Shown piece by piece: positions 1 through 64,000 of a stretch of 64,000 nt of DNA. The notes under the pieces were generated by a model that saw only the letters and a list, made by a program, of their open reading frames with translations, was not told the origin of the DNA and did not search any database. Every line of letters starts with the position of its first letter. Position 1 is the first letter of the stretch. Position numbers and translations under genes: made by a program. The stretch covers positions 248,001 through 312,000 of the forward strand of contig NW_025767192.1 in NCBI RefSeq assembly GCF_003918875.1, written 5' to 3'. Source of the stretch: Haliotis rubra. Lineage: Eukaryota.

Positions 1-470
1 TATTAACTCACCAGAGTCTTGACATTTACAGTGAGAGCAGATATACTGATTGAAAGTTGTTTTCAATGACAACAGTTGAATAGGCAAGCACGGTCAGTCT
101 TGAAATGTTGAGCAAACTCGACGATGGCAGACAGATGTATATAACTCCAGTGATGTGATAAGTCCTGTCGCACAACTCAACAACAAGCCTTTATATAACT
201 CTTACACAGTTCTCAAGCATTCTAGCAAGCTAGGCTCCCTCATTATTCTCTTAGAACATAAGGCGATTTTCTCGAACATACGACCGGAAGTCAAAACAAA
301 ATAAAGCCAACCAAGGGAGGCAACTCTGAAGCACTATCAAAAAGGCGTGCCGCTGCAAATACTATTGCCATTGAACACATATGATGCGAGATGCGAGCCA
401 AAACCCACACTCGAAACTTTAAACATTGTGACACATAATAATTATCACTCAATCAATCATATTCATAATC
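1..470 (-). mobile_element. Partial copy of a probable solo LTR (same family as 31218-35399), cut by the window start
   Basis: 1-235 is the reverse complement of ~34935-35205, and 285-460 is the reverse complement of ~31300-31475 (e.g. CCAAGGGAGGCAACTCTGAAG). Confidence 0.7.
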
Positions 471-829
471 ATATGTCCATGAACACTTTAAAGGGATTGA
501 GGCACATGCACCAGTTTGTGTTCCAATATTCCCATTCCACATGTCTTCCTTCACATTACCATCCAATCACATCAAGTACTTAGACAGTTTCTGTCGAATC
601 AGAAAGTACAGTTGTGCTATCATGAAACCATTCGGCAGTTATCGATACTACCGGTTGGCCAAACTGATCATGCATGTAAATACATGTGTGCGAAACCACT
701 ACCACTTTATCATTGCATTATCCCAACTCAAAAATACCCCCACCGGAATATTGATGATATCCTCTGAAATATCATCGGCATCATCTCATTATAATGTTAC
801 TATCATCAAACATAAATTGACAAAAGCGG

Positions 830-1850
830 ATTTATGAAGCTCTAGGCTATTAAATACTGGTTATCATTACAATATAACCTTTTGGGAAACGGAACCACGG
901 ACGTCATAGCTGCGTATGTTACCATAAAACCTTCCAATTCAGACAGGAGACAAAGTTTATGACAAAGGTCATCCAGAAGGCTGACCCTAATTTTCATCCA
1001 AGATGTGTTTTCCCATTTTGACTGATGCAACAGCTCAGTCGTGCTGGCTGGAGCAGGAGGCAATTTTCATCCAGTTACCTCATACTTTAGCATACTTATT
1101 TCATCCTCGGTGTATCTCTGTCGACTGATGCGACCCAAGTGCCTCATGGAACAGATAACCAATATCGTTTCCTTTTCGCAATGACTCCATAGCTAGTTTA
1201 ACGTCTCCCCAGGACCATCATCCCCGCGAATCGGTGGTGGAGGCAACATCAAGTACAAAATACGAAACCTCGTGTGCCGAAAGTTTCCTTAAAGAGTTTC
1301 ATCAAAACGGCATTCTGTTGGGCGGTGGGGTAGCCTAGTGGTTACAGCGTTCGCTCGTCACGCCGAAGACTCGGGTTCGATTCCTCACATGGGTACAATT
1401 TGTGAAGCCCATTTCAGATGTCACCCGCCGTGATATTGCTGGAATATTGCTACAAGCGGCGTAAACCTAAATTCAGCCAGCCAGCCAGCATTCTGTTAAT
1501 GACCGTGCGTGCACCATGAAAGAAACGCAATGTTCCTTCCTTAGATTTTATCAAACGGATCGTTTTTTATACACAAGGTTTAAGAGTGGTGTGGGTTCTT
1601 GACATTTTTGGTGCGAGGATTCCCAATTAAGTAAACGCATGAAAGGTTCAATGGGCCATCGATAATGCTGGTGTAAATCTCCAACAAGACAGTTGAGTCA
1701 CGACTTACAGGGAAGAGGTTCCGTGAAAGGTTGAAGCTGCATACTAATCGCACGGTACACTGTTATGTGTTTAGAGAAAAAGCGGATGGTATTTGGCACA
1801 ATTGAATCCCTTTTCATTTCATGCTGGAAATGCACAAAATAAGTCTTGTG
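830..1850. repeat. Family I duplication unit, copy a (block C only)
   Basis: Colinear similarity to 11760-12630 and 20230-21100 (shared CAGACAGGAG.CAAAGTTTATGAC and GCTGGTGTAAATCTCC). Confidence 0.85.
1320..1487 (+). mobile_element. tRNA-derived SINE, family A
   Basis: A box GTAGCCTAGTGG, B box GGTTCGATTCC, short-repeat tail, 10-bp TSD GCATTCTGTT (1310-1319 and 1488-1497). Confidence 0.9.
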
Positions 1851-1914
1851 CTTTTGTAAGGGAGAGGGTTATGGTGAATTTAAAAACAACCAAACATGTT
1901 TACACACTAGTCTA

Positions 1915-2290
1915 ACAAAGGTTTATACCTTTGAAATTGTATGAATTCCGTAAGCAGCCTGACCAGACTCAGTGACTTCGTTAATTGTCTGGACCTTTCT
2001 TCACAAAACACCCTATACAAGACTGTATGATAGGAAGTATGATGTGTTTCTCATTGTCCACTTTCCAATTACCTCTAGCAATATTCCATCAGTTCTACTC
2101 TTTGCCCTATACATGTTTTCATGTTTGAGGTAAAACGACTATGCTCTTTCCGCAATGATTTGAAGGCTAGTCATGCGACTCGATTCAGATGTTGTTATAG
2201 TTAAGCCGTAAGTAAAGCTTTCAAATAATGATTTGGTAGATATGTGATGAAGTAGGCGAATAGAATGAGTGACGACAAAATATTGATAAG
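1915..2290 (+). mobile_element. Degenerate Penelope-like element RT C-terminal fragment
   Basis: Translates TRLYDRKYDVFLIVHFPITSSNIPS, resembling the PLE motif KLYDKRDDFxFxIVNFPxLSSNIP. Confidence 0.55.
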
Positions 2291-2553
2291 AAACTTTTCA
2301 TATAGAGACGTTTTAGTTCTTCTGGCAATCGTGATATAAAACGCTTCGCGTGTATGACGTCATGTACCTTGGTGTCAAATACGAATGTACTTTGTAGTTT
2401 AAGCCTTGATTCGCTATGAAGAGTTGTCTCCCTTGCTTACGCCCGAATTTTGCCCAAATTATGCCGACACAGAGTAAACGATTGGACAATTTAAGAGTTG
2501 TTTCAAGGCCAAATCACTCATTCTCTGATAGCATTAACCAAACACGCATTATA

Positions 2554-3801
2554 TACTCAGCAGCAAAAAAACGTCAGTACGAATTCATAATTAGATAGGC
2601 ACTGCAATCAAATCATTACAGAAATTCAGAAATTGACATAATAAGCGGATCAAAAACATTTTTTGTGCACAATATCTTGACATATCAATGACTAACTAAC
2701 AGAATTTCAAGACATTACGCCAACGTTTGCAGTCCATTCAGACTCTTTTCTTCAGTATCTAGTGTGACCACCAGGAGCGGCAATTACTGCAGCACAGCGT
2801 CTACGCATGGAGTGCACCAATCGATTGATGAAGGCCATTGGCACCTGGAACCACACTCCAGAAAGGCCTGGCGCAATAAATCGGCTGTGTTGGAAGTCCC
2901 GTGTAGCTCTGGCAGTATGGGCCCGGGCGTTATCATGCTGGAAAATGTTGTTCCGGTGACGTGCGAAATGTGGTATGACGTGGGGACTGAGAGATTGGTC
3001 GATGTAGCGCACCGCTGTGATGGCGCCTCCTCTCACTGAACCAAGGTTCTAGAACAACACAGGACCCACTCTCTGGTTCAGGCCTATTCCACCCCATACC
3101 GTGATGCTTGCACCTCCCCATGAGTCTCTTACCATAACACATTGGTCTGAGTAACGCTGGCCACGTTGTGGCCATATTCTTGTTCTTCCATCTGCAGTTG
3201 ATACGCAGTACCGACTCTCATCTGTGAACAGAACAGTTGTCCATTGCCTGTATCGCCAATTTTGGTGTTGTAGGGCAAACTGTAGACGTTCACGCCGATG
3301 ACGAGGGGTGAGGATAGGTCACGGTAAGGTCTACGGCAATGGAGGTTCACGCTGTTAAGACGTTGGCGTACTGTATCAGTACTGATTGGTCTTGTGGTCA
3401 CCCTTGGTCTGCAGGTACGGGGGCGATCATTGGTGGTGTTGGTGGCCCGGAAACGTTGCTGCAGCCTATAGATGGTCCGAACGTTGACCTGGAAGTGATT
3501 GGCAACGGCTTGTGCAGTGTTGCCAGCTTCAAGTCTTCCTAGCGCCTGGTTCCTCTGAGCTGTCGTGAGTCGCGACAGCCTGCTGACGTTGTAATGTGAA
3601 TGTTTCACCGAGATAAGGTCAATCTCCGGGATCAGGTTGCGATTTTGAGACCATTTCCTGGATTCCATTGAGAAGGAATGTCTTTGCTCAGGTAAAGTTG
3701 GAGATGTTGTCAAAAATATACAATCAAAACATTAAATGAGTTTACAGTTGTCCGTTTCTACGAAGAAGAATACCAAATGAGGTATCTTTTGCTGCTTAGT
3801 A
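2554..3801 (-). mobile_element. Tc1/mariner transposon with decayed, internally deleted transposase (~3590-2752)
   Basis: TIRs TACT(C/A)AGCAGCAAAA with TA flanks. Motifs: HTH QRNQALGRLEAG, FTDESRY, VWGGIG, FQHDNARAHTA and C-terminal SMRRRCAAVIAAPGGHTRY. The SPDLNPIE region is missing. Confidence 0.9.
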
Positions 3802-3829
3802 TACATACTAGCTATTTAAAAAAAAGGCC

Positions 3830-4380
3830 GGAACGCTATTGTCAAGCAGTAGTTTTCTACCAATACGCCATTCACTCTTTTAATGTTGACAAAACTATTC
3901 TTTCAAAGTTTTATCGTAGTTTTATTCAAAGTGTCTTAACCTTCTCAATCCAGTGCTGGTGCGGATCCCTGTCAGTTCAGAACTAGAACAAACTCAACAA
4001 AATCGTCAAATTAAGCAGTAAAATCGCAAATGTGGATTTCGACCCTTCGGTTAAGGTGTATGAGAAAAGAGTTTTAAGTTTGGCAAATAGAATTTTACAT
4101 GACTCCTCACATTATAAACTTTTACCATCTGGCAGACGTTTCCAAATTCCAAAATTTAAATCAAATAGAGTCCTGAAATTGTTCATCCCGGCCAGCATCA
4201 GCTTTGATACAATAACTAATATTTGTACATACAGATCTTATCTTTACCTGGATATGTACATTGTTGTTGTTATATCAATCATAACTGTTCTACCTGCATA
4301 TTTTTAATCTGTGTCCAATAATTTATTTTACAGTCCATTTACCTGTGAGAAACGCTCTTTTATTTATCTTATTTATCCTG
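3830..4380 (+). mobile_element. Rex1/Babar-like LINE 3' fragment
   Basis: FNVDKTILSKFYRSFIQSVLTFSIQCWCG and ILHDSSH..LLPSGRRF..FIPASI are typical of the C-terminus of this clade. Confidence 0.75.
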
Positions 4381-5084
4381 TATTCATATGTGTGCTCTGT
4401 GATGATGTACAGCATGTTCCCATTCTGGGTAATACATCTTTTTCTTCTTTTTTTCTACTTCTCCTTGTTCTCCTTCATCGAATGGTACATACACAGATAC
4501 AGCTTGAGGAATTTCGCACCAACGCACATCAACAATTCTTACATACCAAGACGCTTTTTGTGTAATGGATGTTTAAGTACCATACTGCTTTGAACAACTC
4601 ATCATTGTAGAAGTAGCTCCTGGTATTCAGCCCTTTCGTACTCCGAGATTTTTCACTGGCGTCCGAGTCCTTAGTGAACGTGTCAGGCAGGGCGTCTATT
4701 GAAGTCTGTTTTAAGCTTCGGAGACGATAGAAGCAGTGAAACCCGAAGAAATGTCGATTGCATTTTATGCTGACTGTTCAGCCTAATAGAAATCACATAA
4801 GGTTGAATACTTTCTTTACATTGCAAAACTGAATCTTGATGAGACTGGTTGAGTCGATCCATGCTTTACCTTTCAGAGGATCAGGCTGACTTACCTTTAC
4901 ATGCATCAACGAGGCTTCCCCAGAGTCGCCGCGATTCTACATTTGTACGGTATGTGGAGCGTCAGGATTTTTGTAATGTGTCTCTAATGCCATGTCCATG
5001 GACAAAAAAACAAGTTATATGTCGCGAGTCTGGGCCCATTTACAGGAGGAGTTGCAGTTGTAGCTATTTCTAATTTTGATGCCA

Positions 5085-6350
5085 ATTTCAATTCAATTCT
5101 TTATTCTCATAAATCACATTGGTGGTACAAGAGCATATATCATAAACATTGTACAAATACAAATTCAAATTCAAAATAGCGGACAAACAGTAGAAGACAA
5201 CATATTACTACCTTTTTTGGCTGACAAGAGATGATAGATGTACAATATATTTTGATAAATTTACTACCTCTCGAGATTGTGGTTGCATGTTCTAAATCTC
5301 AATAATAGAAATATGCATCAGAATTAGGAAATGACTTCAGTGTGTGGTAATAAATTCCCTTGGGATTAGAAATAATGTCATTTTGCCAGTTTTTGATAAA
5401 TTGATCTTTAACAATATGTTCAACTTTTGAGACCAGCCACTGAGTTGTACAACATTTTAATTGAGGCATTTAAGTTATGAATTATCATAAGTTAAGTTGG
5501 TTAGCTTAAACCACCTTGATGGTAAGTTAACTTGTGTCAAAAGTTTATCAATCGTTTATATATCAATATATCAAAATTCTAATAGGGAATCTTCCTTGTT
5601 CTCCATATATCATAAATCGAGGGGTTGAGCTGTGGTCGAGCTGGCTAAGGCGCAAGGCTACTGATCCAGCGAGCTTGAGGTGACGGGATCGAGCCCACCT
5701 GTGACCGGTTGTAAAAACCTTGGAGTCAACTTTGTGTGCAGACTCTTTCCGTGTTGTCACAGCACGTTGTGTGCAGTACACAACCCCGTGCACTTAAAAG
5801 AACCCACGAATCCGTTGGTATATGACCAGATGGTGGCCACAGGAATACGTGCAAACACCTAGTTGCGGGTACAGCAACGTGCAGTGAAGTTGGACAAAGT
5901 TCTGTGACTATGTGAATGGGTACCTCGTTAGATGAGAAAGCCACAATAACTCTTTGCGCCTAGTGGCAGCAAGAGTTGCATACTCCCCAGGAAGTTGAGA
6001 TTGATAATACGATGTGCCGTTGAGATTGACATCCAGTGATGGAGGGAAAAAAACACCAGCGCCTTGAGCATGCACTAGTTGCGTGGATATGTTCGCTATA
6101 TAAATATCCTATTATTTCTAAATCCTGTAATGAGTCTTAGCAATTTTAAATGAATTTTCTCAAGAATTTCACCACCAGACTTCTGCACCGAAGCTCAAAA
6201 TAGCTATTCCCATTCAAGATCAATCTAAAAGTTTATTCGCATTAACTATTTAATTTGTCAGGTGTCCTTTGTTATTTTATTAGCTACTTTAAATATATCT
6301 TCTTGGGCTATGTAAAGTTTATTCACCCTGGCTTCTTAACATAACACGTT
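5085..6350 (-). mobile_element. Old LINE 3' fragment split by a SINE
   Basis: Minus-strand peptides ILSFGAEVW and MIYGEQGRFPI match the post-RT motifs PILxYGxEVWG and MVYGELGRxP. AATAAA and a (TTGAA)n tail lie at ~5085-5110. Confidence 0.65.
5620..6117 (+). mobile_element. Long tRNA-derived SINE with CORE-like segment and L2-type tail
   Basis: A/B-box-like head (TGGTCGAGCTGG, GGATCGAGCCC), central GTGAATGGGTACC...CTCCCCAGGAAGTTGAG, and tail GCGCCTTGAGCATGC...CGCTATATAAAT..TATTATT like the L2 end at 50130-50190. Confidence 0.8.
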
Positions 6351-9300
6351 TGCTGAAAAATAGAATCTTGGTGTATGTAGTAGATGATGTAACGTAATGT
6401 AATGTAGACAATGTACAAGCATCGTCGCTAAACATACAGACAAACATACAATAAAGTATGGTTATAACAAAATGAAAGGGATGACTAATTTTAGTTGTCA
6501 TAACGGTAGGAAGTTGTACACATTTTGACTAAACTGTTTAGCAAATGGATGTGACCAGAACAACAGTTCGTCATATACATCAGTTCGCTATAAGTGTGCT
6601 CTTATGAACGTAGTATTCTGTACATCCTAATTTGAAGATCTATCTTCTGTATATAGCACGTTAATTTGGAAAACCTCATTTTGGGCCATGTACATAGAAA
6701 GGGTTTTTTGCTTGGTCTCCACCAGATCGAAAATAACAACATTCAAACCATCTGCAGGAAGGGTAATATAAACTAAGTCTCCCTGTCACATCATGTAGCA
6801 TGTGGGATATGAGATGACATTTTACAGCCAATGGTTCACTCGATGTTGATGGTCAAAGGCTCCACAAGGATAGGGCTTACGGGCATGGGTAAAAAAATAA
6901 ATTTTACAGAGCAATGTACAAGCTGAAATGACATGAATAAATTGAAGAGGCAATGCGTAGGAACCTGAATTCCTAAACTTGAATTGATATACCGTTATGT
7001 CAAATCCAGGTCTTTTTTCACATCCTGAATGAGGAGGTTGACGTTTCTTTCACTTCTGTGATTATCATCGTTGGCGAATTTGGAAACAAAATCATTTTGA
7101 AACTCGGCACGGAAACAATAGTAAACAAAACTGGGGAACAGATAATAGATTGTCATCGCTGTCACTGGGCAAAATCCCCCGTTATGCCATTCTACTTCAG
7201 AGTATTAAAGTTCCATAATTGCATGTATTGCCTCAGAAGGTCATATACGCCATTCAGAGGCTCATGGAATAATCGATGTTATGAATAACGGAAAGATCAT
7301 ACAGGATACACGCCTCCTACGACAGGACATTTCATGCAAAATGAGACCAGACTCGTCAAGAAAAGCGTTTCTAGAAAGGGATATCAGCATTATAATCTTT
7401 AACAGCTTCCATTATTCATGAATATGTTAAATGACATATGTACTTGACGTAACTGTAGACATTGAATACTAATGTCCACTGTGTCATACCACTGTTCATC
7501 AGCGTGGTTCTGGAGAGATTCCATTCTTCGATTTTGCACTGTATAACACATAACATTTGATGTCTCCTCAGGCATGTGATTTTGTCCACAGTATGCGTCT
7601 GTTCATACAGAAGTGAAAGGGTAACCCTTTGGTTGAATGGATGAATGGTAAATACCCTGGCACCTCAAGGATAGCTTGCTTTTTTAGGAATTCAGAATCA
7701 CTCAGTTCAAAATATTGGGTAGCGACGCCAAACACATTGTCACGCAAGTCTGCACAGCCAATTAGACAACTGGGGTTCCCGTGCCCTGGCTGTACAGGAA
7801 ACACATAGCCCGAATGTCCTCGTGTGGTTGCATTTTAACCCACTCCACAACAATTTCTACATGATTAATTCTTTATCGTCTGAGAGGCTTTGTTCCTATC
7901 CAAACCCCAAACACATTAAAGTACCACATATTATCAGAGGTGTTACAATAGCCAGGGGTGCACAACGTGGTCTGTAGGTCATTTGTGACATCCAGGAACA
8001 AATTGCAAAACATCTTGTTCATATATAACCCAAATCATTTTTTCGAGTCATGGGTTAACTCCTAAAAAGGTTTGCATATCAAAGGTTGGACTATTATTCA
8101 TGTTCTTCAAAGTGCATGGATGGCAAAGAAAAAGTATCAATTTGACAATGTCACATTATGCTGACAGTTACTTTTGTGGGGAGGTCCCCTTAGCTACTTG
8201 CCTCCTCAGCGACTTGGCAAGGAATCATTTCAACAGACAATGCATTTCTTGTGGTACCCATTGGTTTTTACTCCCTTTGGGCACTTTCAAATGACAGATG
8301 TTCAGATGTTCACTCCATAATTTCCCTCGAAATTACTATCAAATCACATCAAGTTTTTACGGATTGTGTTGCGTCAGAACGTGAATTTTGTCTGAAGAGT
8401 TTTGTTGCCGTGTTAGACTTCATGGATCAAACTAGATAAATTACAAATGGTTTTGTGATGCTGTCTTGAAATCATTCGGCAGTCCGGTTAGACATCATGG
8501 ATGTTAACATGAAGATGCTGTAATTACCTGGATGCGAATCACTGTAACATGCCATAATTGTAACATGCCTGAAAAAACAACATTGGCATGGCAGAAAAAT
8601 GAAGAATCTAGAATTATGTTTTTATCAGAAAACATGTTTCTCAAAACATCCCTAATACATCTGGAATCAGCACTAGTTATTCACGAATCACAGTGGAACG
8701 ACAACTTCATATGCATGACATAATGTGTTTCAAAAATGCTAAATCCGACAAATGTTAGCAAGATATTTCAGTTCTTAGAATCCTCTTACAAAACCCTTTT
8801 TACATTGAATCACGACACACAATATCGTTTATAACGTTAACTACATTTGTGTCTGTTACCTGTAGTGTTTGTCGTTTAAACGGCAGAGCTTTTTGCGCCC
8901 CTTGGACACACCAGAAACCTTTGACCAAAGTACCCAGATTTTGTTCTAGGTTTTACAAATGCGAAAACGTCTGAGACATGCATCATATCGGATTGTCACC
9001 CCCATTTAGCTGACAGGTAGTAACAAATCGGGCTTCTCTTGAAAGTAATGTTAAACCAAACACACACACACTTTGGTAGCATTTACCAATATATATATTC
9101 CTGTGTAACATTACAATCGGAGATACTGCTATCAACAGACTGCTTCTAGATCTCTATATACAAATACGCAGTCTGACCAAATCTCACATCGCCACCAATA
9201 AATTCACATGCCATTTTCTTTTGTATTATGGATCTTTGATCTACATAAATGTACAACTGTCAATTGTAATGATCAATCTCATTATATTTAAGTACTTCCT

Positions 9301-9764
9301 CACGTTATACCCTTTCGTACCTAAGGCGACAAAGCATTTCACTTTACCATAGAGTCTTGAGTTCACACAGGATATCTTTTAAAATCTATTTTAGGCTGCA
9401 GAAAAGTCAGACGCAGTGAAACCCCGCAGCTATGTCGATTGCATATTATGTTGATAGTTCTGCCTAATGGAAGAGCCATACTGAAGAATCCTTGAATTAC
9501 GTCATGATAATGAATTGTCGATAGAACTCGTTAAGTGGATTCATACTTTACCTTTCTAATGATATGGCTGACTTCCCTTTTTCACGCATCGTCTTTGCTT
9601 CCCCGGGGTCAGTGCAGTATTATATATCAATGAGACATGGATCGGAAGAATTTTTCTAACTATGACCCTATAATGACACGACAGTCCTTTGTTCTCTGAT
9701 GCAGTGCTGCTTATCTCTATTTACACAGTTGCAGTTGTGGCATTTTCACCCTGACTATCTTGTT

Positions 9765-9990
9765 TCAATCAATCAATCTCTTTATACTGAAGAGGTCACA
9801 GGCTTATAGTACATACACATATATGATCGGGAAATACATAAATAAATATTTTTGCATTACAGTGATAAAACATTTGTTTTATACAACATTGGGTCGTGAA
9901 TTAACATGGCGAGATTTTGTAATATATTTTGATTTTTACAGCTTATAAGAGTAGAGAATTTTAGAATACTTGGATGGAATTCTTAAAGTA
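9765..9990 (-). mobile_element. Short LINE 3' end
   Basis: HPSILKFSTLISCKNQNILQNLAMLIH resembles a LINE ORF2 C-terminus; (TTGA)n tail. Confidence 0.55.
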
Positions 9991-12634
9991 ATTCTTCGGC
10001 GATTTTAGGGCTTTAATCGTTATTCCTGCTCAACAACTTCATTCCATCCGAGGAGTCCGCTATGATTTATGCAATACCCCCTATTTGTCTCATCCTAGTA
10101 TTATACTCGCTATTTAGGGCTATGCAAGTATATTCGCTACACCTTCTGGATATATCATGTTAAATTGATTGAATTATGGAATCTGAGTTTTATGTAATTG
10201 CCAATTCAAAGATGTCACCTCAAACAGAGTAAAGATTCTTTTCTTAAACACATTGTGGACCTAACATCTTTCAAGATGTAGATTAACTAGATATTATATT
10301 CTAAGTATAACATAGTAACTTGAATGATATCAGCTTGGTATATGTAAATGGATAATTTACTGCAGTTTATAAGTTCTAATTGGGTTTCCATATACTCGCT
10401 CTGTCGCGCTACAGGTGATTGTTTGAACTCCACCAGATCCATAAAAGCAGCCTCAAAAGAATCTGAAGATGTTGGTAATATGAACTGATTCTGCCTGTCA
10501 TATAATATAATCGATTAAATAAGTGATGACTTTGATGCTATTTACACCCAACAGTTCCCTTGATGTTGATGGCATGGTCAAAGGCTTGGAAATGTTGCTC
10601 TGAATGGAATTGCGAACATTTGTAGATACGAAAAAGAACGAAAACATGTCACAGTGCAATCTGCAAGCTGATATGACAGGAATATTTTGGAGAGACAACG
10701 AGTAAAGGTCAGGTGATTTCCTGAAATAGATTTGATGTACCATGGTGTCAACCTCAGGTCTCTTTCTCCATCCTGATTGAGGAGGCTCATGTAATTTCCT
10801 ACGTTTCTATGAATATCGCCGCTGACGGTTTCTGAGACACATTTGAAGAGAGTAAATACACAGTGGAAACAGAAAATAGTTGGGCAATATCACATTTGAT
10901 GCCAGTCTACACAAGAGTTCGATAATTGCATATATTGCATCGTAAGTTCATATACCCCTCCAAATTTCCCAGAAAAATTACCTGATAACGAGCATTCATT
11001 ATTGCTCAAAGCACGTAGTTCGAAGGAGACAGGTGGCTCATATTAACTAGCCGGTATGAACACGTTGACACCAAGATACAAATTCAATTCCTTTTCAATC
11101 TTTAAATCATAGAAAAGGTCATTCTGGAGTAATGTTCCTCTGTTAACATGTCATAAAAGTGCAAATGTGCCTCGATGAAAAAATACTGAAGTTTAATCCA
11201 TATCCTTAAATTGACATGGATGGCTCAGAGAAAGTATTGATTTGATAATGTCAAAATTTTACTCACATTTTTTTCTCTTTATCCACTTTCCAATACTACG
11301 ACTCAACGAAATAATTTTCACGGACAATATACTTAGAGATACACATTGGTTTTCACGTCTTTGGGCACTTTATGATGACGGACGCAGATGTTCCGGTGTT
11401 CGCTCCGCAAGTCCAGCTTTATGTGTTTTTCTTTACCATTTAATCAGCAAGTATTAACACGGATTGGGGATTTTTCTTAATAAGTTTTTTGCCGGTTTAG
11501 ATTCCATGAATCGCTAGGGATGCGAAATTGATCATGTATGTTGTTACCCAGACGCCACAACACCGTGATGCATTAGTTTATCATTGAATTAATTATGTTT
11601 GGCTCTTATTCAAAGACAATTACTGATCCCAGAATTATAAAGACAAACTGTCAAATCAAAAATGAGAATTAGAACTACAACATGCATGCAAACCCCCACC
11701 CCAAATGAACTGAAAACGGGAAAATTTTACGACATTGACATCAGTATCATGGTGAGGGCGTCAAACGAAAATGGACAGAAATTGATTTAAGAAATAACGA
11801 TTATTGTGAAGATATAACGTTTAGAAGAAATGGGGCCATGGACGTATTCGATGCATACTGCTGCCATAAACCCTCCCAATCCAGACAGGAGACAAAGTTT
11901 ATGACCAAGTCTAACCCCAAAGCTGATCCAAAATTTCAGACAAGATCTGTTTTATTATGTTCAATGTCTCAACAGTTCAGGCGAGCTGGCTTGAGCAGAG
12001 GATCATTTTCGTCCCGGTAAGCATATACTTAAGGATACTTTACAGCGTTCCCTGTAGATTAAGAGGAACCATGTGCCTTATGGAAGAGATAGCCAATATC
12101 GTTTTCGTTTACAATGACACCCTGGGAAGATTAAACATCTCTCCTGAGCAATCATCCCCACGAATCAGTGATAGAAGCAACATAAATTGCAAAATAGAAA
12201 AAAAAACTTGTCTATCATCAGTTGCCTCAAAGAGCGTCATTCTACTGGTATGCTGTCAATGGCCGTGCATTCACCATGAAATAGACCTAAAAGTCAACCC
12301 TGACATTTTATTGAAAAGGTCTTTCTTCATATAAAACTACCTTTAAGAACATCGATGATTCTTGATGTCCGGGTACAAGGATTCCCAGTTAAGTAAATGC
12401 TTGGGACATTAAATAGCCCTTCGATGGCGCTGGTGTAAATCTCCTACAAGACAGTTTAGTTACAATTCACAGAGAAGTGGTTTCGTGAAATGTTGAAACT
12501 GCGTACTAATCCAACAAAACACTCTTGTTCACGATTTGAAAAGAAGGAACATTGTATTTGTTGCTCGATAGAACCCTTTCCCTTTGATGTTGGGACGGCA
12601 TGATAAAAACACCTTAAAACGGGTGCCATGAAGA

Positions 12635-13273
12635 GTGTGAGAGTGAGTTGATATTTAGCGTCACATCGGCAATATTTCAGCCATAGCGTGACTAGAACAA
12701 TTTAATTTACATCAATATTAAAATCAATCAGAACATAAAAACCTGTCGCCGAAGGACAGTAAAAATACTAGAGTATCACAGATATTAATTTAAAACTAGT
12801 ACGCTGTCGTAAAATTAAATCACTATAGACAGTACAAAATAAATACGGGCTATAGATCACCAACAACTGAAGGTAGATCACCATACTAGGGTCCATGGGG
12901 ACCTACAGTACTTTTGCTACTTGATTGGATCCAAGCTGGATTTACACCATCCCTTCAGCCGCTGGCGATTGTGCTGAGTTTCATCCATCATTAAAAACAA
13001 CAAATATTCTACGATGAAAATTTTGGTAGAGCTTAATTAGGACAATAATTTTACGCTACTTCAACCCCCTTGAGAGTACAGCCACTAACAATCGCAGTTG
13101 CTAATTTACACGACCATGTTTAAAATACCAATTATCTATTTACAAAACATGTTCAAAATGTGTCTTATAATTCTATTTCCTTTAAACATTCAATTATTAA
13201 ATGATAATTAACATTTAAAAAAGATCCTTCACTGTTTTGACATTGAAGTATTTATCCCTTGTGATGGCAACAT
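12635..13273 (-). mobile_element. Nimb/I-clade-like LINE 3' end
   Basis: ITRDKYFNVKTVKDLF..LIIECLKEIEL C-terminus, long 3' UTR, ACTC-type tail, perfect 12-bp TSD GTGCCATGAAGA (12623-12634 and 13274-13285). Confidence 0.8.
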
Positions 13274-14150
13274 GTGCCATGAAGAATCATACAGAAAGGT
13301 GCAGTCTTTCACAAACATCAAACTGGAGAGGGTAGTTTAGTCGTACAGCTGGGCTGATATTGAGAAACATCCATCATCCTCTTTAACTGGTGAGAAGTAG
13401 TGGTGTTCCGATTAATTGAAATAATCGAAGATTGGTCGCAGTGACCAAACGACCAAGCAATCGATCACATTTTCTCATAATCGAACATAAACGATTTTTG
13501 AACTACTTTTTTAGTCTTTGAAATACTTGACAATGGAACATATCTTAGAAGTTGTCAGGGCCTGAAAAGGTGTTTAATTCTTAGAAAACTCACTTCACTA
13601 TCTGAAAAGCCATGACTGAATATTTATTGAAGACTCCAGAAAGTTTATGTTCATGATATATAAGTCATCACTTTAAAGTAGCAAGTTGCATCATGTTATA
13701 CATACCTGCAATAACAACCTGGATAGGAAAATCTGAAAAATGACGCTAACCAATTTTTTTCGATGATTGTTCGTTGGTAATGAGGCAATCATCAATTGTG
13801 AGATTTCAACCAATTCCCAACACTAATATATACAGAAGATAGCAGTAAGGACAAATAGAGGTTGTTGTTGGAAGAGGTGTTTTTAGTCCACATTTAATCA
13901 CTGGTATCGTAGGTGCACTCTTGAGGTTAAATGGGAGAGAGTTCCACAAATATTATATTTTCATTTCTGGCACACAAACAGACACGTACATGTACCCATC
14001 ATGCACCGACATGGCCATTTCCTGTATTAAGAAGCTCCATTCTTGATGTGATGCATGCAACAAGGAAGTACAACACACACAATAAAGTGCCTCTTCCTGG
14101 GCATCATTGTTGAAAGACCTCAATGATGTGTTAGGTTTCCTGACTTCCTG

Positions 14151-14301
14151 GGGCGGTGGTGTAGCCCAGTGACAAGCGTCCACTCCTCATGCTGAACGCC
14201 TGGGTTCAATTCCCCACTTGGGTTCAATGTGTGAAGCAGATTGCTGGTGTCATCCTGCTGGAATATTGCTAAAAGGGGCGTAAAACCATACTCACTCACA
14301 C
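14151..14301 (+). mobile_element. SINE family A
   Basis: Head, body and tail match 1320-1487. Confidence 0.85.
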
Positions 14302-14406
14302 TGGCTTCGATTTAAGACAAAGGTTACTGGTAACATGGTATCCATACTTGTATGGATTCATACTTTACCTTTCTAATGATATGTCTGACTTCCCTTTTCA
14401 CGCATC

Positions 14407-14650
14407 ACCCATGAAGGTCCGGGCTAGAATGAACCGTCAGTAACCCAGTTGTCCTAAGAGGCGACTAACGTGATCGGGTGATCAGGCTCGCTGGCTTGTT
14501 TGACACATGTCATCGGTTCCCAATTGCGTAGATCGAAGCTCATGGTGTTGATCACTGGATTGTCTGGTCCAGACTCGATTATTTACACACTTCCGCCATA
14601 TAGCTGGAATATTGCTGAGTTCGGCGTAAAACTAAACTGACTCACTCACT
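14407..14650 (+). mobile_element. SINE family B (full length)
   Basis: CCCATGAAGGTCCGGG head, ACTGGATTGTCTGGTCCAGACTCG body, GGAATATTGCTGAG...(ACTC)n tail. Confidence 0.9.
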
Positions 14651-14698
14651 TTGCACGTATCGTCTTTTCTTCTCCGGGGTCACGGCAGTGCCATATAC

Positions 14699-15109
14699 TA
14701 CTACCCATCAAAAGTTTAGACTCACTTTAAACACTCACTATATGTTATGTACATATATATGGTTACATCGAAGATGAATTTCTCCACTAACTTGGGGGAA
14801 CCAACTGCAACCTTACGCAGATGACTTGTACGAAGATCATGTACCAAATTGCTGAAAAGCGTTTGCAAATATCGTGCATGTAAACACCTGTTTTGGTGTA
14901 AAATATTGTTCAGAATTTTCACTCAGATTCATCACTTATTGAACTCATGAAAATAATCTTTTCAATGCTACGATTTTTTACAATACATCAGTTCATGTGT
15001 AAAGAGTACCTTTAAACAGTATAGAATAATTTGCAAAATCAATTAGAACAATTGACTTAGGTAAGTGGCTACATTTACACTAGTGAGTCTAAATTTTTTA
15101 TGGGTAGTA
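14699..15109. mobile_element. Tc1/mariner-type MITE
   Basis: ~28-bp TIRs TACTACCCATCAAAAGTTTAGACTCACT and AGTGAGTCTAAATTTTTTATGGGTAGTA; non-coding interior. Confidence 0.8.
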
Positions 15110-15420
15110 CTAGTACATATATTGTATGACATGACTGAAATACATTACCAATCTGTAATCATGAGGGGATGGTGTGTTTGTTCGACGACTGGATCGGGAG
15201 TGAAGTTGAAAACATTTGTGAACGTTTACGTACAAACAAAATGATACTGCTTAGAAACCGTAGGTTCCTTTGGGCTCTAGAACTGCATCGACATTTTATC
15301 AGATTAAAGTAATGAAGGATTTAAGTAACCTGAGAAGAATGACGACAGAAAAACGACAACACAGGCTGTGTGAATCTAATGTTAGTAACACCTGGGAGTT
15401 CTTATGAAGATCCTCTAACA

Positions 15421-15559
15421 GTGAGTGAATTAGTTTCACGCCGCTTTCAGCAATATTTCAGCAATACCACGGCGGGGGACACCGGAAAAGGGCTTCACAC
15501 ATTGTACCCATGTGGGAATCGAACCCCGGTCTTAGGCTGTATTGCTACCCCACCGTCCC
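15421..15559 (-). mobile_element. SINE family A
   Basis: Reverse complement of the family A body, with an internal deletion. Confidence 0.85.
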
Positions 15560-18056
15560 AGTTCCTCTACCAAAACCCTTCTCACCTATAATCAGGCCAT
15601 ATATCGTTTATGACGCCTTGGTATTTTTTTGAGTCGATAACGTATGGCGCTTGGCATTTCACCAGCCATGATTTGCGTCCAGTTGGGCAAGCCAGAGACC
15701 AGTGACACTGTGTTACCAAGAAAAGCATTGTTTGTACATACTATAATATAACATTACAGCAACAACTCGAGGTCAGATATACTGCAGTCAAGATATTAGT
15801 GCTTACTGCCCGATTTATAAAATTACACCTCCCGATCAATTTCATATTGATATCAATAATTCTTACATCCAATGATGCTTCATTGCGTAATGGATCTTGG
15901 ATCGACATAAATGTACAACTGTTGCATGCTGTGGAAAACCCTGTATTATGTTAGTACTTCCTCATATTCAACCCTTTTTACCCTATAGCTACAAAGCTCT
16001 TCACTTTAACGTCGCGTCCGAGTCTTTAGTGAACGTATCAGACATGATGTCTTTTAAATCTATTTAAAGCCTCAGATAATTCAGAAGCTGTGAAACCCCT
16101 CAGAAATGTCGATTATACATTATATTGACATTTCTGCCTAATGGAAATCTCATAATGTAGAATCCTTTCATTACATAATAATATTGAATTTTCAACAGAC
16201 TGGCTAAGTGGTTTCATGCTTTACCTCTCAATGGATTAGCCTGACTTCCCTTTACACGCATCGACTCAGCTTCCCCAGGGTCACTGTAGTGTTGTATGGG
16301 ATATGGACCGGAAGAATATTTGCCAGTAAGGTCCATCTAATGCCACAAAATGTACGTTGTCCTCTGATGGACAGAGAGCACGATACATGTATTAGCGTCT
16401 TGACCCATTAACACGACTTAGGTCCTCTCTTCTGACAGCTGGCAAACTGAGGTAATTTTCGCTCGTTATTTATGCAATTGGCAATTGGAATATTTCTAAA
16501 GAATACTCACCACACACTTTGGGTGTAGCATGTTTAACTGAAATACGGAATCTGGATTAAAGTAATTGCTTCTTTAATATTAAGGGTATGTGTAGTATGT
16601 TCGCTATACCTTCTGGAAAAATGATTTTAAATTGAATGATGGCTTCTCCAGTTCATGAAATAAATGATTAAAAGATGTCTTCTACGAAAATATGCAATTA
16701 ATGTCACCACACATGAGCACATTACATCTAAAAACCAAGAAATAGTTTACTCTGTTTATAACATTATTTTCCTCATCTTGGGGATTGTACATGGATATTC
16801 TTTTTACTCCTACATACAACACACGTACAAGTATCGTTACAGTTTCTAGCGGGGCTTTCATCAATGAGGGATCCTTATTGGCTGGTGATTGCTGTATATA
16901 AATGTTGTATCTTCACCAAATCTACAATAGCAATCCCTAAGGAATCTGAGGATCCGGGTATTATGAATTCATTCTGCTTGTCACATCCTATATTCAAGAC
17001 ATGACTTGTGCTTTTTACTGACGACTGGTTCGGTTGGTGTTGATGTGATGGTTAAGGCTTTACATCAGCGCCCCGAAATGGAACTGAATCTCATGGGTTG
17101 AACTATGTATATTTCACAGTGCAATGTACAGCTGAAATGACATGAATACATGGAAGAGAAAATACCTTACGTCGCGCTTTCCTAAATATTTTGAATTGAT
17201 GTACCTTGGTTTCAACCCAATGTGTATATTTCATCTTGGGATACGGGTGGACACACAAGACATCATTTATGCAAAGGGTGGTCAGCATTATAATCTGATG
17301 CAGCAACCACCACTCAGAACGATTGAAGTTGACATACAAACATGGGATAAACTCTGGCTATAGAATACTAAACTCACTCCCCCGTCAAACCACTTTGTTG
17401 GACAGTGAAGTTTTTATTATTTCTGGTATTTTCGCTTTTTCGGTCTCAAATCCTTGCGTTTCATAAAATGGGTAGTAAAAGGGGTCGGAGTTAGCAATGT
17501 TCTTTACCTCCTGTTCTTTCAGGACATTTTTAAAAATCCATTCAATTGAGCTAAAGGATCATTAACTCCCGTCATAAAACTTTGCCGAGCGTATAAATAC
17601 GATATTTCACTGTCATGTGTAAACAGGCTAAAATCAACGCAATCCAAAGTATAGTCCCATTCAACTAAAATAGTCCACCAACACACATTCAACGATCTAT
17701 CTTGCAGCTCGCAAATGAATGCACACGTCCCAAAATAACGTATTAACACGTAGTAGGAGAATATTTCTTTACAGAAATGATGTAATGGCAGCATGGCAAC
17801 TGAACTGCTGGTGGTTATGGAATTTGCGTAAACTCCTTTCAGTGATCTATTATCTCCACATGGAATATCATTTAATATGCCAATAGATGCTGGGAGGTTT
17901 CAGCATTTGTTGACAGAACAAGATCCGGCTGTGCAAAATCAATCGTTTCGGTATATTAACAATTTGTCAAACCAGGTTATTGTCGTTAAACAGTAGTTTC
18001 TGATCCGGGCGGCTGATGATATCTGACATCAAGTTTGTGTACACAATAAGCAAATA

Positions 18057-18825
18057 TACTCTCCAAAAAATGAAACGTACAGGTGTATTTTCACGACTTT
18101 TATCTGCTGACCATAAAATGAGATAACACATGTAATTCTGGGTCAGCTGTAGCCAAATTTCACATTATAAAAGATCAAATGTCTATCGACATGTATATCC
18201 TATAAACAGTTCAATACGTGAAGGCGTCCGTTCCCACTTGGGCGTTGTCGTCAATATTTGTTCGATTCCCTAAATGATTTACTGGATGTTCCAACCATGT
18301 GCTGCAGTGGTAATTCACGGCCGATCAAACGTAGAATTGGTTTGTTTATATCGGTCCCACGTCCAACGGCAATGATTCCGTAAATGAATTACTGGATGTT
18401 CCAACCATGTGCTGCAGTGGTAATTCACGACCAATCAAGCGTAGAATTGGTTTGTTGATATCGGTCCCACGTCCAACGGCAATGTGTCGATTTACAACAG
18501 TGATTCTTGGCACAACGGTATTCCTTCCTTTAGCAACAAAATGCCAGTGACCTTCTGAAAGCAAAAACGGCCTTATATAGGCAATGTCCCTGCTCACGAT
18601 TTCCTGGAACTGCAAGGGCATATTGCGAATGTTTTCTCATTCCAAGTCGACACTGTCGAACGTAAAAGTTTATTAAAGTTTCAGAAGACGCGTGTTTTGC
18701 ACTGTGCATTCGTTCCATGAACACAAACCAATGGCGACATTATAACAATCAAACACTAATTTTGAAACATATTTGAAATTTAATATATCAACACCACCTG
18801 TGCGTTTCATGTTTGGGGGAGAGTA
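18057..18825 (-). mobile_element. Non-autonomous Tc1 element with a transposase remnant and an ~110-bp internal tandem duplication
   Basis: TIRs TACTCTCC...ATGAAACG(T/C)ACAGGTG with TA flanks. Remnant peptides PRITVVNRHIAVGR and WDRYQQTNSTLD. 18272-18375 is repeated at 18382-18485. Confidence 0.8.
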
Positions 18826-19285
18826 TATTAGTCTTCGTTCGTGTTCTCATAGACCTGTCGTTTGTGATGCCACATTTTGCTGAGTAGTTTACTCCCTTGG
18901 ACGAGTAATAGGTATATGGTTGTAGATTGTGATACTTGGAATGTCATAATATCTTTGTCATGTGTTAAACATAGTTAGCAGATGTTGTAACACTCATCTG
19001 AACTCACTCAGTCATCAATTTGTTCGAACAGAATATACAATCGTCATATTAACAAGCAGTTCAAATAACTTACGCCATTATTTAAGAGTACTAAAACGGA
19101 TGCAATTCAATATCAATCTAAAACTATTAATCCAATGTCAAGACTAGTTTGTTGCTTTTTCACATAGTAAAGGGCCAAACATCATATGAATCAATCATAT
19201 GGTGGAAAGTGGTCTTGTGGGCAGCCCACAATCAGGCACACGTGAGTGACGCTGGCCAGGAAAGAGTTAGTCATCTTGCATCAGT

Positions 19286-19505
19286 TGAGTGAGTGAGTTT
19301 AGTTTTACGCCGCACTCAGCAATATTCCAGCTATATCACGGCGGTCTGTAACCAATCGAGACTGGACCAGACAATCCAGTGATCAACTGCATGAGCATCG
19401 ATCTACGCAATTGGGAACCGATGACATGTGTCAACCAGGTCAGCGAGCCTGACCACCCGATCCCGTTAGTCACCTCTTATGACAAGCATGGGTTACTGAA
19501 GATCA
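19286..19505 (-). mobile_element. SINE family B
   Basis: Reverse complement of 14407-14650. Confidence 0.9.
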
Positions 19506-21409
19506 AAATATTCCGAAACAAACATATGTACAAAAGACAATTATTACATGATATTGCGGAATCTTCATTCAAGATAACATTTTGTGTGATGGGGCCAGGT
19601 ATCAAAGTTGGTATCAATCATCAAGAGGTTCCTGTACAACATGCAAATTTTACAACCTTGGATAGTTTTGAAATGATGTTTCTCAGTAAACATGTAATTA
19701 ATACTGATGCAAAACCGCCAACATAAAACAACGCTGAAATTTAATCCACTTCCTTCAAATGAGCTGAATGGCTCAGAGAAAGTATTGATTTGATAATGTC
19801 AAAATTATGATAACAGTTAATCGTTTACCCTCAGCAACTCGGCAAGAAATATTTTCAACGGACAATATATTTCTAGCAACACACTTGTTTTATGGATTAT
19901 TTTGTAGGCGGAAAGTATTTTTATCCTATGAGACTTGACGCATTCGTGGTTTTGTCCATTCTGTCCATTCGTCAATTACGAAATCATTTAGCGGTGAAAT
20001 ATATTTTGGTTCGACATCAGGCATGTGAAAATAATGATGCATGTAATTACCTAGACGCGACAAGACTGTGATGAACCACTTATTCCCTGCATTATACTCG
20101 GCTCAAGCATAATTACCGGTCCCCTTTTATATCAAAAAAGGGAAATATCGAATTATGAGAATCAGTATTAAAACTTGTAGTTTTCCCCCAAACAGTTTAT
20201 GGCATCCAATAATGATGTTACGTACATCAAACAAAAATGGACAGACACGGATTTATGAAGCTCTCGGTTAATAAACAACGATTATCATGAAGATATAACT
20301 TCTGAGAAAAAATGGGGCCATGAACCTGATAGCTGCATCATGCTCTCATAAAACTTTCCAATCCAGACAGGAGGCAAAGTTTATGACTGAGCCCATCCGC
20401 AAGTCTAACCCTAATTTTCAGCCAAGATTTATTTTCCCATTTTGAATGTTTTAACTGTTCGATCGTGCTGACTTGAGGAGTAAGGCATTTTGAGCCCGTT
20501 ACGTTATACTTTGGTCTACTGAAACCTTCTACAGCTATTCCCTGTCGATTTAAGGGACTCGGGGGCCTCATGGAAGAGATAGCCAATATCCTTTCCTTTT
20601 CGGAGTGACACCTTAGGAGGTTTAACATCTCCCCAGAGCCATCATCCGCACGAATCAGTCGTGGAGACATCAAGTACGAAATACGAAACTTGTCTACTGC
20701 AGTTGCCTTAAAGAGTGTCATCAAATTGGTATTCTGTTAATGACCGTGCGTGCACCATGAAAGAAACGCTATATTCCTTCCTGAGATTTTATTAAACGGA
20801 TCTATTTTATGTACACTGGGTTTAAGAGCGCTGTAGATTCTTGGTGCTGAGGTACACGGACTCCCAATTAAGGAAATGCGTGGAGCGTTCAATGATCCAT
20901 CGATGGCGCTGGTGTAAATCTCCCGCAAAGACAGTTTAGTCACGACTTACAAAGAAGTGGTTCCCTGAAATGGTGAAACAGCATACAAATCGCACAGGAC
21001 ATTCGCGATTTGAAAAAAGGGATGGTGTTTAGTACAGTGAAATCCTTTTTCCTTTGATGTTGAAAATGCACAGAAATAGAAGCTTAGCAGGTGCCATGTA
21101 GAATACTGAACCAATATAACAAGGTGCAGACTTCCACCCAACGACAATTTCATCGGGAGACTGGTCTAACAACACTGTCATGGAAGGGGAATCATGTTAC
21201 ATACCTCAGTTCTGTGGACAAATCAGCCAGCATCCAGTGACAGTGTACTTGACACCAGTGAAATTTCTTCTTTCGTGCGACATGTCTGAAATAAAGAACC
21301 AGTCTGTTTGTTATCATAGGTTATCATAGGTCATATAGCATATGTTACATCTGACCATTTTCTAAATGGCCTTATGTATTCAAAGGGTTTCCAGGTGAGT
21401 AATGATCCT

Positions 21410-21662
21410 TAGCGGGAGCTTAATGGATCGGATGGTCAGGCTCAGTGATGTCGTAGATGTCATGTCATCGTCATCTGACGGATTTGTTCTTGGTATCAAT
21501 CACTGGATTTTCCTATCCAGACTATTAGGCCCTGTTAGTTATCTAAAAGAGCAATATCACGGCTGGGGACACTCGAAATTGGCTTCACACATTTTGGGAA
21601 TCGAACCCGAGTCTTCGGCGTGACGAGCGGACGCTTTAACCTATAGGCTACCCCACCGCCCC
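21410..21662. mobile_element. Degenerate SINE B (+, ~21410-21525) abutting SINE A (-, ~21549-21662)
   Basis: Family-diagnostic motifs in opposite orientations. Confidence 0.7.
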
Positions 21663-21824
21663 GCGACGGTTGAAATCAACCCCTGTGGTGGTCCTATTTT
21701 CTCGCAAACAGTCATGTTGTTTCGGTCTGTGATTATGGAACAGAGACGACTTGTGGGGATTGCAGTGTTCAATGGGTCCCCAGAAACCTATGCTGGAAAA
21801 TAAAACCAGACCGAAAGGATCAGA

Positions 21825-22215
21825 TAATAATAATAAATAATAAGTCATCTTCTGTAGCGCACAGTCTCCAAACACCAAGTGATTGCTCGCGGCGCTTAAT
21901 CAGAATCTGATTCTTATTACCCCGGATAACCCAAGCTGCCTGTTAGGTTATAGTCACATGACTTTATCCAACCGGGTACCCATTATCTGTTGGGTGAACA
22001 GACGCAATTTGGAACAAACTCACTTGCCTAAGGTGATACCACATACATCACATGTGCTTCGTTGCGGGCAGGACGGAAGTCCTAGAAACTCTCAGGAGTC
22101 AACATGGTCAAGCTGCCAAACACGGTCACCCATCCAAAGACTGTCCGAGCTCGACGTTGCTTAACTTCAACTGATTCGTGACCTGAGCTCTGTGCACAGG
22201 ACCACACGCCACCGC
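21825..22215 (-). mobile_element. 5S rRNA-derived SINE (SINE3) with CORE-like domain and L2-type tail
   Basis: Minus strand GAAGTTAAGCAACGTCGAGCTCGGACAGTCTTTGGATGGGTGACCG matches the 5S A box/IE/C box. It is followed by CCTTAGGCAAG...TTCACCCAACAGATAATGGGTACC and an AAGCGCCGCGAGCA...GCGCTAC..(TTA)n tail. Confidence 0.8.
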
Positions 22216-22216
22216 A

Positions 22217-22345
22217 GGATGGTACGGATCTGTGACATGCCGACGTCGTGAATTGTTACTCACAATATCGATCACTGAATTGTGTGACCAGGTCTCGATT
22301 TTTTAAGAGTTTTTCAACCGAAACATTACTGAGTGAGGCCTAACA
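22217..22345 (+). mobile_element. Degenerate SINE B fragment
   Basis: ATCGATCACTGAATTGTGTGACCAGGTCTCGATT resembles the family B body. Confidence 0.55.
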
Positions 22346-22619
22346 ATACAACTAGATTTAGAGACACGTTTTACTGGATTCCCCAGACCTAACCCAGCGT
22401 ATTACAAATGATCAATGCTATTTCGGACCATCCCATAGGAGCTAACATTACAAGGAGGAGCTGTCATTACTTCGTGACCACAGTGTTTGCTCACTGCCCA
22501 GACGTGGACATTCATATTGTCAATATTATTGATTATGAATACAACTATTGCCCAACGACATCCACAACATACAACTGTCCGTCCATCACGATGTGTGGAG
22601 CTCATCGTGCGTCGCAGTT

Positions 22620-23045
22620 TTTTTGTTTAAACATATTTTATTCACAATGTGAAAAGGATCGGGGACAAGTTCTTTCAACTTATTAAACCCCTCTCCGAAG
22701 ATATTTACAATAACAAATTACATCACAAGCAATTATTAGAAACAGAGACAGAGAAAGACTGAAAGATAACAGGGGGAAATGCTATAATACAAAAGGTGTG
22801 TAGAGAGAAGACTACTGGAATCGTTTAGATTTGCATATATATTGATGTACATTTTTGAATATAATTTCATTTTTATGATTTGTCAGATCTGCAAAGCCGT
22901 TTAAAATAACAGATAATGTCATCACAGAATTACTACCACATACATCTTGAATAGCTTTAAGCATGATCTTTCTATGTTGATTGTATAAAGAACATTCTAA
23001 GAAGTAGTGATGAGCATTTTCGCATGGGTTTCACATGGGTTTCAA
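22620..23045 (-). mobile_element. CR1-group LINE 3' end
   Basis: Open frame CENAHHYFLECSLYNQHR...NEIIFKNVHQYICKSKRFQ*, AATAAA and poly(A), 10-bp TSD CGTCGCAGTT (22610-22619 and 23046-23055). Confidence 0.85.
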
Positions 23046-23137
23046 CGTCGCAGTTGTAGCTCCTTATACATACGATGGGTGGTCATGTTATTACGCAAAT
23101 AAGTCATAATGTAAGTGGGACAAGAGTGAGGTTAACG

Positions 23138-23325
23138 ATTGATTGATTGATTGACTGATTGATGGAATGCTGTTTATCGCCGCACCCAGCAATATTCCTG
23201 CCATATGGCGGCTGTCTGTAAATAATCAAGCCTGGACCAGACAATCCAGTAATCAACATCATGAGCACTGATCTACGCAATTGGGATACGATGACATGTC
23301 GCCTCTTACGACAAGCACGGGTTGG
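23138..23325 (-). mobile_element. SINE family B with (ATCA)n tail
   Basis: Family B body, internally deleted. Confidence 0.85.
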
Positions 23326-24877
23326 GGTTAACGGCGATAAGACAGCAGTTGAATTGTGGCACAATAAGCACAAAGTATGGTGTGGTAGATATTTATCATT
23401 CTTTATAAACCAATGAAAACAAGTGATTTAATGTATCCAAATATAAAATACTTACGAAATATGAATTTGAAACTGTTTGGATGGCTAGTTATGTAGAGTT
23501 AATTACTGGATAAAGTCATTCTAGGGACCGGAAAATGCATCCAGTTAGACAGAATGACCAACCACCCGATGTCCAATTATCAGGACTTGATAAATGATAA
23601 AACATGAAGGAGTTTGCCTGGACACTAGAGTTAAAAGATGCATAATATTTTTGGCTTATAAATGATGTGCTTTTACACTGGTTCACTTCAACTGACTATT
23701 GACTACCTATTATATGCAAACTTTGGACGCTAGTTTACTTTGTATAGTTTCAGGTTGGTTCGAATTAAAAGAAATATTAGCATATCCAACCTTTTCATTT
23801 GTCACTGTTAGGGGAGGTAACTTTATTTTCACAATGGCACTAGGTGACGTGCGCAAAGATGCAAACTGACAATACTTTACATGTAATGCTTTTTTACCGC
23901 CCGTTAGAGACGGTGACAAATGAATGGGCATTCGCAATACTCTTAAATAAATAACTCCATTGAAGAATATTCATAAACCACTTTGATATTTCATGACCGT
24001 CAAAGGAATTAGTTAATGATTGATTTGGGACTTCTGTAAAATATTGGAGTGTCAGCTAAATGAGGTAGGGAAGCACGCAAAACAAAGACAAATTCAAGGA
24101 TGACACGAACATCTCTGATTTTGCACACTCCCAGAGGAAACATTGAAGATGCTTTTGGAGACGCCCACATCATTAAGGAAGCTGATTCATACATTATAAG
24201 ACATCTTTACGCCGCCAAATCCAGCAACATGCGGGGACACCGAAAAATGTTGAAGTCTTCGGCGACGAAAATATTGAAGCAACATATTCGACAAACAGAA
24301 ACTCATAACCTTCCTTCCAGTTTAGAGTGTAAACCAGCGTGAAGTCAGGATCCAGATTAATGGCGTATGGAATTGAACGTCAGCCCTCATTAATGAATCT
24401 GTAAAGATTGAAGCGACTTATAACTGAAGTTTACTGATGACAGGTATATATTGCATTGATAGGAGGACCAAACACACTGACAGGCCGACACGGATATGTG
24501 ACCTAGCACGTGTGACCTTACTCATGATGCACTTGCTGAGCAACGGTAGTTACACATCGGCACGCGGTATTTCCTGAAAGAGCTGATTCTGTGCATGTTG
24601 CCCTTGTTATCTTGATGCATGACATTCCCTCTGGGCTGTGGAGGGTATCATGTGATGTTCCTCACAATTCTGCACATGTTTGGCAGCTGAATATAATCCT
24701 AGACAACTGCAAAACACGTGCAACTAATTACAGCAAAGACATACACTAACGGTGGTTACATATTCGTGACCTCTTCTCCAATTATTGTCTCTATCTGACA
24801 TTACGAGGGTATGTAGACATAGACGAGAATAAATTGAATGGTATTTCGCCCTTTCAAGGACCTCTAGTCGCTGTTTT

Positions 24878-25167
24878 GTAGCAAAGGTACTGTAAGTCCC
24901 CATGGTCCCTGGTATGGTGATCTACCTTCAGTTGTTGGTGATCTATGGCCCGTTTTTATTTTGTACTGTCTATAGTGATTATATTTTACGTTAGCGTACT
25001 AGTTATAAATTTATATAGCTGTGATGTTCTAGTATTTTTACTGTCCTTCGATGACAGGTATTTATGTTCTAACCTTATTGATTTTCATATTGATATAAAC
25101 TAGATTGTTCTCGTCACGATATGGCTGAAATATTGCCGATGTACGCTAAATAATAACTCACTCACTC
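24878..25167 (+). mobile_element. 3' UTR fragment of the same Nimb/I-like LINE as 12635-13273
   Basis: Reverse complement of 12640-12920; flanking duplication CTCTAGTCGCT. Confidence 0.85.
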
Positions 25168-25525
25168 ACTCTAGTCGCTATTCTGTAACAACCTTGTTTC
25201 ATTTATGCAGGCGTTTTATGCCATGTGGTTTGTATTTTAGCTTTCTGAATATTGCCACTGTTTCGTCATGGAATACTATGCAATACAATGTCATATCATA
25301 TTGTACACTTTCTTTTTCTCCATGGTATAGAAATGACATTATAACATCATTTGTTGTATTCATGTTTGTGTACAAGAGATTGGTCGTTGACGTAGCAAAT
25401 GTATAATGATATTGCGAGTAAGAAACGTTGTGTCACCACTAGGAGTGTTCCCATTATTTGTGACGGGATATGTCACTGTGTACAGGACATCATATATCCA
25501 TGAACATATCAGTTATAGAATGGAA

Positions 25526-25666
25526 CGGAGGGGTAGCCTAGTGGTCGCCCTTCATGCCGAAAATACGGGTTCGATTCCCCACACAGGTACAATGTGTGAA
25601 GCGCATTTCTGGTGATATTGGTGGAAAATTGCTAAAAGCGGCGTAAAACTAAAGTTACTCACTCAC
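25526..25666 (+). mobile_element. SINE family A
   Basis: A and B boxes and (ACTC)n tail. Confidence 0.85.
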
Positions 25667-25932
25667 TTTCATAGAATCGCAATACCAAATTTTATAATCG
25701 ATGGTTGCCAATAGCCGGTTGCATCAACAATCAACATGGTATTACAGAAAGTGATTCCTAAACACATGGTCATACTATAGTCGAAACCGTACAATCGACT
25801 CTGGTTTTAGAATAAATTTCCTCTGAATATGGAAAGAGGTTTGTTCATTGCATGTAGTCGCATATAAATGATAACCCACTCGATGAAATCTTGACAGAAT
25901 GCAGTGTCCCTTTGACATACACACACACAAAA

Positions 25933-26083
25933 GAGTGAGTTAGTTTTGTTTTACGCCATATTAGCAATATTCCAGCAATATCACGTCGGAAGACACCAGA
26001 AATGGGCTTCACACATTGTACCCATGTGGGGAATCGAACCCGGGTCGAGCGAACGCTTTAACCACTAGGCTACCCCATCGCCC
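25933..26083 (-). mobile_element. SINE family A
   Basis: Reverse complement of family A. Confidence 0.85.
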
Positions 26084-26298
26084 ATATATTATACAAGGTA
26101 TCACGTATGCCATGTACAGTGAACGGTAACAAAATCTTGAAATATCTTAATTCTACTAACGAGAGTTGATTATCCTATTGGCGTCATGGCGTGAAGTCTC
26201 ACTTAGGGTCATTAATCACGTTCCGCCCCGCTTCACGAGTGGTCACGCTGATAGCCATACCCCACCATCCCTTCAAAGACAGCTGTTGGTCATTATGG

Positions 26299-26647
26299 TG
26301 AGGTGAGGTGAAACTGGGTTTAACGTCGTGCTTGAGAATATTTCGCTCATATGACGACGTGCATGCATGTGTATGTGCGGCTGCTTGTACTAGCCCAGAC
26401 TGAAGCTGGTTTAATAGTGCTAGCCCACTGAGATATCATGCCGCAGTGAAGCATGAATACCCCACTCAGACACATTATACTGACTCCGAGCCGACCAGTC
26501 CTTGTTGTACCCATTAATGCCGAGCGCCAGGCTGGGACCAACAAGTACCATATTTTAACGTCTTTTGGTATGTCGCGGTCGGGGATCGAACCCGCGACCT
26601 TCCGCTCTCCGGGCGGATGTTCTAACCACTACACCACGGAGGCGGTC
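26299..26647 (-). mobile_element. Young tRNA-derived SINE family C (V-domain-like centre)
   Basis: Head GTGGTGTAGTGG..GGTTCGATCCC, centre GACTGGTCGGCTCGGAGTCAGTATAATGTGTCTGAGTGG, (TCACC)n tail, 12-bp TSD TGGTCATTATGG. Confidence 0.9.
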
Positions 26648-29419
26648 TGGTCATTATGGGATAATGGAGAAATATAGTATTTCTTTTCACCATGTGTTCG
26701 AATCCCTCATTTCATGAACCGATATATATCCGGACTGTGAGATATATTCAAGGAAACTGAACATGTACAACCAGAGCCACTTTGTTAACCTGATACCCTC
26801 ATTAAACTGGCACCAAACCCTCCATGGAACACAAATGACTTGAAAATGAACCGTTTCTTTATTTTGGGCGTTAAACGAAATAAATGGAGAGAAATCCGAA
26901 GACTTTCATTTTCGTATTTTGTTCTTTTCCAATCGTTATTGGATTCGATCAATCGGCACTCTCAGTCTCGACATTGCATCAATACAGCCGTTAACACCAC
27001 AAAATGGAGAGAATTTTCAGAGTATCAGATCAAAATAAGGACGTTACATCCGTGACATCCCGAAGTGTTACAATATAGAATATCAGTAAGAACGTGCCTA
27101 TACAACAAACATCCCCCAACACCTATCTATAAGACAACAAACTTGACTTGCAAAAACATTCACACAAAAAATAAAATAGTATCAAGGGAATTGTTCAAAA
27201 GCATTTCTGTCATATCAGAGGCACACACGCCTCGTGAGTATTGATATATTCCTGATATGCATTTTGGTCTGGTGCCAAGCACAAAGCACCAGTTCCAGCA
27301 CCGTGTGATATGTGTGTTATCATAAGCATCTTCAAAGCCTCACCACAGGCACCACAGTGTCAGAACAAGGTAGGTCTTGTAACAAAAACAAGTATATCTG
27401 CAACATGTTATATGTCAAGCTCTAACCAGGAGCCAGGGTATGGTACATTAATGCACTGAGTTTGTTCTGGCGCTGACGTGGAGCGTTGGGAAATCAACCG
27501 TTGAATGAGGAGGATGCAGTGTGTTCGTGGTCTTGGTTGAATGGATCCTTATCTTCATCACAGAGCATCCTCCGGTTATGGTTTTGGAAACAGGCTCTGA
27601 TGTTAATTATATTTTGTCTTTCATTATTGCTACCTTGTCTGGGTTAATCAAGAAATAACAACATCACGCACAAGGTAATACAGGAGTGAGATCTTGTCTG
27701 ATCCGACACCTTTATCTTGAATAACACTGGAAAAATGAAAGAACCAAAGGATCGTGGACATATGTATTTGTTCTTCAGTTCTTAAAGCTGTTGTTTCTTT
27801 GGAATATCGCATTCCACCTCAGAGAAAGGTCACTTAGTCTACGGTTCTCCGTACACAATTGCAAGAATCGTCCCAATTTAGGTCATTGGATTATCAGCAT
27901 CATGCATAATCATGTTCACTGGTTTCATATAACTTAATACGTTACACACCGGATAAAATAATTTGCAGTTATTGAAACATAATACGTATTACCTTCCTTT
28001 ATGCAAGCACGATGCCAATGTTGTAGCTATGAAAATGTTGTCATGTGTTGATCATTAACGTGGGAAAATGTTCATGTCAGATCAGCATGATACTCTATGC
28101 ATATTCCTGTTCAGTAATTGGAAGTGAATCAGTCATGTGGTGATAAGCAGAATGCCATATTCCTAGGGTGAGTAAGTGAGTATTTACGTCGCCTTTAGCA
28201 ATATTCCCCCACGATCGCGTCAAGTTAGCCTAAAGTACAGTAATCCTTTAAAGAGGCAAGTCTAGATAAGTGGAAAGACGCTTGTCTCTTAGGGGGTTAT
28301 TTGTATGTATATTTTTAAATTATCATTTAAACTATTAATTATTACCTTAGAGACTTGTACAATTCTAACCTCAAGGGTACGCCAAAATTAACATTACATA
28401 TTGCACTCTTGGAGCGTTTTTGGTGATCTTAGAAACAGATGCCTACAACTAGTACACAATGGAAGTGCAAGAAACAAAATGTGGTCCAAGATATTTACTG
28501 GACGTTAATGTTATAATTTCATGGCTTGCACAATTCCATTGTAACAATCAGCAAAGGTTTTATTTCTCACTTATGTAAAATAAGTGCTTGAACACTGCTG
28601 AAAGTGAAGGGCTCCTTTTATCAGAGGTTTTATCATTATCAATTTCGTGATGTCTGCATTTTACTGGACTATGGATTGATATGGTAACACCAAGCTTAAA
28701 AACGTAGCATGCCATATAGACAACAATCTAATCTCGAATTTAGTGGTAAATTAACATTCCATACCTGGAAAAAACAACTTCTAAATAATGCCACTCAAAG
28801 AATTTAATGTATATTGGTTATTTGAATTGAGACTCATTACATCACGACATCTGACGAACCAACATCTCCTCTCCAACCACCGTCGGCCTGAGTTGAAACA
28901 ACATGTCGCCACGATATCTTCCACTTTCGTGTTTTGATGTCTGAAGATTTGGCTATACGACATTGGCCCCATTCTTTCACACTAACAGGCTCTTAAACGT
29001 TTTAACCAGATAACCAGAGCACCATAAATACACTGGAAGTGTCGTGAAGCTGAAAGCCAGACAGGAGTTTAATGCCCAACATCCACAGAAAGCGCATAAG
29101 CCCATACAACAGTGCGATTCATCTACATTTGATGACTAAAACTTAAGATACACAATTTGAAATGGAGAACCTGAAATACACGGGAAAACAATTCAGAGGG
29201 ACATCACAATAACCGTAAGGGCACTAAAACATACTTTAGAAGAGAGGGAAAACATGAAAGGAAAAATATGCAAACGGTTTCAAAACTTTATCAAGAAAAA
29301 ACATGCTTGTGTTAAATAGTTTGTAAAAATAAATAATAATGTGTCTACTTATATTGCACTAGACTCTTTAGACAAGGTGCATGGTCAAACCGCTGGAGTA
29401 TAGTATTGGAGTGTAGTGG

Positions 29420-29767
29420 TGAGGTGAGGTGAAATTGGGTTTAACGTCGTGCTTGAGAATATTTCGCTCATATGACGCAAGTGTGTATGTGTATGTGCGG
29501 CTGCTTGTACTAGCCCAGACTGAAGCTGGTTTTATAGTGCTAGCCCACTGAGATACCATGCCGCAGTGAAGCATGAATACCCCACTCAGACACATTATAC
29601 TGACTCCGAGCCTACCAGTCCTTGTTGTACCCATTAATGCCAAGCGCCAGGCAGGGACCAACAAGTTCCATATTTTAACGTCTTTTGGTATGACGCGCTC
29701 GGGGATCGAACCTGCGACCTTCCGCTCTCCGGGCGGACGCTCTAACCACTACACCACGGAGGCGGTC
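29420..29767 (-). mobile_element. SINE family C
   Basis: About 95% identical to 26299-26647; TSD GGAGT(G/A)TAGTGG. Confidence 0.9.
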
Positions 29768-29934
29768 GGAGTATAGTGGAGTATACAAGATGACTGAGTG
29801 CAACAAGTCACACTTTATGTTGATAACATATAATACCTATGAAGGCCGAACGTTGAAATGAAAACTGGCACACAGACAATTAAACACGACACATTTTCGA
29901 ATATCTGCCCCCACCCACCACCCCAGAAAAAAAA

Positions 29935-29998
29935 TAGTATAAAAAATAAATAAAATAAATAAATAATTAATTAATTAATAAATTAATTAAAATAAATA
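29935..29998. repeat. AT-rich (AAAT/TAAT)n low-complexity tract
   Basis: Direct reading. Confidence 0.8.
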
Positions 29999-31504
29999 CT
30001 GTAGCAAGTCTAGATTACTTCGACTTCGTAACAAGAAGATCCTGTGTGGGCCTCCACTCAGAAATCAACAGGAAACATATTTCAAATTTCAAATATTTAC
30101 TGATTAGAGACTAAATACTAGTCTAGTGGGACTGAAATCAATTAAGAACAGGAGTATTACCTGGAACATTAGTTCAATGTCAGCAAGATAGCATTCTTTA
30201 AGCATTGCTGCCGAATCTGTTGTATATCAAATGAACTAAATGCTCCAGAATCATGGGAAATAACTAACACATGTTTCTTATTATGAGACTCCATGGTCCA
30301 CCTTCGACTGAATGCTAGTGCAACAAAAGGTTAAAATAACGCCCACGTTTAGCCACTCGTTTTTTGACTGAAAGGTCGCAAGTGAAAGTTAGACTATCTT
30401 AAAATAACACATGTGGGCGTGTGTGCGATTACATCTGTCCTTGATTAAATGAGGCTGACTACAGTACACCTCTTACAACATACGATATTTTTTCACAGAA
30501 CAGCTAGGACATGTACTTCCTGTGGCATGCGTTAATCGATGTGTTTTAAGATAAAGGAGTTATTGACGTAACGAAGACGAGCTTCACGAAACACGGGTAT
30601 TAAAACCAACCATATGTCCTGAGTAATCACGACTAACAGAAATATCGTTTAGAAATGCTTCTACAGAAAAAGAAAAATGAAACGGAGCCTAGACCAAGGA
30701 TTAATTTATCCCTATGCCAAGGCAATCTTGACTTGCAAACGCATTATAGGCATAGTTTTGAACTTTTCATTAATGTATTCGCTAGATCCTGGAAGGACGA
30801 AAGCCTGGATAACGGTGGGTGACTGTAACAGGCTCATTGTAACGTTCATTTGGGTTCATGATATATCTATCAGTTGATGCATATGAAAAACGGAGTGTTC
30901 GGTAGTTGAACTGTTTAATAAATCAAGTTCTTTCCTGAACGTATATCGCGCAGGTACTTGTAGCTTGACACTTAAAGGTTGCCCAATCGTCGAAGGCACA
31001 GCAATTTGTTATGTAGAGTTTGCGGCCCTTAGGTGAACCAGATTGCACTGATGCTATGTTCGAACCCTAGATTCAGACTGATTACGAATGTTACATCCTG
31101 ATTAAAGGTGAGGTGGCAAAATTACTGTACGTACATTGCCATGGTCATGCTCGTATGGCTACGTGTGCTTGTGCTTGTCACGACTTTGCTGGCGTTGCGA
31201 TGTTAACCGTTCTGAAGTGTGACATTGATAACAAACCCAGACTCAGCATACTGATTGTGTTATGGGAGTGTGTTTTTTGTAATTTGTAATTGTAATATCA
31301 CATTGATTAGGCGATAGTTTTTATGGGTCACAATGTTTTAAGTTTTGAGTGTAGGTTGTGGCTCGCATCTCGCATTATATGTGTTCAATGGCAACAGTAT
31401 TTTTAGCGGTACGCATTGATAGCACTTCAGAGTTGCCTCCCTTGGCTGCTTTATTTTGTTATGACTTCAGGGTCTTGTCACGTCTTGTGTTTACGATGGC
31501 TTTC

Positions 31505-34500
31505 CAGGGCTCGCAAATTCCACTCGTCCGCTCGTATTGACGAGTAAAATTTGTTTCGGGCAAGTGAAAAACATAATTTACTGACCCAACTAATTTTCAA
31601 AACAATAAGTTCAAGTTTTAACATATCGTCATTCGCGAGTAGCAGTATTTTCAAATTTCCCCAAAACTAACCGCAAAGTTTAGGTCTTGATGTGCGTTTG
31701 GTATCCATTTTAACAGACATCATGCAGCGTGGTTTCGTAACCTAAAATGCTTCGATCGGATATCGTGATTGGCTGCTATTAATAAACTGACCAATGAGAA
31801 AAGTCATCACAACATGAATGGTACTGATGTCGAATCAGAATAAGCTCTATAATAGTGAATTCCCTGCGTGTTATTACCGATCGTTTATTGTAGTCAACTT
31901 TCTTTTGGGTGATTATTTGTTTTTATTATTATACATAGGTAATTTCCAGGTTAGATAAAATACTTGATTTAATTTACCACGTACACTAAACTGCAAATTA
32001 GATTAAACAGACAACGAGATGGAAAGCTTAATTCAGTCTAATGTTTTGAAAATTCTGACATTTAGTAAACGCACTTGCCAGGTGTCATTGATATTTTCAA
32101 CGAGGTAATATAGTTCACTAGTTCATGCTTTGTTGGGTTTCCAATATCCATTACATTGATTTGTAATCCGCTGTTTTCTCAAATATTTCAAACCTTAACT
32201 GTACGTGTATCGTCTTGCAAAGCCAAGGGAAGTGACTAGGGATAGTTTTGATGTTGTAAGCGGCCTGTTGCTATTCACGCTGAACTGTCACTGATAACGA
32301 TGTCGGATATTAAGAAGTTTCTTGTTGGCGGGAGTGATGCAGAGAGGAAAAAGGAGAGTATGTCTGCTAAACATAGAAAACAAAGAAAACTTAGTCAAAA
32401 GAAATATGACACTGGAAAACGAGAGCGTTCTGTTCAAACAGCATGGCTGACTGAGTTTGACTGGGTGGAGATGAATGAAGATGATGATGGATGCGAACTG
32501 TTTTGCACTGTGTGTCGCAAATATCCAAAGTTATCGGATCCAAAATCAAATCTTGTAGTGGGATTGAAAGGCAATTTCAGGAAAGAGAGTTTGAGATTTC
32601 ATGATAAAAGCAAAAAACATACTCAATGTTGTGAACATGATAGAATTTTGGAAAAACCTGAAAATGCACAATATGCCATGGTTATGCACAGAGTTGACGA
32701 AAAAATACTGTGGCTTATGAGAAACTTTTCACAACTGCATACTATGTGGCATTGGAAGGAGAGCCATTTTCAAAATGTGAACGATTTTGTCAGCTGCAGT
32801 CTAAAAATGGTATAAATCTTGGTGCCAATTACATCAACGACCTTGCATGAAAAACATTTACAGAAAATATCGCACAGGTTTTGAAAACAGAAGTTGCCAC
32901 AGAGTTGAGAGAAAGTAGGTTCGTCAGTGTTTTGTTAGATGGTTCTACAGATAAAGGAATCATTGAGCAAGAAGTTGTGAATGTGCGATATGTGAGTGCT
33001 GAAGGTGAAGTGAAGACAAAGCTTGCAGATATAGTCAACCTTGAACATGGTCATGCTAGGGTGTGAAAGCAGGAATTCTAGAGGCATTACCTACTGTAGG
33101 TCTGTCAGAAGACAATCTCTCCCAAAAACTTGTGTGCATGAACATTGATGGCGCAGCTGTGAATCTTGGAAAGAAGGGGGAGCTGTGAAGTTGCTCATTG
33201 ACGACCTGAAAGGTAGACCTGGTGCAGAAGACTGTGACAAATATATCACTGGGGTACACTGCATTGCACACAATTTGGAACTGGCAGCGTGTGACACGAA
33301 AAAAGATTGCAAATATCTCAAAAAGTTTGAAGAAGTTTTGAAAGGAATTTTCAAACTCTACTACTATTCACCTAAAAGGAGAAGGGAACTTTATGCAATT
33401 GCTGAGAGTTTGAACTGTGATCTGAAGCATTATTGGGGAGTGAAAGAAGTTAGATGGGTGGCCAGTCAAAGTAGGGCCTTGAAGTCAGTGCATGGGAACT
33501 ATGATGTCACGCTTGTTAACTTGGATGAAATAGCTACTGGGAGGGATGATGCTTCTGCTGGAGCAAGAAACTACTTGGCTGAGATGAAAACGCAACGGCG
33601 GCTCCTAAAGATGTTGCACTTTATGATTGACTTCACAAATCTCGTAAAAGACGTGTCCAATGTATTTCAACTAAAGAAGACCGTCATATCAGAGGTTCAG
33701 AGACGGATAGAATCTCTCAGGCAGAAACTCATGAAGATGACAACAAAGAAAGGCAAGGCATTTCAGGCATTCTTAGAGGATAGCAAAGGTGGGAAGTTCT
33801 AAGGTCACGAAATCAGAGCTCCAAAGCAAAGAGCAGCATCTGCACTACAATCAGAAGATCAGGATGTAGATAAAGAACCTTGACAAGGACATTGACAGCA
33901 TCTTGGACACGACAGCAGTTGTTCTTCAAGAGCGATTTATCAAACATCTTGGTGGGGAACCACACTCTTTGTTTAATGTCTTCGACTTCAACATGTGGCC
34001 AAACTTGGCTACACAACCAGACGAGTTCAGATGTTATGGAGACCTAGAGATTCAGAAGTTAGTTGAAATCTACAGCCCATAACTCACTGAAGAGGAGAAA
34101 AACAATGCTCTTGACGAATGGCTTGACTTGAAGATGTATATGAAAGACCTTAAGGCAGGCCAATGGTGGATGCATATGGGTTTACCAGTATGTCACAGAC
34201 AGCTATGAAGCATATTCTGCCTCTAGTGTCAATCATGTTGACAATTTCACCCAGCACAGCTGACTGTGAGAGGGGCTTCAGTTTAGAACAGGTTGAAGAC
34301 AAACCTCAGAACCAGTATGAGCCAAGATACACTGAGGAATCTGATGAGGATTACCATGGATGGTCCGTCATTGGAAGACTTCCAGCCCCAGAAATATGTT
34401 CTGCATTGGCTGCAAAGCGGAACAAATAGAAGACATATTGCAGGCCACAAATGCACAGGACCAAGAGTTTCACCACACCAGAAATTGTCTAACCCAGAGA

Positions 34501-34901
34501 TAACTGGACCTTCCAGTGCACCACCTGCATCATCAGAATCAGCATCATCTCCAGATCTTGCCATGATGAGTGTCGAGTAGAAGTCCTTGAAGTGTTTACG
34601 TTAGTTTTACCACTGACTCTTAAAGTAACCAGTTTGTTCCAGTCCAGACTAAAAGTAACATTTTTCAGCTTTATTACATGGTTAGCAAATTCAATTTTGT
34701 CAAAGATTTTGTACAGAAGACAAAGTAAGTAATTTTATTGTAGTTTTATTCCAAGCAAACATTTTGAAATAAGGTAATTTACATTTACATTCATTGTGTT
34801 CCATGATCTATAAGGCAAGTACAATTTTAGAAGGACGAGTGGAAAGTTCATATTACTCGCCCTGCAGGGCGAGTGCAGATTTATTAATTTATCGAGCCCT
34901 G
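31505..34901 (+). mobile_element. hAT transposon (hAT5-like), full length
   Basis: TIRs CAGGGCTCGCAAATT and AATTTATCGAGCCCTG; 5-bp TSD CTTTC (31500-31504 and 34902-34906). Confidence 0.9.
32300..34580 (+). pseudogene. Frameshifted hAT transposase (ZNF862-like, TTF-type zinc finger)
   Basis: Zinc finger FCTVCRKY..HDKSKKH, catalytic VLLDGSTD and NIDGAAVN, HCIAHNLELA, RW and STADCERGFS, spread over several frames. Confidence 0.9.
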
Positions 34902-35689
34902 CTTTCGTGAACATCCTGAGTGGATAATGATGCTGCCTAGTTTTGCTAGAATGCTCTAACTGTGTAAGAGCTATATAAAGGCTGGTTGTTGCGTTGTGCG
35001 ACACGGATTTATCACATGACTGTCTGCATCTGCATACATCTGTCTGCCGTCATCAAGCTGATACATACTGTCGGCCATCGTCAAGGTTGCTCAACATCGT
35101 AAAGACTGACCGTGCTTGCCTATATTCAACTGTTGTCATTGCAAACAACCTTCAATCAGTATATCTGTTCTTATCGTGAATGTTAAGACTCTGGTGAATT
35201 AATATTTTATATTTGTGACCCAATATTTTAGATTTGTGACTCAACTGCATTGTACTAGATATCTGTTTTGTCATTCATTGTAGTTTGCTCATTGTTTGCT
35301 CAATATATTATTAAATATTTTAGACTTGTCTGTGTTCTATATTGCTGGTTCAAAAGGGACTTTTAAACCTTTTGTCACGGCAAATTATTAACCGTAACAA
35401 TTGCTAAATGACCGACAGTACTCTATTTTCAACTACTGCCAAGTGCCAGGCGAGGTCACAACAAACATCGACCTAAAGGTCTGTTTGTATGATGCGCCCC
35501 GGGATTGAATCAATGACTTTCCGTTCTAGTAACACTATTCACTTGACCATGGCGGCCCTCTTACCGTTTGTGGGTACCATATCCTTTGTTTGAGCAAGAG
35601 CTACGTCCAAGGATCATCCGCTCATTCAAGTCTCGCGGAAATAATTAATCTTGTGTTTTCGTGTGTCATCAGCCTGATGATTGGAACGT

Positions 35690-35808
35690 CACACAGAAGA
35701 CCCAGGTTCCATTCTCCACATTGGAATAATGTGTGAAGTCCATTTCCACTAAGATATTGCTGGACTATTCCTAAAAGCAGCGTTAAACCATACTCATTCG
35801 CTCGCTCA
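35690..35808 (+). mobile_element. Degenerate SINE family A
   Basis: Decayed B box, AATGTGTGAAG body and tail. Confidence 0.65.
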
Positions 35809-36852
35809 GTGATTTCGCCAAAATAGTGAACATGTACCCTTCTGGTGACCTTCCTCCCACATCAAGCTGACATCTGGTGACATAATCATCACATAATGTT
35901 CAAAGCGAGCCCAATTGCTGTTTTCATAGGAATCAGCGCTGAATGGCTTGTATGTTTTTGGCAAGACGTACTGAAGGAAAACTTCTTCTCAAAATATAAC
36001 GTCGGATTGAAAACACTCTCTGTAATTTGCATGTCCTAGCATAAAGCGTAACAATACTGAAATTGAAAACGTCCACCGGAAGGATCAGAACGAGGCTGCT
36101 GAAGAGGGAAATTGAAATGGTTCTCTCTGATTGGAATTCTTGCTATCAGCGCTATTAAAGTTTCTTTGAAATCTTCCTGGAGTTGGGAATCTTGATTACA
36201 AAATCTTACAGAATGCATTTTTTCATGCATTTCTGAAAATGTTCTTCGTTCGTTGTTTCTTTCAATTGCATGTGATGGAATAAGATCACAAGAGCTGGAA
36301 ACAGCCATGAAAATATTGCTGTCGAGAGCAGTGGAGATCTATCACAATATTTTTCGAAGGCAGCTATTACGTAAAAAACACCCCAATATACCTGATGCGA
36401 CCAACGTGTAGTAACGACGTCAATATATAAAGGACATCGAGACAGCAACATATTACTTAAAGAATACATGGAGCATGTTTTAGTTTTTAGTCTAAATCAC
36501 GCTTCTTTACCGCAAATTCATTAAGGTGCTTCGCTTCACGCAGGTTGCCAAATCTTTTAGCAAGACGAAACGTTATTTAATGCTTATTAATTAAAGAAAT
36601 GATTTTACCTGTGTCAGATGTTTTTGTTTTTTGGAGCTACTTGATTTAAAAATAAAAATGTTAATGTAGGCATGGATTTGAAGCTGCTTTCAACAGTATT
36701 CCAGTTACATTTCGACAGCTAAAGTGGGTGCAGGTCCCAGGCGTTCAGCGTGAAACCTATAGGATTATGGATCGGACAAACCCAGAAATGTAATTGGTGT
36801 GAACAGATATTCGCAATGCTGATAAATTGGACCATAGGTAGGTCATAATAAA

Positions 36853-37070
36853 GTTTGTTTTGTTTTGTTTATTGTTTAACACAGCACTATTCCAGCTACT
36901 TGACGGTGGTCTGTTCTGGACCAGACAATCCAGTGATTGACATCATGAGCTTCGATCTACGCAACTGGGTTACGATGACATGGGTCATGCAAGTCAGCTA
37001 TACTGATCACCTGGCCCCTCTTAAAACAACCATAGATTGTCGATGACCAGTTCTACCAGGATCGTCTCGG
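36853..37070 (-). mobile_element. SINE family B
   Basis: CTGGACCAGACAATCCAGTGAT body. Confidence 0.8.
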
Positions 37071-37790
37071 GTAGAACAAGTTATCACGTATTTGAATAAA
37101 AACAAGGGCTGCCATGAAGAAGTTTGCATCTCACATGTTTGACGTCTTTTTAACTTTGTTTTTCTTAAGTATAGCCATACTTCACTTCTGGCATTTTATT
37201 CAAATTACATGAACTGAGTGAATATAGTGAGTTTTAAAGAATTGTTTAATGTGTAATATGCATGGAGCTTTACAAAATGATCTGATGTGCTAGTAGTTAA
37301 CGGGTACTAAAACGATTTGCGAGTGATGTTTGACACTTCATTATCTGACGGCTTGCTTGGATCCCAATAGATTGGAATGGTAAAATGTTATGAGCTCACG
37401 TATTTCAGTTATCGTAAGTTAGATCTTTTCAAATATTTATCGAGTAAGCAGGCTGAAAACTAGTTCAACTGTAGTGCAACCTAGAACGGTGGTATAAAAG
37501 TAGGAGTTTGATGTGGGTTGTTCTTAAAACCCGAGGACAGATTGTTTATTTCAAGCACCATCGGAAACAGATACTGAAGACATTATACCGTTATCCATTA
37601 AGCGCCCAAGAATACTTGCCACATATCTCAGTGTGAAACCTACTTTCACGAGTATGGTTGTTCAAAGGGTGAATCATGAATTTGGATGGCATATTCTGAA
37701 ACAATGAAAGGAGGCAACTATGAACCGCTAACTTATCTTATATAACCTCCCCGACGGGTTGTGTTGAAGGTCAGAAGGTAGGACGTAGCA

Positions 37791-38030
37791 GTGAGTGAGT
37801 GAGTTTAGTTTTACGCCGCACTCAGCATTATTCCAGCTATATGGCGGAGGTCTGTAAATAATCGAGTCTGGACCAGGCAATCCAGTTATCAACACCATGA
37901 GCATCGATCTGCGAAACTGAGAACAGATGACATGTGTCAACCAAGTCAGCGAGCCTGACCACCAGATCCTGTTAGTCGTCTCTTACGACAAGCATGGGTT
38001 ACTGAAGATCAATATTCTAACCCGGACCTG
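37791..38030 (-). mobile_element. SINE family B (copy-1 specific)
   Basis: Full body; absent at the paralogous site ~55410. Confidence 0.9.
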
Positions 38031-39007
38031 CCTCCGACATGGGTGATATGACGTTGAGCCTAATTGTACATAAACTGATTTCCAGATCCTTCAAGCCATA
38101 TTAACTTCAATATCTTCTCGAGATCCCAGGTGACAGTTACTGTCTCGCAAATCCCATTATCCTACAGACAGGATCTTGCGGCGACTCTAGACTTTAACAG
38201 AGTATAATAACAATTCGCGGTAGTGTCATCATATTGATCAGATTGAATCCAACAACAGTTTCGAATAACAGAACAAGCACAATAGACTTACAGTCCTGTA
38301 AGTACCATGATACGTCATACATGTACGTCTGTGATATTATCAGTAAATGCTTTCTGTAAATATTGTAGTGGAAAAATTAAATCGAGGCGACAAAACAAGC
38401 TACTCTTAAATGTAATTAGTGACTGATATAAAAAGCAACACGGATGAACTTGTCAATCATCTTGGTCACCTGAGCAAATTGGTCGCCTCTTGGACAAGCA
38501 CAGATTGATTGGGTGATGTTGGTCTGTCTGCATCATGCCTGTGAAATTAGCTGAGATCGATGACAGTTTGGTTTTTGTTTGGTTTTTGTTTTGTTTTTTA
38601 AAAATCACTGGTAAACTACTTCAGTCAGACTGTACATTCGTCTCCTGCAAAAACACGTTTTAGTATGTTTTCAGGTAGAGACGAAAAACATGTTCTGTAT
38701 CTTACAAAACTCTCCTTGATGTAGTGCCAGCACGACACAAAACTTAACTCTATTAAACTGGTAAAAATAACAGAAAAGGATAGATCAATTGATACACATG
38801 TACGCTAGTGGGGTTTACCTAAACAGGAAAAAGGTATTCGTTTGGTTCCTTTGTTAAAAAATAACATTTTGTGTCTTGATTGATTGAGTGAGTGAATTGG
38901 CTTTAAGAACATGAACAGTATTCCACTTACATCAAAGCGTGTTGGCTTCCTGTGCATGGAAATCCGAAGTGATGCAGGCGACAGGTGTAAATCTTTGTTG
39001 TGAACTA

Positions 39008-39185
39008 TTGTTGGTTTGTTGTCTAACGCCACACTCAGCAATATTCCAGCTATATGGCGATGGTCTGTAAATATTCGAATCGGGACCACACAATCCAGTG
39101 ATCAAACGTATGAGCATCGATCTAAGTAATTGGAATACGATGACATGTGTCAACCAAATCTGCAAACCCGATCGTTAGTCGCGTA
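39008..39185 (-). mobile_element. SINE family B shared by both Family II copies
   Basis: Paralogous position at 56385-56510 plus 58320-58360. Confidence 0.85.
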
Positions 39186-40284
39186 TTGCGGTGAACACAT
39201 CGAGCATGGTTATGGTTCAGGCAAACCTAAAACCTCAACCGCATATTGAACACGTGATTCAACCCACAATTAAAAGTTTCTTGGGTGCACAAGGAACGCA
39301 ACTCTGAACAGCGAGATGCTGTGCCTTTGACGACTGGCCTGTGCCCCTTTAGGTTTTGAAGCAATGGTAAAAAATGATTCCTGTCTGTCCAACATCCAAA
39401 CCGGTCGGTGCCACACAATAATCATGAGATACATGGGACCTGGCATTTCGCAAAAACTACTTACGATGACCAGATATCTGTCAAGTTGAAATGCTCATTA
39501 TCTCAATTGCCTAATACACAAGATGAGGTCTTTCACCGCAGCCTTCTTCAAAGGACACTGGCTCGATCACCATGCATATAGTTCAGATAGGCTCCCGACC
39601 AGGTCTGTGTACGTACTGATTACCCACAACATATCCCGATCCCAATAGTTCATTTTCATCACGCTCAATCAGTCTGCTTATTTGCATATTCATGAGTTGA
39701 ACGCTTGCTAAACGTGCCTTGTAGGTTTTTCTCTTGTCTTAATCCTCCCGGTCAGAGCTCCGTGATATGGGGCAGCTCCCATGGGCTTGTGGGTTATTGA
39801 ACATCATTGAAACAGGAGATGGTTCACCGGCAGCTGTCACTGAATGAAAGGACCTCCATTACAACAGGATTATTTACCGCACCCGAAGTAGTTGCGTGCC
39901 AAGGCGTTAACTCTCTGTCATAAATTTACTTAGTACCTCACCATGCCCGAAGACTGTCTGCACAGAATTAATCACAGGCTTTCCAAATATACTAGAAACC
40001 AAAAACAGGCTAGTCTGCCAAGTTAAATGGATATATACGCATTGGGACAAAAACGTTAACTGGGATGCTGTAGGTGCAATGACATATGTTTTGTTCGGAT
40101 ATTTAAAAAAGACATATTGAAAGATTGTGTCGAAGATGAACGGACCAACGTAAATACTTCGAGTTATCCCTGGTTCGACACAATAATGAATAATCAGTCT
40201 AAGATTTTACTTGGAGAAAACAGTAAGTTCGACAAGTCCATAAATATTCGACACAACGTTTTTTACTGTATTGATGTTCAGGTG

Positions 40285-40400
40285 TAATAATAATGATAAC
40301 AATAGTGCATATTTATAATGCGCACATATCCACGCTCGTAGGCATGCTCAAGGCGTGGAAGCATTATTACCCCGGATATGGCATTACATACCATTTCTGT
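40285..40400 (-). mobile_element. L2-type 3' tail fragment (truncated SINE or LINE)
   Basis: CGCCTTGAGCATGCCTACGAGCGTGGATATGTGCGCATTATAAAT..(TTA)n on the minus strand. Confidence 0.7.
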
Positions 40401-43400
40401 AAAAGATTAAGATTTCACAGCTCTATAAAATTGTATTCTTCTCTTGAATTGTATTCGTCACATATGACATGTTAAGGTTTATTGCTAAGCTTGGTGTACA
40501 TTTAGATTTAAATATCACGAGCTAATGGTCAAAGAATGTAGAAAACAAAATATATCAACTTCAGAAGGATCATATCTAAGACACACTGCACCCAGACGGG
40601 AAACAGAAAAACGGGTGAGTCTTGGCGCATTGCCCGTTGATATACTTGATTGATTAGATATTTACTCATATACAACTGAACAACTATCAGTAAAACTTTC
40701 GGTGACTTCATGCATAAAATACATTTACTTCATGCGGAGAAAGATAGAATGTATAGAGTGGACGAATGTAGCTGAAGGAATCATCTGGATATATTCTGGG
40801 GAAGGTTGGAGAAACATTGACAGTGACTAATTATACCCCATGTTTCGAAGGGGAAAAAGTAATGATTTATTTACTTGTTCTTACGAAGTAGCATTTGTTT
40901 AGCTTCCGTCATTATATAACTGTGTATCCTGAAACAGTGAACAGAAACATACTGTTTTCAACGAAACTCTCAAGAATACCAAATGATTTATCTAAAGCAT
41001 GGCGCAATAAACATAGTACGAAAACGCCAGAGACAACTCGGTTTCTTTCTTCAAATTCAGTTTGTACTGGGCTTAAACCGGTAATGTGTTGACCAATATC
41101 ATGTAAACATTATTAGAATATAGTGAACATGAATTACAAGATATCTATGCATCTTATGACGACCATCAAAAAGCATGTACAAGATCAACTGTGACGTCAC
41201 AGGTAAATGACATCACATGAATCCGTACAGAAAGGCATAACAATGCACGGCAACTGTCCCTCCAGACTGCAATTTTCTTTTACGAGAGATGACAAATGGT
41301 TTCAAATGCAGAGAACAATAAGATGCCAGTCTTTCAAATACGTCTCAGAACCATAAACTTAAGGTAGTGCTTAGACAATCGTAAATCTATTATAAACAAT
41401 ACAGGGATGATTGTCATGGCATTTTACAGGCTTTGCTGATTGGGGAAATCATTATCCTTCCGGCAAATATTTGTCATCATGGTTTGTTTTGCGAGCCCTT
41501 CAAATTACACAAATATCAAGAGCGATGACAAGAGTACATAATTGAAGAACTAGATAATGTAACTTTCCAGACGGCATATGAAATTGAAGCTGCTTAACGC
41601 CGGGTATTCAAGGTTTATAAATTGTAAGAAGAAAACCGTATCCATTTGAATCATTCATGAATCATTGTGGAAATTGCTTTTCGAAACCCTTAGTCCTTTC
41701 TGATATGAAAGATAAATGTTGCGGCTAAATGATGGAATTAATAGCATCTCTGACTATTTCCTTTCATCTATAAACACCTATTTTACAGAAAAATACACCA
41801 TCAACGTGTCTATGAAATAGTCGTCGTTCTATGCCATGGGCCACAGGTGCAAATACATCAGTCCCATTAGGAAACTCTCTAATATGAGTCTCATAAATAT
41901 GCATACAGCTCTCATGTTACACGTGGCCAAACTCTCGTTCCGACGAGATTTAGTATTTGAGTTGATGGCACGTGTTATCTACTTGGGCAAGGATCGATGG
42001 TGATAAGACGCCATTCTCTCCTTAGGAGGAATTCTTGAAAAGTCAAGTAGAATACTCTGTAGCTGGCCCAGAAAGAGCTTCCTCTATGAGATGTGATTCT
42101 GTGTCTAGTGAATGGTAATGTGACACGGTTATTGCACCGTCATTTGATAAAATCACTCCTTCGGAGGCTATCTAATCTTTGCGACTTTAAATTGATATTT
42201 TTCACATCCATACCTCACTACGATCATAAGTTTTACGATTGAAAAATATCAATAGCTGCATCTTTTACGGAAGCAATCTTTTATGACAGGTTTGAAAATC
42301 TATGAATAGCAAGTAACATTTTTAAAACGTCAGGCCTTTAGGTAACATTGCCAAGTCAGGTTCAGAATTAACTGACCATTCCCCATTTTTAAACAAAAAG
42401 AAAGGAATTCAATTCCACGAAAGTTAGGACTATCACACATCAGATTAGCATGTGTATTTCATTGGTCACATTTGATTAGTGACCATTTATCGTGTCCCCA
42501 CCGTTGGACATGTATTCACACCTTTACAACATATTTATCAAACCTTTCCATTTGTCAAAACACGTGAACCCCATAAAATTTATTCTGAACCCGCATTCTT
42601 AAATGTCACTACCTCTTTGAGGAACGGATTCATATCTTGTGTGAGACATTTATGTAAACTGCGGCATCTTATAACTTTCGCCTGAGAATTTATACATACT
42701 AATACGATTCTGACACTCGAGACGTGCACATTTTGTAATTACAATGTAGATATTCATGGCCTATATCCAATGTCATGCCGCCAGTTCGGATGTTCAGGAA
42801 CGTGCTATCAGCTTCATCCGTAGTCACTGTTGGTTTTCAGAAATGATATATTGATATTTTTTTTGCCAAACTGATAAAATGCATTGACGTATTTGATAAA
42901 TGATCTACTTGTACGACTTAAAGGTAAAACATGTGTGCCTATCCGTTGAAAGACTTATGTTGCTTTCGCGCACTGAAATCAGCACAGCTATATACATGTC
43001 TCTGATGTTTACGTAGAAAAGTTTTCACCTACTCAACTCGATAAAATTGTTTCATTTCTTCTCGTTGTATTTTTTTCGCCATGGTATGTGATATTTTAAG
43101 GTGTACTCAGTCATTGCACTTCTCAAATAGAAGCCAGTTCATCTGGCCTTCTCAAAGATGATCGTAAATCCCCGGCAGGTCTACAGCAGACTAATAACTC
43201 GGTCAAAGTTGATGATAAGTACTATAACAGACATACACAATTAGACCGGCTTTTTCCGCGGAACCAGATTTAATTTCGGGTTACCTTTCAAACCAATATC
43301 CATCCATTTCAAATGTGTTACTTTTGGTTTAGTGGTGAGATGTTCCAGCAGTTTGGTGAGACTGATTACCGTGGTTGTTGAAAAAGTAAAGACTTAATTT

Positions 43401-43604
43401 TAGACCTGGGTTTAAAAATACACTTGAAAGCCAGTTTATTACTTTAAAACGGGAAGCAAGAAACATGACATCTTGTAACTGTAAACATGCTGCGTTTTAT
43501 GGTGTTCAAGAGTAAAGTTAAACTGTTGAGCATGTGGTTTGGAAAGACCTTTGACACAGGGGAGAATCCTGACCAATCACAACCTACAAACACATATAAG
43601 TCTG

Positions 43605-44097
43605 CAGAGCTCCAGATAAGATTTAGCTCATGTGGGTACTGTACCCACTGTATTTTTTTGGAGTGGGTATTATGAATGTTGAGTGGGTATTTTTATTTTC
43701 CGTTACCCACTGCTTTCAAACATGTGCGTATTTCAGTCATTTACTCACCTAAGTATTATGTGACTGAGTAAGTTTACTAAGCAGGTATGTTCTGCCTTAT
43801 GACTATGTCATACCTAATCAAAACCAACTTAAATATAATGGAAATGAGTTCATAAAAAAACACTCATCCTAAATGGACAGTACAGCACTTGTCCTATACT
43901 AACAGTACAACTTGATATGTCGATGTTTTCATTACGCAAGCGATTTTTATAAATATATTCCGTACGCATTTGTTTTAAACTTTTTGCGTATCTAACATTT
44001 TAAATGCGTAATTGGTACGCAACAATTATTTTTCAATGCGTAATTGGAAATTTTATATGCGTATTTTACCCGGATACGCAGCTTATCTGGGCCTCTG
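43605..44097. mobile_element. Non-autonomous hAT-like MITE
   Basis: TIRs CAGAGCTCCAGATAAG and CTTATCTGGGCCTCTG, subterminal TGGGTA/TGCGTA repeats, absent from copy 2. No TSD seen. Confidence 0.7.
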
Positions 44098-46911
44098 ATT
44101 AATTTAAGTAATAACACACGTGGAAGAGGAAACAATCTTACACACTGCGTGCGATGATGGTAACTCTGTGAAGAGTGGACGTACCTGCAGGCGATTGGTT
44201 AAGGTTGTCATGGTATGTACGTCTTCAAGAAAGCCGTTCTACTCGTGTGTGGGACGTCCAATCCAATGGTTGAAGGGAAACGCTTGATGATATAAATATG
44301 AGTCGGTACTAAGGAATTTCTATTGAAAACAACGTTTAACACCTGCTCAATCCCCATCTATGTGCTGAGTAATTCCACCTACATCGTAGGGATATGCATA
44401 TGTTTCTAACTACTGGAAGTCTATGCTGTCAGTACTGTCAAATAAGCGAATCAATTATATAGTGTTTATTCAGGAGGCTTGACTAAATAGTATATCTCAA
44501 ACAATTTACATTTACATAATTACAAACGACATAAAGTTATTTATACCCACCAAACACATTTGCTAAAAGAAGAGGTCATTGTAGGATTTATACTATATCA
44601 TGAGCATGTGTTTAGGAATCACTATCAAATAGTGATGATTCCAGGTGTTCGTGAAAGGGTAGGTGTGACTGCCTTGTGTCACCAGTGATAAACACATGCA
44701 AATGCAGAGCAATAGTTTAAAAAGACAACGTTACATGGGGAATGGCATCGTACGCCATATAATTTGAGATGCCCTCCACGCGTCTATCTTGAAGCTTTAT
44801 TAAGTTTTACAAATAAAATAATTTAATCTCAAATTGGTATAAAATTCCTTGGTTTCCCGAACTTAATATATAGTTGTAAGTGTTAAACGTTGGGAACCAA
44901 GCAATATATATCCAAGAGGGATGAGACGGATAAGTGAGTGGAAGGCCCATTAACGACATTGTTGCATGTCTTTCAAGGATCTCACGAGGACAGATATATA
45001 TTACCGACAGATCACAAAGTATTAAAGATCATATGATCCCGTCACGAAAAACGGACACAACCGTGAAGTCATATGTCTATATATCACATTAACCATACTA
45101 CCATACCGATAACCTCTGACAGGACGAACATGTTTAACGGACTTGCAGGCAGCTCTACATTCAATGCGTTAGACCAATAAACCGATCTGAACACTCGCTC
45201 CGACCATCATCAAAGAAACGATTCCTAAAGTACCAGGACCTTACCATTAATATGCACTAGACCCTACACTAAAACGCTGACGAATGGGCATATCATTTAC
45301 AAGTATGGGGACATGTAATCACCTATGTGCAAATGCTTACGCGATACCAACGCAGGATGCTTCTAATTGTAATGCTTCCCGAGGGAGAGATGTTACATGT
45401 TCTGGTTTCCATGTTACAAACGCGTTTACTGTGTTCAAGACATTCCCAGGTTTCGGCACAAGCCTGCCATTATATTATATAAGCGTTATCGTTTGTGATT
45501 GCACACAGGAGACGAACAGCCGTTATGAAGTTTCTTGGAATAATATATATGATTCTCTTGTGCGTAATGCTAAAGTGTTGATGTCAAATAACATTAAATA
45601 GCTTGTGTTGGGTCGTGTGTGGGTGTAAATAGTTTTTGTTATGCATCGTCCTTTGAAGCATGTAATAATATTTGCATATCGCATATGGACACCAAACCAA
45701 ATTCATGTTGAAATAAAAATGAAACATTAACAATAATGAATTTAAGTGTGTTTTAATCGGTATGGTAGTTTGGATGACATACAAATAACTTGCACGAATT
45801 AAACCTCCCATCCTCTCTAATATTTTACTGTGTGACCAGCCTAACAATTCCCTCCTTGCCCCATTGAATAATGTTCGCAGTTTACTTAAACTTGTACACT
45901 GACCTGGGGAACGGAAAGATGATTGGAATATAATTCAATTTTATGCCTAGGTTTGAAATTATAGGTCGGTGAATACCGAAAACATCGATTGTTGTTAAAA
46001 CACATCAATCGTAAATGTTTCTAGTTGTGATAATATCATCCCATGGGGTTTAAAACTAATGTTTAGACTTAAATAATGTTCTCCAAATTCAGATAACGAA
46101 TAATTTCAAATATTGGCAGAACAATCATGTTGTCTTTATGTTGCGGAGTAAGATGTCAGATTGACAACTGTAAGCCACGTAAGCAAATTTACATCCCTTT
46201 TAGATCTTAGTTAGAATGATGTCATATTGGCAATTTATCAGCCATGTGGTTCAGAATTTGATAAAACTGCCATAGCATTACATGTGCACATGGCCAGTGT
46301 GGTTTGATAATAAATACTCTATCGTCGGTTTGATTTTGTATTGAGGAATTCTATGGTTATAAACGCACTCCCTCGGTATCTGTATTATAATATTGTGTTT
46401 AATCGTCTGGACGAACGAATGTCCGAGTTGGAACAGACCCGTCAGCATGTCCGAATGTCAACTTACCCAACTATCAGTTGCGGATACATGTACAATGTCT
46501 AAAACATGTTCTACATAAGATAAAATAGACAACAACTTTATAACTAACGAAAAATGGATTCATACATTTACGCAACGTAAATTGATTCGTCAGACCCAGA
46601 GCCTATTTTCAATAAAAACTGATAGAATATATATCACTATGACAAGCATAAACTATATGCATGGAAATACACATTGTAAAGTATTTTGGCCGTTCACTTT
46701 TCTTTTAAGATACTTTTTTTTCTTTTAAGAATAAAATATGAATCCACAGTTTCTGATATCTATGGGAATACACGCAATGTGCCGGAATCTTGGGTCTCCG
46801 TGTCGTCACAGAGATTGCGGAAATGTCTATCAGCAAGACATCACGACCGTGACTGAAATCAAGGAATCCTGTGACATATATCCGTATAACAGAAAACGTT
46901 TCCTCCGTGTC

Positions 46912-47070
46912 AGGGCGGGTGGGTTAGTCCAGTAGTTAAGGGTATTCCTCATCACGAAGACAGGTCTGGTTTGATTCCCACAAATGTTCAATGTGCAAAG
47001 CCATTAATGTTAGGCCCACCGTGACATTGCTGGAATATTGTTATAACCGGCGTAAAACCACACTCACTCA
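46912..47070 (+). mobile_element. Degenerate SINE family A
   Basis: Decayed head; GACATTGCTGGAATATTG..GGCGTAAAACC..ACTCACTC tail. Confidence 0.75.
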
Positions 47071-47848
47071 GTCATACTGTAGACTTAGGTCACTGATTTA
47101 CACTGCATTAATCAAGTCTGTTCAATAGAATTCAGTTGAAGGGCAGCTAAAAGGTAGATCAATTTGTCTGGATTATATTACTGTACAATTGACTGCAGGG
47201 ACAGAAAATACGTCGCCTGAAGTGGTGTCGGATCTGATGTCTGGTAAATACCAGTTAACTAGGGATAATGGCGAGAAGGATTCCCAAAGACCTGATAGGT
47301 ATGTCCACCTAATGATGATGTCTTCTATTCTAACCTTCTGGTTATTCGCAGTAAATGGTTTGAAGGTTGTACACAGCAATTGCTGATAACAGATGTTTCC
47401 AGGAGGATGTTGTTCGTGTTAACCGGGTTTGACTGCCAGACGCTCTTTCTCTCTTATCGTGATTCCTTGACGTCGTGACAAAGACGAAACCAAGGTGTGA
47501 CGAAACTGGGTTTGACGCCATGTCCAAAACAAATGCATTCATTTAACAGCGTGCATGCACGTGCATGTGTTTTGCACGAGTCCGCTGACGTATCATTTCG
47601 CAATTTTTCGTCCCTTGTAGGGCACTCCAAACTCAACAGACATTTTCCCTATTGTATCGAAGGTCTTTTTCACACTGCGATCACAAGATCGAACCTACCG
47701 ACCGCTCTTGTGGTGGACGTTCTAACCACTAAACCACGGCCTTCCAAAGTATGCATGCCAACGACGTGTGACAATGTAGTGTCGATAATGATAGTTTTCT
47801 GCGTGCTGTTTTTAGCTTAATGAAAGACGTCCATGCGATATCATACAC

Positions 47849-48083
47849 GGTTGGTTGGTTTGTTGTTTAACGCCGCACTCAGCAATATGCAAGCTATAGG
47901 TCTGTAAAAAATCGAGTCTGGACCAGACAATCCAGTGATCAACAGCATGACGACCGATCTACGCAAATGGGATACGATGACGTGTCAATCAAGTCAGGGA
48001 GCCTGACCACAAGATCCCGCAAAGAGCGTTTGGCGACACGTATCGGTTACTGAAGATCAATTCTAACCCGGATCTTCACAGGT
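47849..48083 (-). mobile_element. SINE family B
   Basis: Family B body and head. Confidence 0.9.
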
Positions 48084-48124
48084 CCGTTATATAGGGTTGT
48101 TAAGAAGATGATTACGTAAATACA

Positions 48125-48189
48125 TGTAGATATATAGACAGACAGATAGACTGACTGACGGACCGACCGACCGATAAACAGACGCACAC

Positions 48190-48220
<31 letters not shown>

Positions 48221-48222
48221 TA
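48125..48222. repeat. (GACA/GATA/GACC)n compound microsatellite
   Basis: Direct reading. Confidence 0.9.
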
Positions 48223-48899
48223 TGCAGGTAGGCACGGAAGCACAACATATGTAATCCCGTAAAGAAGATTTGAGAATCTGGACAAGAAACTCAGTCTATA
48301 TCAAATCGGTTGAACAATCGTTCCACACCATCAGGACATGATTATTCGACATCAGCCAAAACATTCACCATGACCACATTACGACTGTAAGTGCCAACAG
48401 AAGATGCATATAATATTGTTGTCTCTCTTGAATGAAACCAAGCACTTGATAGCTGGTCAAGGTTGTTTATACTAGAAATCCAATTAAACATATTCTTAAA
48501 ATTCTCAATAATTTCTGGTCATACTATACATTAGATTATATACAAGGAGCCTGCGAGATAATGTAATAACAGTTCACTGTTCAAAACACGTTTCTGTAGA
48601 CTTTGAATATAATTGTACCGTTGATACAATAATACGGAATTAAATGATAGCTGACATTCACGTGGCATCGCAGAAGCATCAATTCATATAATTTTCTTCA
48701 CGGTGTTTGCCTCTTATGACCTCTGGAATCTGTAGCGACAGATACCCGCGACTCATATTACCCGGAGCAGACATTTTCCATTCATAATTTGGGACCTTGT
48801 AAGGCTTGATTCAAATATATCAGAAACAAAACAAATCTTCTTGACCACATGAATTCTTTGTTTTCTTCAACCTGAGTGCGTGGGTCGGTGATTGATTAA

Positions 48900-49057
48900 T
48901 TGAGCGAATGCGGACATATTCGTGTGGTTTTAGGTCATGTGTAAAACGATATAGCAACATCACGGCGGGAGAGTGTAGAAAGGGCCATGTGCGGGGAACA
49001 AACGGGGTTAGTCCGCGTAACGAGTGAACGCTGTAACCTTCAGGTTACCCCACCGCG
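48900..49057 (-). mobile_element. Highly degenerate SINE family A
   Basis: GCAACATCACGGCGGG...GTTACCCCACCG. Confidence 0.6.
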
Positions 49058-49209
49058 ATCCTGCAGCAAAAAGACGCCTCATTTCGACGTGCAGAGTTAC
49101 GCCCCTCGTCTGCGCCAAAAATTTGTTTCGATTGTGTTTTGCTTTGATGTAATTGGACGCAAACTTAAATCCAAACCCTACAATGGTGTGTTTAATATCG
49201 TTTGTTTAG

Positions 49210-50191
49210 CTTTATTGAAAAAATCCTCCTTAGACAGTGAAGAACTTAAGAATTTCAGACCAGTGTCCAATCTGCCTTTTCTGTCACCACTCTGCCGACT
49301 TCTGAAACACTTTCTCCCTAATCCGACAGATGCTGTGGAAGCTCTGGAACAAACACCCCTCTGTTCTCAGGACATTAAGTCCTGGATGTTGAGAAACAAA
49401 CTCAAACTCATCGATGACAAAACGGAGTGCCTCATAGTTGGACCCAAGCTGAGGCGGTCCAAAGTTGATACCACTTCCATACCTTTTGGGAGTTGTCTCA
49501 TTAAGGTAGCAGAGGTAGTCAAAGATCTAGGTGTCCATCTTGATTCTGAGTTATCCTTGGAGAACCATGTCAACAACTTAAACAAGAACTGCTTCCTCCA
49601 GCTTAGAAACATTGGAAATATAAGGAAGTATCTCAACAAACAATCGGCAATCATTCTTGTTCTTTAGTCAAACATTTCCAAGGTAGATTACTGCAATAGC
49701 CTACTCTGGGGGGACTCCTCAGACAACAATAAATAAGCTCCAGAAAATAAAAAATACTGCCGCAAGAATTGTGACTCTCTGCCGAAAATATGACCATATA
49801 ACCCCCATTCTCCAACGTCTTCATTGGCTTCCTGTGAAAGAACGTATTTCCTACAAAGTCCTGTGTCTTGCGTACAAATGCATTGCTCAGTGACCTACTG
49901 CAGCCTTACAGACCACTCACTCACTCACTCACTCAGATCCCAAGCACAACATCTCCTCTGTGTCCTGAAAACTAAGACTGAAAGCTATGGGCATCGCTCT
50001 TTCTCTTACTCGGCAGCAACAGAATGGAATCAACTTCCTATCGAAATAAGACTTGCTCCAACATTCAAATCGCTCAAAACATTTCTGAAGACCCGTTTGT
50101 TTAAAATAGCATTCCTTAACTAGACTTTAACTGTGCGCTTCGAGCATGCATTGAGCGTGGAGTATCAGCGCTATATAAATGCACTATTATT
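49210..50191 (+). mobile_element. L2-clade LINE 3' fragment with the RT core deleted
   Basis: LLKKSSLDSEELKNFRPVSNLPFLS is joined directly to WMLRNKLKLIDDKTE, then VKDLGVHLDS, LHWLPV, YGHRSFSYSAATEWN and a (TTA) tail. Confidence 0.85.
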
Positions 50192-50504
50192 AGTTGTTTA
50201 ACGAAGCAGTCAGCAGTATTCCAGGTAATGGCTCCGTCTGTAAATACTCGAGTTTGGTCCAAACAATCCAATGATTCACATATTGAGCTCCGGTCTAAAC
50301 AATTGGGATGCGATGACATGACAGCGAGCCTGACCAACCGATCCCGTTGGTATTTTCTTACGACAAGGGCGGTGGTTAAAGCGTAAGCTCGTCATGACAA
50401 AGACCTGGGTTCGATTCCCCACATGGGTACAATGTGTGAAGCCCATTTCTGGTGTTCCCCGCAGTGATATTGCTGAAAGTGGTGTAAAACCATACCTACT
50501 CACT
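50192..50504. mobile_element. SINE B (-, 50192-50366) adjacent to SINE A (+, 50367-50504)
   Basis: Family-diagnostic motifs. Confidence 0.85.
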
Positions 50505-51316
50505 CGAGAACAAAGACACGTCAGCCGAATATTTTTGTAATGATATATGAGCTATGAAAATAAATGTCATTGTCTAGATGCTATGCACTTTATATCGACT
50601 ATTGAATAACCAGCTGATATAAGTCAAAAACATGCATATCTCAAGATACCAAGTACAAAGACATCTGTCTGTTCCCTCCACATGAACTTCCTCTCTCGAT
50701 GGCCATCTTTACAGGAGGTTGCATCCAACCGATTCCAGAACGAGACCCATGATAAGTTTGTCCGTCATTCAATCGGCAGGCGAAGATCTTCAAAGGCAGT
50801 GCACTACACGTGTCGGCATGCCTGATCGACGGATTATAGCTATGCTCTGTATGTTTATTTTTACAAGTTACATTATTTGTAGAGTTTTGACTCAGCAAAC
50901 AGCAAGGGTTATCCACGGTCAGAACGACTGAGGCAGCCTAAGCAGGATCGTGCACTTGTTATTGTAACAAGGTGTGAGTCTTTCACAGTGCAAAGTGCTT
51001 CAGGAATTTTGGGGGTGTTAAGGTCATTGTCGAAAACTGGTGTTGATCTCGGTTGAAAAATCAAACAATAGCTGTTGTTAAGCACAGAGCAGGCACACTT
51101 TCCTACATGTTTATATACAGTAACAGAATTGCCGTCGCACAATGGGTTACAGAGAGGACACACCGTGTTTATGAGGGTCGACAAATGAGATCAACTGGCA
51201 ATTACTGCGCTATAACCGCACTTCAATCCTAGCTCCTTCCATCGATCACTGATTTGCTCGCTCAAGACCACCGTGACATGAAGGGAATAAATTTCATTCC
51301 ACAAATTTCATTATAA

Positions 51317-51321
<5 letters not shown>

Positions 51322-51354
<33 letters not shown>
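51322..51354. repeat. (TG)n microsatellite
   Basis: Direct reading. Confidence 0.95.
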
Positions 51355-51358
<4 letters not shown>

Positions 51359-54300
51359 ATAGATGAATATAACTTTATCTGTACGTGTTGTGTGCACATA
51401 CCAAGCAATCATATAGAGATTGTTTCCAACCTCATGACGTTTATGTCCAACTTGACAAATCTAGTATTCTTTGTATTTGAATTGTATTTGGTTGTGGCAC
51501 GTTGATGCAGAATAAACGCAGGCGAAACCTGATCAGAGTATATCAAAAATGTCCCTTCAACTATACATCGGTTTGTGCCAATAATGCCCCCATATTTCAC
51601 AGTTTCTATGAGTTAGAACTTCAATGTTTCCATACCCTGAGACCTACTTAATGACGTTTGCGGCGCAACGTCGGAAGATGAATGGATGTTGTGGGAGCAC
51701 TGTTTGTTCAGGAAATTATCGTGCCGGTGTTTGCGACTGGTGTAAGAGTCTGCAAGGAGGACACTGGTGAAACGATCTGCTAGTGTTGAAATAATTTCTC
51801 TTAACATGTTATTTACAACATGAAAAGATTTATGCATGAAACAAATGGACTATAATTACACTGTCTTCATCAACCCACCCTTGTCGTAAGCCAATACCTT
51901 GCAGTTACAGACCAAGACTGAAAGACTACAGACTTGAGAATAAATAGAGATTATTACACGAGCAAGTGTGTCATACGACTTATACGAAATGAGTGTGAAA
52001 TTGTGTATACACAAATTTTGTACGAGTTTCGTATAAGTCGTGTGTGGCACACTTGTGAGTGTAATAATTTCGTTATTGACCATTATATTCATGTACATTT
52101 GTGCAGTAAAACACGGTAAGCAAGTGTGACTGCCCTGTTCATTGAGGTCACGTTCAATTGTGTAACGACGTCACAGACAACGAAATACAGAAACAATGGT
52201 TGCTGGGCAAAAGCGATATGTGCACATATGACACACATGACACTGGCTATGTTTCACCATATGGATAATAAATATGATCCACGTCGTGTTCCAGATTACT
52301 GTGACGTCCGCGGACAGAGAGAATGTTTGTATGCGCTTGTCCATACCGATGCAAGTTTTATAGTGCTATCTCATTGGGAATCCATGCCACAGTTTGGATC
52401 GTGCACTTGTTATTGTAACATGCCACAGTTTGGCATGGGTATCCAACTCAGACGGAGCATACTGACTGAAATGCGATTCATTATATCACCCACCTGAACC
52501 TAGACGAACCAACACTCACTCTCTCTTCTACAACCACCGCTGGCCTCAGTTAAAACAACATGTCGCCACAATATCTTCCACTTTGGTGTTGTCTTGTCTG
52601 ATGATTTTGCTACAGGAGATTGGCCCCGTTCTCTCTCACTAAAAGGCTCTTAAACGTTGTAACCAGATAACCAGTGCTCCATACATTCACTAGAGGTGTC
52701 GTGAAGCTGAAAGTCAGACAGGAGTTTAAATGCCTAACATCCACAGAAAGCACATAAACCTAGACAACAATGAGGCATCTACATTTACTTACTAAAACGT
52801 AAGATACACTAGGTTTAATGGAGAACATGAAATACACGTGTAACCAATTCAGGGGGAGCAACACAATAACCTGATGGGCACGAAAACATACTTTCGAAGA
52901 GAGGGAAAACATGAAAGGAAAATAATGCAAACGGTTTTAAAACTTCATCAAGAAAAAACAAGACCTATGTCCTTTGAAGCGAGGCTTGTGGTAATGAAAA
53001 AATAAGAAATAATGTGCCTACTCATATTGCCCTGGACTCTTTAGAGAAATTGCGTGCTCAAACCGCTAGTGTTATTACCCCGGTCAATGGTTCAGCGTGC
53101 AGTCCATTTTCTTTCAAAGCTCCCAGTAAACATAATATATTTGAAGACTGAGATTGTTGAAATGTATACTGGCATGCAGATCCTGAAACATAAGAAATAT
53201 TCTAGCATCCCCTGCAAACCATCCCTCCCCTAAGTAAGTAGTCGATACTATAGCAGGTCTAGATTACTTCGGTTTTGTAAAATCGATATATTCTTTGGTC
53301 CCTTAATTATTATGTATCCGCAGACAATTCAACAGAAAATATTTCAAATTTTGAATATTTTCATATATGAGACTTAATACTAGTAAAGAAACAAAATAAG
53401 GGTATTATCTGAAATATTAGTTCAATGCCAACGAAATAGCATTCTTTAAGCATTGATGCCGAATCCGTTGTACATCAAATGAACTAATTGCTCCAGAATC
53501 ATGAGGTGTAAGAACACACATTTCCATAATGAGATTGAACGAAAGCATTTACTTCCTGCATGGCACTCCTCAACTGAATGCCAGTGCAACAAAAGGTTAA
53601 AATAGCGCCCACGTTTAGCCACTCGTTCTTTGACAGAAATGTCGCAATTGAAAGTTAGACTATCTTAAAATAACACATGTGGGCGTGTGTGCGATTACAT
53701 CTGTCCTTCATTAAATGAGGCTGACTGCAGTACACCTCTTACAACATCCGATATTTTTTCACAGAACAGCTAGGACATGTACTTCCTGTGGAATGCGTTA
53801 ATCGATGTGTTTTAAGATAAAGCGAGTTATTGACCTAACGAAGGTGAGCTTCATGAAACACAGATAATAAAAACAACCATATGTCCAGGGTAACCACAAC
53901 TAACATTTTGTACCAGAAATATTGTTTAAAAAGGCATCTACAGAAAAACAAAATTCAAACGGAGCCCAGATCAAGGTTTAATTTATTCTAAAGCTGTGGC
54001 AATCCAGACTTGCGAACGCATTGTAGGCTTGAGTTGCACTTTCCTTTAACGTATTCGCTTGATCCTGGAAGGAAGAAAGCCTGTATAACGGTGGATGACT
54101 ATAGCAGTCTCAATGTAACGTTCATTGGGGTTCATGTATATCAGTTGATGCTTATGAAAAAGGGATGATCCGATAGTTGTATTGTTTAATCAAATGTTGA
54201 ACATGCACCCTTCTGGGACCTTCTTCGCCCACCATGTTGACATCGTATGTTCAAAGCGAGCCCAATTCCTGTTTTCATAGAATCAACACAGAATGGGTAC

Positions 54301-56511
54301 TTGTAGGAAAATTTCATCTCAAAAATACAACGTCTTTGAATTAATTGAAAAGGTTGTCCTAACAATTGTCAAACTGAAATTGAAAACATCCATCTGAAAA
54401 AGAAACTATTCAGAACGAGGCTGCTAAAAGGGAAATTGAAATGGTTCTCTCTGATTGGAATTCTTGCAGAAATCTTCCTTTGAATCTTTGATTTACGAGA
54501 AATATGGGTTGCATGGAGTGGAATGAAGACCAGTTCTAGATACCTAATGCGACCAAAGCTATATCGTCTATTTCATAGGATGGCTTTGTTTTCTTTTAAC
54601 ATTACTCTTATTTACAGCAAATACATTAAGGTGCCTCGCTTTAAAGGAAACGCTCAACCGATTTACTTGTGTCAGACTTTTGATTTTCAAAAACTGTTTT
54701 TGAAACAACAACAAAGAGAGTAAACGTTTTGACAAGACGTACACCTATATCGTCACGGATGGCCACATAAAAGAAAAAGACAACAAAGAGAGTAAACAAG
54801 ACGTCACACATGTGAGATGCACACTGCATGCCAACCCTGGATTTAATTTCAAATTACATGAACGGTCCCAGCGTGAGTTTGAAATAATACTTCCCGTGTG
54901 CTTCGGGAAAGTTCTGATGCGTTCATGGATGCTCGTACGATTTGCTGAGAGATATTAAACACTTCAGTACCCAACGGGTAGCTTGGATCCCAATGGATCG
55001 GAAATATACGAACTGTTACGAACTTTCTCATGTATTTCAGTGATCGTAAGTTAGATCTTTGCAAATATTTATTGAATAAGTAGGTTGAACAGTAGTTCAA
55101 CGGTGGTGCAACCTAGAAAGGTGGTACAAACCTGAATGGGAGCTTGATGTGGGTAGTTCTTAAAACCCGAGGACCTCAAGCATCATCGGACACAGATCCT
55201 TTTCAAATCTCAAGAATACTTGCCACTTATCTCTGTGTAACCCACAAAAAAGGGTACGGTTGTTAATAAGGCTAATTATGGTTTGGGATCTATGGATGAC
55301 GTATTCTGCAACAGTGAAAGGGGGCAAGTATGAACAGCGAACTGTCTTTCCTATATAACCATCCCGAAAAGTTGTGTTGATTGATGATTCAGAAGGTAAG
55401 ATGCAGCATTTGTGATATCGATTGACATATGATAAAAGACGCCCGTGATGTGTGATGTGACGTTCAGCCTAATTGTACATTAACCGATCTCGGGATCCTT
55501 CATGCCATATAACCTTCAATATGTTTTTGGGAGATCCCAGGTGACATTTACTGTCTCGCAAATCCCATTATCCTACAGACATGATCCTGCGGGCGACTCT
55601 AGACTTTAACAGAGTATAATAACAATCCGCGGTAGTGTCATCATATTGATCAGATTGATTCCAACAGCAGTTTCAAATAACAGAACAAGCACAATAAACT
55701 TACAGTCCTGTAAGAATCATAATACAGTATACTTGTACGTCTGTGATATTATCAGTAAATGCTTTCTGTAAATATTGTAGTGGAAAATTTAATTCGTGGC
55801 GACATAATAAGTCACACTTAAATGTAATCCGTCATTGATATAAAAAGCAACGTGGACGAACTTGCCAATCATCTTGGTCACCTCAATCAATTAGTCGCCT
55901 CTTGGACAAGCATAGATTGATAAGGAGATGTGGGTCTGTCTGCCTGTGAATGTTGCTGAGACAGATGTCAGGTATCTTTTTTTCCTCAAAAACACTTGTA
56001 AAGTATTTAAGTTAGAATTTGACTGGACATTGGTCTCCTGCAAAAACACGTTTGGTATGTTTTCAAGTAAAGACGAAAAACATGTGCAGTCTCTTACAAA
56101 ACTCTCCTTTTAGTGCAAGCACGAAACAAAACTAAACTATTGTCGAAATAACTCTATTAACATGGCAAAAAGAAGTAATAGATAGGGGATCGATCAATTC
56201 ATACACATGTGCGCTATTGGGGTTTACCAAAAAGGAATATTCATTTGGTTCCTTCGTTGAAAAATAACACCGTACATCTTAATTGACTGAGTGAATGAAT
56301 TGGGTTTAAAAACCTTTGAACAGTATTCCACTTACAACGAAGCGTGATGCAGGCCACAGATGTACATCTTTGCTGTGAAACTATTGTTTGTTTGTTGTTT
56401 AATGTCATACTCAGCAATATATCAGATATATGGCGGTGGTCTGTAAATAATCGAATGTAGACCAGACAGTCCAGTGATCAACAATTTGAGCATCGATCTA
56501 CACAATTGGAA

Positions 56512-58320
56512 TAATAATAATAATAATAGCATATTTGTAACGCGCATTTGTATCCATGCTTATGCATGATCAAAGCGCACAAATAAAAATGCAAGTAAGG
56601 CAAAGAGCTACAGTTCAAAGGCTATCTTGAACATGTGTGTTTCTAGATTGGATTTAAAAGTATGAAAGTCAGAACAGTCTCTGATACTCTGTGGGAGACT
56701 GTTCCAGGCCATTGATCCTACGTGGACAAAGGACCTGTTTCCATACTGCACTGTCTTTACTTTGGGTACAACAAGCACGTTCTTATCCTGTGAGCGAAGA
56801 GATCGGGAAGGCTTCTACACAGTTAGAAGGTTGGATATATAGGAAGGCGCAGTTCCAGTGAGACAGCGGAAAACAAGGCATAAGAGTTTAAACTTGACCC
56901 GGAACTCGACTGGAAGCCAGTGGAGAGTGTACAGTATAGGAGTAATGTGTTCATATTTTCCAGAGCAAGTCATGATGTGGGCGGCGACGTTCTGCACTCT
57001 CTGTAGCTTGGCTATATGGGTCTTTGATGCACCGGCCAGTAAACAGTTACAATAATCAAGCTTACTCATTACAAGTGACAAGAGTCTTGGCAGATTCAAC
57101 TGTAAGACATTGGCGAATATGTCCAATGTTGCGTAGTGACAAGAAACAGGTTTTGACAAGATGAGATACATGAGGATCAAGTGACAAGATTGAATCTAAG
57201 AACACGCCCAAGTCTTTGACTTGATCAGCAAAGTAGATACATGAATTGTCAAATTCCAGTGAGTTGACTCCACACTTGGACCTCTGCTTGTTTGGACCAA
57301 GTAGAATGCACTCTGTCTTGTTGCTGTTGAGCTTAAGTTTGTTGTGGGTCATCCGGGATTTAACGTCATCACAGCAGTGACTCGTGTCTGTTAGTGCGCT
57401 ACATGACTGTTCTTGGTCTGCAGGAAAACACTTGTATACCTGTGCGTCATCTGCGTATTGATGATCTATGTTGTATTCAGCAATCACACTTCCAAACTTC
57501 TTAACATACAAAGTGAAGAAGACCGGCCCTAGGACCGATCCCTGTGGTACACCATGTTTGAGATAGACTGGAGCAGAGTGATGTCCATCTATGAGCACAG
57601 TCTGACTGCGGGAGGTTAGGTAGGGCTTGAACCAACAGAGAGCGGTGCCATCAATGTGAAAATCATACCTGAGACGATGAATGAGCATGTTGTGATCAAT
57701 TGTATCAAAAGCTGAACTTAAATCGAGGAGTGTTAAGATACCAATATTGCTGTTGTCCAAACCAAGTCGTAGATCATTTATAACTTTAAGAAGAGCAGTC
57801 TTAGTGGAGTGGTGAGCACGATAGGCTGACTGAAGATGGTCATACAAGTCATGTTGCTGGAGATGTTCTGACATCCTCATATTCACTGCTCGCTCAATGA
57901 GCTTTGAAACATACGAGAGGTTGGATACAGGTATGTAATTACCAAGTACGTTGCAATCAAGGTTTGGCTTCTTCAAGAGAAGTTTTGCTAGCGCAGATTT
58001 GATAACAGCGGGGATTTCACCGTGTTCAAGACGTGTGTTGATGATTCTGGTGAGTACTGGGAGAAGAACATTAAGATCGTCTAAAAGTACACATGTAGGC
58101 AACGGGTCAAGAGCGCAAGCTGTGGGGTTTGATCTCCTGGTCAACATACGTACTTCAGCCTCACTGAAAGGTCTGAAATGTGTCATTTCGCCATTGTCAC
58201 TGGAGTCTCCAGTTTAGGGACACTCTGGAAACTCCAGGATCTTGTCTGGAGTCACTGTGGCCAAAATGTGGCATGTTACTAGTTTCCACCATTGAATCAT
58301 GGATTTTGGCTATTTTATGA
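56512..58320 (-). mobile_element. 5'-truncated L2-clade LINE inserted into a SINE B
   Basis: 374-aa RT ORF 57062-58186 (LLDLSSAFDT, GVPQGSVLGP, YADD), frameshifted C-terminus (LDYCN, LHWLPV) and (TTA)n tail. SINE halves lie at 56385-56510 and 58320-58360. Confidence 0.92.
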
Positions 58321-59349
58321 TATGTCAACCAAGCCAGCGAGCCTGATCAATAGTCGGCTGTTGCGGTGAAACCAACGAACATGGTAAAGATTCTGGCAAA
58401 CCTAAAACTTTAATCGCAGATTCAACCCGTGATTCAACCCACAATCAAACGTTTCCCGGGTGCACAAGGAACGCAACTTTGAACAGAGAGATGTTGCGCC
58501 TTCCACGACTGGCCCATGCCCCTTTAGGTCTTGAAGCAATGGTCGAAGAAATATTCCTCTCACCGCAGCCTTCTTCACAGGACGCTGTTTCGATCACCAT
58601 ACAGTTCAGATAGGCACCAGACCTGATCCGTATGTGTACTGATTAAACACAACAAATCCCGATCCCAATAGTTCATTTTCATCACGCTCAATCAGTCTGC
58701 TTATTTGCATATTCATGAGTTGAACGCTTGCTAAACGTGCCTTGTAGGTTTTTCTCTTATCTCAATCATCCTAGTCAGAGCTCCGTGATATGGGGCAGCT
58801 CCCATGGGCTTCTGGGTTATTGAACATCATTGAAACAGGAGATGGTTCACCGGCAGCTGTCACCGAGTGAAAGGACCTCCATTACAACAGGATTATTTAC
58901 CGCACCCGAAGAGGTTGCGTGCCAAGGCGTTAACTCTCTGTCATAAATATACTTAGTACCTCACCATGCCCGAAGACTGACTGCATTGAATTAATCACAG
59001 GCTTTGCAAATAGACGAAGGTGAGAAGTTGTAGGTGCAATAAAATAAACATATTTGGTACTGAGGTTAAAAAAACCCAGATATACTGAAAGATTGTGTCG
59101 AATATACCGTGACTATCAGAAGTGCTTTGAGGTGTTCTTGCTTCGACACAATCACAAAATAATGACTAAATAATGAATAAGCAGAGCCCCAAACTCAACA
59201 AGCATGAGCTAATAATAAAAGAATGCAGGAAACAAAATAGATTAACTTCAGAAAGATCATGTCCTAGACACATTGCACATTGACCGGAAACAGGAATTCG
59301 GGTGAGTCTTGGCGCATTGTACGCTGATGTACCTCATAGATTAGATGCA

Positions 59350-60930
59350 TACTGCCGGAAATGCTTTGAAAATGCTTTTTGGCTTCAATATCAATATGAT
59401 GAATTTGACACAAGATAAAAGCACATATATGATACATGTACGACTCTACCTAGTTGGATATTAAAGCTCAGTTGAAAAAATGCACCTGAGGGGTGACTTC
59501 ACAGGAGGAAAGGTTGACGTTTTAACAACATTTGTAAATATTCTAAGTACAAACTGTAGTTTTGAAATCAAAACCAGGTAGGAAACACAAACTGGATAGC
59601 TTTGATAAGGGTGTCAAACGCCGTGTAGTTTATAAACTGTATGAACGCAAAATCCCACTGACGTGTGCTAAAATACAAGATGAGATCAAAGATACAATAC
59701 ATGATTCGAAAACAACACTTTTTGTAGCTCTGGTAGAAATGGGGTTCAGGTACACCAAAAGGGGAGATGACAGAGATGTTTTTAGAGAAAAGTACTCAAT
59801 CCTGTCCATGCGATCAGCTTATCTCAGAACAGTTGAAGAATACTGCAATTTGGGGTTTCAAATTAAAATCACTCAACCGATCGGAAAAGGCTTCCTTCAG
59901 ATTGTTTTAAGGCACGAGTGTTACCATCAGGCAAAGATAGACGCCTGATCATCTTGCATACTGGTACCCGTAGCAAGGGACTGATTGGGGGTTGTGACTT
60001 TGTTTTTAAGGCCAAGAAATCTGATGGTGACTACCATAGCGAAATGAATGGGCAGGTATTTTTGGATTGGTTCGAACATCAACTTTTACCGCAGCTGGAC
60101 GAACTAAGCGTTATTATTTTGGATAACACCAGTTACCATAACCTGCCTGTCCCTGGTACCATCACACCCACTATGAGCAATCTCAAGGCTCATTTGCAGG
60201 ATTTTCTCACTTCCTGTAACGTGCCTTACAGGCAATCAGAAACAAAGCCCCAGCTCATGGAACAAATCCGGCAGTACAAAAAGCCAATCAAGTACATCAT
60301 TGACGAACTAGCTGCAAAACAAGGTCACATAGTTCTGCGTACACCAGTACGGCACTGTGAGTTACAAACCCATCGAGCCGATCTTGGGTAACTGTAAGAA
60401 TTTTATTGCTCGCAATAATACCACATTCAAGCTTTCAGACGTTAAAGAGCTTGTGTATGTTTCTTTTGCGAGAATTACCCCAGAAGTGTGGCAAAAGGCT
60501 GAAGACCGTGTTCTCAAAATCGAGGACGACTACCGAATGCGGGACGGCGTTAACGTCAGCCGAGTTGCACCTGTTGTAATTCCGCTAGAATCCTTGACCA
60601 GAAGTGATACTGACACTTAATATTTTGAGACGGTCCCTGACATGTACTGCCCATGCGTTACATGAACGCTGTCACCCTGTCTGCCTGCCAGGTGGGTCAC
60701 AGTATCGTTTGTTTCTTAGAAGTGTTTCTACCATGGAGTTTTTCGATATTTTACGAGTAATCATTATGATTAGGGAATGGTACATCGTGATTACTCATAT
60801 GCCATATTAGGTCGAGGTGGTATGAATGATTATATATGAATTTTGAATCTCGAATATCAACCATTATCAAATAATTGCCAAAAAGCATTTTCCAAGCATT
60901 TCTGGCCCTACTTTACTCTGCAGAATTGCA
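59350..60930 (+). mobile_element. IS630-Tc1-mariner transposon, Sailor-like (DD~83E), decayed
   Basis: ~30-bp inverted repeats at 59354-59383 and 60877-60906. ORFs 59562-60620 carry RLIILH, DYHSEMN, VIILDNTSYH and HCELxPIE. Absent from copy 1 at ~40665. Confidence 0.85.
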
Positions 60931-63900
60931 ATGGCAAACTGAACGACTATCAGTAAAACTTTCGCTGACTTTATGTATAAAATACATTTACCTAATGCAG
61001 AGAGATATAGAATGTGTACAGAGAACGACTGTAGTTTAAGGAACGATTTAGAAATAGTCTTCTGGAGGGAGACAATGACTGATTTCACCCCATCTTTTTG
61101 AAGAAAGAAAATTAATGATTTATTTACTTGTTCTTACAAAGTAGCATTTGTTTTAAAAATGAACAGAAACATACTGTGTTCAACAAGACACCCAGGGATA
61201 CCAAATGGCTTATCCATAACATGGTGCAATAAACACAGTGACATAGCATTGTAACGAAAACGCCAGAGAAAGATCAGTTTCTTTGTGCAAATTTAGTTTC
61301 ACTGGGCGTAAAAACGGTATCGTATTTATCATTACCGTCGAAACATTACTAGAAAATAAAGAAAATGAGTTACAGCATTTGTATGTATCTTATGACCTCC
61401 ATCGAAAACGTGAACAAGATCAATTGTGACATCACAGGTAAATGACATCACATGAATCCGTAATACAAGCATAACATTTTACGGCAACTGTCCACCAGAT
61501 TGCTATACTCTTTCACGAGATATAACAAATGTTGTCAAATACAATAAGAGAACAATAAGATGCCTTTCTTTCCAGATAAGTCCCAGATCCATAAACTTAA
61601 TGTAGCGTAAATATGTTTTAAACTATACAGGTATGATTGTCGTGGCATTTTGGAGCCTTGGTGATTGGGAGATATAATCATCCTTCCTGCAAATATTTTT
61701 TCAGCATGGTTTCTTTGTACGAGACTTTCAAATTCTACAAATATCAAGAACGATAACAAGAGTGCATAATTACCGAACTAGATAATGTACCTTCTCAGAA
61801 GGCATATGATATGAAATTGAAACTGCTTAATCAAAGTTTATTGATTATTTGAAGAAAACTGTATTCCTTCTTAAATTACTGTGGAAAATGCTTCTCGAAA
61901 CTGGTAGTTCTTTCTGATAGGAAAGATAAATGTTGCGGCTAAATGATGGAATCGATAGTAACTCTATTTCCTTTCATTTATAAACACCTCTTGTACGGAA
62001 AAATACATCATCAGCGTGTCTATGAAATAGTCGTCGTTCTATGCCATGGGCCACAGGTGCAAATACATCGGTCCCATTAGGAAGCTCTCTAATATGAGTC
62101 TCATATATATTCATACAGCTCTCATGTTACACGTGACCAAACTCTCGTTCCGAGTAGATCTAGTATTTGAGTTGATGCACGTGTTATCTTCTTGGGCAAG
62201 GATCGATGGTGATAAAGACGTCGTTCTCTCCTTAGGAGGAATTCTTGAAAAGTCAAGTAGAATACTCTATAGCTGGCCCAGAAAGACCTTCCTATTTGGG
62301 ATGTGATTCTGTGTCTAGTGAATGGTAATGTGGCCCGCTTGTTGCACCGTCATTTGATAAAATCACTCTCCGACGACTGTAATGGGATATCTAAACTTTG
62401 CGATTTTAAATTGATATTTTTAACTTCTATACCTACGACTACGATCATAAGTTTTCGACTGTACATCATTTTACTACATCTATTGTGGGAAAACCATATT
62501 TTTATAATAGGTTGTAAAACTAAAATTTGAATATCATAATACAAATTAACATTTTCAAACCGTAAGACCTTTAGGTAGCATTGCCACGCAAGGTTCAGAA
62601 TTCATTGACCATTTCCGATCTTCAAACAAATAGAAATGAATTCAATTCCAAAGTTAGGACTATCACACATCAGATTATTATATATATTTGATGGGTTACA
62701 TTTGATTGGTGACCAATTTGACGCACATATGAAACCTCTCCCACTTGTTTGGTCTGCGGATGCGTCTAAAACACGTGAACCCCATAAAACGTATTCTTAA
62801 CCCGCATTCTTAAATGTCACTAACTCTTTGAGGAACGCATTCATATCTTTCTGGAGTATTTTTACATAACTACGGTATCATATACACGTAATTCGCCTGA
62901 GACACAATAACCCTGTTCTGACACTCGATGCGTGCACAAATGGTAATTACAATGTATATATTCATGGCCTATATTTAATGTCATGACTCAGGTTCGAATG
63001 TTCAGGAACGTGCTGTCAGCTTCATCTGTAGTAACAGTTTGTTTTCAGAGAAATGATATATTAGTATTTTTTGTCAGAATGATAAAATGCATTGCCGCAT
63101 TTGCTGAATGATCTATTTGTACGACTTAACGGCAAAAACATGTGTGCTTATCCGTTGAAAGACTTATGTTGCTTCGCGCACTGAAATCAGCACAGTTATT
63201 TACATGTCTCTGATGTTTACGTAGAAATGTTGTAACACTGGTAATACGATATTTAAATATGGAATCTTTGAAAAACAAGTGTAAAAACAAATACGCCAAT
63301 TGCGTGCATTTTGTGTAAAGATCAAGGAAAATGTTAAAACATTTTTTAACCTACACAACTCGATAAAATTGTTTCATTTCTTCTCGTTGTATGTTTTTCG
63401 CAATGGTATGTGATATTTTAAGGTGTATTCAATCATTGCGCTTCTCAAATAGGAAGCGAGTTCATCTGGCCTTCTCACAGAGGATAGTTAATCACAGGCA
63501 GGTGGACGGCAGACTAATAACTCGGTCAAAGTTGATGATAAGACATATACACCGGCTTTTTCCGAGGAAACAGATTTAATGTCGGGTTACCTTTCAAACC
63601 AATATCCATCCATTTCAAATGTGTTACTTTTGGTTTAGAGGTCAGACGTTGTAGCAATTTGGCGAGATTGATTATCGTGGCTGTTGAAAAAGTAAAGACT
63701 TCATCTTAGACCCTAGACGTTAAACGGAAAGCAAGAATTATGACATCTTGTAAACGTTGCTTGCGTTTTATGGTGTTCATGACGTAGTAAACGAACCTGA
63801 GTGTGTTCAACAGAATAAGTTGTTGAGCATGTGTTTTGGAGAGACTTCGACATAGGATAGTCTCGACCAACCACTTCCTACAAACACGTTATCAATTTAC

Positions 63901-64000
63901 TTGTAAACTATTTCATTACCTCATGGTTTTCTATGGCAATGCATCAAGCCCTACATATGAGCAACATTTAATAGTCAATTTCCATCTGATTGTTTGCTTC

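What the first reader, a model, noticed from the sequence alone, without database searches (positions are those of the whole stretch)
28800..63890. Family II: near-invariant non-coding islands in a diverged 8-kb duplication
Flanks are about 75-80% identical with many indels, but the islands are much closer. Pairs: 30308-30555/53573-53820 (~10 mismatches); 38120-38380/55530-55790; 39635-39956/58657-58979 (~11 mismatches, no indels); 41805-42120/62015-62330; 42930-43020/63139-63228; and a perfect ~57-mer at ~43276-43332/63582-63638. Stops were shared by both copies in most frames I checked, arguing against current coding constraint. This points to selection on RNA or DNA function, or patchy gene conversion.
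Basis: partly seen in the sequence, partly recalled or inferred. Interest (0 to 1): 0.7.

Follow-up and report, generated by a model that had tools for sequence, protein, structure and literature searches.

The report
Conserved non-coding islands, triplicated abalone DNA
A roughly 20-kb stretch of gene-poor abalone DNA is present as three old tandem copies. Ten short non-coding blocks inside it change about three times more slowly than the DNA around them, between the copies and, for the two blocks where another abalone's sequence could be read, between species too; they are probably functional control elements, but their job is unknown.

Summary
The repeat is not an 8-kb duplication. It is a three-unit tandem array: A at window 28823-52466, B at 52467-71033, and C beyond the window. 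By its assembly statistics the genome is the Haliotis rubra assembly.

Ten islands of 100-460 bp show about 6% mismatches and about 7 gap openings per kb. The alignable flanks show 16-18% and 20-23 per kb. Each of the four main islands occurs only three times in the 1.38-Gb genome.

The islands are non-coding:
- All six frames are closed.
- The indels inside them are 1, 4 and 8 bp long.
- Substitutions show no codon periodicity, and there are no Pfam hits.

They do not look like structured RNAs, microRNA hairpins or internal exons. Their GC and CpG content match the flanks.

Tree topology changes along the unit, so conversion or unequal crossover did occur. Two results favour purifying selection:
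- A-B divergence is even across all ten islands.
- In contigs of another abalone, orthologous flanks differ by 11% but two islands by only 3%.

My best reading is a triplicated block of cis-regulatory DNA modules, with confidence 0.45. No RNA or chromatin data could be reached, so the function is inferred by elimination. The scan flagged similar island-bearing non-coding tandem repeats elsewhere in this genome.

The parts
28823..52466 (+). Unit A of the tandem array (23.6 kb). It is inflated by A-only insertions: a SINE at 29417-29767, a 4.9-kb element at 30923-35820 and a SINE-like repeat at 37790-38030.
   Evidence: colinear chains A-B and A-C. The start of the unit matches again at 52467 and at window-equivalent 71034.
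52467..64000 (+). Unit B. It continues to window-equivalent 71033, past the window end. It carries a B-only insertion with a reverse-transcriptase ORF at 56514-58319 and a 1.6-kb insertion at 59347-60936.
30309..30567 (.). Island 1 (B copy 53575-53834; C copy contig 320137-320400)
   Evidence: pairwise mismatches 3.9-4.3%, against 16-27% in the adjoining flanks. Unit C has a 4-bp indel. All frames are closed. There are three copies in the genome.
38120..38356 (.). Island 2, the weakest of the main four (B copy 55531-55768)
   Evidence: mismatches 4.8-7.9%, with an 8-bp deletion in unit C. It holds the only exon-like pair of conserved splice-type sites (38167 and 38297, + strand), but every frame is closed.
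39613..39989 (.). Island 3 (B copy 58636-59012), with a 103-bp run identical in all three units at 39633-39735
   Evidence: mismatches 1.3-4.8%. Unit C has a 1-bp insertion. It folds worse than shuffles (z +2.1 to +2.8). There are three copies in the genome.
41696..42157 (.). Island 4 (B copy 61910-62367), with two conserved CACGTG sites at 41920 and 41969
   Evidence: mismatches 3.9-6.8%. One-bp indels differ between the copies. None of 137 predicted pairs is compensatory.
42909..43134 (.). Island 5 (B copy 63117-63231 plus 63344-63457, split by a 112-bp B insertion). It has decayed in unit C.
   Evidence: A-B 5.7%; A-C and B-C 13-14%.
43245..43345 (.). Island 6 with the perfect 57-mer at 43276-43332 (B copy 63551-63651). 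Unit C lacks it.
45367..45557 (.). Island 7 (B copy beyond the window at 65335-65526). It is deleted in unit C.
   Evidence: A-B 7.0%.
47126..47514 (.). Island 8 (B copy beyond the window at 66658-67046). It is deleted in unit C.
   Evidence: A-B 7.5%, with no codon periodicity. The 85-codon open stretch has no Pfam match.
50635..50735 (.). Island 9 (B copy at 69493-69593). It has decayed in unit C.
   Evidence: A-B 5.1%, A-C 14.9%.
51651..51759 (.). Island 10 (B copy at 70605-70713; C copy at 84457-84565, window-equivalent coordinates)
   Evidence: mismatches 4.6-8.3%.

Best explanation
An ancestral block of about 15-20 kb of non-coding DNA in a gene-poor part of the blacklip-abalone genome was tandemly triplicated long ago. 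Most of each unit has since drifted: alignable parts differ by 16-18%, and there are many indels and independent transposon insertions. About ten blocks of 100-460 bp are held back by purifying selection to about one third of that rate, for substitutions and indels alike. Because they are non-coding, unstructured, not exon-like and unique to this array, they most likely act at the DNA level as cis-regulatory modules of the enhancer, silencer or boundary type.

Occasional gene conversion or unequal crossover between units is superimposed. It explains the mosaic of which two units are closest. Unit C has begun to degenerate: islands 6-8 are deleted, and islands 5 and 9 have decayed to flank level.

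Shown: the array, the islands, their non-coding nature, the rate difference within the genome and (for islands 3 and 4) between species, and the mosaic. Inferred: selection as the cause, and DNA-level regulation as the function.
For: 1. Rate contrast. Islands show 5.9-6.4% mismatches and 6.4-7.2 gap openings per kb. Flanks show 15.7-17.6% and 19.6-23.3 per kb. The main islands have the same boundaries in all three units.
2. Between species. In contigs of 'organism C', three pieces cross places where units B and C are deleted or indel-rich, so they must be orthologous to unit A. These differ by 11.1% (81/731). The island 3 and island 4 pieces differ by 3.1% (18/584), Fisher p = 2e-8. Neutral concerted evolution cannot lower divergence between species.
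3. A-B divergence is homogeneous over ten islands (chi-square 6.5, 9 df, p = 0.69). None of 5000 simulations with random conversion ages was as even. No island pair is at 0%.
4. GC (0.36-0.45) and CpG o/e (0.6-1.1) match the flanks (0.38 and 0.83), so neither biased conversion nor a CpG effect explains the islands.
5. Non-coding: all frames closed; indels of 1, 4 and 8 bp; no periodicity; no Pfam hit.
6. Not structured RNA: fold z-scores near 0 or positive, no compensatory pairs, no microRNA-like hairpins, and Rfam blank.
7. No conserved acceptor/donor pair frames islands 1, 3 or 4.
8. Each of the four main islands has only three copies in the genome, so they are not transposons.
Against: - No chromatin, reporter or RNA data were reachable, so the regulatory function is reached by elimination.
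- No obvious target gene was found. From window-equivalent -60 kb to +144 kb, long ORFs gave only transposases and one TRIM-like ORF, and no homeobox hit fell on this contig.
- No motif is clearly shared among the islands.
- Keeping redundant regulatory modules in three copies is not the default expectation.
- Where A and C are close in the flanks (3.0-7.9%), island 4 is 3.2%. The slow-down there is weak, a ratio of about 0.5.
- The between-species figures rest on a handful of short contig pieces. Paralogues were also laid on unit A: nearly all the listed 'other letters' in run X1 are the unit B and unit C letters.
- Indels sit at several island edges, as a homology-limited conversion model would also predict.
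Confidence: 0.45

Rival explanations
1. The islands are exons or other retained parts of unstructured non-coding transcripts: a lncRNA gene copied three times, or untranslated exons of a distant gene. Selection then acts on the RNA sequence.
For: - The same rate contrast and between-species conservation as in the best explanation.
- Island 2 holds a conserved acceptor-like site at 38167 and a donor-like site at 38297 on the + strand, which would frame about 130 nt.
- Island 3 avoids self-structure (z +2 to +2.8), as some single-stranded functional RNAs do.
Against: - Islands 1, 3 and 4 have no conserved splice-type sites at their edges on either strand.
- The constraint (rate ratio about 0.3 over 250-460 bp) is stronger than is usual for lncRNA exons (general knowledge).
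- The run search listed no RNA run holding a twentieth of the words. That is weak evidence, because RNA coverage of this species in the index is unknown.
Confidence: 0.2
2. The islands have no function. They are the last segments still similar enough for gene conversion between units, while stretches interrupted by indels and transposon insertions escaped and diverged (homology-limited concerted evolution).
For: - Conversion or recombination clearly occurs, because the closest pair of units switches along the unit and between islands. B-C is only 1.3% apart in island 3.
- Indels or insertions sit at several island borders.
- In island 4 the A-C distance is similar to that of its 3' flank.
- In run X1, unitigs over islands 3 and 4 have 1.2-1.8 times the depth of the deepest flank unitig listed (2-4 times that of the others). 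Copies may therefore be identical in some individuals.
Against: - Islands 3 and 4 are also about 3.5 times less diverged than orthologous flanks in another abalone, which neutral conversion cannot produce.
- A-B divergence is evenly about 6% in all ten islands rather than scattered from 0 upward.
- The islands are not GC-enriched.
- Three units share the same boundaries at the main islands.
Confidence: 0.2
3. The islands are artefacts or mutational cold spots. Either the hybrid Nanopore/Illumina assembly and its polishing distorted the similarity between copies, or local mutation rate is low for reasons unrelated to function.
For: - The assembly is a polished hybrid meta-assembly with haplotig purging (PMC6774278).
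- Several unit-A-specific letters in the islands are not seen in the contigs of run X1.
Against: - Independent short-read contigs of three organism labels cover both flanks and islands, with low differences for the home species.
- The differences within islands are mostly substitutions rather than homopolymer indels.
- Cold spots of 100-460 bp with sharp edges and normal base composition have no known mechanism.
Confidence: 0.05
4. The islands hide short protein-coding exons.
For: A few 50-85-codon open stretches are open in all copies, for example 47129-47383 +, 38198-38356 + and 39586-39738 -.
Against: - Every island is closed in all six frames across its length.
- Indels of 1, 4 and 8 bp separate the copies.
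- Substitutions show no third-position excess.
- Ten open stretches gave no Pfam match at E up to 1.
- The word search with a 55-aa ORF of island 4 found nothing.
- At 95% identity, open stretches stay open by default.
Confidence: 0.03

Closest known systems
Duplicated conserved non-coding elements (dCNEs) and redundant 'shadow' enhancers
   Same: These are non-coding blocks of a few hundred bp. They are kept in more than one copy after duplication, evolve far more slowly than the surrounding DNA, are unique in the genome and have no RNA-structure signal.
   Different: [quoted passage not shown] Here the copies sit in a local tandem array with no recognised gene inside or nearby. Conservation was tested only within one genus, and no enhancer activity is known.
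Concerted evolution of tandem multigene families, where exons are homogenised by gene conversion while introns and spacers diverge
   Same: Tandem units show a mosaic of similar and diverged segments, and tree topology switches along the unit.
   Different: The similar segments here are not exons. They show no GC enrichment and no very young tracts. Two of them are also conserved between species, which conversion alone does not explain.
Other non-coding tandem repeats with conserved cores noted by this scan in the same genome (s1-349482, s1-344924, s1-329472, s1-322322)
   Same: These are old tandem duplications of about 8-12 kb of non-coding abalone DNA that hold short near-invariant blocks, on other contigs.
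   Different: They are different sequences. The four main islands of this array have no copy outside it. One of those cases sits upstream of foxAB genes, whereas no gene was found here. I did not re-examine those notes.

Membership tests
Conserved non-coding elements / cis-regulatory modules | No protein-coding capacity | tested here: met
   All six frames are closed. Indels are not multiples of three. There is no codon periodicity and no Pfam hit.
Conserved non-coding elements / cis-regulatory modules | Substitution and indel rates well below those of the neighbouring neutral DNA | tested here: met
   Islands show 6.2% mismatches against 17.6% in flanks, and 6.6 against 23 gap openings per kb. 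The segmentation scores are 31-109.
Conserved non-coding elements / cis-regulatory modules | Conservation between species | tested here: inconclusive
   Contig pieces of another abalone label differ by 3.1% in islands and 11.1% in orthologous flanks, p = 2e-8. Only a few short pieces were available, only islands 3 and 4 were covered, paralogues were also laid, and the comparison stays within one genus.
Conserved non-coding elements / cis-regulatory modules | Regulatory activity or open chromatin, and a target gene | not testable with these tools
   No ATAC, ChIP or reporter data were available. Only transposase ORFs and one TRIM-like ORF were found from window-equivalent -60 kb to +144 kb. No homeobox hit lies on contig C2302.
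Gene-conversion tracts (concerted evolution) | Discordant local genealogies among the copies | tested here: met
   Site patterns switch between AC|B, BC|A and AB|C along the unit and between islands.
Gene-conversion tracts (concerted evolution) | Tract ages scattered, including very recent near-identical tracts | tested here: not met
   A-B divergence is homogeneous over ten islands (p = 0.69), and 0 of 5000 simulations were as even. The lowest pairwise value is 1.3%.
Gene-conversion tracts (concerted evolution) | Paralogues cluster within species, and between-species divergence equals the neutral rate | tested here: inconclusive
   Between-species island divergence is about 0.28 of the flank value, which argues against this feature. 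No per-copy trees could be built.
Gene-conversion tracts (concerted evolution) | GC enrichment from biased conversion | tested here: not met
   Island GC is 0.36-0.45 against 0.38 in the flanks.
Structured non-coding RNA (including microRNA precursors) | A fold more stable than shuffles, compensatory pairs, or a match to a known family | tested here: not met
   Fold z-scores run from -1.6 to +2.8, except island 4 on the minus strand (-3.0). There, 0 of 137 predicted pairs are compensatory. No hairpin is better than those in the flanks. Rfam is blank.
Spliced exons (lncRNA or UTR) | Conserved acceptor and donor sites at the block edges, and RNA evidence | tested here: inconclusive
   Generic splice-site scoring finds a framed unit only inside island 2 and none at islands 1, 3 and 4. 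No RNA run was available.
Transposable element | Multiple dispersed copies in the genome | tested here: not met
   Each of the four main islands has exactly three matches in the 1.38-Gb genome, all in this array.

The most novel reading that the evidence does not exclude
The array is a tandemly amplified regulatory landscape. It is a block of about ten cis-regulatory modules, or of short unstructured RNA genes, specific to abalones. At least two of the three copies are kept under purifying selection without any gene inside the unit. This may be one instance of a recurrent feature of this genome, since the scan flagged similar arrays on other contigs.
Probability: 0.3. Interest if true: 0.55.

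Novelty: new member of a known kind. Interest (0 to 1): 0.4.

Why it matters
Conserved non-coding elements are barely charted in molluscs. Here paralogous copies side by side give an internal clock: drifting flanks next to blocks evolving about three times more slowly. That pinpoints ten candidate functional elements of 100-460 bp without needing a multi-species alignment.

If they prove to be enhancers, the locus would show that whole regulatory blocks can be amplified and retained in tandem. The partial decay of unit C would then show how redundancy is resolved.

If the pattern instead comes from homology-limited conversion, it warns that paralogue-based 'conservation' can mimic constraint.

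Either way this is an ordinary-sized finding. It is real and cleanly delimited, but its function is unknown.

Tried and rejected
- Protein-coding exons: rejected. All frames are closed, the indels shift the frame, there is no codon periodicity, and there are no Pfam hits. The word search with a 55-aa ORF of island 4 found nothing.
- Known RNA families: Rfam at gathering and at E up to 1 gave only low-complexity microRNA-like noise at 51286-52071 and a SINE tRNA head outside the unit. ARAGORN found nothing.
- Structured RNA and microRNA hairpins: rejected.
- Transposon origin of the islands: rejected, because only three copies exist. No weaker fourth copy lies within 204 kb.
- Biased gene conversion or a CpG effect: rejected on composition.
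- Shared motif grammar among the islands: nothing convincing. There is one 10-mer shared by islands 1 and 3, and an E-box-like 8-mer in three islands.
- Expression test: no RNA run was offered, and all four laid runs behaved as DNA contigs.
- Neighbouring genes: the homeobox family scan found none on this contig.
- Literature: two searches found no report of such arrays in molluscs.
Full report
**What is there.** The window is G000:C2302:248001-312000 of a 1,378,282,171-bp genome in 2,855 contigs. Earlier notes of this scan call it abalone. The published Haliotis rubra assembly has 1,378,265,264 bp in 2,854 scaffolds (PMC6774278). The difference of one record and 16.9 kb fits an added mitochondrial genome; that last point is my inference. 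A single extended run of homeobox hits on one contig also fits an invertebrate.

- Unit A lies at 28823-52466.
- Unit B lies at 52467-71033.
- Unit C lies at 71034 to about 84916 in window-equivalent coordinates, beyond the window. I read it from loci L004, L008 and L005.

The units differ in length mainly through private insertions and a deletion:
- Unit A carries a SINE, a 4.9-kb element with a C17orf113-type zinc-finger ORF, and a second SINE-like repeat.
- Unit B carries an element with a reverse-transcriptase ORF and a 1.6-kb insertion.
- Unit C lacks the equivalent of about 44.4-48.1 kb of unit A.

**The observation.** Sliding-window identity and a log-odds segmentation of the three-way alignment give four strong three-way islands: 30309-30567, 38120-38356, 39613-39989 and 41696-42157. 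Pairwise high-identity runs add 42909-43134, 43245-43345, 45367-45557, 47126-47514, 50635-50735 and 51651-51759. The longest run identical in all three units is 103 bp, at 39633-39735.

| Measure (pooled) | Islands | Alignable flanks |
|---|---|---|
| Mismatches | 5.9-6.4% | 15.7-17.6% |
| Gap openings per kb | 6.4-7.2 | 19.6-23.3 |

Each of the four main islands has exactly three matches in the whole genome, all in this array. No weaker fourth copy lies within 204 kb.

**Not coding.**
- All six frames of the large islands carry 2-9 stops.
- The copies differ by 1-, 4- and 8-bp indels inside the islands.
- Mismatches are spread evenly over the three codon positions.
- Ten open stretches, including an 85-codon one in island 8, have no Pfam match at E up to 1.
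- The word search with a 55-aa ORF of island 4 found nothing.
- Open stretches that stay open in all copies are what 95% identity gives by default.

**Not a recognisable RNA.**
- Rfam finds nothing in the islands at gathering or at E up to 1.
- Fold energies of islands 1, 2 and 8 equal those of dinucleotide shuffles. Island 3 folds worse than shuffles on both strands (z +2.1 and +2.8). Only island 4 on the minus strand is more stable (z -3.0).
- For island 4 on the minus strand, the consensus fold of the three copies has 0 compensatory pairs among 137 and a positive (penalising) covariation term.
- No 80-nt window in any island gives a hairpin better than those found in the flanks.
- A generic splice-site scan finds a conserved acceptor/donor pair only inside island 2 (38167 and 38297, + strand). 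It finds none framing islands 1, 3 or 4 on either strand.

**Conversion did happen.** Three-way site patterns show that the closest pair of units changes along the array:
- A and C are closest across 39990-42465, for example AC|B 55 against 5 and 4 at 42158-42465.
- B and C are closest at the unit start and in island 3 (BC|A 16, AC|B 6, AB|C 2).
- A and B are closest at 30581-30900.

A single duplication history cannot give this pattern. Conversion or unequal crossover between units must have occurred in flanks and islands alike.

**Why conversion alone does not explain the islands.**
1. A-B divergence is the same in all ten islands: 3.9-8.3%, chi-square 6.5 on 9 df, p = 0.69. When island ages were drawn at random, as independent conversion events would give, none of 5000 simulations was that even. 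No island pair is near 0%.
2. The heterogeneity in pairs that involve unit C comes from islands 5 and 9. These have decayed to flank level in C (13-15%), and islands 6-8 are deleted there. This looks like loss of constraint in one copy.
3. Island GC and CpG o/e equal those of the flanks, so biased conversion and CpG effects are not visible.
   - The run search found DNA contig sets of three coded organism labels.
   - In 'organism C', three laid pieces cross places where units B and C are deleted or riddled with indels: 40610-40802, 42293-42515 and 42486-42800. They must therefore be orthologues of unit A. They differ from it at 81 of 731 sites (11.1%).
   - The pieces over island 3 (39761-39962) and island 4 (41741-42122) differ at 18 of 584 sites (3.1%), Fisher p = 2e-8.
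   - Concerted evolution does not slow divergence between species, so a ratio of 0.28 points to constraint or to a local mutational cold spot. It is close to the within-genome ratio of about 0.35.

**Caveats.**
- The between-species figures rest on a few short contig pieces, and only islands 3 and 4 were covered.
- Paralogues were also laid on unit A. Nearly all the 'other letters' listed for the home-species run are the letters of units B and C.
- The depth of two island unitigs in run X1 is 1.2-1.8 times that of the deepest flank unitig listed (2-4 times that of the others). Copies may therefore be identical in some individuals.
- Where A and C are close in the flanks (3.0-7.9%), island 4 is 3.2%, so the slow-down there is weak.
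- Several island edges coincide with indels. A homology-limited conversion model predicts that too.

**Function.** By elimination, the best reading is a set of DNA-level cis-regulatory modules copied with their block. The alternative is short unstructured RNAs. I could not find a target:
- From window-equivalent -60 kb to +144 kb, long ORFs are transposase or reverse-transcriptase remnants plus one TRIM-like RING/B-box ORF.
- No homeobox hit lies on this contig.
- The rest of the contig could not be fetched.
- No motif is clearly shared among the islands. Island 4 keeps two CACGTG sites in all copies.

**Comparison with known things.** The islands behave like duplicated conserved non-coding elements or shadow enhancers. 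They differ in sitting in a gene-less local tandem array and in being tested only within one genus. They resemble conversion-homogenised exons of tandem gene families in their mosaic pattern, but they are not exons. The scan has flagged similar non-coding tandem repeats with conserved cores on other contigs of this genome; I did not re-examine those.

**Verdict.** This is a new member of a known kind. Interest is moderate because the function remains unknown and the decisive data (orthologous arrays, RNA, chromatin) were out of reach.

Noticed in passing
window 26296-26647 and 29417-29767: A 350-bp SINE with a tRNA-like head (Rfam tRNA hit at 26571-26643, minus strand, 33 bits). The two copies are 95% identical. 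At least eight more copies at 85-94% lie within 204 kb, so the family is young and active. One copy is a private insertion in unit A.
   Followed up: partly
window 14415-14650, 19286-19509, 37790-38029, 47865-48078 and others: A second short interspersed repeat of about 230 bp occurs on both strands at 72-90% identity. Many copies lie in and around the array.
   Followed up: no
The self-comparison showed no near-invariant islands in it, so not every tandem repeat in this region has them.
   Followed up: no
window 57062-58186 (-): A 374-aa ORF with a reverse-transcriptase domain (RVT_1, E = 1.5e-25) lies inside a 1.8-kb insertion present only in unit B (56514-58319).
   Followed up: partly
window 30923-35820: A 4.9-kb insertion is present only in unit A. 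Its ORFs at 32300-32815 (weak C17orf113-type zinc finger, E = 5.6e-06) and 33185-33802 suggest a domesticated or decayed DNA transposon.
   Followed up: no
window 18264-18484: Two head-to-tail copies of a 111-bp unit, 94.6% identical.
   Followed up: no
L010:7643-8839 (-), contig C2302 about 359.6-360.8 kb: A 399-codon open stretch has weak RING and B-box matches, so it is TRIM-like. It was the only non-transposon coding candidate seen from window-equivalent -60 kb to +144 kb.
   Followed up: no
G000 contig C2134, 1.33-2.71 Mb; also C2740 347-371 kb, C268 and C2067: The homeobox scan shows one very extended run of about ten strong homeobox hits on the same strand, spaced 80-260 kb apart, which looks like a Hox-type cluster. 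It also shows several tight tandem homeobox arrays, including ten hits in 24 kb on C2740.
   Followed up: no
window 42004/42005, 41901, 41926, 41780, 38136: Letters private to unit A in the assembly, including a missing A in an A-run, were not seen in any laid contig of the home-species run. Those contigs carried the unit B and unit C letters instead. The cause could be paralogues laid on A, polymorphic conversion, or residual assembly error.
   Followed up: partly
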